Source of the DNA: an uncultured Poribacteria bacterium
GTDB taxonomy: Bacteria > Poribacteria > WGA-4E > WGA-3G
Assembly: GCA_958296135.2 (NCBI GenBank)
Contig: CATQHZ020000001.1
Location: forward strand, 3,232,001 to 3,296,000
Direction of reading: 5' to 3'
DNA: 64,000 nt
How positions within the stretch are numbered: position 1 is the stretch's first letter; the number at the start of each line of letters is the position of its first letter. Positions 1-64,000 of the stretch are shown one piece after another. The translations under genes were made by a program, and so were the position numbers. Under the pieces are notes generated by a model. It made no database searches. It was given only the letters and a program-made list of their open reading frames with translations, and was not told the DNA's origin.

Positions 1-812
1 ATGGTCTTCCGGATGGCAGAGAGATTATTATCCACCAGAATAGATGACCGGCTGTGCAAAGCCGCCGCTTCGCCGAGAGTGCCGCTGCCAGCGAAGAAAT
101 CTAACAAGGTATCGCCCGGTAGAGAATGCACCTTGACGATGCGATTCAGGATACCGAGCGGTTTCTGTGTCGGATATCCTGTCTTTTCACTGCCATTCGT
201 GCTGACAATAGTATGCCACCAGACATCTGTCGGCGTTTTACCGCGCGCCGCTTTTTCCTTACCTACCAACCCCGGTGCCATATACGGAATCCTATCCATC
301 TCGTCAAAATTGAAGGTGTAGTGCTGCGGTGTTTTGGCATACCACAAGATGTTATCGTGCTTCGCGGGCCAGCGCGACTTCGGCCGGCCGCCGTAATCGT
401 AAGCCCAGATAATCTCGTTCATAAACGAGTCGCGCCCGAAAATCTCGTCGAGCATCACTTTACAGTAATGCACCTCCCGGTAATCAATATGCAGGAAAAA
501 ACTGCCGTGCGGATGCAACACCCGATATGCCTCCTCAAAGCGTGGACGCAAAAACTGCAGGTAAGCCTCGGAGCTCTCAAATTTATCCGAGTACTGGATT
601 CGGGACCGCGCCGATTTGACAGTTCGGTAAGTCTTGCCTTGGAAACCGACTCTGTCGCCTTGTGTGTCTTGTAGCATTTGGACTTCGCCGCGCTGCTGGA
701 TTTTGCCGGTATTGAAAGGCGGATCGGTGTAAACGGTGTTAACGCTTTCGTCCGCGATATGCGCCTGAAGAATCGTCAGGTTATCGCCGTAATAGAGTTG
801 ATGTGTAGACAT
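1..812 (-). CDS. Site-specific DNA methyltransferase (N6/N4 MTase, beta class), runs off the window start
   Basis: Missing from the ORF track because no stop lies in the window. Manual translation from ATG at 812 (RBS AAGGAGG) gives MSTHQLYYGDNL...YTDPPFNTG...YPTQKPLGILNRIVKVHSLPGDTLLDFFAGSGT, with DPPF before FAGSG. Confidence 0.92.
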   Translation of the reverse strand, partial: MSTHQLYYGDNLTILQAHIADESVNTVYTDPPFNTGKIQQRGEVQMLQDTQGDRVGFQGKTYRTVKSARSRIQYSDKFESSEAYLQFLRPRFEEAYRVLHPHGSFFLHIDYREVHYCKVMLDEIFGRDSFMNEIIWAYDYGGRPKSRWPAKHDNILWYAKTPQHYTFNFDEMDRIPYMAPGLVGKEKAARGKTPTDVWWHTIVSTNGSEKTGYPTQKPLGILNRIVKVHSLPGDTLLDFFAGSGTLGEAAALHSRSSILVDNNLSAIRKT

Positions 813-841
813 GGTGCCTCCTTGTGTTTTGAACTACGTCC

Positions 842-870
842 ATTATACAAAAAATCCCGTAGCAATGCAA
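842..870 (-). promoter_or_regulatory. sigma70-type promoter for the methyltransferase
   Basis: TTGCAT-17nt-TATAAT on the minus strand, 30 nt upstream of the ATG. Confidence 0.6.
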
Positions 871-1029
871 GTCTGAGAAAAAGGGGTGTGTTGAGGGCTT
901 GTCCCTCGCGCTCGCTGCAGAGATATTGACGATAGGATAACTAAATCGTCAGACAAAAAAACTTGCCATCCACATACAATTTGTGTTAGAATAAAAAATG
1001 CAACATAAATATAGAAGGAGTTAAGGCAT

Positions 1030-2130
1030 ATGGCGCAAGAAACTATTCAAGGAATCGTCTCTCCCGAGGTCTTGGGAAACAAACCGAGTGGAGAAACGGA
1101 GCAAGAGACAATCCGAGTCGGCATCATTGGAGCAGGCGGGAATACCACCGCCCGGCACATCCCAGGCCTGCAGGCAATTGAAGGCGTTGAAATCATTGGC
1201 GTTTGCAACCGGAGCCTGGAATCTTCGCGGCGCGTGGCAGATAAGTTTGGTATCCCTAAAACCTACAGAATTTGGCAGGAAGCCATCGCCGATGCGGATA
1301 CGAATGCGATCGTCATCGGGACGTGGCCCTATATGCACTGCCGCGCGACGGTTGCAGCGCTCGCTGCAGATAAGCACGTCATGTGCGAAGCGCGGATGGC
1401 GATGAACGCCCGCGAAGCGCGTACGATGCGCAACGCTGCACGCCAGAAAACAGAACTCATCGCACAGATTGTTCCCTCGCCGATGACGCTGCGGGTGGAC
1501 AACACGATAAAACGGCTCATCGCCGAGGGATACCTCGGTGAGGTGCTCGCCGTTGACGTGCGCGCTGGCGGCACATTTCTCGAACGCGAGGCACCTCTCA
1601 CCTGGCGACAAGACTTCGACCTCAGTGGGCTTAACATCATGAGCATGGGCATCTGGTATGAGGCACTCATGCGCTGGGTAGGCGAAGCCACGCGGGTTAT
1701 GGCGATGGGCAAAACGTTCGTCAAAATGCGTTCAGATGCCGAAGGGACCTTGCGCGCAGTGCGGATTCCGGAGCATATTGATGTTGTCGGTGACCTGGCG
1801 TGCGGCGCGCAACTCCATGTGCAGGTTTCTAATATCGCCGGGTTCGCGGGCGCGCCTGAGGTTTTTCTCTTCGGCAGTGACGGCACGCTGCGTTTTTCCG
1901 GGAACCGGCTCTACGGCGGGCGAAAAGGCGATTCGGAACTCAGTGAGATTGACATTCCCGATACAGAAGCGGGCGCGTGGCGCGTGGAAGCGGAATTCGT
2001 GAACGCTATCCGCGGCACCGAAATCATCACGCACACCGATTTCGACACCGGGGTGAAGTATATGGAATTCACCGAGGCAGTCACGCGGAGCATGCAGACA
2101 GGTAGCGCGATTTCGTTGTCGCTGTCGTAA
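1030..2130 (+). CDS. Gfo/Idh/MocA family oxidoreductase
   Basis: RVGIIGAG Rossmann motif, KHVMCEARMA (EKP-like) motif, RBS GAAGGAG. Confidence 0.9.
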   Translation: MAQETIQGIVSPEVLGNKPSGETEQETIRVGIIGAGGNTTARHIPGLQAIEGVEIIGVCNRSLESSRRVADKFGIPKTYRIWQEAIADADTNAIVIGTWPYMHCRATVAALAADKHVMCEARMAMNAREARTMRNAARQKTELIAQIVPSPMTLRVDNTIKRLIAEGYLGEVLAVDVRAGGTFLEREAPLTWRQDFDLSGLNIMSMGIWYEALMRWVGEATRVMAMGKTFVKMRSDAEGTLRAVRIPEHIDVVGDLACGAQLHVQVSNIAGFAGAPEVFLFGSDGTLRFSGNRLYGGRKGDSELSEIDIPDTEAGAWRVEAEFVNAIRGTEIITHTDFDTGVKYMEFTEAVTRSMQTGSAISLSLS

Positions 2131-2146
2131 GAATCCAGATATGCCG

Positions 2147-2253
2147 GTAGGCGCGGTTTGCAACCGCGCCTTGGGTGAGCTGCGCGTTTGGCGCGCGGGT
2201 TCATCTCGGGGGAGAAACCTCTGTCTGTATCGAGCCCGGGAGGGCTCTCCTAC
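2147..2253. repeat. REP-like palindromes (GTAGGCGCG..CGCGCC family and GAGACCGGGAGG..CTCCTAC family)
   Basis: First family recurs at ~7345, 17969, 46329, 48170, 51217, 54746 and 57963. Second family recurs at 3163, 11860, 11891 and 13992. Confidence 0.8.
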
Positions 2254-2295
2254 GGCACTGCATTGTCCGATTTAATATAACAAAAAGGAGGAACA

Positions 2296-2868
2296 TTGAC
2301 ACTAGGAAAACTCTTTAATCTTTGCCAAGACATTGAATTCCGGCAAGCCAAGCTCTACGCCTCTCTCTCGTTGCTTTTGGGGGGTGTCGATGAACGGATT
2401 GCGCGGTTTTGGGAACGGATGAGCACTGAAGAGTGGCAACACTACATTCTCGTTGATTTCGGACGTTCCTTATGCGCCGAGGTATTCGGCATCGATTCGC
2501 GAGTCACGGAGTTGCCGGATGTAGCGCGCCGCTTGCCAGCGAATATTGGGAAGACAATCCAACAGATTACGGACGCGTTGGATACGCATGAGGGGAAGGT
2601 AAATAGCGGACAGATTTCGCTAGACGAAGCATTCGCTATTGCCATCGCCATTGAGGGCAGCGAGGCGGATACCCTCTATATGTATCTGCTATCCATCATC
2701 AGAAGGGCGATTCATCAGAGCGACCAGCCGTATCTGATGAGCCGCGTCGTGCAGATTGAAAAAGACATGGTATCGCACGTAGACGGCCTCGTTCAGGCGA
2801 CGCAGCGGTTCGCGAAAGATGCGAGTCTGATTCGCAAGGCGCATCGGCTCAAAGTGCATCACAACTAA
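2296..2868 (+). CDS. Ferritin/rubrerythrin-like four-helix protein
   Basis: TTG start after AAGGAGG; E...EEWQH and AIAIE...E..xxH spacing of ferritin-like folds. Confidence 0.65.
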   Translation: MTLGKLFNLCQDIEFRQAKLYASLSLLLGGVDERIARFWERMSTEEWQHYILVDFGRSLCAEVFGIDSRVTELPDVARRLPANIGKTIQQITDALDTHEGKVNSGQISLDEAFAIAIAIEGSEADTLYMYLLSIIRRAIHQSDQPYLMSRVVQIEKDMVSHVDGLVQATQRFAKDASLIRKAHRLKVHHN

Positions 2869-3218
2869 AAGGATTGCGCCGATGATGCATTTGAGCAGCC
2901 GGTTCTCTATCGGTTACGCGGTGGCGCGCGCCATTGGTTTCCCTGTTCTCTCGGGTTCCGATATTCAGGTTCGGACGCATCATGCAGTTAATGGGCTTCG
3001 GGGTATATTCCGATGCTGGGCAGTGTCGATATGACTATTTCCGCGCCCGGTTCATTCGGCGTTCAAGTTGTTCCGCGAGCTCGGGGTCGCGCTGTTTTAA
3101 AGCGGCGAGGGACAGGGCTTCTCGCTCCCTTGCGCGCCGGTCTGGTTGATGATACCGCAGGCATCGAGACACAGGAGGTCTCTCCTACGGGAGAGCGAAT
3201 CAGCCAGTCTTGGGGGAT

Positions 3219-4160
3219 TCACTGATGCTGCGCATTGCACAACAAATTCCCCGCCTGCGCGCACTCAACCTGTTCTAACTGCAGCGTCGTATGGCCAATA
3301 CCGAAATGCGTTTGCAATTCGGCGTTGATTTGCTCCAAAATCCGATCTGGTGCCAAGACGGTGTTTTCGTCCACCACAATATGCGCGCTCAATGCGCAAT
3401 AGTTAGAACAGAGGGACCAGATGTGCATATCGTGCACGTCTTTCACCGCATCTAAGCGGCGGATATGCGCCGCCACGGTGTGCGCGTCAGCATTCCGTGG
3501 CGAGTTTTCAAGCAGGATATGCACCGCGTCTTTCGTGACGTTCACTGCGCTGACGAGAATAATCCCGCCGATGAGGAAGCTGAGTATCGCATCGGTGGGG
3601 TACCAGCCTGTCCAATAGATAATCGCGCCACCGATGACAACGCCTACCGAAGAAAGCGTATCCCCGACAACATGCAGCACCGCGCTGCGGACGTTGAGGT
3701 TGCCGTGGCTTTCGCCGTGCAGCTGCCACAAGATGATGAGGTTCGCCACGAAGCCGAGGCACGCTACAATCAGCATCCCACTGACTTTAATAGGTGCCGG
3801 TTCGAGATAGCGATGATACGCCTCATAGAAAATCCATCCGGAAATCCCGATCAGCGACACGCCGTTGAGAAACGCCGCGAAAACCTCGGCGCGATGATAA
3901 CCGTAGGTGCGCGACGCGGTCGCGGGGCGCGTGGATAGGTAGATGGCCAGCCAGCTGAGCAGCAGCGACAGCACATCCGACAGCACATGCGCTGCGTCGC
4001 TCAGCAACGCTAAACTGCCAGACCAGATGCCGCCGATGACTTCTCCCAAAAAGACGATAAACGTGACAAACACGGCAATCTTGAATTTCTTTTGAAGCCG
4101 CGTCTGATGGCTATGTCCGTGCGCTTCGCTGTGAGGGTGTTCGTGATGATGGTTATGCAC
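3219..4160 (-). CDS. Cation diffusion facilitator (CzcD/ZitB-like metal efflux)
   Basis: His-rich N-terminus, SLALLSDAAH, TYGYHRAE, HVVGD, VHDMHIW, HTTLQLE. Confidence 0.95.
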   Translation of the reverse strand: MHNHHHEHPHSEAHGHSHQTRLQKKFKIAVFVTFIVFLGEVIGGIWSGSLALLSDAAHVLSDVLSLLLSWLAIYLSTRPATASRTYGYHRAEVFAAFLNGVSLIGISGWIFYEAYHRYLEPAPIKVSGMLIVACLGFVANLIILWQLHGESHGNLNVRSAVLHVVGDTLSSVGVVIGGAIIYWTGWYPTDAILSFLIGGIILVSAVNVTKDAVHILLENSPRNADAHTVAAHIRRLDAVKDVHDMHIWSLCSNYCALSAHIVVDENTVLAPDRILEQINAELQTHFGIGHTTLQLEQVECAQAGNLLCNAQHQ

Positions 4161-4370
4161 CGTTCCTCCGTTATTTCATGCCGCCATAAGGCGGTTGATT
4201 TGGCAGGACTTCTGTTCCTTGTTGCATCCAAGTCACCTCTATAGTTCGGGTTCGCCTGCCACCCAGGCCAACCAGGTCCAGAGCGGGCGAATCTCCACCT
4301 ACAGAGGCTCCATTGCCTGCGCGGTTACGAACCGCGCCTACGGGGTGTGTCTGCGTAAATCCTATGTGGC

Positions 4371-4679
4371 TCAGTCAGCCGCTTTGCTCTCGGATTTGCT
4401 GCTGCTACCGCTGTCAGTTTTCTTCTCTTTCTTGCCGGATTTGTTCTCGGTGCCGCTAGAAGACTTCTTGTCCTTTTTGGCGGATTCTTTGTAGCCTTCG
4501 CTGCGGTAATCGGTGATATAAAAACCGGAGCCTTTGAAGATGAGTCCCGCGCCCGCGCCGATGAGCCGCTTGACTTCGCCGCCGCATTCGGGGCATTCTG
4601 TCAGTGCCGGGGCAGTTATCCCCTGAAACCGCTCGAATCGGACATCGCAGGTGAGACATTTATAGTCATACGTTGGCAT
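4371..4679 (-). CDS. FmdB family zinc-ribbon regulatory protein
   Basis: MPTYDYKCxxC...CPECGG...FKGSGFYITDY with a Lys/Ser-rich tail; start moved to ATG 4679. Confidence 0.92.
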   Translation of the reverse strand: MPTYDYKCLTCDVRFERFQGITAPALTECPECGGEVKRLIGAGAGLIFKGSGFYITDYRSEGYKESAKKDKKSSSGTENKSGKKEKKTDSGSSSKSESKAAD

Positions 4680-4728
4680 ATCGCATTTTCTCCATTTCTT
4701 TCTTGCGAAAAAAGATAGTTTCTGGTAG

Positions 4729-4757
4729 ATTTTAACCAGTCTAACCAGAAATGTCAA
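4729..4757 (-). promoter_or_regulatory. sigma70-type promoter of the FmdB-family gene
   Basis: TTGACA-17nt-TAAAAT. Confidence 0.65.
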
Positions 4758-4840
4758 GTTAAAATTGCATCGGTGTTCAGTTTTCCCATAAATCGTAGTT
4801 GAACGTAGGGCTAAGGGCTGAAATTAATTTAATGCGTCGG

Positions 4841-4968
4841 ATCGCGAGGGACAGTGGACATCTCTGCAGCGAGACTGCAGAGAGGACAAAGTTAAAGGTA
4901 GCGTGTTTACGCAGGGCGACACACGCACATTTTCTGTAGGCGTGACCGTGACGGCCCTCGCGCTACGG
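4841..4968. repeat. REP (GCGAGGGACA|GGCCCTCGCGCTAC) carrying a 99-nt nested insert
   Basis: Insert 4854-4952 is homologous to inserts at 12537, 12973 and 38245. Confidence 0.8.
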
Positions 4969-5070
4969 GCTAAGGCCTGGTTCTAATACCAAATGCCGTT
5001 GATTTGTCTCGTATTCGGGCTCAGGCGAACCCGAACTATAGAGGTTAATTTGATATAATAGGAGATTTTC

Positions 5071-6429
5071 ATGTTTCGATTGCTCATTGATGCGGACAGC
5101 TTTCCCCTCGGCAAAGGGCCGATGGTGATGCTGATACTCTTCCTCATCTCAACGATTTTCATCTTCGCGCGTTCCGAAGAACAAGGCCAGAAGTTGGAAT
5201 TTTGGATCTTCGCCAATACCCATTTTGAAGAATATCAAACGCGCGTCCCTATTTTTGAGGCGGAGAACCCCGGTGTCAACGTGCAGCTCATCAACTTCGG
5301 CGGCACGATGCACGACAAACTCCTCGCCGCCATGTTGTCCAATTTCGGCGCACCAGACCTGGTGGAAGTGGAGATTACTTCCATCGGCCGATTCCTCAAG
5401 GGCGCGATTGACGAAGTGGGGTTCGTCGATCTTCGTCCCCGCTTGGAGAGCGAAGGGTGGATGGAAAAATTAGTCGTCAGCCGATTTACACCCTGGTCAT
5501 ACCGCGGAAGGATTTACGGCATACCGCACGATCTGCATCCAGTTGTGCTGCTTTACCGCGATGACCTTTTTAAGGCGGCCGGCGTTGAGATGACCGAGGT
5601 TGAAACGTGGGATGACTTCATTGCGGCGGGCAAAAAAGCGACGCGCGATTTAGACGGCGATGGAACGGTCGACCAGCACGCTATCGTCTTGGACCGGCGG
5701 ACCGAAAGCGACTACTTTTCGCTCCTCCTTCAACAGGGAGGTGGATTTTTTGACGAGGAAGGCAACGTCATCATTGATAGTGAACTCGCGATTGAGACGT
5801 TAGAATTTTTTGTCTCACTGTTTAACGAACATAAAATCGCGACTCCCGTCTACGGTACATGGCACGGCGACCCGAGCAACTTCGCTGCGATGCAGGACGG
5901 TAAAATCCTCTCCATCCTCGCCCCGGATTGGTATGTCGGCATTCTCAAAAGTCAGGTGCCGCAGATGGCTGGCAAGTGGAAGGCGATTAGCATGCCGGCG
6001 TGGAAACCCGGTGACAGGCGCACCACGACGCGCGGCGGCACGATGATAGGCATAACGACGCAGTGCAAAAATCCTGACCGCGCCTGGGAACTCCTTAAAT
6101 TTACCTATTTCGACCGGGGTGGCTTAGTCAACCGATACGAGACGACGCGGATTATTCCGCCGCTCAAATCGGCGTGGGACGCGCCTATCTTCAAGGAGCC
6201 GGACCTTTATTTAGGCGGCCAACCGTTAGGAGAATTGTTTATTGAACTCGCCCCCGACTTACCACCGCGGTATCAGAATCCCTACTGGTCAGAAGGCGCG
6301 GATTTGCTGAACGACGCTATTTTCGCCGCTGTCACAGAAAAGCAGACCTCGAGGGAAGCATTGACTGAACTCGCTGCGAAGGTTCGCGCGCTTATCGCCA
6401 AAGACCAGGGCCGTTGGAGGGATCTGTAA
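5071..6429 (+). CDS. Sugar ABC transporter substrate-binding protein
   Basis: SBP_bac_1-like motifs (APDLV, IYGIP, YRDDLF, TWDDF); adjacent permease. Confidence 0.9.
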   Translation: MFRLLIDADSFPLGKGPMVMLILFLISTIFIFARSEEQGQKLEFWIFANTHFEEYQTRVPIFEAENPGVNVQLINFGGTMHDKLLAAMLSNFGAPDLVEVEITSIGRFLKGAIDEVGFVDLRPRLESEGWMEKLVVSRFTPWSYRGRIYGIPHDLHPVVLLYRDDLFKAAGVEMTEVETWDDFIAAGKKATRDLDGDGTVDQHAIVLDRRTESDYFSLLLQQGGGFFDEEGNVIIDSELAIETLEFFVSLFNEHKIATPVYGTWHGDPSNFAAMQDGKILSILAPDWYVGILKSQVPQMAGKWKAISMPAWKPGDRRTTTRGGTMIGITTQCKNPDRAWELLKFTYFDRGGLVNRYETTRIIPPLKSAWDAPIFKEPDLYLGGQPLGELFIELAPDLPPRYQNPYWSEGADLLNDAIFAAVTEKQTSREALTELAAKVRALIAKDQGRWRDL

Positions 6430-6435
6430 GCAACC

Positions 6436-7335
6436 ATGAGAACCAAACCTCGTTCGTCCCGCTTTTGGCATCAACAGCAGAAAATCGCGCCGTATCTTTT
6501 CATCGCGCCGTTTTATCTGCTTTTTGTCCTATTTATGGGCTACCCGCTGCTCTCATCCCTCGTGATGAGTCTTTATGAGATGCGTGGGTTTCAGAGTCGG
6601 GTATTTGTCGGCATCGGCAATTTCACGGATTTGTTCCGCGACCCGATTTTCTGGAAGTCGCTTCGGAACACCGCTTATTTCGCAATCGGCACGCTCACCC
6701 TCCAATTGCCAATCGCGCTGTTATTGGCGATTTTACTGAACTCGAAGTTCGTCAAGGGCAAAAATGTGCTGCGTCTCGCTTTTTTCGCGCCGGTGCTTGT
6801 GGCGGGTGTCTTCGTAGCGATTATCTTCAACCTCGTCTATGACCAGCGTGCTGGCTTGATCAACCAGGAATTGATTCTTTTCGGGCGCGAAATCGGTTGG
6901 CTGAACGAGGAAAACTACGTCATGCCCGCGGTGATTTTAACGGGTGTCTGGCAGTGGGCAGGATTCAACATGATTTACTTTTTGGCGGGGTTACAAGGCA
7001 TTCGCCAAGAGCTTTATGAAGCCGCTGCTGTGGATGGGGCGAATTGGTGGCAGGCGTTCCTGCATGTCACACTGCCCTCGTTGCGGCCGGTGATAGCCTT
7101 CGTCTTTGTTGTCTCGATGATAGGTTCGCTGCAACTCTTTGACTTGCCCTACATTCTGACGAACGGCGGGGAACCTGCGGATGCCGGCTCAACTATCGTG
7201 ATGTATCTCTACAAAAACGGGTTTCAGTTCATGCGTCTCGGTTATGCAGCGACGATCGGGTGGGTGCTATTTTTCATCATCGCCGTTATTTCGATTGTCC
7301 AATTGAAATTGCTCGGTATCTTCCGGGATGAATAA
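6436..7335 (+). CDS. Sugar ABC transporter permease (MalF type)
   Basis: EAA motif LYEAAAVDGA, multiple TM segments, LGYAAT. Confidence 0.95.
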   Translation: MRTKPRSSRFWHQQQKIAPYLFIAPFYLLFVLFMGYPLLSSLVMSLYEMRGFQSRVFVGIGNFTDLFRDPIFWKSLRNTAYFAIGTLTLQLPIALLLAILLNSKFVKGKNVLRLAFFAPVLVAGVFVAIIFNLVYDQRAGLINQELILFGREIGWLNEENYVMPAVILTGVWQWAGFNMIYFLAGLQGIRQELYEAAAVDGANWWQAFLHVTLPSLRPVIAFVFVVSMIGSLQLFDLPYILTNGGEPADAGSTIVMYLYKNGFQFMRLGYAATIGWVLFFIIAVISIVQLKLLGIFRDE

Positions 7336-7384
7336 GACAAACCGGTAGGCGCGTTCCAAGCGCGCTGCTTGAAAAGGAAATAGC

Positions 7385-8095
7385 ATGCTCATTTTACCAG
7401 CCATCGACTTGCGCGGTGGGAAGTGTGTCAATTTGGTGCAAGGCATCGCCGAACAGGAGACTATCTTTTCGGACGCGCCGATAGAAATGGCGAAACGGTG
7501 GCAGGCAGAGGGTGCCGCATACCTCCACCTCGTCGATTTGGATGGTGCATTTCAGGGGCAATCGGCGAATCTGCACATTGTCCGGGAGATTGTCTCCGTG
7601 CTTGATATCCCTGTCCAACTCGGCGGCGGCATCCGGACGTTAGCGCAGGTGGACGCAGTGTTGGCACTCGGCGTTCATCGGGTGCTCTTCGGCACGGCCG
7701 CGCTGAAGCAACCGGATGTGGTGAAACAGGCTTGCGCGCGTTATGGCGAACGTATTGCTGTCGGTATAGACGCGAGGGACGGTGCGGTTGCTACCCATGG
7801 CTGGCTGGAGGTTTCGCAAAAGTCGGCGGTGGAATTCGCGAGGGAGATGGCAGAATCGGTGCAGACGTTGATTTACACCGATATTAAGAGCGACGGAATG
7901 CTCAAGGGCCCCAATGTTGAAGCAACAGCGGACATTGTTAGCGCGGTGACGGCGGATGTCATCGCTTCGGGGGGAGTCACGTCGCTTGAGGATATCGCTG
8001 CGCTCAAGCGCATCGGTGCCAGCGGGGCGATTGTTGGGCGTGCTTTGTATACCGGCGCGCTCTCGTTGCGTGATGCAATCGCTGCTGCGAAATAA
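7385..8095 (+). CDS. hisA: ProFAR isomerase
   Basis: PAIDLRGGKCV, LHLVDLDGA, QLGGGIR, YTDI..DGML.GPN, IASGG. Confidence 0.96.
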   Translation: MLILPAIDLRGGKCVNLVQGIAEQETIFSDAPIEMAKRWQAEGAAYLHLVDLDGAFQGQSANLHIVREIVSVLDIPVQLGGGIRTLAQVDAVLALGVHRVLFGTAALKQPDVVKQACARYGERIAVGIDARDGAVATHGWLEVSQKSAVEFAREMAESVQTLIYTDIKSDGMLKGPNVEATADIVSAVTADVIASGGVTSLEDIAALKRIGASGAIVGRALYTGALSLRDAIAAAK

Positions 8096-8203
8096 AAAAG
8101 GAAAAAAGTTTGCTTAACGCGAATGTGATGTGATAGACTAATGTTAAGTTTCTTTAAAACTGCGCCTACCAGTAGAGAGTTATTTTAAGGAGGAATTCAC
8201 ATC

Positions 8204-8893
8204 ATGAAAATGAAACTGTTCCTGTGCGTGCTTTGTCTCGCGCTTTTTGCGGAAGGGCTGTTGCCCCAAACCGCACCGGTGGACGAAGCGACGAGGCTCA
8301 CCCAGGTAGAGTTGGCGTTAGGGCGACAAGCGGAGGACATCAGCGAAATCAAAAGGAGCTCGCGTACCGAGTTCATGTGGGCTGTCGGTTTAGTGCTCGC
8401 TATCTTTATCGCGGGGTATGCCTTAGTCCATCAGATGCGAACACAATTCAGTGATTTTATGGCGAAAATGGTGGATATGCACATACAAATGGTTGCCAAA
8501 ATGGCGGAGTTGCAGGGCAGCGTAGCCAACTTGCAGGCCGAGATGGTTCATCTGCGGAGTGCCGTAGACGTGAAAATCGCGAACCTACAGAGTGACATGA
8601 ACGCGAAGATCGGCACTCTGCAGAGTGACATGACTGTCAAAATGGCAGATTTGCGGAGCGATGTCGGCGACGTGAAAATCGATGTCGGCGGGCTAAAGAA
8701 GGATGTTGCAATCGTCCAAAACGATGTCCGCACGCTAAACGGAAAGGTTGACAGAATTGATGAGTATATGGCGGAAGTTGAACGCAGCACGGGGGCGCAG
8801 CTCACCGACATTCGCGAAACCCTCGCGAAGCAGCAGGAAATCAAATCCGACACCGAAACGCCGAAAACGGAGGCCGATTCCTTTGAACCATAG
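8204..8893 (+). CDS. Membrane-anchored coiled-coil hypothetical protein
   Basis: RBS AAGGAGG, signal peptide, one TM, 11-residue repeats (KMAELQGS/KIANLQSD/KIGTLQSD/KMADLRSD). Confidence 0.75.
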   Translation: MKMKLFLCVLCLALFAEGLLPQTAPVDEATRLTQVELALGRQAEDISEIKRSSRTEFMWAVGLVLAIFIAGYALVHQMRTQFSDFMAKMVDMHIQMVAKMAELQGSVANLQAEMVHLRSAVDVKIANLQSDMNAKIGTLQSDMTVKMADLRSDVGDVKIDVGGLKKDVAIVQNDVRTLNGKVDRIDEYMAEVERSTGAQLTDIRETLAKQQEIKSDTETPKTEADSFEP

Positions 8894-8952
8894 GTAGCGG
8901 CTACCGGGCTCGGTAAAAAAAGGAGGGGCGGATGTCTCTATCCGCCCTGACA

Positions 8953-10194
8953 TCAATCCAACGCTGTAACAACCCCAATTCCGATGCACGAACCCATCTT
9001 CTTCACCTCAAACCGCGTTCCGACTTCCATCGCCAACGGTAAGTCAAGCGTAACGGTGACGCGCGCGTCCATCCCCGGTGTGACAATTGAAATATCTGGC
9101 GGCAGCTGGAGGTGCGTCGGCATGTCAATCCCCCATAAACGGAGAGCCGGTCTGTCGTTATCAACGAGCGGGATGTGCGTGCTGCTCTCTTCTTGCGTTA
9201 GGAGGTAGACAATCGCCGTAAACACGGAATGCGATTTGATAGTCTTCGGTGTGCAAAGCACCTGTCCTACAGCCAGCCAGTCCTGTTCGGCCTCCACGCG
9301 CGCTTCAGTTTGTTGCGATTCGGCGTTCGCTCCGACAGCACCTTGGGTGCCGAGGCACCGGGTCTTGATTCGCTCCCCTTTCCCGACGACATCGACTGCC
9401 TGTCCTACGGCGAGATGCCCTTGGACAATTTCGCCTTGAATCGAGACACTGTCGCGCGTCTCTTCGGTAATCTCATAAATCGGCATGATGAGCGGCAAGT
9501 CCGCGCGGTTGATAGGTTCCGGCATGTGCCGATTCATCGCGAAAACCAGGTCGACAATCGGTTTCCAATGCGCAGAGGTAAGTTTGTCGCCTTTGTAATT
9601 TAATGCTTTGCGCGCGTCGCCGATAATGATAGGAGCCGTTTCCGCTCTAAACATTGTCCCTCTAACAGGGTTTGAAAGGAGCGGTGTCTTTTCTTCTTTC
9701 CAGCCGCACTCGCTGAGCAGTTCCCGCATTTCCATCTGGCAGATGTCTAGCAGTTCATCGTCTTTCGGGATGCCGCCGGTATTGAGGAACGGAATCACGG
9801 GTGTCAGGTGAATCTGGCTGGCGAGGCGGAGAAGGGCCTCGGAGTCCGGTGTGATGCCTTCAACGGCGTTCACTATCCAAATCGCGCCCTGAATTGCAGG
9901 CGAGCCGCTCACGAGCATTTTGACGATATCCTGCTGCGTTTCACAATCGATTTGCGTATAAAATTTGCCGCTGGTTTCATAATCAACCGCGCGGTAGGTA
10001 ATGCCAACGCCTTCGCGAATCGGGTGGCGCATCGGGGTTTGTGCTTCAAAACTGCCATCGATATCGGTGTGGATAGCACCAATCCTGGCGACAACCCGTG
10101 CTATTGCGGCCGTTAACGTCGTTTTTCCGTGCCCTGGCGCGCCGAGTGTGCAGATAGGTAGGGCGCGGTGCGCGAGGGCTCTTTTCTGGTTCAT
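8953..10194 (-). CDS. Divergent EF-Tu-like protein with degenerate GTPase motifs
   Basis: Colinear with EF-Tu (HGKTTLTAAI, ELL..EMRELLS, Y.LT.EE, PG...L..P.AME.G.RF, G.GVVT), but G3 is DCETQQD and G4 is NTGG. Confidence 0.8.
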   Translation of the reverse strand: MNQKRALAHRALPICTLGAPGHGKTTLTAAIARVVARIGAIHTDIDGSFEAQTPMRHPIREGVGITYRAVDYETSGKFYTQIDCETQQDIVKMLVSGSPAIQGAIWIVNAVEGITPDSEALLRLASQIHLTPVIPFLNTGGIPKDDELLDICQMEMRELLSECGWKEEKTPLLSNPVRGTMFRAETAPIIIGDARKALNYKGDKLTSAHWKPIVDLVFAMNRHMPEPINRADLPLIMPIYEITEETRDSVSIQGEIVQGHLAVGQAVDVVGKGERIKTRCLGTQGAVGANAESQQTEARVEAEQDWLAVGQVLCTPKTIKSHSVFTAIVYLLTQEESSTHIPLVDNDRPALRLWGIDMPTHLQLPPDISIVTPGMDARVTVTLDLPLAMEVGTRFEVKKMGSCIGIGVVTALD

Positions 10195-10371
10195 CGGTTT
10201 CTCCTTGTTGATGTTATACGAAATTAATCTGATGCGTCCCGCGTCTGTAGGAAAACCAGAGCGTCGGGTCTTGCCCTATTCGGGTTTCCTGCGAATCAGG
10301 GCGAGCCCGAACGACTCAGGTGAATTATGAATATTATAGCAGAAATTCGCGTATTGTGCAATAATACTATC

Positions 10372-10866
10372 ATGTTACGTTCAAAGATTTACTATCGCAA
10401 TGAACTTGCGCCGCTCCTTCAGAATGCCAAAGCCGATGGGAAAGTCGTCGTCACGACAAACGGGTGCTTTGACGTGCTACATCTAGGCCATCTCCGCTAT
10501 CTTCAAGCCGCGCGAGAGCTCGGAGAGCTGCTGGTTGTCGCGGTGAACAGCGATAGTTCGGTTCGGCAGCTCAAGGGCGAAAACCGGCCGCTTGTCCCTG
10601 AAGCAGAGCGCGCGGAAATGCTCGCGGGCTTGGAATGCGTTGACTACGTCGTTATCTTCCCCGAATTAACGCCGGTCGAGTTGCTTGCCGAGCTCAAGCC
10701 GAGCATTCATGTCAAAGGCGGCGACTATAAATTGGCGGAGCTTGTTGAGAGAGAAGTCGTTGAGGCACATGGCGGCAAGGTTATCGTCGGGCTAAACGTC
10801 CCCGGCAAATCCACAACGAATCTCATCCAAGTTATCTGTGAACGGTATAACCCAAGAATTAGGTGA
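10372..10866 (+). CDS. rfaE2: D-glycero-beta-D-manno-heptose 1-phosphate adenylyltransferase
   Basis: TNGCFDVLHLGH, VNSDSSVRQLKG.RP, VKGGDY, STT. Confidence 0.93.
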   Translation: MLRSKIYYRNELAPLLQNAKADGKVVVTTNGCFDVLHLGHLRYLQAARELGELLVVAVNSDSSVRQLKGENRPLVPEAERAEMLAGLECVDYVVIFPELTPVELLAELKPSIHVKGGDYKLAELVEREVVEAHGGKVIVGLNVPGKSTTNLIQVICERYNPRIR

Positions 10867-10965
10867 GAGCGTCTCGCCTCTGTAGTTCAAGACCGCGGCT
10901 CTTGAACCCCTGTTCGGAATCGGGAGAGCCCAAACTACAGCGCAGCCGACAAACAAAAAAGGATA

Positions 10966-12423
10966 ATGAAAATGCGCATCAACAATTCATTGACAGTTCA
11001 GGAACTAAAACCCTACATTGAAAGGCTTTTTGAACTCTCCGGCAAAAAGATTCTAGCGATTGAGGAAACGTGGCCCGCCGAAAAAGGCACCCCTGTCTTC
11101 ACCGTCGCAGGCACCTGGACAACGCGCGGGTGGACGGAATGGACGCAAGGCTTCCAATTCGGTTCTGCCATTCTCCAATTCGAGGCGACTGGCGATGAAC
11201 AGTTTCTTGAACTCGGCAGGCAGAACACCATTGAGAAGATGGCACCGCACGTCACGCACATCGGTGTCCACGACCACGGGTTCAACAACGTATCCACGTA
11301 CGGCAACCTCCGCCGTTTAATGCGGGAACGCATCATCCCGTGGAACGACGGTGAGATGCACTTTTATGAGCTCGCCTTGAAAGCCTCCGCAGCCGTGCAG
11401 GCGAGCCGATGGACACCTATTCAAGGGCGTTTGCAAAGCGCGTCTACCGGAGAAGATGGAGCGGGGTATATCTACTCCTTCAACGGGCCGCACTCCCTCT
11501 TTTCGGATACCATTCGTTCGCTGCGGGTATTAGGACTTGGACATACCCTCGGCGCAGTCCTCATGGGCGAAGGCGATGTGCCGATTTCGCTGTTAGAACG
11601 CCTGCTCCACCATTCCGAGACAACAGCTACCTATAATGTCTACTACGGCGAGGGGCGCGATGCTTATGATTTACGCGGGCGCGTCGTCCACGAATCTATA
11701 TTCAATACCAACGATGGCAATTACCGGTGTCCGAGCACGCAACAAGGATATTCGCCGTTTACGACGTGGACGCGCGGGCTCGCGTGGATTATCACCGGCT
11801 ACGCCGAACAGCTTGAGTTTTTTGATACGCTGAGCGAAGATGATATTGCGCAGGGATGTCAAGACCGGGAGGGCTCTCCTACTGAGGGGAATCGAGACCG
11901 GGAGGTCTCTCCTACGGGGATAATAACGGCGCACATGCGCAAGGCGGCGGAGACAACCGCCGATTTCTATATTAAAAATACCGCGCAGGATGGGATTCCG
12001 TATTGGGACACGGGTGCCCCCGGATTAGCGCAACTCGGCGGTTATTTGGAAACACCCGCTGATCCGTTTAACGACGTTGAACCGGTGGATAGTTCCGCTG
12101 CAGCCATCGCCGCGCAGGGATTAATCCGCCTCGGCAATTACCTTAAAAAACATGGTGAGCCTGAGGCGGGGCAAACCTACTATCAGGCCGGGTTGACAGT
12201 AGCGAAGACGCTTTTCGCCGCGCCGTATCTTTCCGAATCGGAGGCGCATCAGGGGTTGCTTTTGCATTCGGTGTATCATCGTCCGAATGGGTGGGATTAT
12301 GTGCCGGAGGGCAGGCAGATTCCGTGCGGCGAGGCATCGATGTGGGGTGATTATCACGCGCGGGAGTTGGCACTGTTGTTGTCGCGGGAAATTGAGGGGA
12401 AGCCGTATTTGACGTTTTTCTGA
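10966..12423 (+). CDS. Glycoside hydrolase family 88-like (unsaturated glucuronyl hydrolase)
   Basis: WTQGF, HDHGF, TQQGY...TWTRGLAW, PYWD, DSSAAAIAA, WGDY. Confidence 0.85.
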   Translation: MKMRINNSLTVQELKPYIERLFELSGKKILAIEETWPAEKGTPVFTVAGTWTTRGWTEWTQGFQFGSAILQFEATGDEQFLELGRQNTIEKMAPHVTHIGVHDHGFNNVSTYGNLRRLMRERIIPWNDGEMHFYELALKASAAVQASRWTPIQGRLQSASTGEDGAGYIYSFNGPHSLFSDTIRSLRVLGLGHTLGAVLMGEGDVPISLLERLLHHSETTATYNVYYGEGRDAYDLRGRVVHESIFNTNDGNYRCPSTQQGYSPFTTWTRGLAWIITGYAEQLEFFDTLSEDDIAQGCQDREGSPTEGNRDREVSPTGIITAHMRKAAETTADFYIKNTAQDGIPYWDTGAPGLAQLGGYLETPADPFNDVEPVDSSAAAIAAQGLIRLGNYLKKHGEPEAGQTYYQAGLTVAKTLFAAPYLSESEAHQGLLLHSVYHRPNGWDYVPEGRQIPCGEASMWGDYHARELALLLSREIEGKPYLTFF

Positions 12424-12439
12424 GAAGAGCGTCTGTTTC

Positions 12440-13080
12440 ACCGTAGGGCGATGGGCTGTGCCTCGCCAGGCCTCGGTCGTCACAGAACCTCACGCCAAGG
12501 ACGTTTTTCGCGTAGGTCGGGAGATCGCGAGGGACAGTGGACATCTCTGCAGCGGGACTGCAGAGATGACAAAGTTTCGGCGTAACGGCCCTCGCGCTAC
12601 GGCTAAATCCCGCTCCTTCCACCGTAGGGCGAGGGCCTGTCCCTCGCCAGGCATCGGTCTAAAGAAAACGCCCGGGCCTCTGGGCTGCGGACGGTTTTCG
12701 TGTCGGTTGAAAGATCGCGAGGGACAGGCCCCCGCGCTACGTTCAAAGAAGGCGGTTTTCTTCGGGGGATCGCGGGGGACAGGCCCCCGCGCTACGGCTA
12801 AGTCCCGCTCCTTCCACCGTAGGGCGAGGGCCTGTCCCTCGCCAGGCATCGGTCTAAAGAAAACGCCCGGGCCTCTGGGCTGCGGACGGTTTTCGCGTAG
12901 GTCGGGAGATCGCGGGGGACAGGCCCCCGCGCTACGGTTCAAGTGCGGTTTGCGTTAGGCTCGCGGGGGACAGTGGACATCTCTGCAGCGAGGCAGCAGA
13001 GATGACAAAGTTTCGGCGTAACGGCCCCCGCACTACGATGAAAAAAGAAAATCGCGGGGGATAGGCCCCCGCGCTACGCA
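12440..13080. repeat. REP mosaic (BIME-like) with a direct duplication offset by 195 nt
   Basis: Multiple alternating GTAGGGCGAGGGCCTGTCCCTCGC / GCGxGGGACAGGCCCCCGCGCTAC units between convergent genes; 12587-12700 is nearly identical to 12782-12895. Confidence 0.9.
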
Positions 13081-13104
13081 CTCCGGACGTTTTTCGTTAT
13101 AGCG

Positions 13105-16100
13105 TTAAAGCTCCGCGCTAACGCTCATCTCTAATCGATGCTCCGGTTTCCGTTGCTGAGTCGAGAGCAGGCGGTAGTTAACCCGAAACAGCAGGTCTGT
13201 GAATTTGCGCAACCGATAATCGGCAATCATGCGCACCTCATGGCTAATGCCTTCGTAAAAATAATACTGCGCAATCGGCACGCCGCCTTCACTCTCGCCA
13301 TAGCCGAGCTTGTAATTGAAATCGATCCGTCCCTGGCCGATAAGGCTATACGTGACGCGATTTTCAAACGAAAAAGTTCGAGTTTTTGCCTCAGGTTCTT
13401 CGTCCAGATGCTCCAAATCCGTGGTGCGTTTGTAGCCGCCGATACCGCTCCATCGCACCGCGCGGCTCAGTTGATATTGCAGATTCAGCTCTGTCTGCTG
13501 CTCAACTTGCCGTAGATCGGAGATAGGCGTCGGCGGTAACGGGCTCGGGCGAGCCTGCTCTATATCCGTTTCGGTAGGGTCCCCAGGCTCTGAAACATCC
13601 AAGCGCGCTACTTCATGGAGTTGGCTATACTTCTCCTTTTCCCGGCGTTGTTCCCAATTTATCCCGACAGAAAGACGTGCTGTTGGATTGACTGACAGCG
13701 CAACCTCCCATGTTCGGTGCTGCCTGTTGCGTTCCTGCGTGTTAATCCGGCGGTTGAGCGTCCGGCCAAGACGCAGGTTGAACTCAAAACTGAATTGCGG
13801 CGAAGGCGAAAATTCTAGCCGATAGTGCTGATTGACGCGCCCGAAAAGCGTTTGTGAACCTTGCAGGTTTTGGAGCAAATAGAGGGATGCCGCATCTGCT
13901 GCCTCTTGTTCCTCTGTTAGCCACACGCGCGTTTGCCCCCGGAGCGCGTTGAGAAACCACTCAAGTCTACTGCGCTCATACACGGAAGTAAATCGAGACC
14001 GGGAGGGCTCTCCTACTGGGGAACCGGTGGGCGCGCTTTGCAAGCGGGCACTACCACTAGTCACCCTCTCCCCACCGGTGGCGCGAAGACCGGTTCCTCG
14101 CGTCCGTTCCCGCCTCGCAAAAAACTGCCGCGGTTGAAAACGCAGCCTGAACGCCGCATCGATTGCAGTTGTCGGTTTATCGCCAACGTTCTGGTAGATT
14201 TTGATATGCGTGCCTTCCTCCAGGTCCTCCGCATAGTGCAAGTCGTCTAATTTGACGAAATATCCCTCTCCCGGCAGGAGCCTGCGGCCCGTGTGCGGGT
14301 GAATATCGGTGTAAATTTCCCGGCGTTGCGTCGTCAGTTTCTTATCCAATTCATAAGTAATCTCCACATCAAGCGCGCGGCTCAGGGGCGTGAGGTGGAG
14401 CGCGATGTCCGCCAGCTGCGTCGTCGTATCCGTTCCCAGTTCGGTATGCGCTTTCAGCCTCCGCCGCGCAAGGTTCGTCGTCAGATTTACCCACTTTCCC
14501 TGTTGCGAAAAGATACCCATCTTCCATGTCCGTGCTGTCGTATCCCGCTTCCAGTCTGAAATGCCCAATGCCTCCCCATCTAAAGCGAGTAAGGCCTCTT
14601 TAGCGAAGGCACTTTCAAGCTCATAACTCGTGTTGAGGGATGCCCATTTGAATCCGACCAGGTTGATACGCCCAGTTGAGCGAGTCCGTCTTCGGTTGCG
14701 GATAGCGTTCTGGGCATCGTTAGATGCTAAACGGCCCAGGGTGCCACTCATTTCAAACGGACCGAGGGGATAAGCGAGGTTGCCCTCCTGCCGCGATTTA
14801 CGAAACGTTTCCTCAGCATCCTCGCTTTGCATCATGACGTTACTACGATAGTCATCCCATCGGAGATTCGGCAGAAACTTGCGCCAATCGCTCCTAGTAA
14901 CCTCGGTTCCTCTTTCTTTCTCGCTATCAGAGAAGGAATTTGCTTGATTTTTTCCCGTGCCAAGCTCGCTCCTTAACCCATAGGACAGGGGCATGCCCCT
15001 CGCTGTACCGCCGCCGTAGGCACGCGCGCCCGAGTACGATGCCCGCCGATTGAAGTTAACCCCCCAGTTGAAATTATTGCGACGGGTTGTTGCCTCCATC
15101 CGGTCTGCCCGTGAGTTTGCCGTGTTGATTGTCCTATCCTGTTCTACACTCCTACCAAGCCCCGCGTCCACTTCTAACCAAGCGGCTGGCATCCCGCGCA
15201 AATCGAAGTTGATTGCCGTTTCATCGGTGCTCTTAGGGGCCGTCCCTCGCGACTGCAACAGAAACGCATCGTCAAACCCTTCTTTGGCATACTGCGTCTC
15301 ATAGCGGGCACGGGTACGGTTGCTACTTGATGCACCCACCGGCACGAAGCCTGCATCCATCGCGCGGATATCCAAATTCGCCGTTAACTTTTCCCAACCT
15401 GCATAACCGAGAAGTTTCCATGCCTGACTTACCTCTTTCCGGTCTGCTGTAGAATAGGTATTTTTGTCCACCGCGCTAGACGCAAATTGCCCTTCCATCC
15501 ACATCTTCTCGGTGAGATTCAGACGACTTTCCACCCCCCAGACAGTATGTTTCTGCGGCGCGGTGAGGAGACTCCCATCTCCATCCGGATCGAGGATATT
15601 TTGGCGCAGTGCATCCACATCCTCATCGTTAAGAATAATGAGTGCTTGCTCCGGTTGATTCAGATCTGTCTCGACAGCATAAGAGACACCGAAGGAAAAC
15701 CGGTCTCCGGGCAGCGTGAAAACCGAATTGATGCCGTAAAGATTCTGCTGATAAGCCCGGTCTTCCGGGATATATTCAAAGTCCACGCGGATGACATCGT
15801 TGCGGGTGATAAGGTGTTTGCTATTGAATTCTATAATCGGATCCCCGTATTCCCGGATGACATAATCGTTATTCTCGCCGCGCCGCATCTTCTCGCCGTT
15901 CAGCCAGACAATCTCACTGCCGGCTTTCACGATAACATACTCGCCATCAACCGAGAGCCGATATTCGCTGCGTCCCTCTTCCCCAGGGATGACAAGGCTG
16001 GTGGATTGCCCCTTCGGCAGCGCACTCGGAATCAGATGAAAGCGTCCCCATGAAAACTCGCCATCAACTTGGACACCCTCTAACGCGCGCGGAAAGAAAA

Positions 16101-16911
16101 TGAACTCTGACGAACCGAGCGAGCCTTCAAAATCCCCCAAAGTGCCACTCACGTTCGGATGCGTGATGCGAATTAACTTCTGATCGATGTCTTGGATGTT
16201 TTCTGTTGTTCCCTCCGGTTGGATAGGCAAATCCTGATCGGACAACATGGCGAGGACACTGATATTATCGGAGACTTTCCCCTCAACGTTGATGCGAAGT
16301 TCCTGATTCTGCGACACGGCGCGGCCGCTCCCCACCGAAATGCCGAATGTCTGACTCCCAGAAACCTCCAATTCGGAAGAGGGATCCGGCCGAGCCCCAA
16401 CGTCTTGTCCTACGATACCAGGCGATGCTACCGTTATCTCCGGTTTGTCGTCCAACAATTCATCCCCCGGACCCAAAAAGGAGCGTTTATATACCCGTTC
16501 AATGGCAAAGGGCAAAGCGCGGTAAGTTATCGTCACGTTTAACACAGAGCCCGCTTGTGCTTTATCTGGTGCTGTAAGACGAAATTGCAAGATTTTGTCT
16601 TTTTCTATCGTAATTTTCCCCGCATAGAAATCAATCTGGTAATCTACACCTCTCACCAGCACGATGCCGTTCGATGTCGTCATTTTTTCGCTATTGGGAA
16701 GAATAGGGGGATACTTGACTGTGAATTCGGGCAGCACTGCCGTAAGTTGAAACGATTCCACCTTTTGGAGAACGGAGAATGTCGGCAGAGCGAGAGAACC
16801 CTCCGTTCTTCCTAAAGCGGGTGCCATGCCCAAACAGCATGCGAGGAAAAGGAGAAGGATGCGCAAATCAGAGCCCCTCTTAACAACTTCGCGCGAGAAC
16901 CTGTCCCTCAC
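13105..16911 (-). CDS. Large putative outer-membrane beta-barrel protein
   Basis: 1268 aa, signal peptide, LVRGVDYQIDF and RRGENNDYVI motifs, alternating beta-strand pattern toward the C-terminus. Confidence 0.75.
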   Translation of the reverse strand: MRDRFSREVVKRGSDLRILLLFLACCLGMAPALGRTEGSLALPTFSVLQKVESFQLTAVLPEFTVKYPPILPNSEKMTTSNGIVLVRGVDYQIDFYAGKITIEKDKILQFRLTAPDKAQAGSVLNVTITYRALPFAIERVYKRSFLGPGDELLDDKPEITVASPGIVGQDVGARPDPSSELEVSGSQTFGISVGSGRAVSQNQELRINVEGKVSDNISVLAMLSDQDLPIQPEGTTENIQDIDQKLIRITHPNVSGTLGDFEGSLGSSEFIFFPRALEGVQVDGEFSWGRFHLIPSALPKGQSTSLVIPGEEGRSEYRLSVDGEYVIVKAGSEIVWLNGEKMRRGENNDYVIREYGDPIIEFNSKHLITRNDVIRVDFEYIPEDRAYQQNLYGINSVFTLPGDRFSFGVSYAVETDLNQPEQALIILNDEDVDALRQNILDPDGDGSLLTAPQKHTVWGVESRLNLTEKMWMEGQFASSAVDKNTYSTADRKEVSQAWKLLGYAGWEKLTANLDIRAMDAGFVPVGASSSNRTRARYETQYAKEGFDDAFLLQSRGTAPKSTDETAINFDLRGMPAAWLEVDAGLGRSVEQDRTINTANSRADRMEATTRRNNFNWGVNFNRRASYSGARAYGGGTARGMPLSYGLRSELGTGKNQANSFSDSEKERGTEVTRSDWRKFLPNLRWDDYRSNVMMQSEDAEETFRKSRQEGNLAYPLGPFEMSGTLGRLASNDAQNAIRNRRRTRSTGRINLVGFKWASLNTSYELESAFAKEALLALDGEALGISDWKRDTTARTWKMGIFSQQGKWVNLTTNLARRRLKAHTELGTDTTTQLADIALHLTPLSRALDVEITYELDKKLTTQRREIYTDIHPHTGRRLLPGEGYFVKLDDLHYAEDLEEGTHIKIYQNVGDKPTTAIDAAFRLRFQPRQFFARRERTRGTGLRATGGERVTSGSARLQSAPTGSPVGEPSRSRFTSVYERSRLEWFLNALRGQTRVWLTEEQEAADAASLYLLQNLQGSQTLFGRVNQHYRLEFSPSPQFSFEFNLRLGRTLNRRINTQERNRQHRTWEVALSVNPTARLSVGINWEQRREKEKYSQLHEVARLDVSEPGDPTETDIEQARPSPLPPTPISDLRQVEQQTELNLQYQLSRAVRWSGIGGYKRTTDLEHLDEEPEAKTRTFSFENRVTYSLIGQGRIDFNYKLGYGESEGGVPIAQYYFYEGISHEVRMIADYRLRKFTDLLFRVNYRLLSTQQRKPEHRLEMSVSAEL

Positions 16912-16951
16912 GCTCCTGCCAGAACAAACGCAACAAAGTCACAAGAAGACG

Positions 16952-17956
16952 TTATTGCCCTGAAGACGTATCCGAACGCTCTGCACCACTATAAAAAACC
17001 TGGAACACCTTGATGTCATGCGCTTCGGCATCGCTGACGAACATGCGCCCCGTTTTTGAGACAGCAATCCCCGCAGGTTCAAGCAGTGCATCGACACGCA
17101 ATTCCGTGACGCTCAAACCGGCCGGCGTGAAAACTTGGACGCGTCGATTCGCACTATCGGTAACGTAAAGGTAATTCCATTCGTCAAGCGCGATTCGCTT
17201 CGGTTCACGGAATTCGCCGCGCGCGCGCCCTTCGCCGCCCCACTGATGGACAAGATTGCCGCTGAAATCGTATTTTTTGATGAGATGGTTGCCGGTATCA
17301 ACGATATAGAGGTTGCCGTGCGCGTCAACGCCCAAGTCTGTCGCGTGCCAAAGGTGCTCCGTCCCGCTACCGAAACTGCCGCGCACTCGCACCGGTAACC
17401 CTTCAATGTTAAATTGCAGCCAGCGATGGTTGCCGGTGTCAACCACGTAAACATCGCCGTTCCTACCGATACCGATGCCCTCCGGCCGGTCCAGCGCGAC
17501 ATGGGTTTCAGAAACAGAGGTTCCACCTACCTGCAGTGGATAAAAAATCTCATCAACGAGATTGCAGTATTGCACTCGATTATTGCCCGTATCGGCAACG
17601 TAGAGGCGGTAACTCCGTTGAAAGCTGAGGGCGATGTCGGTGGGCGTATCAAATTCGCCTACGCGCCACCCACGGCTCCCGAATTCGGTGATGAAATTCC
17701 CAGACGTGTCAATAACCTGCACTCGATTATTACCCGCATCGGCAACGTAGAGCCACCCCTGTCCAGATAGGGCAAGTCCCATAGGCATCAGGAACTCAGC
17801 TGGCCCCTGTCCGGGCCTGCCATAAGTTCCAATATAGTGAATCCCGACGATACGCGGCGTTTCCCGCTCGCGATTGGAGGAACGTATCTGAATCTCTTCA
17901 GATTGCGGCAGCGTGCTGCAACCGAGGCAGACACCAAGCAGGAGACAGGCGAGCAC
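16952..17956 (-). CDS. NHL-repeat (beta-propeller) lipoprotein
   Basis: Repeated LYVADxGNNRVQ units and lipobox CLGC. Start uncertain: GTG 17956 chosen because the upstream ORF extension is made of repeats. Confidence 0.85.
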   Translation of the reverse strand: MLACLLLGVCLGCSTLPQSEEIQIRSSNRERETPRIVGIHYIGTYGRPGQGPAEFLMPMGLALSGQGWLYVADAGNNRVQVIDTSGNFITEFGSRGWRVGEFDTPTDIALSFQRSYRLYVADTGNNRVQYCNLVDEIFYPLQVGGTSVSETHVALDRPEGIGIGRNGDVYVVDTGNHRWLQFNIEGLPVRVRGSFGSGTEHLWHATDLGVDAHGNLYIVDTGNHLIKKYDFSGNLVHQWGGEGRARGEFREPKRIALDEWNYLYVTDSANRRVQVFTPAGLSVTELRVDALLEPAGIAVSKTGRMFVSDAEAHDIKVFQVFYSGAERSDTSSGQ

Positions 17957-18009
17957 GCGTCTGCTCTGGTAGGCGCGCTTTGAAAGCGCACACGGATAAT
18001 CGTAAAAAA

Positions 18010-18085
18010 GTAGCATCAAAAACGAAGTCATCGACAACGTCGGTAACGGGTGACGTAAAGCCATGTTATTGCACCCACTCACGTA
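18010..18085 (+). repeat. Inverted copy of the 5'-leader element
   Basis: GTAGCATCAAAAACGAAGTCATCGACAACGTCGGTAAC..CGTAAAG..GTTATTGCACCCACTCACGT matches the minus-strand copies at 22.7-37 kb. Confidence 0.65.
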
Positions 18086-18639
18086 GCCATCTGATTGTGG
18101 AACTGTGGTGGCAATTCAATCATCGCCTTATTGAGGAGAACCGGCAGGGGATTGAGGTCGGACGCACGAGCGCGCAAACCTAGCCGCTGTGCTTCTAGCG
18201 GAATGGAGCCGCCACAAAACGCATCATAGATGGCAGGGCAGTGTTCACCGAGGTATCGCAACACTTCATCGGGGTTCGTAGGGGCCGCTTCACCTGAGTC
18301 GCGTGCGACAGCGCGCGCAATCTCGTAGCGTGCTTCTGCCAAGAGGCTTTCATCGTTGCTGTTCTTCCAGCGAATAAGCCGCCTCACGGTGCCGTGGAGC
18401 CGGTTGCGTTCTGCGCTCTGAGCCCCTTCGGTAGGAAATTCGTCTGGACATGACGAGGGCTCGTCCACCAAACTGGCGAAAATGCAAGCGCGGCAGGATG
18501 CAAGCGGGCGGCGCGCCCAATATCTATGCAGCGTTGAGGGATGCCCAAGTTTTGAGCCTCTTTTCTCGCTGGGTCCTTCTTGATTGATAGCCTCCAGAGG
18601 CAGGCTCACCTCTATGAGTTTCTTTCGGTGTGTGGACAT
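18079..18639 (-). pseudogene. Truncated DUF1156 adenine methyltransferase (N-terminal fragment)
   Basis: KKLIEVSLPLEAIN...GHPSTLHRYWARRPLA...GGSIPLEAQRLGL..ASDLNP; only 186 aa where the family is usually ~900 aa, and no DPPY domain follows. Confidence 0.8.
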
Positions 18640-18789
18640 GATGCGTTATACCAAATGACGTTGATTTGTCTCGCGTCTATAGGCGGAGACTCGCCTGCTC
18701 TTGACTGTTACGCCTAAACACTGGTATCTCTGCTGGGGCATGTCAACAGGAAAGACATCGATTCGCGGTTTTCCTGAAACGACAAAAAA

Positions 18790-19416
18790 TTAGTTCCGCT
18801 GCACCTTGAACTTGAAGACGAATGTCGTCTGCTGTTCATTAAATTCGCTGGTGACTCTGGGTACGATAATCCGCAGGTTGCTGTAGTTAATACTCCGCTT
18901 TGGAAAATAGAGGAAAAAGCGGGTATGTTGCCTCGGCATGACGGTAGTCTTCTCAATATCTTCCCTGGGTAAGACGGCCGGATCTCCTTGTATGCGGATG
19001 GCTTTGTCCCAGCGGAACACCTCAGCGGCGAATTCGGGCGGCAGTTTCGGCCTGAAATTTTTCTTCAGGTAAAAGGATTCCTGCGATTTGTCTATCGGTT
19101 TGGTGACTTTCCCAGTCCCATCAAGCATCTGGCAATCCTTCTTTTTCAAGGAGATCCAGTGGTTCGTGCCGTTATAGATAAAGATACCGAACGCGTCAAC
19201 AGCCTTGACATCGTTAAGCGGGACTGCCATCGCTTTCACGCCGTTTCTGACGTAGCCGATGGTGCCTGTCTGCGGCATGATGGTGGCATCCGGGTCGAAA
19301 ACCGGAACGATTACCTCCGGTTGGAAGGTATCCTTGATGAAATCGGGCACCTTCGCGCAACCGAAGTGCGCGCATGCCAAGAATAGCAAGGCGACAATGT
19401 GCATCACTGTTTTCAT
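18790..19416 (-). CDS. Hypothetical lipoprotein
   Basis: MKTVMHIVALLFLACAHFGC signal with lipobox-like FGC; RBS GGAGG upstream. Confidence 0.7.
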   Translation of the reverse strand: MKTVMHIVALLFLACAHFGCAKVPDFIKDTFQPEVIVPVFDPDATIMPQTGTIGYVRNGVKAMAVPLNDVKAVDAFGIFIYNGTNHWISLKKKDCQMLDGTGKVTKPIDKSQESFYLKKNFRPKLPPEFAAEVFRWDKAIRIQGDPAVLPREDIEKTTVMPRQHTRFFLYFPKRSINYSNLRIIVPRVTSEFNEQQTTFVFKFKVQRN

Positions 19417-19493
19417 GTTTCTCTCGTGAACCTCCGATCGATTTTTTTCTAGGGCGTGGGTACGCCGCCGCATGAAGATTAAGAAAATAAACA

Positions 19494-19610
19494 GGTCATT
19501 TCCTGCACTAGGAGCCGGTCTCCCGTATACGGAGAATCTGATTATGGGCGGATAGAGACAGCCGGCCTTACACTCTTTTGAAAATAACCGCCTTAATTAC
19601 TGAAACTTCA
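19494..19610. repeat. MITE/REP-like element (GGTCATTT..GGCGGATAGAGACAGCCG..TTAATTAyTGAAACTTCAT)
   Basis: Second copy at ~53529-53629; the core hairpin recurs at 8927, 29747, 36098 and 47389. Confidence 0.65.
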
Positions 19611-19628
19611 TAACGGGGGCGTATTCGG

Positions 19629-20519
19629 TTACTGCCCGCTTTGGTCTAAGACTTCCCGGAAGTCTTCCGGTGAGTCTGCGAGGATTGCAGCGCGATGCAA
19701 CTGCTTAAGGCGTTGCAAGTCGTCAATTGCCTCCAGTCGCGGCTTGAAGCGGTTGGCAGCGTCGGGTTGCAAGCGGAGTTCCAGCACCTCAAGGATGCTC
19801 TCAAGGGCGTTGTTTCTTTCACCTTGTTGAATCCCCTTTTGCCGCTCCACGGCGGACCAGTATTGGACCAGTTCAGATTCGTACATAGTTTCCTCCGTTA
19901 ACACCTTCCAAAGCAGTTGGCGGTCGTACGTTAAATTACTTAACACCGCCATTCCGCCCAAATACGCAGGCTTGTTTGGCACATCAACACTATCGGCAAC
20001 TCGCACACACCGCCGCAGCCACTCCTCTTGGCTAACATTCGCCGGCCGCTTCATCAGCGGCGTAAAAGGGATTAACCCCTCAATTTTCGCGTTGAGAACC
20101 TGCTCTCCATCCATATCGATCAGCCGAAAAACTTGATACTCAACGAAAACGCTGTTGCCCAGTTCCTCTTGCACAAATCGTCCCGGGTCGTTTCGGCCAG
20201 CATTGGAACGAAGGTAGATGACACTGGAGAATACAGGCACCCGATAGGTTTTAATCAACCATATAATATACCATGCCATTCGGAGTGCCATGGGTGGTTC
20301 GTAACTATCCGCCGTCTGGAACTCAAAATGGATGAGGATTTCTCGACCGCTCTCAAACTTCACCTTGATGAGAACATCCGCGCTGTGCGATTCAACGGTG
20401 GGTTGCTCCGGCGTAAGCACCTCTACCTCGGTGCCTTCTGACAACTCAAAGCGGAGGCGCGCGAAGTCCTTCGGATTCTCGTGTGCATGTTTTTTAGAGA
20501 CAGTATCAAAAGATAGCAT
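19629..20519 (-). CDS. Rpn family recombination-promoting nuclease / putative transposase
   Basis: ADVLI...IHFEFQT..PMALRM..Y, PVFSSVIYL, GIQQGE tail, LKQLHRAA; start moved to ATG 20519. Confidence 0.85.
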   Translation of the reverse strand: MLSFDTVSKKHAHENPKDFARLRFELSEGTEVEVLTPEQPTVESHSADVLIKVKFESGREILIHFEFQTADSYEPPMALRMAWYIIWLIKTYRVPVFSSVIYLRSNAGRNDPGRFVQEELGNSVFVEYQVFRLIDMDGEQVLNAKIEGLIPFTPLMKRPANVSQEEWLRRCVRVADSVDVPNKPAYLGGMAVLSNLTYDRQLLWKVLTEETMYESELVQYWSAVERQKGIQQGERNNALESILEVLELRLQPDAANRFKPRLEAIDDLQRLKQLHRAAILADSPEDFREVLDQSGQ

Positions 20520-20628
20520 GGGGGCCCCTACCGCCGCAGGAATGTAGAGCGAGGAACCGGCGATGCTAATCGCCGAGGGTACCCCCTCGCCCAGACCAGA
20601 TCTGCCATAGGCACGCTGACAACCGCGC

Positions 20629-21588
20629 CTACCGGCACATGGCGAATGCAAGCATCGCTGCACCGACGATGCCTGCCCTGTTGCCGAGGTGTGCTGGCAC
20701 AATCTTCATCATCGCCGGGATGTCCATCGCGCGGTTGACGAATGTTGCCCGGATAGGTTCAAAAAGCAATCTCTCGCCTGCTTCAGCGATGCCGCCACCA
20801 ATAATCGCAACTTCAGGGTTCAGAATGTGCGCGATAGAGGTGAGAGCAATACCGATATACCGGCCCGTTTCAGCGAAAATTTCGAGGGCGAGGCTGTCAC
20901 CGGCATGAGCCGCCCCAGCTATCCGTTTCGGTGTGAGAGATGCATCAGGAACCAAATTGGTGTTTCTGCCATCCGCTATTTTCTCCAGCACCCGTTCAAC
21001 GATATTTTTTGCACCCGCGTAAGCCTCCAGACAGCCTTGGTTGCCACAGCCGCAGTAACGTCCGTTCGGTTCAACGACGGTGTGCCCAAGTTCCCCAGCG
21101 GTATTTCGGCTCCCGTGGTAAACCTGTCCATCAATGACAACGCCGCCGCCAACCCCGGTGCCGAGTGTGAGCGCGACGATATTCTGGTAACCAATGCCAG
21201 CACCGTGGCGGAATTCGCCTAATGTCATTGCGTTCACATCGTTGTCCATGAAGACCGGAAGAGAACGAGGCCCCAATCCCATTTTGACGTAATCCACGAG
21301 AGGGATATCTGTCCAGCCGGGGAAGTTCGGCGAAAAGTGGACGACACCGGTATCCGCGAGGATTAACCCCGGCGCGCCGAGTCCTATTCCGATGATAGCG
21401 GTAACGCGTTGATGCTCTGCTTGGGCAAGCACCTCTCGAACTGTTTCCACAATCCGCGACGCAACAGCCCTCGGCCCCGCACTCACATGGGTAGGCCGCA
21501 CCACTTGGCACGAAATATCACCTATTGCTGAGACAAGTCCGGCTTTGATGGCTGTTCCGCCAAGGTCGATGCCGATGCTATGTTTCAT
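20629..21588 (-). CDS. ROK family sugar kinase (glucokinase-like)
   Basis: IGIDLGGT, NDVNA, TLGTGVGGG, GELGH, CGCGNQGCLEAY. Confidence 0.93.
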   Translation of the reverse strand: MKHSIGIDLGGTAIKAGLVSAIGDISCQVVRPTHVSAGPRAVASRIVETVREVLAQAEHQRVTAIIGIGLGAPGLILADTGVVHFSPNFPGWTDIPLVDYVKMGLGPRSLPVFMDNDVNAMTLGEFRHGAGIGYQNIVALTLGTGVGGGVVIDGQVYHGSRNTAGELGHTVVEPNGRYCGCGNQGCLEAYAGAKNIVERVLEKIADGRNTNLVPDASLTPKRIAGAAHAGDSLALEIFAETGRYIGIALTSIAHILNPEVAIIGGGIAEAGERLLFEPIRATFVNRAMDIPAMMKIVPAHLGNRAGIVGAAMLAFAMCR

Positions 21589-22775
21589 GAGACTTTTTGG
21601 ACGCTTGCCCCATCACCCACAGTGCACAAGTAGATTTCAGGTTCAATGCCCGCCTGTTGGACGTATTCCCTCATGATGCGCGTGCGTAAGGTTTCCACCG
21701 CGTCCCGATGTGCGAGCGTGACGGTGCATCCGCCGAACCCCGCGCCTGTCATCCGCGTGCCGAGGACACCCGCGATGCCTCCCGCAATCTCCGTGAGCAA
21801 ATCCAATTCTTTGCAACTCACTTTGTAATCGTCGCGTAACCCGCGATGCGAGGCATTCATTAGATTTCCAAACGCAGGCAAGTCGCCCGCTTTCAGCTCA
21901 TCAATTGCCTGTTGCACGCGCGCGTTCTCTTCAAGCACGTACCGACATCTTTTTTGTGTCAATTCGGGCAGCTCTCCTTCATAATTTTTAAAATCGGTTA
22001 AGTTTACATCCCGAAGTGATGAAATGTCGGGAAACCATCTTTTGAGGATGCCCACCCCTTTTTCGCATTCGGCGCGCCGTTTGTTATATTCGGAAGCCGC
22101 GAGTTCCCGTTTCACCTTCGTATTGCAAATCACGATGACATGTTCCCCTAAATTGAGCGGAACGTGTGTGTGTGCCAATGAACGGCAATCGAGGAACAAC
22201 CCGTGGTCCGCCCGTCCAAAGAGGGAAATAGTCTGATCCATGATGCCACACTTCACGCCGATAAATTCGTGTTCGACGCGTTGACACAGTGTTGCAAGCC
22301 CCTTTTTGTCCATTTCTAAACCATTTGCGGTTAAAAATGCAAGTGCCGAGGAAACAGTCAGCGCGGCGGAGGAACTCAACCCGGCACCTATTGGGACATC
22401 TCCGGTGATGATGGCATCCATCCCGCATAACGTTTTGTCAGAGCGTTGTAGGAGTGTCGCCACGCCGACGAGATATTTACTCCACGTGGGAGCGGAAACC
22501 CACTTTTCGTCGCAGAGCATTGCGAGACTGAATTCATACCGGGCATCAACATCTAAGGCATGCAGAGTGACCTGTCTATCCTTGCGCGGCCGCGCGACGA
22601 TGTGAACATACTTATCGATTGCAACGGGAAACACATAGCCGTCGTTGTAATCTGTATGCTCGCCGATGAGGTTCACCCTACCGGGGGCAGATACGATGAA
22701 TTCAGGGGCTCCGCCGAAGAAGTTTTCGTATGTTCTGTCGTTCGCAAAGCGTTCGGAGGCGTGGGTTAGTGTCAT
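21585..22775 (-). CDS. galK: Galactokinase
   Basis: APGRVNLIGEHTDYN, PIGAGLSSSAA, CGIMDQ, RMTGAGFGGC. Confidence 0.97.
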   Translation of the reverse strand: MTLTHASERFANDRTYENFFGGAPEFIVSAPGRVNLIGEHTDYNDGYVFPVAIDKYVHIVARPRKDRQVTLHALDVDARYEFSLAMLCDEKWVSAPTWSKYLVGVATLLQRSDKTLCGMDAIITGDVPIGAGLSSSAALTVSSALAFLTANGLEMDKKGLATLCQRVEHEFIGVKCGIMDQTISLFGRADHGLFLDCRSLAHTHVPLNLGEHVIVICNTKVKRELAASEYNKRRAECEKGVGILKRWFPDISSLRDVNLTDFKNYEGELPELTQKRCRYVLEENARVQQAIDELKAGDLPAFGNLMNASHRGLRDDYKVSCKELDLLTEIAGGIAGVLGTRMTGAGFGGCTVTLAHRDAVETLRTRIMREYVQQAGIEPEIYLCTVGDGASVQKVS

Positions 22776-22833
22776 GTCGTACCTTTACGTAGAGCCGCCC
22801 TCGCCGTTGGCGATGTCTACGTTTTTGTGGTTA
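22731..22833 (-). repeat. 5'-leader element copy overlapping the galK start
   Basis: Matches the consensus hairpin GTCTTCGCC-gtt-GGCGAAGAC plus the TGTTCGCAAGGCGTTC block. Confidence 0.75.
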
Positions 22834-22969
22834 TTCTAGGTTATACCTTCCTTACGTTCCTTCTCTCCTTCTCTATAGAGGGAGCTATAGAAATCCGCTC
22901 CTATAAACATTGCACGCCTTAGCGGCGTTTTAAAGGAATGGCACTTTCCGCTCTTACGTTCCTTGGCGG

Positions 22970-23743
22970 TTACTGAAAAAACTTGAGGAGTTTCCCCAAG
23001 ACGCTGGGAAGCTCGCCCCGTGAAACATAACAATCCACGCTGATGTCGGATGCTGGACCGTTTTCTGACGTTTGCGCCAAGTGTTGTTCTTCAGGCGCGT
23101 GTAAAGCGGGTTGGAGCGTTGTGGCTCTTTTTCCGATTCGCGAGTGCTCAGCGATAACCAGTTCTCCGACAGGAAAATGCGTTGTGAGCGGCCCCACGTC
23201 TGTTTCTGTTAGCACGGTAATGTGCGGCAGCGATACCGCCGCGAGCCGCTCCATTTCCGCCGCCACGTATGCAGTTGCCGCAAATCCAAGCGGTAACTCT
23301 TGTGGTGCAGCGGGAATAGGCTTCCTTTGATTTGAAAACCTGTCTGTGGCGTACTTTGCACTGACGACGGTAATGAGCGGTAGCCCTTCCTTCACAGCGG
23401 TATCAGTGGCCGTTAAGAGTGCATCAAAGTGAACCCGCGTCGGTATCACATCAGAGCTCGCAATGAACAGACTGACCGGGTATCCAGCGAGAGTACCAGT
23501 GAGCGTTACCGCTGTATCGCCCATCGTAAACGCTGCATCCGTAGCGTCAAGCAAGTGTTGGCACCGTTTTTCAACGGAGAGCGGGAACAGGTGTCCGCAG
23601 TAGGCACAGACGTAGAAGTTGCGTTCAAGTTCGCCTCTGAAAACGAATTCGCTGCAGGCGGCGCACTTATGCCATAAACTGATGCTCTGTTCGGTTCTTT
23701 CGTCGTTCGCGAGGCGTTCGATAAAGGTAGTTGGTGCCATCAT
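22970..23743 (-). CDS. Degenerate AccD-like protein (zinc finger retained)
   Basis: LWHKCAACSEFVFRGELERNFYVCAYCGH matches the AccD zinc ribbon; GGSMG and SGGARMQEG are absent. Confidence 0.7.
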   Translation of the reverse strand: MMAPTTFIERLANDERTEQSISLWHKCAACSEFVFRGELERNFYVCAYCGHLFPLSVEKRCQHLLDATDAAFTMGDTAVTLTGTLAGYPVSLFIASSDVIPTRVHFDALLTATDTAVKEGLPLITVVSAKYATDRFSNQRKPIPAAPQELPLGFAATAYVAAEMERLAAVSLPHITVLTETDVGPLTTHFPVGELVIAEHSRIGKRATTLQPALHAPEEQHLAQTSENGPASDISVDCYVSRGELPSVLGKLLKFFQ

Positions 23744-23796
23744 ATCTCTCTGCGTAAGCCATCTTCGCCGTTGGCGAGGACTACGTTGTCGATGCT
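23694..23796 (-). repeat. 5'-leader element copy overlapping the AccD-like start
   Basis: CGTAAGCCATCTTCGCCGTTGGCGAGGACTACG; encodes MMAPTTFIERLAND. Confidence 0.75.
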
Positions 23797-23861
23797 AGAT
23801 TGATCGGCCACCGAGAGTCGCGCCGGGGGATAGGGGACGTGCTTCCATGCTCAGAAACCTC

Positions 23862-24206
23862 CTATAGAAAACTGGCTATCGCCTCCGCTTCGGTATCGTA
23901 CCGGTCGAAGATTGTCACCAGTTTTGCCATCACGATGAGGCTTCTGATGTTGCCGCCGAGGTTGAGCAGCACGATGCGTCCCTCATTCCGCTTGATAGTG
24001 GAATAGGAGGCAACGAGGATACCCAACCCGGAACTATCCATCATCTGGACACGTGCCATGTTCAGAATCAGATTGAGTTTGCCCTCCGGTGCAGTCTCAA
24101 GCTGTTTGTCGATGACCTTTTTCAGTGCCAGGGTGTCTGTCCCGATGATTTTCCCTTCAATATCTAAAATCGTCACGCTCCCTTTGTGGCGAATGTTGAC
24201 TTGCAT
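23862..24206 (-). CDS. STAS anti-sigma-factor antagonist (RsbV/SpoIIAA-like)
   Basis: MDSSGLGIL phosphorylation motif, 114 aa. Confidence 0.92.
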   Translation of the reverse strand: MQVNIRHKGSVTILDIEGKIIGTDTLALKKVIDKQLETAPEGKLNLILNMARVQMMDSSGLGILVASYSTIKRNEGRIVLLNLGGNIRSLIVMAKLVTIFDRYDTEAEAIASFL

Positions 24207-24278
24207 AGCGTCCTCCCTTCATGAGCGATCCGAGAAAGCCGTTCTCCCCACAGCGTCGGGTGGGGGAGACCTGTGCAT

Positions 24279-24710
24279 CTACCGGATTTCCTCAGGATCT
24301 GGTGTTTCCTTGTATTTCACCATTTTGATAATGGTGCCTTTGGCTTCAAAGTCCACTGAATCCATGCACTCCTCCATGAGGAAAATGCCTCTGCCGCTGC
24401 TTTTGAGCAAGTTGGCCGGGTCGAGCGGGTCGGCGACATCTTCGCGCGTGAATCCGGGGCCCTGGTCTTGGATGATAATCGTCAGTTTTTCCTCAGAGAG
24501 AATGAACTGAAAATCGGCTCGTTTGCCCAGGTCTTCTTTATTGCCGTGCTTGATTGCGTTTGTGCCCGCTTCAATGACAGCAAGATTCACCTGCATCTGG
24601 AGTTCTTCAGCGAAATTCATCTCGCGAAGAATCTCGGTGATGACAACATCCAGCAGGGAAACATGTTGCATTGAGCTTGGGAGAGAAAGGGTGATAACCT
24701 GCTCGCCCAC
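24279..24710 (-). CDS. Anti-sigma factor Ser kinase (RsbW-like)
   Basis: EAGTNAIKHGN, DQGPGF, SGRGIFLM (HATPase_c_2). Confidence 0.92.
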   Translation of the reverse strand: MGEQVITLSLPSSMQHVSLLDVVITEILREMNFAEELQMQVNLAVIEAGTNAIKHGNKEDLGKRADFQFILSEEKLTIIIQDQGPGFTREDVADPLDPANLLKSSGRGIFLMEECMDSVDFEAKGTIIKMVKYKETPDPEEIR

Positions 24711-24780
24711 GTTTCAGCTCCTTTTTTGGTTCAGCCTCATCAGATTTCTGAGGCAATGCTAAATGAAGTAACAGACATGC

Positions 24781-24862
24781 AAGTCTTGACAACGTCAAGA
24801 CGGCCTGATAAGTCAACGTCAGCTGCCGAGCAGCAGCTGAACAACCGCTAGGAATAACAAAA
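24781..24862. repeat. ~85-nt two-hairpin dispersed element
   Basis: Reverse-complement homolog at 33822-33906 and a partial copy at ~26190-26260, all sharing AACmACCGCTAGGAAy. Confidence 0.7.
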
Positions 24863-26110
24863 ATGCTTGATGACAACTAAGGCGCGGTCATCGCTCGGTT
24901 GCGTGCTACCGCTAAACCGCGCCAGGTCATTTTTAACAAGCTCACAGAACGCCGTGGATGTGAGTGTCCCACTGGCAGCGTGGTGTGCGAGACATGCGGC
25001 AAGCCGTTCTTCGCCGTAGAATACATTTGGCTGCCCCTCCGTCTCGGTGATGCCATCGGTATAGGAGACGAGAATATCGCCAGGGGCAAGGGTGCAGGTT
25101 TTCGTCGTAAACGTTGCTTCCTCAAAAGCCCCCACCAACATCCCGCATGTCTCTAAGAAATCAATTTTTCGCGTGTGATGCTTATAGTGCAATGGATAGC
25201 AATGCCCGCCGTTGGTATACGTGAAAGTTGAAGCCTCTGTATCCAATACGCCGTAAATCATCGTGGCAAAGAGTTCGACATCCGTGTCGCGCACGAGTAA
25301 GTCATTAATCCTTTTGAGAACCGATGCTGGCTCTCTGTAGGGATAGGCGGAAACCGTCAGGGCTTGCTCTTGACTGAGCGTCTCGTCACAGAGCAACCGT
25401 AACGCGGTGCGAATCATTACCATCACGAGTGCTGCCGGAATCCCACTCCCCTTAACGTCACCGATGACAATGCCGATGTGTTTCTCACTGAGTGGGATAA
25501 AATCGTAAAAATCGCCAGAGACAGAGGTTGAACTTTGCAATAACGTCGCGATATCAAACCCCGGTGGACTCGGTGCCTTCTCCGGTAACAATTTCCGCTG
25601 AATTGCTGCAGCCGCCTCAAGGTGTCCCGCGAGTTTTTCAACGCCTTCTTCACTGAACCCGTCGCCCATCGCCTGCATGAGCGGATTGATGTATTTTATG
25701 GGACGGGTTCTTCCCAAGACTGTCTCAACCCGTGCGGTAACTTCCCGCAAATCGAACGGTTTCGTGATATAGTCGTCGGCACCTGTATCCAGGCCGCGCA
25801 ATTTATCTTCTGTTTGCCCGCGCGCCGTGAGCAGAATGACAGGAACCGTTTTCGTCCGCTCGTCCTCCCGGAGTTCTCTGAGGACTTGGAAGCCGTCTTT
25901 ATGCGGCATCATGACATCGAGAAGAACCAGATCTGGGACGTTTGCCTGCGCACGCCGCACACCGCTAGTCCCATCGTTAGCCGTGCGCACGTTAAAGCCA
26001 TCGGATTCCAAACTTATCTTGAGCAGTTCAACGATATCAATATCGTCGTCTATAACCAAAATCGTTTCTGCTGTTGTTCGCAATACGTTCGGAGACGTTG
26101 GTTGGTGCAT
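24848..26110 (-). CDS. Response regulator-PP2C (SpoIIE/RsbU-type) phosphatase fusion
   Basis: REC domain (VIDDD, LLDVMMP, DDYITKPF) plus SGDFYDF, GDVKGSG, YTDGITE, DD; start at ATG 26110. Confidence 0.93.
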   Translation of the reverse strand: MHQPTSPNVLRTTAETILVIDDDIDIVELLKISLESDGFNVRTANDGTSGVRRAQANVPDLVLLDVMMPHKDGFQVLRELREDERTKTVPVILLTARGQTEDKLRGLDTGADDYITKPFDLREVTARVETVLGRTRPIKYINPLMQAMGDGFSEEGVEKLAGHLEAAAAIQRKLLPEKAPSPPGFDIATLLQSSTSVSGDFYDFIPLSEKHIGIVIGDVKGSGIPAALVMVMIRTALRLLCDETLSQEQALTVSAYPYREPASVLKRINDLLVRDTDVELFATMIYGVLDTEASTFTYTNGGHCYPLHYKHHTRKIDFLETCGMLVGAFEEATFTTKTCTLAPGDILVSYTDGITETEGQPNVFYGEERLAACLAHHAASGTLTSTAFCELVKNDLARFSGSTQPSDDRALVVIKHFCYS

Positions 26111-26168
26111 CGCCGTTCCTTTACGTAATCTGTCTTCGCCGTTGGAGAAGACTACATTTTTGGTGCTA
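26066..26168 (-). repeat. 5'-leader element copy overlapping the PP2C gene start
   Basis: TGTTGTTCGCAATACGTTCGG...TTTACGTAATCTGTCTTCGCCGTTGGAGAAGACTAC. Confidence 0.75.
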
Positions 26169-26307
26169 CGTTTTATTTTACCAAGGCATGCAAGAAAAGA
26201 CAAGGTTTTTACGGACAACCTGATCAGAAGCAGCCAAACCACCGCTAGGAACGACGAAAGTTGTCAAGTTGGGTTCAGGCGATACCAACCCATAGTTTTC
26301 GTGGTGA

Positions 26308-28683
26308 TTAGGCGAACGGGATAAAGAACTGGAAATTGCTGCCCTGTCCATTATCGCCCGCGTCCACCCATAATTTTCCGTGGTGCGCCTCAACTATCGC
26401 GGCTGCAATGCCGAGCCCTAACCCTGTCCCCCCTTGCTGCCGGGTTTGGACATTTCCGAGTTGGTGGAATCTGTCAAACACCTTTGCCCGTTCCTCCGGC
26501 GGAATGCCGGGGCCGGTGTCAATAATTTCCACATGCAGTCGGGGTGAGCCCTCTGTTGCATCCATGGCTGATATTTTGACGGTTATCCTACCTTGATACG
26601 GCGTAAATTTGATAGCATTGCCGATGAGGTTGATAAACACTTGTCCAATCCGGTCTGCGTCGCCAATCATCATTGGCAGATTGCGTTGCACTTTCAGAAA
26701 CAGCGTGATTGCCTTTTCATCGGCTTGCGGCCGAAGTTCCTCGATACGCTGTTTCGCGATTTGCGCGACGTGAATCTGCTCCTGCTTCATCTCAATGCGT
26801 CCCGCTTCAATGCGCGAAACGTCAAGGAGCTCATTAATGAGCGCGGCGAGCCGTTTTGATTGACGATGTGCGCGGCTCAGGCTCTCATACTGCTTTTCGT
26901 TAATCGCACCCGTCTTTCCATCAAGGATGAGCGAAATAAATCCGATGATAGAGGTAAGCGGTGTGCGCAGTTCATGCGAGACAAGGGAGACGAACTCCGA
27001 CTTCATCCTATCGATTTCATATTCATGTGTGATGTCATCAAAAACATACACGGTGCCGGCTACGTTGTGGCTCTCATCAGAAAATTGACTTGCCACGATG
27101 CGGAGGATTCGGCTTTCATTCACTTTGGCGATGACAGTCTGGTGCTGCGTCGCCTCCCGCTGCGCTGCGGATAGCACGTTGAAATCCGCCGTGAGCGTGA
27201 TGGGTGGCTGCGTCGATGTTGATTGTTTCCGCCAATACATCTTGCCGGTGTCTGTGTCTACCGATGCGAAATTTTCATAGTCGCGCGTGTCGCCGAGATT
27301 AAACAGCATTTCCGCAACCGGATTGACATACAACACGCGTTCGTTTTCGTCAACAACAATCAGTCCTTCGCCGAGGTTCTCAACAATCGCTGTGAGTTTC
27401 TTTTGCTCTCTCGTGAGTTCTTCAACGGCAGTTTTCAGGTTTTGCCGCATGTCGTTGAATTCTTCAACAAGGATACCGACTTCGGTGTCAGAGTCGACAG
27501 CTGTATCAGAAGCGCGTTGCAAGTTGCGCGCGACATCTCCTTCAAATTCGCCATGCCCGATACTATGTGCGGCATGCGCGATTTGCATGATGGGTTTCGT
27601 AATCCGCTGCGCAACCCACCATGCAATAAAGATAACGATAACCGCAGACACAAGCGTCAGATAAAAAATATATCTGTTCAGTCTTTCTACTGCGGCATAA
27701 GCGGCTGCGACAGGACGTGAGACGAAAACCATCCAGTTGCTAAAATTTTGTTGCGCCTTCCACGGTGCAGAAGGTGCAGGTTGTGTTCTGGCCCATCCGT
27801 AGACGCGCTTCTCTCCAAAGTTATCGTCTTCTCCTTCTGATTCATACCCGTAATACTTTCCGATGTCGCCTCTTTTTGCCTCTACGATTGCAGCAGTGGC
27901 GGCATCGCTCATCTCGTAACCGCCGCGTGCGTATCCGCTCCCCGGCGAGGCGGCGATAATCGTGCCAGAGCCGGTTGTCAAAAAGGTGTACGTCTCTTCG
28001 GTATCCGGTCGCGATTCCACCAGATTCGTCAATTCCGGTAGCAATAACTCGGTTTTCAGCACACCGACAACTATCTTCCCGTTTCTGATTGGCAGTGCCA
28101 TCTGTAGGACATGCACGTCTCGCGCGTCATCATAAGTGACATCGGCGACGAGAGGGTAACCGATGCCATTGTTGTAGGCATTTTGCCACCAGTCTTCGTT
28201 GTTGACGCGATGTGGCATCCGTTTTTTCGTGTCGTAATCCACCCCCGGGTCGTTTGAGCGCAGCACGTATCCGGCTGCGTTCGTAATCGTTACCTCACTG
28301 CCATAACCTGCGTACGCCTCAAGCAGTCGGATGCTATCTTCTAAGCGCGCCCACACTGTCAAAAAGACTACCTGTTTTCTATTCGCAGTGTTGGAGCGGA
28401 TGACAGCTGCCGTGAGATTCGGTAGTTCGCCGTGGATATTTGCCATCTTCTCGGCGATAGCAAGATCTGCGCGGTAGAGTTTCTCTTCTGCTAATAGCAC
28501 GAGGCTGTCGCCAACGCTGCCTTTCAAGGCGTTCTCACCGAGCACTTTGATAGTGAGTGAGACAGCGAACAGGGGCATCAGTGAAACGAATAGGAACAGG
28601 ATAATCTGCTGTCCGCGTAAGCCTATTTTAAACGGTGAGCGTTTCGCCGATTGTTCGCCTTTCATAGCCCACCTCGCGCCCAT
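26308..28683 (-). CDS. Sensor histidine kinase (Cache-like, HAMP, PAS, HisKA, HATPase)
   Basis: Two TMs, VSHELRTPLTSI, NLIGNAIKFT, DTGPGI, GGTGLGL. Confidence 0.93.
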   Translation of the reverse strand: MGARWAMKGEQSAKRSPFKIGLRGQQIILFLFVSLMPLFAVSLTIKVLGENALKGSVGDSLVLLAEEKLYRADLAIAEKMANIHGELPNLTAAVIRSNTANRKQVVFLTVWARLEDSIRLLEAYAGYGSEVTITNAAGYVLRSNDPGVDYDTKKRMPHRVNNEDWWQNAYNNGIGYPLVADVTYDDARDVHVLQMALPIRNGKIVVGVLKTELLLPELTNLVESRPDTEETYTFLTTGSGTIIAASPGSGYARGGYEMSDAATAAIVEAKRGDIGKYYGYESEGEDDNFGEKRVYGWARTQPAPSAPWKAQQNFSNWMVFVSRPVAAAYAAVERLNRYIFYLTLVSAVIVIFIAWWVAQRITKPIMQIAHAAHSIGHGEFEGDVARNLQRASDTAVDSDTEVGILVEEFNDMRQNLKTAVEELTREQKKLTAIVENLGEGLIVVDENERVLYVNPVAEMLFNLGDTRDYENFASVDTDTGKMYWRKQSTSTQPPITLTADFNVLSAAQREATQHQTVIAKVNESRILRIVASQFSDESHNVAGTVYVFDDITHEYEIDRMKSEFVSLVSHELRTPLTSIIGFISLILDGKTGAINEKQYESLSRAHRQSKRLAALINELLDVSRIEAGRIEMKQEQIHVAQIAKQRIEELRPQADEKAITLFLKVQRNLPMMIGDADRIGQVFINLIGNAIKFTPYQGRITVKISAMDATEGSPRLHVEIIDTGPGIPPEERAKVFDRFHQLGNVQTRQQGGTGLGLGIAAAIVEAHHGKLWVDAGDNGQGSNFQFFIPFA

Positions 28684-28689
28684 TGCGCG

Positions 28690-29028
28690 TTAGGAAAAAG
28701 CGGAAATCGCGCTTTCCTCTGTATCGTAGATTTCAAGGACAGACGCGAGGTGTGTCACCTCCAAGATGTCCCGAACCGCCTGCTGTGGGTTGAGCAAAAC
28801 GAGTTTCCCACCGGATTTTTGGAAGCCCTGAAGGGTCAGAATAATGGCACCGAGGGCACTGCTATCAATCAGCGGGACATTCATGAGCTCAACGACGAGG
28901 TTTCTGTTCCCTTTTGCCAACTGTCGTTCCATCGCTTCCTGAAAGGTATCCGCGGTGCTGCCGATGATTTTCCCCTCAATGTGAAGGATAGAGACATTTT
29001 GCGCACGCGTTGTTGTATCAAAATTCAT
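28690..29028 (-). CDS. STAS anti-sigma-factor antagonist
   Basis: IDSSALGAI motif; paralog of 23862-24206. Confidence 0.9.
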   Translation of the reverse strand: MNFDTTTRAQNVSILHIEGKIIGSTADTFQEAMERQLAKGNRNLVVELMNVPLIDSSALGAIILTLQGFQKSGGKLVLLNPQQAVRDILEVTHLASVLEIYDTEESAISAFS

Positions 29029-29058
29029 AGCGTTTTTTTCACACTCCTCTCTTCAGAA

Positions 29059-29733
29059 TTATGCCGCGCTCAGACGGCTCACGACAATATAACTGCGCAG
29101 GGATGATGCGTTTGTATCTTGACCGGAAAAAACAGCTTCCACTGCGCCGCCGAGCGCGTTTAGCCTCTTTTGACTGTCCCGAATTTCTGCATGGGTATCC
29201 TCACCGGACTTGTAAGCCACCCACTTACCGTTCGGTTTTAGCAGCGGCACGCAGTATGCCGCGGATTCAGTGAGTGAGGCGACGTAACGCGTCACAACCC
29301 AATCATAGGCACCGGTGTGTGCCGGTTGTCGCGCGCAGTCTTCTGCGCGTGATGCCAAGACGAGCGTCCCATCTAATCGCAATTGCGCAATGAGAAATTT
29401 GAGGAAACTTACCTTCTTCTGTGACGCTTCAACGAGGGTTAACCGGATGTCGGGGACGTAGATTTTAAGCACAATCCCCGGAAACCCCGCGCCTGTGCCG
29501 ATATCAATGACAGCGTCATCGGCGTTCAGGGTGATATGGTTTAGCACCCTGAGCGAGTCAAGAAAGTGTTTCTCCAGTATTTCCTCATCTTCAGTGATAG
29601 CGGTGAGGTTCATTGCCGCGTTCCACCGACGCAATTCGGCGCGATACCGCGTGAGTTGTTCTACCTGCCGCGCGCCTAGGGGAAACTGGTTTCGTCTGAA
29701 CGTCTGTTTTAACTGTTCCGCGAATAGGGACAT
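29059..29733 (-). CDS. rsmG: 16S rRNA m7G527 methyltransferase
   Basis: WNAAMNLTAI, HFLDSL, DIGTGAGFPG; follows mnmG. Confidence 0.96.
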   Translation of the reverse strand: MSLFAEQLKQTFRRNQFPLGARQVEQLTRYRAELRRWNAAMNLTAITEDEEILEKHFLDSLRVLNHITLNADDAVIDIGTGAGFPGIVLKIYVPDIRLTLVEASQKKVSFLKFLIAQLRLDGTLVLASRAEDCARQPAHTGAYDWVVTRYVASLTESAAYCVPLLKPNGKWVAYKSGEDTHAEIRDSQKRLNALGGAVEAVFSGQDTNASSLRSYIVVSRLSAA

Positions 29734-29795
29734 CTATTAACATTTTGGCGGACCGATATAGAAATCCGCCCTTACACGCAAGGGAACTTTCCTTT

Positions 29796-31712
29796 TCAGA
29801 CGTTCCTTTTCTGTTGGTGCAGCATCACCGTCAAAATAGAGATGTCTGCCGGGGAAACGCCGGGCAGACGGGAAGCTTGTCCGATAGATGCAGGGCGAAT
29901 TCTTGCGAGTTTCTCGCGTGCCTCTATCTTTAACCCCGGAACGTCGGCGTAGTCAAATGCTTCCGGAATCGGGAAATTTTCCAATTTCTTAAACTGTTGG
30001 ATTTGTCGCTGCTGCCGTTGGATGTACCCATGGTATTTAATCTGGATTTCCACCTGTTCCTTAACAGCAGGTGGTAGGGCATCCTGTGGTGGCGCGAGTC
30101 GTGCGATCTGTTCGTAGCGAAGCGCGGGACGTTTCAGGAGTTCTGCCAACGACGTAGGCTGCTTGAGTTGCCCAGTCTCAAGAATATTCGCGAGCACCGC
30201 GCTACTGAGACGCTCAGGAGTCGGCTTCAGCACGGTTTGCTGCAGCCGCGCGCGTTCGCTCTGGATTTGCGCGGCTTTCGTCTGGAACCGGCGATAGGCA
30301 CCGTCATCAACGAGTCCTATCTGTCTTCCGAGTTCGGTGAGCCGCAAATCAGCGTTGTCTTCCCGTAATGTCAACCGATACTCGGCACGCGAGGTGAACA
30401 TACGGTAAGGTTCACGGATGTCCCTTGAAACCAGATCATCGATGAGCACGGCGATGTATGCCTGGGCTCTATCCAGAACAAACGGTTCCTTTCGCTGCAC
30501 CTTTAAGGCGGCATTGATACCAGCCATCAGGCCCTGCGCAGCGGCTTCTTCGTAACCGGTGGTGCCATTGAGTTGTCCTGCGAAGTAGAGGTTTTCGACT
30601 TGCTTCGTTTCAAGCGTGGGCTTGAGCTGGGTCGCGGGGGCGAAGTCGTACTCAACAGCATACCCGAACCGCATGATTTCGGCGTTCTCTAATCCGCTGA
30701 TGCTATGCACCATGGCTACTTGCACGTCTTCGGGCAAACTGGCAGAGATACCGTTGAGGTAAATTTCATCGGTGTTGCGTCCCTCAGGTTCAACGAAGAC
30801 CTGGTGTGCAGTCTTCTCGGCGAACCGGACGACTTTGTCCTCAATTGAGGGGCAATACCGGGGGCCAATACCGACGATGCGGCCGCTATACATTGCGGAA
30901 CGGTGAAGATTCTCCCGAATCAGTTGGTGCGTCTTCTCATTGGTATGCGTGAGATAACAAGGTAACTGCGGCTGCGTAATGCGCTCTGTTGAAAATGAGA
31001 AGGGCCCCGGGTCTTCATCGCCGGGCTGAATGTCCATGACGCTGAAATCGACGGTGTGCGCATTGACGCGCGGCGGCGTGCCCGTTTTGAGCCGGCCAAT
31101 CTCAAAGCCGAGACTTAAAAAACTCTCGGAAAGTTTCTCTGCCGCGGATTCCCCTGCGCGGCCGGCACTGTAGGATATGTCCCCAATGTGAATTAGGCCT
31201 TTCAGGAAGGTGCCTGTCGTGAGAATCACTGTCTCGGCTAGATAGGCGGTTTTCGTCTGGCTCAGAATGCCGAGGCAGCGTCCATCTTCGACGAGCAATT
31301 CTTCCACCAATACCTGCTTGATGTCAAGCCGTTCTTGCGTCTCTAGGACGCGCTTCATTTCATCCTGATACGCCTTTTTGTCAGCCTGTGCGCGGCTCGC
31401 TCGCACCGCGGGGCCCTTTTTGGTATTCAAGCGTCGGAATTGAATCCCGGTCTTGTCAATATTTTTTGCCATCTCGCCACCGAGCGCGTCTATCTCTTTG
31501 ACGAGATGCCCCTTCGCCAACCCACCGATGGCAGGGTTGCAAGACATCTTGGCGATAGTATCCAGGTTGATAGTCACAACGAGCGTTTCACAGCCCATGC
31601 GCGCGGCGGCAAGAGCGGCTTCACAGCCCGCATGGCCAGCACCGACAACGATGACATCGTAACGTTTTTCGTATTTCGCAATGCGTTGAGTTAGGGTTGT
31701 TTGTGTAATCAT
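29796..31712 (-). CDS. mnmG: tRNA uridine-5-carboxymethylaminomethyl modification enzyme
   Basis: YDVIVVGAGHAGCEAA, MSCNPAIGG, GPRYCPSIEDK, GTTGYEEAAAQG. Confidence 0.98.
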   Translation of the reverse strand: MITQTTLTQRIAKYEKRYDVIVVGAGHAGCEAALAAARMGCETLVVTINLDTIAKMSCNPAIGGLAKGHLVKEIDALGGEMAKNIDKTGIQFRRLNTKKGPAVRASRAQADKKAYQDEMKRVLETQERLDIKQVLVEELLVEDGRCLGILSQTKTAYLAETVILTTGTFLKGLIHIGDISYSAGRAGESAAEKLSESFLSLGFEIGRLKTGTPPRVNAHTVDFSVMDIQPGDEDPGPFSFSTERITQPQLPCYLTHTNEKTHQLIRENLHRSAMYSGRIVGIGPRYCPSIEDKVVRFAEKTAHQVFVEPEGRNTDEIYLNGISASLPEDVQVAMVHSISGLENAEIMRFGYAVEYDFAPATQLKPTLETKQVENLYFAGQLNGTTGYEEAAAQGLMAGINAALKVQRKEPFVLDRAQAYIAVLIDDLVSRDIREPYRMFTSRAEYRLTLREDNADLRLTELGRQIGLVDDGAYRRFQTKAAQIQSERARLQQTVLKPTPERLSSAVLANILETGQLKQPTSLAELLKRPALRYEQIARLAPPQDALPPAVKEQVEIQIKYHGYIQRQQRQIQQFKKLENFPIPEAFDYADVPGLKIEAREKLARIRPASIGQASRLPGVSPADISILTVMLHQQKRNV

Positions 31713-31762
31713 GTCTGGCTACGTTACCTGTTTTCGCCGTTGGCAATGTCTACGTTTCTGAT
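31666..31762 (-). repeat. 5'-leader element copy overlapping the mnmG start
   Basis: TTTCGCAATGCGTT...TACGTTACCTGTTTTCGCCGTTGGCAATGTCTACGTTTCTG. Confidence 0.7.
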
Positions 31763-31763
31763 T

Positions 31764-32780
31764 TCAGAGGCCTTGATAAATGACGCTGAGCACGAGAGTT
31801 CCAACAATCTCTAGGCTCTTCGGGCTACATTTGTCCACCGTATCTTCAAGCGTGTGCCAATACGGATAAGTGAAGTCTATCACATTAACCATCGGGATGC
31901 CGGCCTGAATCAATGGGACATGGTCATCCATGATTGCGGGTCCGATGCGGTGTTGAAATACGCCTAATCCGAGTTCACGAGCGCGATGCCACAAGGCCTC
32001 GGCGAATTCGCGATTGGCGTTCCAAGAAAACCGTTCTATCGGTAGTTGCAAATCTTTGTCGCCTACCATGTCTAACAAGATGCCGTAGTCGGGCTTCCAC
32101 CGCTGGTAGATGCGCGTTGTCAGGGCGTTGGCGAAGAACCGTGAGCCGATGAACATATTGTCGGTGGTTCTGCCATAATCTTCGCCATCGAAAAGGACAA
32201 TAATAATCCGACGTGGCGGCGGGTATGCCTTTAAAATTCGCGCGATTTCCAAGAGGACAGCAACTCCGGACGCGCCATCGTTTGCCCCCAAAATAGGTTT
32301 ATTCCGATTCTCTGGGGCTGCGTCCCGGTCTGCCATGGGGCGCGTATCCCAATGTGCCGCTAATAGCAGCGTTTCACTGCCTACTTTTCCGAACTCCGCC
32401 AAAATGTTGTTGAGATGCAACGTTGCGGTGTCTGTCTTAAACTCGTGCGGCTGCAACACGACGGTATCGGCGTATTTCTGGAGTTCGGCGAATAGATACG
32501 CCTGCGTTTTTCGATGCGCGGCGGTACCGGGAGGTCTCGGGCCGAATTGGCACTGTTTTTCCAAATAGGCAAAGGCACGCGGGGCATCAAATGTTGGCGA
32601 ACCTCCAGCAGTCCGCGGGGTATAATTCGCGGCGTTTTCCCCGTCGCCAATCGAATCTGCGCAAGCCAACAAACAGGTGCAGGCAAAAAACGTGACGCAG
32701 CATAACAGGAACCGAACAGTGCCTTTTCTGTTATATCTAGGAACCCTCGCGACGCAGAAAGCGTTCTTACCGATTTTCAT
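31764..32780 (-). CDS. M28 family peptidase / glutaminyl cyclase-like lipoprotein
   Basis: AHWDTRP, GANDGASG, FDGED, LLDMVG, DDHVP, YWHT; start may lie downstream of 32780. Confidence 0.9.
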   Translation of the reverse strand: MKIGKNAFCVARVPRYNRKGTVRFLLCCVTFFACTCLLACADSIGDGENAANYTPRTAGGSPTFDAPRAFAYLEKQCQFGPRPPGTAAHRKTQAYLFAELQKYADTVVLQPHEFKTDTATLHLNNILAEFGKVGSETLLLAAHWDTRPMADRDAAPENRNKPILGANDGASGVAVLLEIARILKAYPPPRRIIIVLFDGEDYGRTTDNMFIGSRFFANALTTRIYQRWKPDYGILLDMVGDKDLQLPIERFSWNANREFAEALWHRARELGLGVFQHRIGPAIMDDHVPLIQAGIPMVNVIDFTYPYWHTLEDTVDKCSPKSLEIVGTLVLSVIYQGL

Positions 32781-32786
32781 GAGCCT

Positions 32787-33437
32787 TTATACCTCGCGTC
32801 TTCCCTCCAACGCTTTCGCCAGCGTCACCTCGTCTATGTATTCCAAATCGCCGCCGAAGGGGATACCGTATGCGATACGGCTGACTGTGATGTCAAAGGT
32901 TTCTAAGTGTTGCGTGAGATAGAGCGCAGTTGCCTGTCCCTCCGTCGTCAAATTCGTCGCGAGAATAATCTCTTTGACATCGTTGAGCCGCTGGAAAAGC
33001 GAATTAATTCTGAGCTCATCCGGACCGACACCATCTAGCGGTGACAGCACGCCGCCGAGCACATGGTATAACCCTTTATAGCCGTTCGTGCGTTCAATAG
33101 CCCACAGATCATCGGATTCTTCGACGACGCAGATAACCTGCTTGTCGCGGCGTGAATTGGTGCAGATGTGGCAGGGGTTTGCATCCGTAATCGCGCCACA
33201 GACGTTGCAGTAAGAGAGGAGCCGTTTCACCTCGGCAATAGCTTTTGCGATTTGGGCAGTCTCCGGTTCAGGCAACTTTAGCATAAAAAACGCTAGCCGT
33301 TGCGCGGTTTTCTGCCCAATTGTCGGCAATTTTTGGAGTTGGGTGATGAGCTGTGCCAACGGCCGCGGGTATTCCATTTTCTTGTTGTTCGCAAGGCGTT
33401 CAATAACGTGCGTTGGGGCAATAACGTTCGTTGCCAT
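32787..33437 (-). CDS. recR: Recombination mediator RecR
   Basis: LPTIGQKTAQRLAF, C4 zinc finger, YHVLGGVLSPLDG; canonical start probably ATG 33377, with an in-frame element-derived extension to 33437. Confidence 0.96.
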   Translation of the reverse strand: MATNVIAPTHVIERLANNKKMEYPRPLAQLITQLQKLPTIGQKTAQRLAFFMLKLPEPETAQIAKAIAEVKRLLSYCNVCGAITDANPCHICTNSRRDKQVICVVEESDDLWAIERTNGYKGLYHVLGGVLSPLDGVGPDELRINSLFQRLNDVKEIILATNLTTEGQATALYLTQHLETFDITVSRIAYGIPFGGDLEYIDEVTLAKALEGRREV

Positions 33438-33471
33438 CGAGCCGTCTTCGCCGTTGGCGAAGAATACTTTC
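33378..33471 (-). repeat. 5'-leader element copy upstream of and in frame with recR
   Basis: TTGTTGTTCGCAAGGCGTTC...GAGCCGTCTTCGCCGTTGGCGAAGAATAC. Confidence 0.8.
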
Positions 33472-33512
33472 TTGGAGCTGCGCGCTTTGAAACTGCGCCT
33501 ACGGAAGAGGGC

Positions 33513-33821
33513 TTACGGGAGTCCCGGAATTTTCACGCCGCCGGTGAGTTTGCTCATTTCCACGGAAATCAACTCCTGCGATTCCCGGAGTGCCTCGTTG
33601 ATGGCGGCAACAACCAGGTCTTCCAACATCTCGGTATCTTCCGGATCGACAGCTTCAGGGGCGATACGGAGTGAGACGACTTCTTGTTGGCCGTTAACAA
33701 CGGCAGTTACCATGCCGCCGCCGACGGTTGCCTCAACGGTGCGATTTGCGAGTTCTTCTCGGATCTCCAGCATCCGCTTTTGCATCTGCTGTGCCTGTTT
33801 CATCAGGTCGTTCATTTTCAT
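33513..33821 (-). CDS. ybaB: YbaB/EbfC nucleoid-associated protein
   Basis: LMKQAQQMQ, GGGMV, EMLEDLVVAAINEA; lies between dnaX and recR. Confidence 0.96.
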   Translation of the reverse strand: MKMNDLMKQAQQMQKRMLEIREELANRTVEATVGGGMVTAVVNGQQEVVSLRIAPEAVDPEDTEMLEDLVVAAINEALRESQELISVEMSKLTGGVKIPGLP

Positions 33822-34062
33822 ATCTTTCGTTGTTCCTAGCGGTTGTTCAGCTGCTATGCGGCAGTGAAGGTTGTCTTATCAGGCAGCATTGAGATTGTCA
33901 ATGCTTACGGTTCTAGTGTTACAATTGTAACACGTAAACTACACGGCGAGGTTTTTTGTATGGCGCAAGGCGTGATAACCGACTTTCTAGGCTTGAACCT
34001 CAGAAGTATCTTCACACCGCTTTGCAAACGACAGAAAACCTCGCGCTACGGTTTTAGTACAG

Positions 34063-35868
34063 TTATTGCGTTTCTAAAATTTTCGCGTCAAAAAGGTTCA
34101 GCGCGGCTCGGAGCCGCGGATCGTCTTCCGCCGCCATCTTACGGACGAGGGGTGTCATCTTCTGCACATCGCGTTTATCCGATACACCTGCATTTGCAGT
34201 ACCCTGTGCATCGGGAAGTGCCGCCTTATGCGGGACAATGTCTAACTTTGCTAATTCCACCTCAATAGGTTGCCCCACTAACTCGCTCAACGTCTTAGCG
34301 ATGAGCTGCTTGTCTTCATCGACAGCCATAGAAAAATACGTTGGTGAACACGCAATTTTGACAACGTTTGTGCCGTTGACAGAAGGCACCGCGCCGCTTA
34401 GCAACCCATGTTTTAGTTTCATCGGAAGTTGAGCCTTCACTTCTTCCCAAAAAGTGCCGATTTCACTGAGGGGGCGATAGGAATTTCCTGACATCTCCGC
34501 CGGAGGCTGCTGCGGTTCGGGGCGTGTTACAGGTTCACTCCTGACGGAGGCACGCGAGGAGGTTTCAAAACGGCGTGCATCTCCATGCCCAACCCGCGGC
34601 ACGCTCGCTGGCTGCGACTGCTCACGCCGAAACGCCGGTTGTGGGGCATCCGTCGTACGGCTATCAGGAAGCAGTGCAGCTGGCGCACCACCCGAATCTA
34701 ACTTTTGTTCCAACGCCGACAATTTTCCGACGATTTCCTGAAGTTGAATGCCCTCCTCAAGGGAGTCCAGTTGAATGAGTGCGCCCTCTAATTGAAGTTG
34801 CGCGTAACCATACTGTTTGATATCCCGGCTGGTGTACATCAAAATTTTGATAATCCGCGACAGCCGAGGAACAGACATCTGCTCAGCCTTCTGCTTGAGT
34901 TCAGGCAGATCGGATTTGGGACTTTGGATTAATTCAACGAGATTGCTATCAATCGCCAAGAGCCGCAGGTCGCGAAAATAGACAATTAATTGATGTAGGC
35001 ACTGCGTCAAATCCGTTCCCTGTTTCACCAATTTGTTCAGCGTTGCAAGCCCCTCGGCGAGGTTGCGTTCGGCAATCGCCTTGGTGAGCTCACCGAGCAG
35101 GAAACTGGAGCCGAGACCGAGCGTCTGCTCAACGGTTTCAACGGTCACGTTCTTTCCTGCGGAGGATACAAGGCGTTCTAGCAGGTTTTCGGCATCCCGC
35201 AGACACCCTTCGGATTGCCGTGTGATGAGCGACAGCACGTCTAAATCCGCCGAAATCTCCTCCGCTTTGGCAATCAACGTGAGCCGCTCAATGATCTTCT
35301 CATCTTCCAAGTGCCGGAAATCAAAATCTTGGCAGCGGGAGGTGATCGTCTTCGGAATTTTGGCATGCTCGGTTGTTGCCATGATGAAAATGACATGCGG
35401 CGGGGGTTCCTCCAGCGTTTTGAGTAAGGCGTTGAAGGCTTCAGTCGTGAGCATGTGTGCTTCATCGATGATGTAGATTTTGTAGGTGCAGTTGGCGGGC
35501 GCGAGTTTGACGTTTTCCCGCAGTTCCCGAATCGGATCGATGCCGCGATTAGAGGCGGCATCTGTCTCTATGACATCAAAAGATTTCCCTTGCGAGATGT
35601 CAATGCAGCGCTCACAGCCGTTGCAAGGTTCTGCTGTAGGTGACTTGTCAAATTCAGTCTCATGAATGCGATTCGGACAGTTGACAGCTTTGGCAAAAAT
35701 GCGCGCAACCGTGGTCTTCCCCGTGCCTCGGGGACCCCAGAAGAGATAGGCGTGCCCAACGCGTTCAGACAGAATCTGATTTTCTAGCGTTGTGGTAACG
35801 TGCTGCTGTCCGACAACGTCGCCGAAGTTTTGAGGGCGCCATTTTTGTGCAAGAACTTCGTATGCCAT
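34063..35868 (-). CDS. dnaX: DNA polymerase III subunit gamma/tau
   Basis: KWRPQNF, GPRGTGKTT, DAASNRG, IDEAHML, SRCQ. Confidence 0.97.
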   Translation of the reverse strand: MAYEVLAQKWRPQNFGDVVGQQHVTTTLENQILSERVGHAYLFWGPRGTGKTTVARIFAKAVNCPNRIHETEFDKSPTAEPCNGCERCIDISQGKSFDVIETDAASNRGIDPIRELRENVKLAPANCTYKIYIIDEAHMLTTEAFNALLKTLEEPPPHVIFIMATTEHAKIPKTITSRCQDFDFRHLEDEKIIERLTLIAKAEEISADLDVLSLITRQSEGCLRDAENLLERLVSSAGKNVTVETVEQTLGLGSSFLLGELTKAIAERNLAEGLATLNKLVKQGTDLTQCLHQLIVYFRDLRLLAIDSNLVELIQSPKSDLPELKQKAEQMSVPRLSRIIKILMYTSRDIKQYGYAQLQLEGALIQLDSLEEGIQLQEIVGKLSALEQKLDSGGAPAALLPDSRTTDAPQPAFRREQSQPASVPRVGHGDARRFETSSRASVRSEPVTRPEPQQPPAEMSGNSYRPLSEIGTFWEEVKAQLPMKLKHGLLSGAVPSVNGTNVVKIACSPTYFSMAVDEDKQLIAKTLSELVGQPIEVELAKLDIVPHKAALPDAQGTANAGVSDKRDVQKMTPLVRKMAAEDDPRLRAALNLFDAKILETQ

Positions 35869-35880
35869 GAGCGTATCCGG

Positions 35881-36045
35881 TTTTCTGTTGTTTCGCCAAG
35901 CGTTCGGTTAGGTTTATCTTGGCACTGCTGTCATTCACAAGGCCTTCGTTTAGGCACAAGGCGTTCGTTTAGGGGGGTTGGGGGCAATCACGTCTGCCTG
36001 CGTCAGCCGTCATCGACGTTGCCGATGACTACGTTTCTGAATATG
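35881..36045 (-). repeat. Extended 5'-leader element copy upstream of dnaX
   Basis: TTTTCTGTTGTTTCGCCAAGCGTTCG, internally repeated CAAGGCsTTCGTTTAGG, and hairpin GTCATCGACGTTGCCGATGACTACG. Confidence 0.7.
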
Positions 36046-36153
36046 CTGACGCGCGGGGTGCTGTAGCTAAGTTTTGACTCTCAGCGGAGTTTGCCCGGGC
36101 GGATATAGAAATCCGACACTACGTTTACCGGGCATCTCCAACGTTCAGAAACA

Positions 36154-36424
36154 TGGCTATGAACCCAGAGTTGACAGGCTCTTCCGGGCGTTGCCCGCGT
36201 CGTTAACTCAGGCCAGGCTACCTTGCGTCACACGAGAAGCCTATTTACCGCTGCTTCCTTCCGGACCTGACGGGGTTCAACAGGTTCTCGTTGCTCAAGA
36301 CCCAACCTTCAACACCACGTGCGCGGGACAGTCCCCACAAAAACAGGCCGCATACCGGGGGTTCCGTTCTGCTATAGCGGATTGCAGATACAGGGCACCG
36401 CTACCTCCCCACCTATCATAGCCA
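36154..36424 (-). ncRNA. ffs: Large bacterial SRP RNA (with Alu domain)
   Basis: TCAGGTCCGGAAGGAAGCAGC helix-8 motif; 5' GGGGAGGTAGCGGTGCCCTGT as in Bacillus scRNA; complementary ends TGGCTATGA/TCATAGCCA; ~271 nt, upstream of dnaX. Confidence 0.95.
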
Positions 36425-36579
36425 AGACGTAAGATTGCGCGCTTCCAATGCGCGACTACCGAGTGAAGTTGCGCATGGCAGATCGGACAGGCGAAACATT
36501 CGCGCCAGCGTTTACTATGGGGTTGCCTGCAAAGTTCGACCGCGTCTAAATGACGGGCACCTGCAGGCAACCCGCGAAG

Positions 36580-36669
36580 CGGAGAGAGTGGGATTCGAAC
36601 CCACGGTACTGCACAACAGCACACATGATTTCCAATCATGCCAGTTCAACCAGACTCCTGCATCTCTCC
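36580..36669 (-). tRNA. tRNA-Ser(GGA)
   Basis: Cloverleaf with anticodon arm CATGA-TTGGAAA-TCATG, long variable arm, GGTTCGAATCC; CCA not encoded. Confidence 0.95.
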
Positions 36670-36689
36670 CAAAGATATATTTTCATAGA

Positions 36690-36762
36690 TGGAGCAGACG
36701 GGATTTGAACCCGTGACCTCGTCCGTGCGAGGGACGCACTCTCCCAGCTGAGCTACTGCCCC
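36690..36762 (-). tRNA. tRNA-Ala(CGC)
   Basis: GGGGCAGTAGCTCAG..., anticodon arm CGTCC-CTCGCAC-GGACG, G3:U70 pair. Confidence 0.95.
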
Positions 36763-36811
36763 AAGGTGCCGTAAAGGCTACCGAAATTGAGTAACAAATG
36801 AATCGAAAAAG

Positions 36812-36896
36812 CGGAGAGAGTGGGATTCGAACCCACGGTGACTTGCGCCACAACAGTTTTCGAGACTGTCCAGTTCAACCGCTCCTGCATCTCTCC
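36812..36896 (-). tRNA. tRNA-Ser(CGA)
   Basis: Anticodon arm ACAGT-CTCGAAA-ACTGT, variable arm. Confidence 0.95.
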
Positions 36897-36904
36897 TTAT
36901 GAAA

Positions 36905-36984
36905 TTTTCTGTCGCTCGCAATGCATTTGATAACGTGCGTTGGAGCAATAACGTGCATTGGCGAAGACTCGCTTTTTGATGCTA
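36905..36984 (-). repeat. Internally deleted 5'-leader element copy between tadA and tRNA-Ser(CGA)
   Basis: ATAACGTGCGTTGGAGCAATAACGT matches the recR copy; ends TTGGCGAAGAC..TTTTTGATGCTA. Confidence 0.7.
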
Positions 36985-37004
36985 TTGCTATAGCCATTGC
37001 ACGC

Positions 37005-37454
37005 CTATCGGCGTTGCCGAAAAAAGGCTTTCAAGAGCGCGCTGCTCTCTTCTGCCAGCACCCCACTGATGAGCTCAACCCGATGGTTCAAGCGTTCATC
37101 TTGAAGAATGTTGTAAAGCGTGCCGGCGGCACCCGATTTCGGATCGGGAGTGGCGTAAACGACTTTGGGAATACGCGCCAGCACTATCGCCCCGGCGCAC
37201 ATCGCACACGGCTCCAGCGTCACATAAAGCGTCGTACCCGTAAATCGCCAGTTACCAACCTTTTCCGTGGCATCCTGTATCACCAACATCTCAGCGTGGG
37301 CGATGGGACTGCCGCGCTGTTCGCGGAGGTTGAATCCCTCTGCGAGCGGCACGCCATCCTTGACAAGCACGGCACCGACCGGCACTTCGCCTTTTTCACC
37401 GGCTTGGCGTGCTAATGCCAAGGCGCGTCTCATCCAGAAGGAATCGTTATCCAA
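37005..37454 (-). CDS. tadA: tRNA adenosine(34) deaminase
   Basis: GEVPVGAV, AHAE, TLEPCAMCAGA, FFRQRR; directly downstream of its substrate tRNA-Arg(ACG). Confidence 0.96.
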   Translation of the reverse strand: MDNDSFWMRRALALARQAGEKGEVPVGAVLVKDGVPLAEGFNLREQRGSPIAHAEMLVIQDATEKVGNWRFTGTTLYVTLEPCAMCAGAIVLARIPKVVYATPDPKSGAAGTLYNILQDERLNHRVELISGVLAEESSALLKAFFRQRR

Positions 37455-37471
37455 ACTCCTCCCTCCTTCAA

Positions 37472-37545
37472 AGCGCCTGAGAGGATTCGAACCCCCGGCC
37501 TTCTGATCCGTAGTCAGATGCTCTAATCCACTGAGCTACAGGCGC
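37472..37545 (-). tRNA. tRNA-Arg(ACG)
   Basis: Anticodon arm TCTGA-CTACGGA-TCAGA. Confidence 0.95.
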
Positions 37546-37582
37546 GCGTGCAAAGTTTCCTATCCACTGAGAATATTAGAAG

Positions 37583-37667
37583 CGGAGAGGGTGGGATTCG
37601 AACCCACGGTGACTTGCGCCACAACGGTTTAGCAAACCGTCCAGTTCAGCCGCTCCTGCACCTCTCC
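37583..37667 (-). tRNA. tRNA-Ser(GCT)
   Basis: Anticodon arm ACGGT-TTGCTAA-ACCGT. Confidence 0.95.
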
Positions 37668-37697
37668 CTTTTCAATTTCACGATTATGCCGCAAATT

Positions 37698-37867
37698 ATA
37701 CCAAATTTACCGCTATAGTTCGGGCTCGCAACCCGCCGATGCTAGTGACATCGGCAGCCCGGCACTGACCTGGGAATAGACAGAGCCATCCCCTAGGTGA
37801 CATGCAGGTCAGAATCAGCCGAATCTCAATCTACGGCAGCAAGACGAATCAACCTAATTTGGTATTA
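37698..37867. mobile_element. MITE-like element with ATACCAAATT terminal inverted repeats
   Basis: TATACCAAATT...AATTTGGTATTA; the same end (ATACCAAAT..GTTGATTyGTCT) occurs at 4984 and 18648, partially at 56020. Confidence 0.6.
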
Positions 37868-37912
37868 GGTGGGCATGTCACCGAAGCTGCGGTTTCCCTC
37901 GTGAGAGGGAAA

Positions 37913-37997
37913 CGGTGGGAGTAGGATTCGAACCCACGGTAGCTTGCGCTACAACGGTTTTCAAGACCGCCGCTTTCGTCCACTCAGCCATCCCACC
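37913..37997 (-). tRNA. tRNA-Ser(TGA)
   Basis: Anticodon arm GCGGT-CTTGAAA-ACCGT, variable arm. Confidence 0.95.
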
Positions 37998-38021
37998 CAC
38001 TTTTGTGATTTTCTAACGTTA

Positions 38022-38050
38022 ATTATACACTATATAAAACGGTTTGTCAA
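38022..38050 (-). promoter_or_regulatory. Consensus sigma70 promoter of the tRNA/tadA/ffs cluster
   Basis: Perfect TTGACA-17nt-TATAAT. Confidence 0.85.
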
Positions 38051-38134
38051 GGGAAATTGCAATTTTTAAGGAAAAAAGCTGCAAATTTCCGACAAAATGT
38101 GAAAGATTAAGCATTTCTGCCGCACACATTATAT

Positions 38135-38163
38135 AGTATACCATAAAAAACGATAATTGTCAA
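38135..38163 (-). promoter_or_regulatory. Second, upstream sigma70 promoter
   Basis: TTGACA-17nt-TATACT with an AT-rich UP-like tract. Confidence 0.7.
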
Positions 38164-38233
38164 ATTTATTTAAAAAAATTCTTTCGTGATAACGCGCGAT
38201 TTCGCCATGAAGACATATAGGACGTTTGGACAA

Positions 38234-38360
38234 GGCGAAGGACAGTGGACATCTCTGCGGAGAAACCCGCAGAGATGACAGCGTTAAAGGTAGTGTGCTT
38301 TCGCGTGGCGACACACGCACGTTTGCTGTAGGCGTGCCCGTAACGGCCCTCGCCCTACGG
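38234..38360. repeat. REP carrying a 100-nt nested insert
   Basis: Insert 38245-38344 is homologous to 4854-4952. Confidence 0.8.
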
Positions 38361-38424
38361 GTTAAAGGGTGCTGCTAGCCCTGCGAGGAAAAGGCCCTCG
38401 TGATACGAACACGCGAGAGGCGCG

Positions 38425-39057
38425 TTAGGTCTCGCCATTCCACGTGAGCGGCTCGTTCCGCAGATAAGGCAGCAGGAGCGTCCTAAGCCGCTTGTGCGCG
38501 TGATGCAGGTGCGCTTTAATGGTGCCCTCGGACCGGTTCAGGCGTGCGGCGATTTCCTTAATGGGGAGTTCTTCGCGGTGACGCAGGTTAAAGACGCGCC
38601 GCTGCCCCGGGGGCAGTTGACTCACTGCCTTCCGGATGATGCATCCGAGTTCCCTATCCTCGGCGAGTCGCGAGGCAGGCGGTTGCATCTCTGTCATCCG
38701 GAGTTCTTCGTCCGGATTGAGCGGTAACTCTTCAAACGCAAACACTTTGTTTCGGTTGCGTTGGCGTAGGAAATCGATGCTGCAATTGACGGCGATGCGG
38801 TAAAGCCACGTGTAAAACGCGGCATCCCCTTTGAAGTTCGGCAGTGCCTGAAACGCTTTCAGAAAGGTGTCTTGGCACAAGTCTTTCGCCGCCTCCCTAT
38901 CGTGAACGCGTTGGCAAATAAGGGTGTAGATTTTCTGCTGATATTTCCGCATGAGTGGGTTGAAAGCTTCGGTATCGCCACTTTGAAACCGCTCAACGAG
39001 CTCGCGTTCGTCCTCGGTGTCCGTGAACAGAGCGTCGGGATAATCTGTACGTTCCAT
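38425..39057 (-). CDS. ECF-type RNA polymerase sigma factor
   Basis: GDTEAF, DLCQDTFLKAF, FYTWLYRIAVN, EIAARL...GTIKAHLH. Confidence 0.93.
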   Translation of the reverse strand: MERTDYPDALFTDTEDERELVERFQSGDTEAFNPLMRKYQQKIYTLICQRVHDREAAKDLCQDTFLKAFQALPNFKGDAAFYTWLYRIAVNCSIDFLRQRNRNKVFAFEELPLNPDEELRMTEMQPPASRLAEDRELGCIIRKAVSQLPPGQRRVFNLRHREELPIKEIAARLNRSEGTIKAHLHHAHKRLRTLLLPYLRNEPLTWNGET

Positions 39058-39408
39058 TTTGTTTCCTCCGGGTTGAATCGAAATCCATTTTCAGTAGATG
39101 AGGGGTTACGCAAACCCATCATTACCGGTGGGTGCGCGGTAGAAGCACGCCGGATGCCAATGCATGGTTCCAAACCGCGGCTACTGTGGACATGCTGTGT
39201 CTGTCTCTATTATATAGAGTCAATTCGGACGAAAAAGGATAGTAAAAAAACAAAAATTCTTCCGCTATCAGTTTACACACTGCAGGTTTCAAAAAGTTCC
39301 CGATTTTTCTTTTAGACACGTTAAAGCGGTTTTTTGTTCAATTTTATTCTCTTGACATGCATCTCCAATTCGGGTACAGTCACACAAAACGCTTTGTGAG
39401 GGATTCTG

Positions 39409-40836
39409 ATGCGCCGGTATAGCATTCAAACCAAAATCGTTTTGCCATTTCTGCTGCTCTTCGCTGTTGTTACCGTCGTTTTGCCGTTGATAACGGTAGA
39501 ATTTTTCGCATGGAAATACGGCGAGCAGTTTACGCGCGAGACGCAAGGGTGGCTCGATGTCATCATTGAAACGGGTTACATCCGGAACAACGAGAAGGTG
39601 AAGCAGGCGTATAGCGTGGAGGTGATGATTTTTGGCTCGGATTACACGCTTAATACGAGCACGCTGACCGGGCTCCCCGATGAAGAGCAAGATTGGGAAA
39701 ATTTGGCAGAGAAAATGCGGCTCCGGGAAGTTAAGCAACGCCTTTTAGCAATGACAGACGGGGTTGAGGGACAAGTCCTTGCGCTACAGATTCATTCAGA
39801 TAGTGCGCCTATTACGCACGATATAACACTCGGTGGGCGGCCCTACAAAGTCTTTTATCTATTGCTTTCGCCCGGACGATTCTACTGCCTGCTGCGGCCG
39901 ATGGAAGAGATTGCGGCGGCGAAACGGACACTCGCCTGGTCCATGTTCGGGATGGGTATTCTGGTGATGGCGACGGTTGCACTCATCAGTCACCTCATCG
40001 GTAGAAATTTGACGGTGCCGATTAAATCTCTCGTCGAATTTACGCAGCGCGTCGCGAGAGGAAAGTTGGATGAGACGTGTGAGGTGAAGACACAGGATGA
40101 AATTGGCGAACTAGCGGCTGCGTTTAATGCAATGACGCAGGAACTTGAGCAGTCGCGAGATAAGTTAATTCAGGCCGAACGGCTGGCAACGGCGGGGAAA
40201 ATGTCTGCTTCGTTCGCGCATGAAATTCGGAATCCGTTATCCTCAATGCGGATGTTGGGACAAATGCTGATGCGGAAAAGAGATATTTCTGCCGAACGGC
40301 ACCAACAATCCGTCCGTTATATCCTTGAGGAGATCGAACGAATTGATGGGATTGTGAAAGGCTTGATGGATTTCGCTCGTCCAACGACGTTGAATCTAGT
40401 GAAGCAACCGCTGATGCCTGCATTGCAAGGCGTGTTATCGCTAATGGAAGCGAACCTCGTGCATCATCAGATTGGGTTGGTGCAACGATTTGCGCCAGGG
40501 CTCCCCGAGATTCGGTTTGATTTGGACAAACTCAAGCAAGCGTTCATGAACGTGGTTTTGAACGCGCTCGAGGCGATGCCGCAGGGCGGCACGTTGACGG
40601 TATCGGCTATTGAGACAGAGGAAAAGATATGCATCAAGGTTACAGATACAGGCGTGGGCATACGAGAGGAAGATTTGCCACAACTATTTGAACCGTTTTT
40701 TACGCGGAAAACGAAGGGGACAGGGCTCGGCTTGGCAAACGTCAAGCGAGTTCTTGAGGAACATGGCGGTAGCGTTTCGGTGGAGAGCACGCTTGCGGAA
40801 GGGACTACGGTTTCGATGTGGTTACCGAGTGCGTAA
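39409..40836 (+). CDS. Sensor histidine kinase (HAMP, NtrB-like)
   Basis: FAHEIRNPL, NVVLNALEAM, FEPFFTRK..GTGLGL; no adjacent response regulator. Confidence 0.93.
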   Translation: MRRYSIQTKIVLPFLLLFAVVTVVLPLITVEFFAWKYGEQFTRETQGWLDVIIETGYIRNNEKVKQAYSVEVMIFGSDYTLNTSTLTGLPDEEQDWENLAEKMRLREVKQRLLAMTDGVEGQVLALQIHSDSAPITHDITLGGRPYKVFYLLLSPGRFYCLLRPMEEIAAAKRTLAWSMFGMGILVMATVALISHLIGRNLTVPIKSLVEFTQRVARGKLDETCEVKTQDEIGELAAAFNAMTQELEQSRDKLIQAERLATAGKMSASFAHEIRNPLSSMRMLGQMLMRKRDISAERHQQSVRYILEEIERIDGIVKGLMDFARPTTLNLVKQPLMPALQGVLSLMEANLVHHQIGLVQRFAPGLPEIRFDLDKLKQAFMNVVLNALEAMPQGGTLTVSAIETEEKICIKVTDTGVGIREEDLPQLFEPFFTRKTKGTGLGLANVKRVLEEHGGSVSVESTLAEGTTVSMWLPSA

Positions 40837-40846
40837 AAAGTTTTCC

Positions 40847-40875
40847 TTGATTTTTCCCGAATTGTTAGGTATAAT
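40847..40875 (+). promoter_or_regulatory. sigma70-type promoter of mdh
   Basis: TTGATT-17nt-TATAAT followed by RBS AAGGAGG. Confidence 0.6.
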
Positions 40876-40903
40876 TGTTACATATTTCCAAAAGGAGGAA
40901 GAA

Positions 40904-41830
40904 ATGGCAAGAAAAAAAATTAGTGTCATCGGCGCAGGGAACGTCGGTGCAACAGCGGCGTTCCTCATCGCGCAAAAACAACTCGCCGATGTCGTCATGA
41001 TCGACATCATAGATGGAGTCCCACAAGGTAAGGCACTTGATATGGCGCAGACATCCCCCGTCGAGATGTTCGATGCAGCAATTGATGGAAACATCGATTA
41101 CGTCGCAACCGCCGACTCCGATCTCGTTATTATCACATCAGGCTCCCCACGTAAACCGGGAATGACGCGCGAAGATCTATTGCAAACGAACGCCAACATC
41201 GTGGGCAGCGTTACGGAGAACGTCGTCAAGCATTCACCCGATTGCATCCTGATGATGCTCACGAATCCGTTGGACATCATGACGTATCACGCCTGGAAGG
41301 TCTCGGGGTTTCCCTCACATCAAGTCGTCGGACAAGCGGGGGTGCTTGATTCAGCACGGTTCCGCTATTTTATCTCGCTGGAGTTAGGGGTTTCCGTAGA
41401 AGACATCCACGCGCTCGTACTCGGTGGCCACGGGGACACGATGGTGCCGCTACCGCGCTATACGACTGTCAATGGCATCCCGATTCCGCAGCTTATTCCG
41501 CACGAACGGATTGAGGCGATGGCGCAACGCACTCGCGATGGCGGGGCGGAAATAGTGAACCTCCTCAAGACAAGTGGATATTATGCCGCGGGGGCATCGT
41601 TAGCACAGATGGCGGAGGCGATTATTCTGGACAAAAAACGGCTGTTACCGTGCTCCGCGCATCTCACAGGGCAGTACGGCATCGATGACCTGTATATCGG
41701 GGTGCCTATCAAACTGGGCGCGAACGGTGTTGAGGAGATTATTGAAATCGAATTGACGAGTGATGAACTCGCGTCCTTGCAGCATTCCGCGCAAACCTAT
41801 CGGGAAGGGATTGCGCTGCTAGGCTACTAA
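40904..41830 (+). CDS. mdh: Malate dehydrogenase (LDH-like)
   Basis: IGAGNVG, PQGKALD, PRKPGMTREDL, NPLD, LDSARF, GGHGDTMVP; start ATG 40904. Confidence 0.96.
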   Translation: MARKKISVIGAGNVGATAAFLIAQKQLADVVMIDIIDGVPQGKALDMAQTSPVEMFDAAIDGNIDYVATADSDLVIITSGSPRKPGMTREDLLQTNANIVGSVTENVVKHSPDCILMMLTNPLDIMTYHAWKVSGFPSHQVVGQAGVLDSARFRYFISLELGVSVEDIHALVLGGHGDTMVPLPRYTTVNGIPIPQLIPHERIEAMAQRTRDGGAEIVNLLKTSGYYAAGASLAQMAEAIILDKKRLLPCSAHLTGQYGIDDLYIGVPIKLGANGVEEIIEIELTSDELASLQHSAQTYREGIALLGY

Positions 41831-41916
41831 AGCGACTCAAATCAGATAATCGTTTGTAGTGCGGGAGCAGACACTCTCGCACTACAGCTGTTCGTTTGGT
41901 ACTCAAATGAGGATGC

Positions 41917-42156
41917 ATGATGGAAAGAAAAACTATGTCAAAAGCAACTATCATCGGTGTTATATTCCTCGTCATCCTCGTTTGCGTTGTGATAGTTCTG
42001 TTGGACAATAGCGAAGAACCAAGCAAAACCAAACGGAATCCACCGAATTTTTCCGGGACGGCCTCAGTGAATCAAATCGATGCGGATTGGGCAGCGTTGG
42101 AAGGCGTTTCCCTACCCGCGCACCGTGGACTTATGCTTTCTGTTCCACCATGCTGA
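41917..42156 (+). CDS. Small single-pass membrane hypothetical protein
   Basis: GAGGA RBS and a hydrophobic N-terminal helix; the 3' end overlaps the convergent gene. Confidence 0.4.
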   Translation: MMERKTMSKATIIGVIFLVILVCVVIVLLDNSEEPSKTKRNPPNFSGTASVNQIDADWAALEGVSLPAHRGLMLSVPPC

Positions 42157-42736
42157 CGAGGATGCCGAGGAGCCTATCGCACCGTTCAATCGTGTAAGTT
42201 GCCATATCAAGGTGGAGCTGCTTTCCCTCCAATTTGAGGAACTGCCAATCTATTCCTGTCGTGGTTGCTCCATAAACGCACGGGATTTCGTTCCCCTGCT
42301 CGGCATTAAAGCGTTGGGCAGCCACCATTTCTGCAACGCATTGTCCAAGCCCTTGTTTCATGTCAAGATTTTTTGCCTCAACCAGGACAATAACAGGAGC
42401 CTGCAAGTCAAGCTGGTCTGGCGACAAACTCACTAAAAAATCGCAAACGCCTGTCAAGTCACTGCCCGGGTCAACGCTGAACTCAATGCCGGAAAAGAAA
42501 CTGATCCGGTAATGGAAGTGTTCAAGGAGCTCAACGAGCACATCGGCGACAATCAGTTCCGACCGGGCTTTCTCCGTGCCGATGGCGGTGGCTAACGATG
42601 CCTTTTTCGCCAAGCCTGTGGTGAGATACGCACTTGGTTCCACTGGCTCCATTTCAGAAAAGTAACCGCGGGACAAGACTTTGTCTAATTGAAACTTTTG
42701 CTGGACCTCGGCCAAGGTGAAGTTGCTATAAGCCAT
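42131..42736 (-). CDS. PD-(D/E)xK nuclease-like protein (HsdR N-terminal-like), paralog 3
   Basis: EKARSE, CDFL, VEAK, GQCVAEM, YGATTTG..WQFL. Confidence 0.8.
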   Translation of the reverse strand: MAYSNFTLAEVQQKFQLDKVLSRGYFSEMEPVEPSAYLTTGLAKKASLATAIGTEKARSELIVADVLVELLEHFHYRISFFSGIEFSVDPGSDLTGVCDFLVSLSPDQLDLQAPVIVLVEAKNLDMKQGLGQCVAEMVAAQRFNAEQGNEIPCVYGATTTGIDWQFLKLEGKQLHLDMATYTIERCDRLLGILVSMVEQKA

Positions 42737-42788
42737 GGGAGTGAACCTCTTTTGCAGCAGGCGGCAATGCTATCCGCGCCTCGTTACA

Positions 42789-43394
42789 TCATGCCTTTTG
42801 TTCCACCATGCTGGTGAGAATACCGAGAATCCTGTCGCACCGTTCAATCGTATACGGGGCCATATCAAGGTGGAGCCGCTTTCCCTTTAATTTCAGGAAG
42901 AGCCATTCGGTGCCTGTCGTGGAAGCTCCATAAATGCAAGCGATGTTATTCCCTTTTTTCGCATTAAAACGTTGGGCAGCAAGCATCTCGGCGACACACT
43001 GCCCAAGCCCAAGCTTCAGGTCAAGATTTTTTGCTTCAACGAGGACGATGACAGGTGCAGCCAAATCAAACTGGTCCGGCGACAGACTCACTAAAAAATC
43101 GCACTCCCCAACTAAGCCGTTCTTGGCATCGACGTTGAATTCAATGCCCGAAAACAAGCTGATGCGCCCCTCTAAGTGTTCGCGGAGTTCAAACAGAATA
43201 TCGGCGACAATCAGTTCCGACCGGGCTTTCTGCGTGCCGATAGCAGTAGCTAACGCCGCCTTTTTTGCCAATACCGTGGAAAGATACGCACTTGGTTCCA
43301 CCGGCTTTATTTTAGAAAAGAGTCCGGTGAACAGAACCTTTTCGAGTTGGAACGTTTTCTGCACCTCGGTTAATGTGAAGTTGCTATAAGCCAT
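42789..43394 (-). CDS. PD-(D/E)xK nuclease-like protein, paralog 2
   Basis: Starts MAYSNF at 43394 after AAGAGG; same motifs as its neighbours. Confidence 0.8.
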   Translation of the reverse strand: MAYSNFTLTEVQKTFQLEKVLFTGLFSKIKPVEPSAYLSTVLAKKAALATAIGTQKARSELIVADILFELREHLEGRISLFSGIEFNVDAKNGLVGECDFLVSLSPDQFDLAAPVIVLVEAKNLDLKLGLGQCVAEMLAAQRFNAKKGNNIACIYGASTTGTEWLFLKLKGKRLHLDMAPYTIERCDRILGILTSMVEQKA

Positions 43395-43443
43395 GAGTGC
43401 ACCTCTTTTGTTGTGGGATGCGATTTTAGCTGCGCTTGTTGCC

Positions 43444-44049
43444 TCACACCTTTTGTTCCACCATGCTGGTGAGAATACCGAGGATTCTGTCGGATTGCCC
43501 AATCGTGTAGTCTGTTCTATCAAGGTAGAGGTGCTGCCCTGCCAATTTGAGGAATTGCCATATTGTCCCTGAAGTGAGAACCCCATAAACAGTGGAGATG
43601 TCATTCCCTTTTTCCGCATTAAAACGTTGAGCGGCGACTATCTCGGCGACACACTGCCCAAAGCTGCTCGTTAGGTCGTCCTTTTTTGCCTCAACCAGGA
43701 TGATAACGGGGGCCTCTAAGAAAGCTTGCATCGGCGAAAGACTCACCAAAAAATCGCACACACCGTTCAAGCCTTTTTCATCATCAACGTTGAAATCAAC
43801 GCCCGAAAACAAACTGATGCGCCGATCAAAGTTTTCGCGGAGTTCAATCAGAACATCGGCAACAATCATTTCTGACTTTGCCTTTTCCGTATTTATGGCT
43901 GCGGCTAATGCCACATTTCTCTCCAACGTCGTGGTGAGATGTGCACTCGGAACTACCCCTGCTATGTTAGAGAAAAGCCCTGTGGATTCAACGATTTCAA
44001 GTTGAAATGTTTTCTGGGCTTCTTCCAAGGTCCAATTACTATACGCCAT
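43444..44049 (-). CDS. PD-(D/E)xK nuclease-like protein, paralog 1
   Basis: MAYSNW start after AAGGAGG; same length (201 aa) and motifs. Confidence 0.8.
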   Translation of the reverse strand: MAYSNWTLEEAQKTFQLEIVESTGLFSNIAGVVPSAHLTTTLERNVALAAAINTEKAKSEMIVADVLIELRENFDRRISLFSGVDFNVDDEKGLNGVCDFLVSLSPMQAFLEAPVIILVEAKKDDLTSSFGQCVAEIVAAQRFNAEKGNDISTVYGVLTSGTIWQFLKLAGQHLYLDRTDYTIGQSDRILGILTSMVEQKV

Positions 44050-44373
44050 TGATTGAACCTCCTTAAAGGTGTTATCTCCCGTATACGGGAGTTAATACCA
44101 TCTGGGGACAAACGCACGCAGGACCCGTGGGGCGAGGCCTCGCCCGACTGAGCGGGTGGTACCTCCCCGTTTACTCCGATTTTTGTCAGTCGACGGCGTA
44201 GGCGTTCTGTTTACAGAACGCCGAAGATGCGCATTCGGAAACCTTGCGAATGCGCTGCGCCGTCGACCGCGCGCAGTGCTGTTTGCGAAAGCCAAACAGC
44301 ACATCTTCGGTTATTTGTTATTACAAATAACCTACGCAAAAATCGGTAGGGGAGGTAATACCTTAATGGCACC

Positions 44374-46296
44374 TTACTTTTTGTTCTTCTTATCGTCGTC
44401 GACGACTTCGTATTCAGCGTCAACGACATCGTCGCCAGCGTCTGTAGGCTCGGCGGTGGCACCGGCGGCAGCTGCACCCGGGTCTGCACTTGTCGTCTGC
44501 TGGTAAAGCTGCGCGGACGCTTCATGCCACACCTGAGTCAGCGCATCGGATGCGGCTTTGATCTCCTCTTGGGTGTTCGCTGCCAAGGCACTCTTGACGC
44601 GCTCAACAGCAGCGGAGACTTTCTCCTTCGTGGCATCGTCTACCTTCTCCCCGAATTCCTTCAGGTTCTTCTCGGTCTCATAGACGAGAGAATCAGCACG
44701 GTTACGGGTTTCAACTTCCTCCCGTTTCTGCTTATCCTCTTCGGCGTGCGCTGCGGCATCTTTCACCATCTGCTCGATTTCCGCATCGGTGAGCCCGGAG
44801 GCGGCAGTAATCGTAATCTTCTGCTCCTTGCCAGTCGCCGTATCTTTGGCAGAGACGTTGAGGATACCGTTCGCGTCAATGTCAAACGTCACCTCGATCT
44901 GCGGCATGCCCCTCGGCACCGGGGGCAAGTCACCCAAACGGAATCTGCCGATAGTCTTGTTGTAAACGGACTGTTCCCGTTCGCCTTGAAGGACATGCAC
45001 GTCAACCGCGGTCTGGTTATCCTCCGCGGTCGTGAACGTCTGCGACTTCTTGGTAGGAATCGTGGTATTCTTCTCAATGAGCCGCGTGAACATGCCACCG
45101 AGTGTCTCAATACCGAGTGACAGCGGGGTAACATCAAGCAGCAGAATGTCTTTGACTTCGGCGTCACCGGCGAGCACGCCGCCCTGAATCGCGGCACCGA
45201 TGGCGACTACCTCGTCTGGATTGACACCCTTGTGAGGTGCTTTCCCGAAGAGTTGCTTTACTGCTTCCTGCACCTTCGGCATCCGCGTTTGCCCACCGAC
45301 GAGGATAACTTCGTCAATATCCGATGCGCGCATCTCGGCATCGTCAAGGGCTTGCCGGCACGGTGTGAGTGAACGTTCAACGAGCGCGTCCGTAATCTGC
45401 TCCAATTTCGCGCGTGTGAGCGTCAGGTTGAGGTGCTTCGGGCCACTGGCATCGACGGTGATAAACGGCAAGTTGATGTCCGTCTGCAGCGTGCTTGAGA
45501 GTTCACATTTCGCTACCTCGGCTGCATCTTTGAGGCGTTGTAGGGCCATCCCATCGTTGCGGAGATCGATGCCTTCACTGCTGAGGAATTCCTTGGCCAT
45601 CCAGTCAATAACCGCCTGGTCGAAGTCGTCGCCGCCGAGGCGCGTATCGCCGTTGGTGCTTTTCACCTCGAAGACACCATCGCCGATTTCCAGGATGGAG
45701 ATGTCAAACGTGCCACCGCCCAGGTCATAGACAGCGATTTTCCGCTCGCCTTCATTTTGCAGTCCGTAGGCGAGCGATGCGGCGGTAGGTTCGTTGATAA
45801 TCCGCTGGACTTCTAGGCCTGCGATTTTGCCTGCATCGGCCGTCGCTTGGCGTTGCGAATCGTTGAAGTAGGCAGGGACGGTGATAACCGCCTGCGTGAC
45901 TTCTTCGCCGAGGTACGCCGCCGCTGTCTCCTTCATCTTCCGCAGCACCATCGCGGAAATTTCGGGTGGCGAGTAATCTTTGCCATCAATAGTAACAACG
46001 ACATCTCCACCTCTATCACTTTTTAATTCATAAGGCACGCGGTCTGCCTCGTCTCCGAGTTCGCTGTATTTCCGCCCCATGAACCGTTTTATCGAAAAGA
46101 GCGTGTTTTTAGGGTTCGTGATGGCTTGCCGTTTCGCGACTTGGCCAACGGGGCGTTCGCCTTCTTTGGTAAACCCTACAACGGAGGGCGTGGTTCGATT
46201 GCCCTCGGTGTTTTCAATGACTTTGGCATCGCCGCTCTCTAATACAGCGACGCACGAATTCGTGGTGCCTAAGTCAATTCCAATGACTTTGCTCAT
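44374..46296 (-). CDS. dnaK: Chaperone DnaK
   Basis: [40 protein letters not shown] tail. Confidence 0.99.
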
Positions 46297-46395
46297 GTTA
46301 AAAAATGTCCTTTGTTAAAAATGAACCGGGTAGGCGCGGTTGCAAATCGCGCCTACCGGGTGGATACAGGATAGGGCATTGCCCTGCAATTTACT

Positions 46396-46411
46396 TGCAA
46401 TATCTATGCCA
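46396..46411 (-). promoter_or_regulatory. Putative sigma54 (-24/-12) promoter of dnaK
   Basis: TGGCA-TAGATA-TTGCA with correct GG-N10-GC spacing. Confidence 0.6.
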
Positions 46412-46534
46412 ATAAAAATTGGGGAAAAACTGCGAGTCAGCATGCCAAATCGGCACACGTGAGCACTGTTTGCCAATTTGACACGCAACCTCCCCGGCGG
46501 ATGATGCCGCACCAATCAACCGCAACCGTTTATG

Positions 46535-47257
46535 CTAGGCAAACGGGAACGTGCCTTGATACCCGCGCGGGCGCGAGACATGCCAAACGCCATCATACAT
46601 TGGGGTTACCTGATAGTGACAGACGACGTTGCTTCGCTCCATATCGTCGCGTTCCTTGGCACCTTGATGTGGAATGTGGTTGATAAACACGACACAATCG
46701 CCTGCCTTGGGATGCAAGATGACATGCTCCTGGGCCTCGCACCACGCTTCAAACTCAGGGCGAGCTATCGGATAAAGATGCGGTGGTTCCAACAGATGTC
46801 CGCCTTTGATAAACTTGAGGTGTCCTTCCCCCGGGTCATTGTCCTGAAAGTAGAAAGTGGTGTTGATACCGACAGGAGCCACCGCGAATGGATGTTCATC
46901 GGCATACCGCTTCTCGTGCCAATAGCCGTAGAAGTCCATGTGCCACTCCTGCAGGTAGGGCCCAGGGTTGATATGCGCGCGGAGGCTACGCAGTTGGCAC
47001 TGTTTGCCCATCAACCCTTCTAGATAGGGACGGACGCTCGGATGCCCGACGAGCGGCGCATACGTACCCGGCTCCCGATCAAGAAGCGTATCAAACCACA
47101 TGTTGCCGACAGCGTTCAAACCTTCCTCCCAGCCCATTTCGCGGGCGTAGTTCACCCGGTGCCGAATACGTCCCGTTTCCTCCGGTGACAGCGCGCCTGC
47201 TACCAGAAGGAAACCGTCTTGTTGCAGCTGCGCCAGTTTGTCTTTGATGCCTGCCAT
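46535..47257 (-). CDS. Phytanoyl-CoA dioxygenase (PhyH) family protein
   Basis: DGFLLV, WHMD, GHLKFIKGGH, AGDCVVF...HQG. Confidence 0.88.
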   Translation of the reverse strand: MAGIKDKLAQLQQDGFLLVAGALSPEETGRIRHRVNYAREMGWEEGLNAVGNMWFDTLLDREPGTYAPLVGHPSVRPYLEGLMGKQCQLRSLRAHINPGPYLQEWHMDFYGYWHEKRYADEHPFAVAPVGINTTFYFQDNDPGEGHLKFIKGGHLLEPPHLYPIARPEFEAWCEAQEHVILHPKAGDCVVFINHIPHQGAKERDDMERSNVVCHYQVTPMYDGVWHVSRPRGYQGTFPFA

Positions 47258-47424
47258 CGTTCTATCTCCTTCCGCCTAAGTCCAGATCGCCCGATCTGGA
47301 CCTGCTTCGTTCAAGTAGGTTCAAAGGTTGGACTCAGGCGAGCCCAACCTAACGTAGAAAAGGGAAAATGAAGCCCAAATCGTCCTGAGCGGATAGGGAC
47401 ATCCGCCCTTACAAACTTGATAAC

Positions 47425-48153
47425 TTAATCTAACGACTCTAACGGTTGGGCGTTCCCGAAGACCGGTACCGGTCCGTTAACCGGTGCCGCCCATCGTGCC
47501 GCGTTCGCGATGACGCGCCGAACGTTTTCGTCATAATAGATCGGATAGGTTTCGTGGCCGGGGCGGAAATAGAAGATTTTCCCCCTGCCGCGGTGGTAGC
47601 AGCAGCCGCTCCGGAAAACTTCACCGCCGGGAAACCAGCTGATGAAAATCAGGGTGTCCGGCTCAGGGATATCAAAGGGCTCGCCATACATCTCGGCGTG
47701 TTCCAGCTCAAAGTATTCGCCGAGTCCTTCGACGATAGGATGCCCATGCTCAATAACCCAGAGGCGTTCCTTTTCCGCCGCCTCGCGCCATTTGAGGCTA
47801 CACGACGTGCCCATCAAGCGGGTGAACGGCTTCGAGTAATGCGCGGAATGCAGAACGATGAGTCCCATCCCATCTAGCACGCGTGCACGCACTTTGTCAA
47901 CGATAGCGTCTTCAACGGCACCGTGTGCCATGTGTCCCCACCAAACAAGCACATCCGTGTTCGCCAAGACATCATCGGTTAAGCCGTGTTCGGGTTCGTC
48001 TAATGTGGCGGTTTTCACGTCAAACCCGCCCGCGGTGTTGAGTCCATCGGCGATGACAGCGTGCATGCCGTCCGGATAAATGGCGCGGATAGTCTCGTTC
48101 GTTTTCTCGTGTCTAAATTCGTTCCAGACTGTAACCTGAATCGGTTGCGTCAT
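47425..48153 (-). CDS. thuA: Trehalose utilization protein ThuA family
   Basis: [43 protein letters not shown]; start ATG 48153. Confidence 0.92.
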
Positions 48154-48241
48154 AAGTTTCTCCTTGTGCGCTTGCAAAGCGCGCCTACGTGAGTGTTGTG
48201 TGTCCGTTCTCCGCTCTGTGGGACCTATGCGTTTCTGCCTT

Positions 48242-48625
48242 AATCTGACATAATCTACCAGAGGCATCAGCTGCCGCACTTCCTGCTTCTGCGCTCACAG
48301 CCTCCGAGTCACACCGAGGTGTGCCTACAGCGAGGTCTTACACGAGCTCCACAGGCGTTTTACGCGTCACCAGAGCTGTGTGCCGCGTGTCGTAACTTTG
48401 GTTTCGTTGTCGTCTCAGGTATTGCAGCGAGTCATTGGTCTCGCATCGGTCTTACCGTCACCTCCACCGTCAGTGGTGCCGCCGCACCGCCAACTTTTAG
48501 TCCGCTTTTCACGGGGGGGGGTAGGATTGCCTAACGTGCCTCTTGATACAGTGCAGGAGGAACGCTCATCACGCTCCGTCACCATCCTCTCTAACCTGTG
48601 AGATAAGACGACATTACGTCAGATT
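48242..48625. mobile_element. Non-autonomous element with AATCTGACrTAAT terminal inverted repeats
   Basis: AATCTGACATAAT at 48242 and ATTACGTCAGATT at 48613-48625 (12/13 match); no convincing ORF inside. Confidence 0.5.
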
Positions 48626-48660
48626 CTGTTAGATTTTTCGCCACTGCACCGAGCCCCTTC

Positions 48661-49881
48661 TTAAAACGCTAATTCTGTCTCCACAACCGCATCGTAGTCA
48701 ACGCCATCCACCTCAAATCCGAAGAGGTTGCGGAAACGTCGCCGGAAGCCGGCATAGTCGGAGAGTTCGTAGAAATTGTCGGTATCGATCTGTGCCCACC
48801 GGTCCGTCACCTCGGCTGTCACCTCTTCCTGCAATTCCCGGTCATCCAGCCGGATATAGCGTTCGCTATCCAGTTGGGGCTGGCGTCCGGGGCCGAGGTG
48901 CTCCGCGAAAAGCCGTTGCATCTGTTCGATCGGTGCCTCGTTGATACCCCGCGCGTTCATAATATCGTAGAGGATGCTAATATAGAGCGGCACGACGGGA
49001 ATGGCGGCGGATGCCTGCGTCACCACCGCTTTGTTCACAGAGATATAGGCGTGGCCGCCAAGTGCTTTCGCGAGGCGTTCATCCAGCGCGTCCACGCGCG
49101 CCTTCAAGTCATCCTTCGCCCTACCGATGGTACCATCCCGATAAATCGGCCAGGTCAAAACACTGCCGATGTAGGTATAGGCGACAACTGTCACTTCCGG
49201 TGCCAGCAAGCCTTCCGCTGCCAACGTAGATACCCACATCTCCAAATCCTCGCCGCCCATTACCGCGACGGTGTCGGCGATTTCGGCTTCGTCCGCCGGT
49301 TCAATTGTGACAGGGACGACTACCTCGCGATTCAGATCGATGGTTTTTCCGGTATACGGCGCGCCGATCGGTTTCAGCACAGAGAGATGCGATGCGCCGG
49401 TGCGCGGGTGGACGCGCCGGGGGGCAGCAATGCTATAGACAAGGACATCAATCGGACCGAGGTTTTCCCGAATGCAGTCCATTGCTTCACGCTTCATCGC
49501 ATCTGAAAAGGCATCGCCGTTGAGACTCTCGGCGAAAAACCCATCATGAGCCGCTTGTTGATGGAAGGCGACGGTGTTATAGTAGCCTGCTGTCGCCGTA
49601 CGGCGGCTATCCGCGGGCCGCTCGTAGAGCAGTCCCAGCGTCTTGGCACCGTAACCCCAGCACAAGGCGATGCGCGAAGCAAGCCCGTAGCCTGTTGAGG
49701 CACCGATGACGAGCGCGTTTAACCCCATTTCCTTATAGGCGCGCTTGGGATGCACGCGGTTGTCGGCAAAGCCCCGTTTCACGAGTTCGATCTGATGCTG
49801 CACGTTCGCGTGGCACCCAGCGGGATGCGCGTTGGTGCAGATAAACCCGCGGATGCGTGGCTTAACAATTTGAACTGCCAT
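48661..49881 (-). CDS. fabV: Enoyl-ACP / trans-2-enoyl-CoA reductase
   Basis: RGFICTNAHP.GC, GASTGYGLASRI, NGDAFSD, VMGGED, Y..GTIG.AK, LFGF. Confidence 0.95.
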   Translation of the reverse strand: MAVQIVKPRIRGFICTNAHPAGCHANVQHQIELVKRGFADNRVHPKRAYKEMGLNALVIGASTGYGLASRIALCWGYGAKTLGLLYERPADSRRTATAGYYNTVAFHQQAAHDGFFAESLNGDAFSDAMKREAMDCIRENLGPIDVLVYSIAAPRRVHPRTGASHLSVLKPIGAPYTGKTIDLNREVVVPVTIEPADEAEIADTVAVMGGEDLEMWVSTLAAEGLLAPEVTVVAYTYIGSVLTWPIYRDGTIGRAKDDLKARVDALDERLAKALGGHAYISVNKAVVTQASAAIPVVPLYISILYDIMNARGINEAPIEQMQRLFAEHLGPGRQPQLDSERYIRLDDRELQEEVTAEVTDRWAQIDTDNFYELSDYAGFRRRFRNLFGFEVDGVDYDAVVETELAF

Positions 49882-49888
49882 AGTTCCC

Positions 49889-50350
49889 TTAACCCTCAAT
49901 TTCCACGACTATCTCAACTTCAACGGGAATGCCACCGGGCAGCTGCACCATGCCGACAGCAGACCGGGCATGCTTGCCTTTGTCGCCGAAGACCTCAACG
50001 AAGAAATCGGAGGCACCGTTGACGACAGCCGGCTGCTCGGTGAAATCGGGTGCCGAGTTGACGAACCCAACGACTTTCACTACCCGTTTAATCCGGTCCA
50101 AATCGCCAAGCGCGTGTTTGAGGGTGCTCAGCAAACCGATGGCAACCTGTCTAGCGGAGGCGTATCCCTCTTCAACCGTCGCATCCGTGCCGAGTTGGCT
50201 TTTATAGATTTTTCCCTCGCCGGTGCCGGGGCCATGCCCGGACGTGAACACCAAGCTGCCTGTCTGCACCGTTGTGACGTAGTTGGCAACGGGAACCGCG
50301 GGAGGCGGTAATGCCACCCCTAATTCTTCAAGCCGTTTTTCTATTTTCAT
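49889..50350 (-). CDS. RidA/YjgF family protein
   Basis: PVANYV, FTSGH, VVNGASD, GKHARSAVG, LP...PVEVE; start ATG 50350. Confidence 0.93.
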   Translation of the reverse strand: MKIEKRLEELGVALPPPAVPVANYVTTVQTGSLVFTSGHGPGTGEGKIYKSQLGTDATVEEGYASARQVAIGLLSTLKHALGDLDRIKRVVKVVGFVNSAPDFTEQPAVVNGASDFFVEVFGDKGKHARSAVGMVQLPGGIPVEVEIVVEIEG

Positions 50351-50464
50351 AATGATATAACGTCTCCTCTCAACTGCCGCAAACGCGGCTTTTTTTGCAT
50401 CTATTTCTATTATTAAACAGCATTTCGCGAATTTTTTCAAGGAAATTTTATTTTAAAAATTTAT

Positions 50465-50493
50465 TTGCATTCGCTTGCAAAATGTGGTATAAT
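50465..50493 (+). promoter_or_regulatory. Strong sigma70-type promoter with no downstream CDS
   Basis: TTGCAT-17nt-TATAAT with extended -10 TG and an AT-rich upstream tract. Confidence 0.7.
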
Positions 50494-50499
50494 TATTAG

Positions 50500-50555
50500 G
50501 TGCGCAGAGCCTATACTGGACTGGAGCCGTTGACTCTCCGGTCCAGTCTGCGCAC
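50500..50555 (+). ncRNA. Candidate small hairpin RNA
   Basis: 8-bp plus 12-bp stem with a 7-nt bulge, beginning at the predicted +1 of the promoter. Confidence 0.4.
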
Positions 50556-50599
50556 ATTCCCGCTAGGCGCGCTAGGACAAGCATCCCGATAAACAACTT

Positions 50600-51052
50600 T
50601 CATTGTGAGCTCCTTTTCACTTCTGCCCACTGCGTGGTAAGCCATTGTGGCTACGATGAAACCGGCAATGCGAACGCCAGATCAAACCAAGCGGGCAGCG
50701 TATTCGCTTGAGTAAAGAGTCCTCCCTGCGTGAGTTGTTCCACCGTACTGTCTGCCACTGACGTTTTGAAAATCTGGAATCGCCCGATTTCATCCGCCTG
50801 GACGTAGTCTCGGACACAAACAGAACCTGCTCACCGGTGGGAGACTAGGCGGGATGGAAATCGTCGTCGGGTTGCGCTGTCAAGTTGGTTTCGTCACTCC
50901 TGTCTGGCTCCACCACATAGGTGCCGGTTTGTTCCCGTCCAGCCGCGAGGAGGTAAAGGCGATTTGGGCAGTGGCGGGGGCTTTTGACAAAACGGGACAA
51001 ACGCTCGCAATCCACAAGAAACTGAGAAGGAAAAAACACTGAGAAGTTTCAT
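50600..51052 (-). pseudogene. Decayed TolB-like PD40-repeat secreted protein
   Basis: RBS AGGAGG and MKLL start; fragments KAPATAQIAFTSSR, TNLTAQPDDDFHPA*SPTGEQVLFVS (W to stop), WFDLAFALPV and LTTQWAEVK lie in different frames. Confidence 0.8.
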
Positions 51053-51268
51053 GCATATTCCTCCTGCATTAAGTATAGCCAAACTGCACAAAAAAGTCAA
51101 AAGTTTTTTCGTGCCAAAAATATGAAAATGTGATAAAATGTTTACAGACTTAAGAAATGCCAAACCAGTTGCCACGCCTCCCAAAGCACTTTAACTGGAG
51201 CAGGCACCAACAACCGGTAGGCGCGCTTTCAAAGCGCGCACACTGGTGGACAGGAATTAGGACGGAGG

Positions 51269-53494
51269 ATGTTGATGATAATCGCAGTCGATGAATATTA
51301 TAAAGAGAAAAGGAATCAAACCGAACGCCAACTGCGCGCAGTAGTTGAGCAGAACACACCGCAGGAGCTCAAGGAACCCCTATTCCCACAGGACAAGCCG
51401 GAGGCGTTCACGTTTTGGCTCAACAAAGAGAGCATTCAACGCCTGAATCTCTGGGAGTGGTTTCGGAACTACGCAAAGGAAGCCCGGGTCTCAACCGCTG
51501 GCATCCGTGGTCCTCAGAATATCTTATACCCCTGGGACACGCGCTTCCCGATTAACCAAATCGGCATCGCCTTAGCAACGCTCGGAAAGAGTCTCGTCGC
51601 CAAAGAAGCGGCGGCAGGAAAACCTGTCGAGAAACTCGCCGGATGTGAATCGCGCTATCACTCGCAGAAATATGTGGAACTCATCGCGCGCATCCAAGCG
51701 GCACAAGGCATTCGCACCTACGTGCCCAAAGCATCCGGCGTGCAAATGCACGCACCGAACGTTGGCTTTGGTACACTGCCCATCTGGATGGCATCGTTCC
51801 TCATCTTCATGCTGGATCTAGCGGGCGGCGAGCATGTCACCTCCAGTCATTCTGTTAGCACGAAGAACGCCACGAAGGACCTCAACACTCAGGGCAGCCA
51901 GTATCTGCCGGAGGAATCGATGCGGTTCGTCAACAAAATTGAGGAGATCCTTAAAACCGCCGAGGCGCGCGGCTACGCCATCTGCTTCAGCGCGATAGAT
52001 GATGAACACATCGATTTTGAACGGATGGCGGCGCTCCACAACGGCGTGAAGCCGTATCTCGACTATCTCAAAACGGGGGTGGCAACAAAGGCAAATCTGG
52101 TTCTCATTCGCTCGGCAAAACCGGCCATCGTCGTGGATTGCGTCGGCGGATGCATGTATCGTCCAATGCGCGCTATCTTCGAGCAGTTGCGCATCGCCGA
52201 TTCTATCGCATGGCTCCACATTGAGCCGGACCCGCTCTATCACAACATCGGCAAACTGGACAGACACCCTAAGACAGGCGCGGCGGAATTTTACGACCTG
52301 GGATGTGACTTCAGCCTCCTCGATGTTGTGAAATCGGCGGACTACGGCCAGAAATTGAAAGCCCAGCCGAGCGGCACCGTCATTGAAGCCACCGACCCGG
52401 ACGGCGACAGGCTCATCGTCTGTCAAATCGAGGATGCCGCGCGCGCGGACGCGTTGGAACAACTTGGCGTAGAATTTTTAACCTTGGCCGAGAATCGCCT
52501 ACTGACGATTTACACGCCGAACCAAGCGTTTCTCATGCTCATGGATTTCCACACGAAGCAACTCCAAGCAGCGGGACTCTGGGAGAACCACCCCCGTTTC
52601 ATGATTAAAACAACACCCTCCGCACTCGCATGGGAACAGTGGGCTTCTGCCAATAACGTGCGCGTGATTAATGTCCCGGTCGGTTTCAAAGAGATCGCCG
52701 CGGTAATGAAGAAGATTGAGGCGCAACTCGCCGCGGCACCAAACGCGCCTGTCGTTGTAGAAGATGTCTACGGCGAGACGATTGCTCTCGGCGTGCAACC
52801 GCGGCTCCTTTTCGCCGGAGAAGAGAGCGGCGGGATGATTACCGGGCCCGAAGAACCCATTCGGAGTCAAGGCGGCCGCACGGCACTAGCTATGCGTGAA
52901 AAATCGGCAGGCGAGGCGATGGTGCTGGTTACCGCACTCGCAGCGCATTGCAAACAGACAGGCATCACACTCTCAGACTATCTCGCCGCCGTTTTTACCG
53001 AGCACCGCATCACGGCGACGTGCGATGTGCGCGAGGACATCACCTATTACAACGAATCTGAACCCGATCCGGAAAAACTTCGGGCGGCGAAGCAGGAAGG
53101 CGAGGCGAAGCGCGATAAGAACGATCTGTTTTTCCTCGGCATCGCTATTGCGCTGCGCGAAGCGAAAATCGACACGGCGCAGGCAAGGGAGATTCTCGCC
53201 GATGCACTGCCGACACTCGATTTCACGACGCTGGAGGATGTCCGCTTCGTCGGCGATGGGACCTACCTGAAGTTCCGGGATAAGTTCGTTGAGGTGCGCA
53301 AGTCAGGCACCGATGCAAAGACTAAGGCTTACGCATCCGGCGTAGATAAGACAGAGTGCCGGCGTTTCGCGAAAGCCTTCGGCGAAACAAGCGGCGAGTT
53401 AACCGAACTTTATGAAGCAAGGATCAGTCACACTTATTTAGCGAAAGTTGAAGAGAAAGCGCGTCGGATTTATGACGCGTTTCAGTCGGATTAG
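51269..53494 (+). CDS. Phosphoglucomutase/phosphomannomutase-like protein (divergent)
   Basis: STAGIRG, TSSH (phospho-Ser loop), DPDGDR, PVGFK, GEES, RKSGT. Confidence 0.85.
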   Translation: MLMIIAVDEYYKEKRNQTERQLRAVVEQNTPQELKEPLFPQDKPEAFTFWLNKESIQRLNLWEWFRNYAKEARVSTAGIRGPQNILYPWDTRFPINQIGIALATLGKSLVAKEAAAGKPVEKLAGCESRYHSQKYVELIARIQAAQGIRTYVPKASGVQMHAPNVGFGTLPIWMASFLIFMLDLAGGEHVTSSHSVSTKNATKDLNTQGSQYLPEESMRFVNKIEEILKTAEARGYAICFSAIDDEHIDFERMAALHNGVKPYLDYLKTGVATKANLVLIRSAKPAIVVDCVGGCMYRPMRAIFEQLRIADSIAWLHIEPDPLYHNIGKLDRHPKTGAAEFYDLGCDFSLLDVVKSADYGQKLKAQPSGTVIEATDPDGDRLIVCQIEDAARADALEQLGVEFLTLAENRLLTIYTPNQAFLMLMDFHTKQLQAAGLWENHPRFMIKTTPSALAWEQWASANNVRVINVPVGFKEIAAVMKKIEAQLAAAPNAPVVVEDVYGETIALGVQPRLLFAGEESGGMITGPEEPIRSQGGRTALAMREKSAGEAMVLVTALAAHCKQTGITLSDYLAAVFTEHRITATCDVREDITYYNESEPDPEKLRAAKQEGEAKRDKNDLFFLGIAIALREAKIDTAQAREILADALPTLDFTTLEDVRFVGDGTYLKFRDKFVEVRKSGTDAKTKAYASGVDKTECRRFAKAFGETSGELTELYEARISHTYLAKVEEKARRIYDAFQSD

Positions 53495-53658
53495 AAATGC
53501 AGTCCATACGAAGATTCAGGAAATAACCCGGTCATTTCTAGCACGGGAGACAGGCGGATAGAGACAGCCGCCCTTACACGCTCGGCGCACGCATTCCGAA
53601 AATGACCTTTTTAATTATTGAAACTTCATTAGGACCGCAAGGTTTATAGGAGATTACC

Positions 53659-54732
53659 ATGGCAAGAACGATTATCACCCTTTTCACTCTGGCTATCGGC
53701 GTTGTGTTTTTATTCACACATGCCACAGCCGAAGCCAAGTGGAACTCCCTGCATGAAGTGCTCGACGAAAACGGAATGGGCACCATGCTACAAGATGTGC
53801 ATTTCACTGACTCCCAAAACGGACTAGTCGTCGGGCAGGGAGGATTAATTCTCGTGACATCCGACGGCGGCGCGACCTGGACGAAAATGGACGTGGATAT
53901 GAGCCCACCCGGCGCAGGACAGCGGCCCGGCGGCGGCCCACCCGGTGGTTTCGGGCGCGGCGGCCCCCCAGCTCTCTACAACATCTACTTTGTCGATGAA
54001 AAAGTCGGATTCATCACCGGAAGCAGAGGCACTATTCTGAAGACTGAGGATGGCGGCAAAACGTGGGCGCGTAAAATGGCGCGGAGTGCCGCCAGCAGCC
54101 AAGGCGAAAACCAGCGGCCCCGGCCAATGCGTGCCAATTTGATGGGTGTCCAGATGCTGAACGCCGATGTCGGTTTCATCGCAGGTTCGGAGAATACTAT
54201 TCTCAAGACGACAGATGGCGGCGAGACCTGGGTAGGCAGCTCGCAGCGCGCCCGCGTCGGCGAAACTCGCAATAACCTTGAGAATATATGGTTTGTTTCA
54301 CCGACAGACGGCTGGATTGTCGGTTCATTCGGAACACTCCTCCACACAGCCGATGGCGGCGAAACGTGGGAAAAACGAAACGCGGGCTTTGATAACAATC
54401 TGTTCGGCATCCACTTCATCGATGCTAACACGGGGTGGCTCTGTGGACAGGAGGGGTTAATTCTCCACACCACCGATGGCGGCACCACGTGGACGCAACA
54501 GCAGACCGGAGCCGAAGAAGATCTCCTTGACATCGTCTTTGTTGACGCAACGGTGGGATGGGCTGTCGGTGCTTACAATGCTATTTTACACACTACCGAT
54601 GGCGGCAAAACTTGGAATGCCACCAGCGTCGGCAACGGCTTCGGAACGTTCAAAGCGGCCTCCGCTACAGATAAGGACCACTGTTGGGCTGTGGACGATT
54701 GGGGCATCATTGTCGGATATTCGCCGCAGTAA
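53659..54732 (+). CDS. YCF48/BNR-repeat beta-propeller secreted protein
   Basis: Signal peptide and six ILxTxDGGxTW repeats. Confidence 0.9.
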   Translation: MARTIITLFTLAIGVVFLFTHATAEAKWNSLHEVLDENGMGTMLQDVHFTDSQNGLVVGQGGLILVTSDGGATWTKMDVDMSPPGAGQRPGGGPPGGFGRGGPPALYNIYFVDEKVGFITGSRGTILKTEDGGKTWARKMARSAASSQGENQRPRPMRANLMGVQMLNADVGFIAGSENTILKTTDGGETWVGSSQRARVGETRNNLENIWFVSPTDGWIVGSFGTLLHTADGGETWEKRNAGFDNNLFGIHFIDANTGWLCGQEGLILHTTDGGTTWTQQQTGAEEDLLDIVFVDATVGWAVGAYNAILHTTDGGKTWNATSVGNGFGTFKAASATDKDHCWAVDDWGIIVGYSPQ

Positions 54733-54803
54733 AAAACAAGCACCGGTAGGCGCGCTTACAACGCGCGCCTACGGCGCCGCCGCACACCGATAAGGAGAAA
54801 CGC

Positions 54804-56021
54804 ATGTCACAACCAAAAAACCATAAAATTACGATGCTCGGCACCGGGCTCATCGGAATGTTCTATACGATGACGCTCCACAACCAACGCGGCGCAGACC
54901 GGGTGCACGTCGTTTATTCCCGCCGCGAAGAACGCGCGAACGCCTTCGCCGAAGAATGGAACATCCCACACGCAACGACAGACTTGGACGAAGCAATCGG
55001 CCATCCCAAAACGGATGTCGTTGTCATTGGGTTACCAAACAACTTGCATCTGGAGGCAGTGCAACGGGCCGCCGAAGCAGGGAAAGCGATTCTCTGCACA
55101 AAACCGCTCGGCCGCACCGCCGAAGAAGCGAAAAAGATGCTGGATATCGTTGAGAACGCCGGCGTTTTCGGCGGGTACCTCGAAGATTTAGTCTACCCGC
55201 CGAAAACTCTCAAGGCGTTAGAATCGGTGCAAAACGGCGCGCTCGGCAAGATTCTGTGGGTGCGTTCCCGCGAGACACACCCCGGCCCACATAGCGATTG
55301 GTTCTGGGATCTGGAGCAGGCAGGCGGCGGTGCTATCGTCGACATGGGATGTCACTGCATCGAGATTGTCCGAAACTTCGTCGGCAAGGACAACCGCCCA
55401 GTCGAAGTAATGTGCTGGGCAGATACCCTCGTGCATCCGATTGATGCGGAAGACCACGGTATCGCGCTCATTCGGTTTGAAAGCGGCGCAATAGGACAAT
55501 TTGAAGTCGGCTGGGCGTTCCGCGGCGGCATGGATTTACGCGATGAAGTCTCCGGCAGCGAAGGCACAATTTGGCTCAACCACTGGCTCCGCACCGGTTT
55601 TGAGATGTTCACCGCGGCCGGACAAGGCGGCTACGTCGCCGAAAAAGCAGAAAGCGATACCGGGTGGCTCTTCCCAGTCGGCGATGAAGTCGCAGAACTC
55701 GGCTATCGCGACATGTTTCTCGATATGTTCAACGCGATGGATGAAGGCAGGACACCGCTCGAGACCTTCTATGACGGCTACGTCGTGAACGCCATCATCG
55801 ATGCCTGCTACGCCTCGGCGAAATCCAAGCGATGGGAGCCGGTTGAACTTGAAGAATGGCGCGGTACATCCGTTGCCACCGATGCAGAGGACACAGATGC
55901 GGATGCGGATGCCGATTCCCGATACGCGCTCCTCAAAAACGAGCGGATGCCCGACGGCAGAATGAAGCGCATCTTCCGCGACCTGGAAACGGGCCAGATT
56001 ATTGAGAGGGTTGAGAATTAA
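54804..56021 (+). CDS. Gfo/Idh/MocA family oxidoreductase
   Basis: [30 protein letters not shown]. Confidence 0.92.
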
Positions 56022-56289
56022 TACCAAATCATGTCAGGACAGCCGCTATTTTTTCCGTGCATCAGTCCTCTCAGAAAACGCCCTTGGCCTTCAGGCCTTG
56101 GGCGTTTTTTGGTAGAGTTCGTCTGTCGTACCACCCCTTCAAGCCAGTTTGGAGGCAAGCGTCCAAGCTGGGATGGCGACGAGCGGCGTTCAAAACGCTG
56201 CGATTGCTAGTGCTCGAAAAAGTCAAGATCAGATGAAATCGTCCTACGTAGGAAGGCGCAACGCATGGAAAACTAATCGCCGTAGGCTA

Positions 56290-57045
56290 TCACAGCCCCG
56301 CCTTAATCTTACCCCACGCCATCGTCAATTTCCCGCGGGCCTCAACGTCCTGAGGTGTATCCATCACCTTTTGGATTTCAGCCTCAGTCAACGTTTTTTC
56401 ATAGAGCCGCACCTCGTCAATGGTGCCGGGGAAAAAGTCGGTAGGGCGGCCGAAGTCATCCCCGCCGATCCAGAGCTCCAGGGCGGACGGAGCAATGGGG
56501 ACGTTGTTCGCCGCATCGCCTTCTAACTTGCCGTTCACGTAGACCTTCATAGTTTTCCCATCGAACGTGCCGGCGAAGTGATACCATTCGCCGACTTTCC
56601 AATCGGTTGTCGTGGATTCTGCAAACGTATTGTCCGGTTTGACCAGGAAATCGATGCTGTCCTTGTTGCCGAAGTCGAAGATGACGAAGATGGAATTATT
56701 TTTCACCATCAATCGGCGGCTCGTCAGCACGTCACCGGGGCTGAACCACGCCATGAAGGTGATATTTTCCTCAATCGCGAGCTCGGCATCGTCCGCAACG
56801 ATGACGTAGTCATCCTCGCCATCAAATTCAAGTGCCATGCCGAATTTGCCGTCCACCCACTTGGGCGCGCCAGCGAATTTCCCATCATGGCCATTGCCTG
56901 TGACATCCTCAGCCGCTTTGCCGGAGCCTTCGTCGAAGGGCCAGTAAGCGACGAGCCCGTCTTCGGCAACGTTGGCAAGGCCGAGGCCTGCGATGATGAA
57001 AAGCGAAAAAAGTGATAAAACAAAAAGAATTGTGCGCATTGTCAT
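56290..57045 (-). CDS. LamG-like jellyroll secreted protein with C-terminal KLTxxWGxIK motif
   Basis: LVAYWPFDEG, GKFG.ALEFDG, WYHFAGTFDG, GTIDEVRLY, VEARGKLTMAWGKIK. Confidence 0.92.
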   Translation of the reverse strand: MTMRTILFVLSLFSLFIIAGLGLANVAEDGLVAYWPFDEGSGKAAEDVTGNGHDGKFAGAPKWVDGKFGMALEFDGEDDYVIVADDAELAIEENITFMAWFSPGDVLTSRRLMVKNNSIFVIFDFGNKDSIDFLVKPDNTFAESTTTDWKVGEWYHFAGTFDGKTMKVYVNGKLEGDAANNVPIAPSALELWIGGDDFGRPTDFFPGTIDEVRLYEKTLTEAEIQKVMDTPQDVEARGKLTMAWGKIKAGL

Positions 57046-57266
57046 TTCTCCTCAGTGAAATGTAAATTTTGGAAGACATCGCAACCGGGACTCGGTGCGA
57101 TTGCTTTTGCGGAAACGTGGCCCGCTTACGCGAAGCGACGCAGGCACGTTTTCTATAGGCATAACCGCAATCGCACCGCAATCGCACCGATTTTAGGTGT
57201 AACAGTCGCGCCTCTTGGTATGATACCCCATTTGCAGATATAATAGGGATAAAAAAGTGGAGTTGG

Positions 57267-57920
57267 CTAAACCGCGCGCTCGACCGACCAGTGTCTATCA
57301 GTGCTTTGGACGACAACTGCCCCCGCTAACTCCATCTGCCCCAACATTTCATTCACTTCAGCGATAGTGAAGGCAGCGAGGAAGGAATCGTAAAAGAGTT
57401 TCTGCTGGTAAGGCGTATCCTCGGCGGCGTATTTATCAACGAAAGCCTGCGCGGCTTCTGGCGTTTCGGGACGAATCAGGTCGCGGATTAAAACTAGCCC
57501 TCCCGGCTTGACGACGCGGCTCATCTCTTTCAGCGCGCGCAGCGAATCGTGGATGTGATGCACAATGCTGTTGGAAATGAGGCCGTCAAACGTGTTATCG
57601 GGATGAGGGAGTGCTTTGGCATCGACATGCTCAAGCGTTATCCGTTCTGCGAGTCCTGCCGTTACGACGTGACGTTTCGCGATTTTAAGCATCTCCTTAG
57701 ATAGCTCTATCGCGGTGATACGGATATCAGGACACTGCTGCGCGAGGAGGATGGGAATCTGCGCCGGTCCTGTGCCGACATCCAGAAAGTGTCCGGTCTT
57801 TGCGCCGAGTGCGAGCACGCGTTCCACGAAGGCGTTATCAACTTCGCTGTGCTCCATGGCATCGTACGCTTCGGCGGTTTCCGCTGTGTCCATGACTTCT
57901 TGTTCTAAAATTCGGTTCAT
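57267..57920 (-). CDS. Class I SAM-dependent methyltransferase
   Basis: RILEQEVMD, LDVGTGP, DAKALP, NSIVHH, KPGG; start ATG 57920. Confidence 0.9.
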   Translation of the reverse strand: MNRILEQEVMDTAETAEAYDAMEHSEVDNAFVERVLALGAKTGHFLDVGTGPAQIPILLAQQCPDIRITAIELSKEMLKIAKRHVVTAGLAERITLEHVDAKALPHPDNTFDGLISNSIVHHIHDSLRALKEMSRVVKPGGLVLIRDLIRPETPEAAQAFVDKYAAEDTPYQQKLFYDSFLAAFTIAEVNEMLGQMELAGAVVVQSTDRHWSVERAV

Positions 57921-58003
57921 GATTTGATTTCCTATCCACAAGCCAAGCGCAGAACCTATCCCGTAGGCGCGGTCTCCAACCGGGCATTGCAGCGTCTGCG
58001 CGC

Positions 58004-58810
58004 TTACAACGCGCGCCTACCAGTGAGGGAGCAGCGGTTAAGCAATTCCCTGACACTCTCCGCGTTTTGCCGAACCTGGTCTGGCTGAAATTGGGTATAC
58101 ATGCCGACTGCCATTGCGTCGGTAGGTTTCAGATTTTCTAGGGCAAATTGAAATGCCGCGCGCGGTTCGCTCCTACCGGCCGCCAGAACCTTAATAGCGA
58201 TGACAGGAACAGGAATCGCTTGAATAGCAGCAACTGCCAAATCCCGGTCCCTCGGCAGATACAACTCTCGGTGACGTGTATGATTATACAACGCACACAC
58301 ATAAAAGTCAACGTCATATCCTTCAGCATAACAGTGCTTGAGGAGGCTCGGTTCGTGCGTGCCGATGCCGACTGCACAGCCGAGCTCTCGGATAGGTTTG
58401 AGGTTCTCATGCAGTGAGGCGAGCCTGCCTTGCGCGTAGAGCTTATCGGTTGTGCCGCCGTGATGGTAGATAGCAATTGGTTTGTAGCGTGCGATAATCT
58501 CAAGGTATGCACCGAGGTCTGCGTATTCAATATCCTTTGGCGTTTGCGCTATCCACTGAAGTGTCCCCCCCGCGTTGCGGTATTCGTTGAGAGTCCGCAT
58601 GATATGTCTATCGGCGCGTGCGAGAAGCGTGTTAATCCCGCTCCGCTCCGCTTGCCGCAGGTCTGCGATGATTTGGCGGGTGGTGTAGTAATCCTCCATC
58701 TCCTGCGATTTCGCCGGGGAGTGGTGCGAGATACCGCTATACGGATTGCCGCCGATGATGAGGCGCGTCACGCGATGCGCCGCGATGGGAATTGTAGGTA
58801 TGCCCTGCAC
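58004..58810 (-). CDS. Aldo/keto-reductase-like hypothetical protein
   Basis: RLIIGGNP.SG.SH, GIGTH, IAIKVLAAGR. Confidence 0.7.
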   Translation of the reverse strand: MQGIPTIPIAAHRVTRLIIGGNPYSGISHHSPAKSQEMEDYYTTRQIIADLRQAERSGINTLLARADRHIMRTLNEYRNAGGTLQWIAQTPKDIEYADLGAYLEIIARYKPIAIYHHGGTTDKLYAQGRLASLHENLKPIRELGCAVGIGTHEPSLLKHCYAEGYDVDFYVCALYNHTRHRELYLPRDRDLAVAAIQAIPVPVIAIKVLAAGRSEPRAAFQFALENLKPTDAMAVGMYTQFQPDQVRQNAESVRELLNRCSLTGRRAL

Positions 58811-59071
58811 GGGTTATTGTTCCTTGCACGCCTTAACGTTGCGCGATAGCGTGGCACAGCCAAAGCCATCGCGCCGATTAACCAAGTAGGACAATCCTCT
58901 TCCTCGCCTACCGGGGGCGTGCTTAAGTTCTGTCACAGTTTTGCTTTTAAAAATAATAGCAATTTCTGTGCCAGAAAAAGAGAGGCGTGCAGTGCAGTGC
59001 AGTGGGCATTTTGCCCTTTATGGTGCAAAATGAGGGAAGGGACTGCACGAATTTGTGCAGCAGCGCCCTTT

Positions 59072-59383
59072 TTACGTATCCACCCGAACCTGAATCTCCT
59101 CATCTTCCACCACCACAGGATATGTCCTGATGCGGAGGCGCGGGTCGGTGTAGCACTCGCCAGTTTTCGTATCATAGGCGTAGCCGTGGACAGGACAAAC
59201 GGCGATGCCGTTCCGAATTCTGCCTCTGCCGAGGGAGCCCAGCGCGTGCGGACACGTGTTGTCAACAGCGCAAAATTCGCCGTTCTCATTGAAGATAGCG
59301 ACGCGCCTCCCGTTGACGGTGAACGCTTTCCCACGTCCTTCGCGAATCGCCGATGTTTTTGTTACAGTAATAGAGTCTGACAT
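59072..59383 (-). CDS. Rieske [2Fe-2S] ferredoxin
   Basis: CPH...L..G...CPVHG. Confidence 0.93.
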   Translation of the reverse strand: MSDSITVTKTSAIREGRGKAFTVNGRRVAIFNENGEFCAVDNTCPHALGSLGRGRIRNGIAVCPVHGYAYDTKTGECYTDPRLRIRTYPVVVEDEEIQVRVDT

Positions 59384-59388
59384 ATCTC

Positions 59389-61137
59389 TTACTCCTTGAC
59401 GCTTCCGAGGGTAATTCCCTGCACAAATTCCCGTTGCATCGCTAAAAATAGGATAACGATGGGCATCAATGACAGCAGCGTGCCTGCCATCAACATCCCG
59501 TAATCTTGGCGATAGATGCCGACGAGGTTCGCCAAGCCAATCGGTAACGTATATTTCGCCTCATCGCGCAGGATGATGAGCGGCCAGAGGTATCCGTTCC
59601 ACGAACCCAAAAAAGAATAGATAGTCAACGCGCCGAGCGCGGGCTTGATAATCGGCAGCACGATGCGGTAGTAGATGCCGAACTCGGAACAGCCGTCAAT
59701 GCGGGCAGCATCGAGGAGTTCCGTCGGGATAGTGACGATAAACTGACGCATCAGAAACACACCGAACGCACCCACCGAAAACGGGATAATAATTGCTTTG
59801 TAACTGTTCAACCAGCCGATATCATACATGAGCCCGAACAGCGGCACAAGCAGCACCTGAAAAGGCACCATCATTGAGGCGAGGAGGATGCCGAACAAGA
59901 ACTTTTGTCCGCGGAATTGATATTTGGCGAACGCATAACCGCCGAGTGAACAGAAGAACAGCGTGAGCAGTGTCGATGCAGTCGCAATGAAAACGCTGTT
60001 GATAAAATACCGATTGAACGGCACGGTTTTCCACAGATTCCGATAGTTGGCGGTAAACTTGTCCCACACAATGGCGAGGTAAGGGGGCCGGTTGAGAGTC
60101 AATTCCAACGTCAAGGTTTGCGGTTGTGGAAATCGCGACTGGGGCGGCGTTTCTACAAGGGAGGTAGGCACGCGTTGCAAGCGCGCATCGGCTCGATGCA
60201 TCGGGATATGTGATGACTCTAATTCACCGGGGATGCCCTGGAGTCGCCAGACTGCATGCTTCCACAACGCGCTCTCTAAGACAAAAGGTCGCGCCGGCTC
60301 ATAAGGCGCGCCATCAACAAAAACTGTTAACGACAAACGATGATAGGAGGCATCGCCACGCACTGGAAGCGTGATAAGCCGAAGTTGCTCTATCGGGATA
60401 GGAGACGTAAACACCGCGGTCAGCCGCGCGCGGTTGTCGTTCTGAAAATCGTAAGAGAGACTCGCCGCGGTTTGTCTATCCTCGGATACCCGAATGCTTT
60501 TGAGGGTATCCGAGGCCGCCTCCCACTTTACGTCTGCCACCGGCGTGCGGTTGAATTCGACATCTTCTATCTGAAGTGTGCCAACTGCCACTTCGCGGTA
60601 GACTGCATCCCAGATAGTATCAATCGCTTCGGGGATAATCGCGCGGCGCACTTCAGTAGTAAAGGACGAGGGATTCGCGCTCAAGAGCCCTTCCTTATTA
60701 GGTAGCCCATGCCAAATTCCCTCCGTTACCTCGGCGCGCAATTCCGTAGACGGGACATGATTGGCGAGCCGTGCATTTGCAGAGAGGTGTGTCTGCACTT
60801 CTGTCCAGATTGCCTCTTCAAGCTGCGGTTGGAGGGCTTTCCATGTCGCCGCTTCCATCGCTTTCGGTTTCTTCATCGCCGGATAGGCATCCGTGACAAT
60901 GTAGGGAGAAGTCTCAACGCGCGGCGGGAACTTCGGAAACCACTGGACAGGCACAGCGAAGATCTCGTTGGCGGTTTTAAAAGAGGAAGTCAACAGCCAT
61001 AGGAGCGGAATCATGGTGCAAAAGGCTGCCGCTACCAAGAGAAGGTAGCCAATACCTCTAAATACGGGAATAGAAAAACGCGAGTTGCGTCCTGCATTCC
61101 GTTCAACGCGTCGGTTTTTATCGTCTCGGTTCATCAA
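59389..61137 (-). CDS. Carbohydrate ABC permease (MalG type) with a large extracytoplasmic insertion
   Basis: SSFKT..EIF, ~290-aa insert, ELLDAARIDG, WNGYLWP, FVQGITLG. Confidence 0.92.
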   Translation of the reverse strand: MMNRDDKNRRVERNAGRNSRFSIPVFRGIGYLLLVAAAFCTMIPLLWLLTSSFKTANEIFAVPVQWFPKFPPRVETSPYIVTDAYPAMKKPKAMEAATWKALQPQLEEAIWTEVQTHLSANARLANHVPSTELRAEVTEGIWHGLPNKEGLLSANPSSFTTEVRRAIIPEAIDTIWDAVYREVAVGTLQIEDVEFNRTPVADVKWEAASDTLKSIRVSEDRQTAASLSYDFQNDNRARLTAVFTSPIPIEQLRLITLPVRGDASYHRLSLTVFVDGAPYEPARPFVLESALWKHAVWRLQGIPGELESSHIPMHRADARLQRVPTSLVETPPQSRFPQPQTLTLELTLNRPPYLAIVWDKFTANYRNLWKTVPFNRYFINSVFIATASTLLTLFFCSLGGYAFAKYQFRGQKFLFGILLASMMVPFQVLLVPLFGLMYDIGWLNSYKAIIIPFSVGAFGVFLMRQFIVTIPTELLDAARIDGCSEFGIYYRIVLPIIKPALGALTIYSFLGSWNGYLWPLIILRDEAKYTLPIGLANLVGIYRQDYGMLMAGTLLSLMPIVILFLAMQREFVQGITLGSVKE

Positions 61138-62018
61138 TTTCCAGTCCCTTCAGACAGAACGCTCAGTTCTACGCCGCGTGCGCGTTGGATATCGTCCTGA
61201 TATTTGAAAATGCACCCTAGCGTTTCCGCAACAACCTCGGCATCAAGCTGTGCTTTGCCGAGTGCAACGAGGGCCAACCCCCAATCCAGCGTCTCCGCGA
61301 CTCCCGGTTTCTTGTAGTAGTCCCCTTCCCGCCAGAATTGCATCATTTGGCATAGCTGCGTCGCGAGCTGCTCATGAATCTGCGGCAGTTTCGCCTGAAC
61401 GATGGCCAACTCTTTCGCTACGGTGGGATAATCAAGCCACTGATAGAGGCATCGGCGTTTGAGTGCCTCATGCACCTCCCGCGTCCGATTGGAGGTGAGG
61501 ACGACATAGGGGATATGTTTGGCGCGAATCGTGCCAATTTCTGGGATAGTCATTTGGAAATCCGACAGAATTTCCAGCAGAAACGCCTCAAATTCGCTGT
61601 CGCTCCGGTCTACTTCATCAATCAGCAAAACGGGCGGCACATCGCCATGGCCTTGGATGGCCTCAAGCAGCGGACGCTTCAGCAAAAACGCCTCGCTGAA
61701 GAGGTCTGTGCCGATCTCCGCTTTGTCGCGGCCGCGCGCTTCGTCGATGCGGAGTTGCAAGATTTGCCGCGTGTAGTTCCACTCATACAACGCGCTGTTT
61801 GCATCTAAGCCTTCGTAGCATTGGAGCCGAATCAGTTTCGCGCCGGTTGCCTCGGCGAGGACTTTGGCGACTTCTGTCTTGCCGACACCAGGTTCGCCTT
61901 CCAGAAAAATCGGCTTTTTGAGATGGTGCGCGAGGTAGAGGGTTGTCGCTAACCCCTTATCGGCGATATACGTATGTTCTTCGCAGACTGCTTGGACACT
62001 TTCAATGGATTTGAACAT
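61134..62018 (-). CDS. MoxR-family AAA+ ATPase (CoxD-like)
   Basis: LEGEPGVGKTE, RLQCYEG, LLIDEVD, LTSNRTRE, ALKRRC; start ATG 62018. Confidence 0.93.
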   Translation of the reverse strand: MFKSIESVQAVCEEHTYIADKGLATTLYLAHHLKKPIFLEGEPGVGKTEVAKVLAEATGAKLIRLQCYEGLDANSALYEWNYTRQILQLRIDEARGRDKAEIGTDLFSEAFLLKRPLLEAIQGHGDVPPVLLIDEVDRSDSEFEAFLLEILSDFQMTIPEIGTIRAKHIPYVVLTSNRTREVHEALKRRCLYQWLDYPTVAKELAIVQAKLPQIHEQLATQLCQMMQFWREGDYYKKPGVAETLDWGLALVALGKAQLDAEVVAETLGCIFKYQDDIQRARGVELSVLSEGTGN

Positions 62019-62058
62019 AATATGATACGGAATTGCCGTTGCAAACGATATGAACGAG

Positions 62059-62421
62059 TTACTCTCCCCATACGATTGCTTCAACTCTGTCGGAGACTTC
62101 AGAGACTGTCTCCTCGGGCAGATAACACAGGAACCTTGTTTCTCTCTCCCGCCAATCAAGACACTTAACCTGATCCGCCCGGATGACACCGTCCACAGCA
62201 AGCCCATCTGGGATAGCAACTTCAAAAGCAGTGCCCCTGACGGTTCGTGTGACTGGGCAGATAACCGCCGTATTTTGTTGGAGGTTAAAATCCCATGACG
62301 AAAGAACAAGGGCCGGACGACGCTTCCTAAGCTCAGTCCCCATTTGCGGCTCTAAGTTAATCTGCACCACGTCGCCTCGCGCGGGGACGTAGGTTGCGTC
62401 ATATCGGTTTAGTCTTCCCAT
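62059..62421 (-). CDS. PemK/MazF family toxin
   Basis: YVPARGDVV, P..G.E...RRPALVLS, CPVT, DQVKCLDW..R; start uncertain. Confidence 0.92.
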   Translation of the reverse strand: MGRLNRYDATYVPARGDVVQINLEPQMGTELRKRRPALVLSSWDFNLQQNTAVICPVTRTVRGTAFEVAIPDGLAVDGVIRADQVKCLDWRERETRFLCYLPEETVSEVSDRVEAIVWGE

Positions 62422-62798
62422 ATTATTTCGGCACCTACAGCTGGTCCGGTATCCCATTCCCCATCAGGTTCCTTATCACACCCTGCGGCGAGTAAGTCCG
62501 CCAGTTTCAAACGGGGGCGACCCGGGGGGCGACCTTTCTTTTCCTCCCGATGCGGCTTGATACCTGCCGCTTGCACCGCCGCAAGATGCTCGGCATAGCC
62601 CGGGTCTTGGGCCAACAACTCCGAGAGTTTCAAGCGGGGCAGGTTCGGGGGCCGCCCCACTTTCTCCTCCCGATGCGGCGCGAGAGGGACATCGGCCTTT
62701 ACCGAAGTCTGCTTCTCCGGTTTGCCGTTAAGCGTCGTCAGGAAATTGAGATAGGCGATAATTGTCAAGCACTCTTGTGGTGAAATCATGAAATGCAT
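62409..62798 (-). CDS. Atypical MazE-like antitoxin
   Basis: Upstream of and overlapping the toxin; C-terminal LADLLA...EWDTGPAVGAE resembles the MazE tail. Confidence 0.65.
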   Translation of the reverse strand: MHFMISPQECLTIIAYLNFLTTLNGKPEKQTSVKADVPLAPHREEKVGRPPNLPRLKLSELLAQDPGYAEHLAAVQAAGIKPHREEKKGRPPGRPRLKLADLLAAGCDKEPDGEWDTGPAVGAEIIWED

Positions 62799-62822
62799 CT
62801 CCGTTAGGTTCAGCGCGCAACC

Positions 62823-63431
62823 TTAGTTGTCCCGAAGCGCGCGTTCGTAATCTTCGCGGTAATCAATATCCCGTAGCACCCGGTCGGTATCCACAGTGAC
62901 GTAGTGGATATCGTCGGCACATGTCTTAAAAAGGGTTCGCACCCCGCCGCTGTCCGCGCCTAGCGCGAGAATGTCTCTGGCATACCGCCGATGAAAAATA
63001 GCGGGATGGCCGCGGCGATAGTTGTAACTTGGCACGGCAATGCCTTGCTCGGTTTGAGCATAAGCATCTATCACCCTATCAATCAGCGTAGGCGTAATGA
63101 ACGGCTGATCTACCAGCATCAGCGCGAAGGCAGCTGTGGTTTTATTCAGCGAGCGCACACCGCACTGCGCAGAGGACAGCATCCCGTCGCGATAATCCGG
63201 ATTAAAAACGATTTGAACCGGTTGCTCCCCCAGTTTTTCCTGAACCAGCTCAGCGCAATGCCCAACGACGACGCGAACCTCATCTAGTTTGGACATAAGC
63301 ATACTGTCAACAACAGTCTCAACGATGGTGCTTTCGCCAAACGGGAGCAGCTGCTTCGGTTCACCCATCCGGGTAGAGAGCCCTGCCGCAAGCAAAATGC
63401 CCGATATAAGCGGATTTGGAGTAGGTGTCAT
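62823..63431 (-). CDS. Nucleotidyltransferase family protein (MocA/MobA-like)
   Basis: LLAAGLSTRMGEPKQLL, GMLSS, LVDQP, GHP..F, DID..EDY; start ATG 63431. Confidence 0.9.
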   Translation of the reverse strand: MTPTPNPLISGILLAAGLSTRMGEPKQLLPFGESTIVETVVDSMLMSKLDEVRVVVGHCAELVQEKLGEQPVQIVFNPDYRDGMLSSAQCGVRSLNKTTAAFALMLVDQPFITPTLIDRVIDAYAQTEQGIAVPSYNYRRGHPAIFHRRYARDILALGADSGGVRTLFKTCADDIHYVTVDTDRVLRDIDYREDYERALRDN

Positions 63432-63432
63432 C

Positions 63433-64000
63433 TCAATACCGAATCCCAAAAGACTGATATGCCCCAGTGAAGGGCCGCTCGTCAATTTCAAGTGAGTCAA
63501 CCTTGGCGTAGCGAGGCCCCTGCCTTAACAACGCCACCAACGCATCTAGCTGCGCCTTATCTCCCTCCGCGACAACTTCCACTTTGCCGTTCGCTAAGTT
63601 TTTGGCGTAGCCGTTCACACCGAGTTGCTTCGCATTGCGCTGCGTGAAATTGCGGAAACCAACGCCTTGCACCTTGCCGCTGATGAGAACGTAAAATTGC
63701 ATCTTCTGGTTCACCTCAATCGTCACTGTGACAGGCGTGCCAAGCGGTGGCAGCAGTGCATCGTTCTTTTTATACAGATTTTCCGCTGCCGCTTCAGGTA
63801 ACGGATTTTGGAAAAGCGCGCTGCCATCGAGATGATTCAAAGCGACAACATCGTTGCTCATGAACGCCTGCGGCAGCATTGCATCCTCGTCTTCGCTCTC
63901 CAAGTCTGGCACGATGCGTGAACCGGTGTAAATCCATGCGACATGTTGCATAGGCTTCTGCGTCTTCACGTTGTGCAGTAACTCTTCCGCGCGCACTTTC
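63433..64000 (-). CDS. Acylphosphatase fused to an N-terminal YdjY-like domain (5' end outside the window)
   Basis: C-terminal ISGKVQGVGFR..GYAKN..G.VE..AEG; upstream WIYTGS...LPPLGTPVTV segment. Confidence 0.8.
   Translation of the reverse strand, partial: KVRAEELLHNVKTQKPMQHVAWIYTGSRIVPDLESEDEDAMLPQAFMSNDVVALNHLDGSALFQNPLPEAAAENLYKKNDALLPPLGTPVTVTIEVNQKMQFYVLISGKVQGVGFRNFTQRNAKQLGVNGYAKNLANGKVEVVAEGDKAQLDALVALLRQGPRYAKVDSLEIDERPFTGAYQSFGIRY

Follow-up and report, generated by a model that had tools for sequence, protein, structure and literature searches.

Why do unrelated neighboring genes start alike in the window, by which we mean the whole 64,000-nucleotide stretch of uncultured Poribacteria DNA analyzed here, and has the short repeated element found at their 5′ ends been domesticated as a translation-initiation module, as the initial annotation proposed? 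The seven copies behind that proposal are real and all align: a repeat search of the window groups six as family D3 (members at 22731, 23696, 26067, 31665, 33378, and 36905) and links the seventh (35986) through family D10. Position 35881, at which this last copy had been placed, marks where an additional, duplicated 3′ box ends, the body of the copy lying at 35937-36047. The identities given to the neighboring genes also hold, with Pfam recognizing GalK, Zn_ribbon_ACC, Response_reg plus SpoIIE, GIDA, RecR, and DNA_pol3. A covariance model made from 24 copies and used to scan the 64-kb window matches all seven on the minus strand (49.4-102.8 bits) and adds three more, two marginal matches (E 0.055 and 0.47) having been left out of the count. 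One is a weak minus-strand copy (33817-33923, 25.6 bits, E 0.00045; copy 229 of the genome-wide nhmmer search) before a ybaB-like ORF (33513-33821), with an ATG at model position 102. The other two are partial, on the plus strand, and antisense to the local genes: the 5′ two-thirds of a copy at 18009-18109 (42.6 bits), where ORFs 18079-18639 and 16952-18082 meet, and a 3′ half at 16926-17003 (28.5 bits), which overlaps the 3′ end of the latter ORF. The co-orientation described for the original seven is correct for them but does not extend to these two.

Read 5′ to 3′, the unit consists of an A-rich lead-in, a GTAG with a 9-bp hairpin closed by an AAC loop, a variable middle, and a 3′ box (GAACGCnTTGCG..AC.AAAAA) that ends in an A-run and is the best conserved part (1.5-2 bits per position). 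Across the 24 copies the hairpin covaries, with 90.4% of cells pairing versus 85.1% in shuffles, none of 500 shuffles reaching the observed value; pair 27-33, for instance, alternates between AU (11 copies) and CG (10 copies). In the window copies, hairpin stability does not clearly exceed that of shuffles (z from +1.2 to -1.8). Stop codons occupy two of the three frames in the 5′ half of the consensus; the 3′ half has no stop codon in any frame and readily carries an ATG, GTG, or TTG.

Iterated nhmmer searches retrieved ~249 copies of this ~105-base repeat from the chromosome, all 249 matches lying on contig C1 (146 minus, 103 plus) and 193 of them being near full length. Some of the copies are grouped in 12 clusters. 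The family is present in two genera of one family within a Poribacteria-like lineage, and an Rfam search gave no match for it. Comparison with two genomes of the same genus, G001 and G002, confirms that the element is mobile: the galK, AccD-like, and dnaX sites filled in the present genome (G000) are empty in both, and the copy or its middle is absent from G002 in 12 of 17 locus pairs inspected (out of 24 G000/G002 pairs). We found no transposase, terminal inverted repeat, target-site duplication, or related IS for the element. The explanation that we consider probable is a non-autonomous mobile repeat of one Poribacteria-like lineage, with a layout that makes its insertion at gene boundaries or in permissive loops survivable.

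Individual loci document what such insertions leave behind. A full copy (22725-22835, minus strand, 96.7 bits) contains the ATG (22775) that opens the galK ORF (21585-22775), and the N-terminus reads MTLTHASERFANDRTYENFFGGAP, versus MNQHASCNAHTQEFHRIFGGAP at the empty G001 and G002 sites. Another full copy (23690-23799, minus strand, 102.8 bits) interrupts the native 5′ coding sequence of the AccD-like gene, a locus that has no element in G001 and G002, where METQPLLSSVKDTEQSISLWHKC is uninterrupted. The orphaned native start, located by aligning the three genomes, comprises an AGGAGG, an ATG, and 17 codons, and is closed by a TAG at the element’s 5′ edge (23795-23848, minus strand); the present ORF (22970-23743) opens at an element ATG that restores the frame, and its Zn_ribbon_ACC domain extends from residue 24. 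At mnmG, a copy with a decayed hairpin (31659-31768, minus strand, 80.7 bits) provides the ATG (31712) opening the gene, with MITQTTLTQRIAKYEKRYDVIVVG at the start of the protein here, MTTASKYEKHYD in G002, and MNTYQKHYD or M(M)NTYHKHYD at six loci of the family’s other genera. The N-termini of GalK and MnmG are replaced or extended from the element ATG, and that of the gene at copy 115 is replaced or extended as well. The claim that no other ATG, GTG, or TTG separates the element ATG from the first conserved motif stands for galK, mnmG, and the AccD-like gene, the Pfam domains of this set starting at residues 15, 19, and 24. In the response regulator/PP2C gene, which adjoins a full copy (26061-26170, minus strand, 97.0 bits), the only starts lie in the 3′ half of the element (either a frame +1 ATG or the box’s TTG), and Response_reg begins at residue 61 of the longest ORF.

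Donation of start codons is thus upheld for the AccD-like gene, galK, mnmG, the response regulator/PP2C gene, and the copy 115 gene, whose sole candidate starts lie in the element and are probably the ones used, but not for recR and dnaX. A full copy (33372-33482, minus strand, 93.5 bits) directly precedes recR, whose start is most likely the ATG flush with the A-run (33377-33375); in G002, which lacks the hairpin, only the 3′ half remains, together with the identical start ATG GAA TAC CCG. The dnaX copy (35881-36047 with its duplicated box, minus strand, 79.4 bits) is followed 13 nt past its end by a native ATG (35868) that is the same in G001 and G002. Genome-wide counts, which all depend on a crude gene caller (3711 genes, longest-ORF starts), show an ATG solely inside the element at 33 copies and only a GTG or TTG inside it at 15 more. 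Among 54 element-dependent copies an in-frame ATG is present in 54%, versus 4% in each of the two remaining frames (Fisher p 3e-13, with counts back-calculated from rounded shares). Judged from these reading frames, start-codon donation appears real in roughly 50 genes, but it looks like a by-product of selfish spread. All three frames are represented among the fused genes (frame 0 in 40, +1 in 50, and +2 in 23), so these do not share the common N-terminal tag that had been suggested.

The orientation bias that the seven copies had hinted at is strong. The downstream gene is on the same strand at 198 of 249 copies (binomial p 1e-21); an ORF of 100 aa or more extends out of the element in sense at 174 of 239 copies and in antisense at 42 of 239, compared with 46% at 5000 random points. 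Likewise, sense ORFs occur at 9 of 10 matches in 440 kb of G002 versus 44% at random points. Most copies are found at gene starts and their placement relative to the ATG is tight, and at 82 of the 249 an ATG-started ORF with 80 codons or more opens 0-22 nt downstream of the A-run. Some 46-51 copies lie antisense behind stop codons; in 37 of 46 antisense copies, the preceding gene’s stop codon falls within about -37 to +11 nt of the A-run end. A further 37-48 or so of the 249 (about 15-19%) lie inside ORFs, with in-frame copies in RecN/SMC_N, Omp85/POTRA, Peptidase_C25, POR/TPP oxidoreductase, VCA0040-like, shikimate dehydrogenase, and HisH-like hosts; the Peptidase_C25 and HisH-like inserts are absent in G002. 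Four copies abut tRNA ends and two end 5-8 nt before tRNA 5′ ends, among them copy 184 (36899-36986, minus strand, 49.4 bits), which has a rearranged 5′ part, lacks its middle in G002, and has an A-run ending 8 nt before tRNA-Ser(CGA) (36811-36896).

Such tight placement would suit a domesticated leader in which hairpin, box, and A-run form a 5′ module recognized by some factor, serving initiation or co-regulation of ~200 genes and adding a peptide tag. The conservation of the 3′ box against a variable middle points the same way, as does the recurrence of the same box (AACGCyTTGCGAA) and of its placement before an ATG in a diverged family of genus g5. So does the element tail, A-rich and without a Shine-Dalgarno sequence before the downstream gene, whereas SD-like motifs precede 59% of 1678 ATG genes without a nearby element and the ATG at the empty G002 sites of copies 45, 135, and 160 (GAGGA, AGGAG, or GGAGG). 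We nevertheless regard this leader as unlikely: three frames yield three different peptides, orthologs in sister genomes work without the element, and the genes involved have diverse functions (galK, mnmG, recR, dnaX, recN, aroE, bamA, and one that, from reading its sequence, we take to be NAD-kinase-like). With copies also present as in-frame inserts within genes, in antisense after stop codons, and next to tRNAs, a selfish repeat fits better than a domesticated initiation or regulatory module. Random insertion plus selection is nonetheless insufficient alone to explain why it is the A-run end and not the hairpin end that is flush with boundaries in both orientations and adjoins four tRNA ends, and the 3′ box, shared with the g5 sister family, is far more conserved than a passive passenger needs and could itself be functional.

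That the element sits flush with ATGs and tRNA 5′ ends would also be explained if the element were a portable promoter with transcription starting at the A-run, producing leaderless mRNAs and short tRNA leaders. The 82 ATGs close behind the A-run and the two copies just before tRNAs agree with this, and the g5 tail (AATAATTAAAAA-ATG) contains a TATAAT-like hexamer at a plausible distance. The g1 box, however, has no sigma-70-like -10 or -35 at proper spacing, and promoter-like sites in the window number 11 versus 11.4 in shuffles. Canonical TTGACA-N17/18-TATTAT promoters exist in the genome, some of them downstream of copies. In 48-54 copies the supposed transcription start would come after the start codon, and antisense copies would drive transcription into gene 3′ ends. 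A promoter role is very improbable.

How the repeat moves is a separate matter. REPs and REPINs are short imperfect palindromes with a conserved GTAG head, present in hundreds of copies and associated with RAYT transposases. The hairpin of our element is also headed by GTAG, the genome contains two RAYT-like Y1_Tnp genes, and at least three other GTAG-headed palindrome families occur in the window. Other REPs often adjoin the hairpin end, as at the recR copy and copies 45, 87, 115, and 207, and the response regulator/PP2C copy in G002 has the same 3′ half minus exactly the hairpin, as if this were a separable unit. The element could then be a REP derivative possibly moved in trans by a RAYT (a Y1 HUH transposase), a tentative idea that is compatible with the mobile repeat favored here. 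Nevertheless, the repeats flanking the two RAYT genes belong to other REP families and not to the element, ~65 nt of conserved non-palindromic sequence travel with the hairpin, and the copies are orientation-biased singlets without inverted doublets, located at 5′ rather than 3′ gene ends and in many cases inside genes.

Among known systems, MIRUs are described as inserting at start codons without much harm to expression and as carrying a small ORF that is coupled to the gene through a -4 (ATGA) overlap (Supply et al. 1997, Mol Microbiol 26:991; PMC12548453). As far as the accounts available to us describe them, they resemble our element in being short, apparently mobile repeats lying between co-oriented genes in gene orientation, sometimes in tandem. 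By contrast, ATGA is no more frequent here (32/82, 39%) than at baseline (1030/2429, 42%), and the element, in an unrelated lineage and likened to MIRUs by description, has a hairpin, occurs also inside genes, and fuses to the gene or sets an A-run before its ATG. RPEs are described as inserting in frame in ORFs (Ogata et al. 2000, Science 290:347; PMC10969869) and, in the same partial accounts, are palindrome-bearing units of about 100-150 bp found in unrelated housekeeping genes, to which they add a conserved peptide with the ORF intact. Our element, from a different lineage, is mostly at gene starts, with only about 15-19% of copies inside ORFs, and start-codon donation and a strong sense bias are absent from the descriptions of RPEs in the parts of PMC10969869 available to us. 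MITEs and other small repeats such as Correia, ERIC, and BOX (see also PMC10969869) are likewise non-autonomous, ~100 nt long, dispersed, and able to fuse with host ORFs and alter expression signals; the lack of detected terminal inverted repeats, target-site duplications, or a related IS sets our element apart from them.

Under the mobile-repeat explanation, a sense insertion would have three survivable outcomes. Landing just before a start codon, it would leave the native ATG in use behind the A-run; cutting off the first codons, it would let an element-borne start take over, creating a new N-terminal peptide; and entering a gene in frame +1, it would add about 33 residues to the protein. 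In antisense, the hairpin followed by a U-run would resemble an intrinsic terminator, and copies would survive mainly just behind stop codons. Such terminator activity is proposed only tentatively: a simple scan flagged only one of the seven window copies, whose hairpins, as noted, do not clearly exceed shuffles in stability. We thus read the repeat as a selfish element whose layout would buffer its own insertion, in a blend of MIRU-like and RPE-like behavior.

The seven co-oriented sites of the initial annotation are indeed copies of one repeat: a repeat search groups six of them and links the seventh, and all align over ~105 nt. An nhmmer profile built from five window copies and iterated over the whole assembly of the host genome (G000) grew from 140 to 249 matches, all on the 5.0-Mb chromosome contig C1 (146 minus, 103 plus), of which 193 are near full length, 8 comprise the 5′ part only and 27 the 3′ part only. 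A covariance model made from 24 copies finds the seven window copies again with 49-103 bits and adds a minus-strand copy missed before (33817-33923) as well as two partial copies on the plus strand (18009-18109 and 16926-17003), so that the reported co-orientation holds for the listed seven, all minus, and not for the window as a whole. The dnaX copy is present, but its body lies at 35937-36047, the reported 35881 being the point reached by a duplicated 3′ box. No Rfam family matches the element at the gathering threshold, the window yielding only SRP RNA and six tRNAs. The large SRP RNA (36157-36421) is clustered with these tRNAs in 36157-37997, where four of the six are tRNA-Ser with different anticodons that form a repeat family of their own. 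Two further repeats in the window are three tandem units of ~655-658 nt with 67-79% identity (42122-44050), probably a repeated domain of a large gene, and six repeats spaced 123-186 nt (53848-54616) with the conserved core ..GATGGCGGC..ACNTGG, which we take to resemble BNR/Asp-box motifs (S-x-D-G-G-x-T-W).

Elsewhere on the chromosome, 5′-truncated units that begin in the hairpin loop are tandemly arrayed every ~83 nt, three at C1:481134-481403 and four at 3334780-3335118, the second array immediately 5′ of a gene that reads as NAD-kinase-like, and the 3′ box alone is tandemly repeated (27 nt) at C1:106527. The whole-assembly nhmmer search found no element on contigs C2 (143,886 nt, 36.8% G+C against 54.4% for the chromosome), C3 (67%) and C4 (60%), which may be plasmids, phage or mis-binned contigs.

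The consensus of the nhmmer alignment is TAGCACCAGAAAC-GTAG-TCATCGAC-AAC-GTCGATGA-CGGCTTACGTAGAGAAACGTCATTGCACCAGAAACCCTTACC-GAACGCATTGCGAAAGACAAAAAA, with a variable middle, the highest conservation in the 3′ box (GAACGCnTTGCG..AC.AAAAA) and a sharp end of conservation behind the A-run; the flanks of 171 copies contain no conserved motif. GTAG is followed by a 9-bp stem with a 3-nt loop, covariation being found at four pairs. Across the 24 copies the hairpin positions pair in 90.4% of cells versus 85.1% in shuffles, none of 500 shuffles being as high. At one pair, 11 copies have AU and 10 have CG; a set of 61 copies agrees on hairpin pairing. The 9-bp hairpin is thus real, and an outer ACGT/ACGT helix shows no covariation. 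Read antisense, the consensus becomes a hairpin followed by CUACGUUUUUG, and the fold of the galK copy has UUUUU immediately behind the stem; a simple terminator scan of the window copies picks out the recR copy only. A sigma-70 promoter in the 3′ box is unsupported by a promoter scan of the window. As judged by eye on the consensus, frame 0 (frames are relative to the element) is stopped in the 5′ half by TAG/TGA/TAG and frame +2 by the TAG within GTAG, frame +1 alone being open across the entire element; beyond about position 49 none of the three frames is closed.

A family restricted to the genus, as a DNA search with a single copy had indicated (5 of 31 genomes; only the two other same-genus genomes), was overturned by extending the scan from the 249 nhmmer copies of the host genome to its relatives with the covariance model, which matches 38 of 101 genomes sampled over the phylum-level group. 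Matches occur in the one other genome of the genus in this sample (1/1) and in nearly all genomes of g5, a genus of the same family (31/32), with scattered single hits in the genera g2 (2/30), g3 (1/1) and g8 (2/4). The g5 units share the plan of the element with a different stem (GCCTGC..GCAGGC) and the tail AATTAAAAA. Judged by GalK, the closest named relative is a Candidatus Poribacteria MAG (63% identity).

Position and orientation across the genome were counted with our own crude gene caller (3711 genes, 85% coding, longest-ORF starts), and the counts that depend on it are therefore approximate. Of the 249 copies, 198 share their strand with the gene on their 3′ side. Sorted by context, there are 171 sense tandem, 46 antisense tandem, 27 divergent and 5 convergent copies, in a genome with 2871 tandem, 420 divergent and 419 convergent regions. 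The arrangement is MIRU-like, tandem intergenic copies being sense in 171 of 217 cases and starts clustering in or directly after the element. Independently of gene calls, 174/239 copies have an ORF of 100 aa or more leaving the element in sense and 42/239 in antisense, compared with 46% of 5000 random points, and an ORF opens at most 90 nt upstream in 97/239 copies versus 8.6% at random points (Fisher p 1e-37). Called starts pile up at model positions 52-60, at 86 (the TTG of the box) and at 100-105, just behind the A-run. In 82 copies an ORF of 80 codons or more starts with an ATG lying 0-22 nt behind the A-run, an ATG is found solely within the element in 33 and both within it and right behind the A-run in 21, and 15 copies have solely GTG/TTG within. 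The ORF stays open beyond 140 nt upstream in 48 copies, 28 of which are in frame +1, and in 41 copies the 3′ end of an antisense gene falls in or at the element's 3′ end. Copies are singlets except in 12 clusters, four of which are inverted pairs, all in divergent regions. Replication direction was rejected as a cause of the strand bias, GC skew being weak; the plus-strand gene share is 0.33-0.55 per 250-kb bin, without a replichore switch, and the element's strand split (146/103) resembles that of the genes (2138/1573). The sense bias may arise because the antisense strand looks like a terminator, with the hairpin followed by CUACGUUUUUG.

Comparison with sister genomes reveals what insertion does to individual genes. 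Synteny of the window is preserved in G001 and G002, two genomes of the same genus, and the comparison covered 440 kb of G002 and one contig of G001. It paired 24 of the 249 loci with G002; 17 were inspected (numbered among the 249 matches, copies 82, 134, 223, 229, 241, 244 and 246 were left out), and in 12 of these the copy or its middle is absent from G002. In six of the 12 (copies 45, 135, 160, 191 and 207 and the dnaX copy) the native ATG is retained at a distance of 0-22 nt behind the A-run, 13 nt in the dnaX copy; three have the N-terminus replaced (AccD-like, galK and copy 115), two are in-frame inserts within genes (a C25 peptidase and a HisH-like ORF) and one lies ahead of a tRNA. 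Gap-length subtraction indicates that at several sites 9-36 nt of native DNA, SD-like motifs included, gave way to the insertion. At copy 135, where the sister genome has overlapping genes (ATGA), the upstream gene of G000 lost its last 13 codons through the insertion.

The AccD-like gene begins in G001 and G002 with AGGAGG-N8-ATG METQPLLSSVKDTEQSISLWHKC. The old SD and ATG persist in G000, where the frame ends after 17 codons at a TAG at the element's 5′ edge and coding restarts as MMAPTTFIERLANDERTEQSISLWHKC at the element ATG; as read from the alignment, this is an insertion within the coding region, rescued by a predicted element start. For galK, a 2-nt spacer plus MNQHASCNAHTQEFHRIFGGAP in the sister genomes stands against MTLTHASERFANDRTYENFFGGAP in G000. 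MnmG starts with MNTYQKHYD or M(M)NTYHKHYD in six loci from other genera of the family and with MTTASKYEKHYD in G002 versus MITQTTLTQRIAKYEKRYD in G000, where an in-frame TAG lies three codons ahead of the ATG. Of the recR copy, G002 carries just the 3′ half, together with an identical AAA-ATG-GAA-TAC-CCG start. The longest RecR ORF, adopted in the initial annotation, is probably too long and its extension untranslated, because G002 has the same short start and the resulting MEYPRPLAQLI looks like a typical RecR N-terminus. The 3′ half of the REC-PP2C copy is common to G000 and G002, and the start must fall there. The G002 copy (locus L021 16097-16171, against window 26061-26170) lacks precisely the hairpin (TAGCATCAAAAACG|GATTACGTAAAGG), its 5′ lead-in and 3′ half being undamaged; either the palindrome was precisely deleted or the hairpin can move as a unit of its own.

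Donation of start codons, the central claim of the initial annotation, is predicted for roughly 48-54 genes, where it would be a genuine but incidental effect of a selfish repeat; about 82 others keep their own ATG behind the A-run. Among 54 fused copies without an ATG right behind the A-run, 54% carry an ATG of the gene's frame in the element's 3′ half, as against 4% for each of the other two frames, and in 88 unfused copies the value is 14% per frame. Such an excess is expected from selection for a working start and suggests that the element starts are under selection. Two further proposals did not hold. The element cannot add a shared N-terminal tag, since all three frames are in use (by 61, 82 and 41 copies), and a regulon-like leader is contradicted by the antisense, intragenic and tRNA-adjacent copies.

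Translated in frame +1, the element yields ~33 residues, (N)VVIDNVDDGLRRE.SLHQQPLSNALR..K. ORFs run across 37-48 copies, and in-frame copies are found in RecN (SMC_N), an Omp85/POTRA protein, a VCA0040-like membrane protein, shikimate dehydrogenase, the HisH-like ORF and a 1781-aa Peptidase_C25 protein; a 1295-aa POR/TPP oxidoreductase contains at least three. Two of these inserts are missing from the G002 orthologues.

The means by which the element moves can be compared with those of known repeat classes. It has no terminal inverted repeats, the 5′ end of the consensus (CCAGAAACGTAG) being on inspection unrelated to the reverse-complemented 3′ end (TTTTTTGTCTTTCGC), and the internal hairpin is its sole inverted repeat; the inspected filled and empty junctions show no target-site duplication. 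Both features characterize MITEs, from which the element therefore differs. A search of G000 for an autonomous parent or IS, as a 5′-only part followed by a 3′ part within 8 kb, gave two pairs and no evident transposase. REPs and REPINs are imperfect palindromes of ~20-40 nt with a conserved GT[AG]G head. The element shares the GTAG-headed palindrome, but they are typically extragenic inverted doublets, unlike its singlets and the 37-48 copies spanned by ORFs. Mobilization in trans by a RAYT is possible given this head and the two Y1_Tnp genes encoded in G000, although each of these is bordered by other REP families and neither by the element. At least three other dispersed REP-like palindromic families with GTAG/CTAC ends occur in window 2138-58029 (for example at 12521-13078, 51208-51239 and 11881-11919), and two of them flank the RAYT-like Y1_Tnp genes elsewhere on the chromosome (G000:C1:4791065-4791610 and around 3734478-3734807).

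MIRUs are presented in PMC12548453, with reference to Supply et al. 1997, as mobile units that insert at start codons and bring along a small ORF coupled to the gene. The -4 (ATGA) coupling that this account gives as a MIRU feature is not enriched at the element (32/82 versus 1030/2429 of all ATG genes). RPEs insert in frame in many Rickettsia genes, according to PMC10969869, and in-frame insertion into conserved genes with addition of a peptide is also seen in the element family. Measured against these accounts, the family unites MIRU-like start insertion with RPE-like in-frame insertion in an uncultivated lineage, and it adds a predicted start-codon donation, for which an orphaned native start provides direct evidence. 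Among the titles and abstract openings listed by a literature search on Poribacteria palindromic repeats, none describes such an element, and a search on bacterial miniature inverted-repeats with in-frame start codons or N-termini yielded unrelated work only.

A gene boundary adjoins the A-run end in either orientation of the element. Among antisense copies, 37 of 46 have the stop of the upstream neighbour's frame, the preceding gene, at about -37 to +11 nt from this end, and of four copies adjoining tRNAs, two end 5-8 nt before the tRNA 5′ end and two are flush with the tRNA 3′ end on the opposite strand. The hairpin end is loose (median ~80 nt to the neighbour), other GTAG-headed REPs often being found beside it. 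The same rule at the A-run end applies to the 20 best-scoring g5 copies (~12 distinct loci; 9 sense, 10 antisense, 1 ambiguous). At C1:2052685, 4956712 and 4124060, textbook sigma-70 promoters (TTGACA-N17/18-TATTAT or similar) follow immediately behind the A-run, which is placed as if it were an upstream A-tract. Insertion into A- or T-runs fails to explain the boundary pattern, because native DNA behind stops is not T-rich (T>=4 within 10 nt in 4% of 1701 genes); in alignments read by eye, about half of the inspected empty sites also have no A-run ahead of the ATG. To our knowledge, the flush placement of one particular end at gene boundaries is unaccounted for among small bacterial repeats. 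We consider it a rather improbable explanation that the element is actively targeted, A-run end first, to start codons, stop codons and tRNA ends, the 3′ box being recognized by the machinery or by a host factor marking gene ends, and a sense landing turning SD-led into A-rich, SD-less initiation. If such targeting were true, it would have rewired the translation starts of more than 100 genes, seeded new N-terminal and internal peptides, and would constitute boundary-seeking transposition without TIR, TSD or a linked transposase.

On the simplest reading, the element is a selfish, non-autonomous repeat that is built so as to cushion its own insertion: its front half carries stops, its rear half is open in all three frames and offers start codons, and its junction with the gene is A-rich. 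It provides a clear comparative example of a small selfish repeat that, in housekeeping genes, overwrites the site of translation initiation together with the first residues, the old start of the AccD-like gene being still recognizable as an orphan, and it implies that automatic start calls and N-termini are systematically affected in these genomes.
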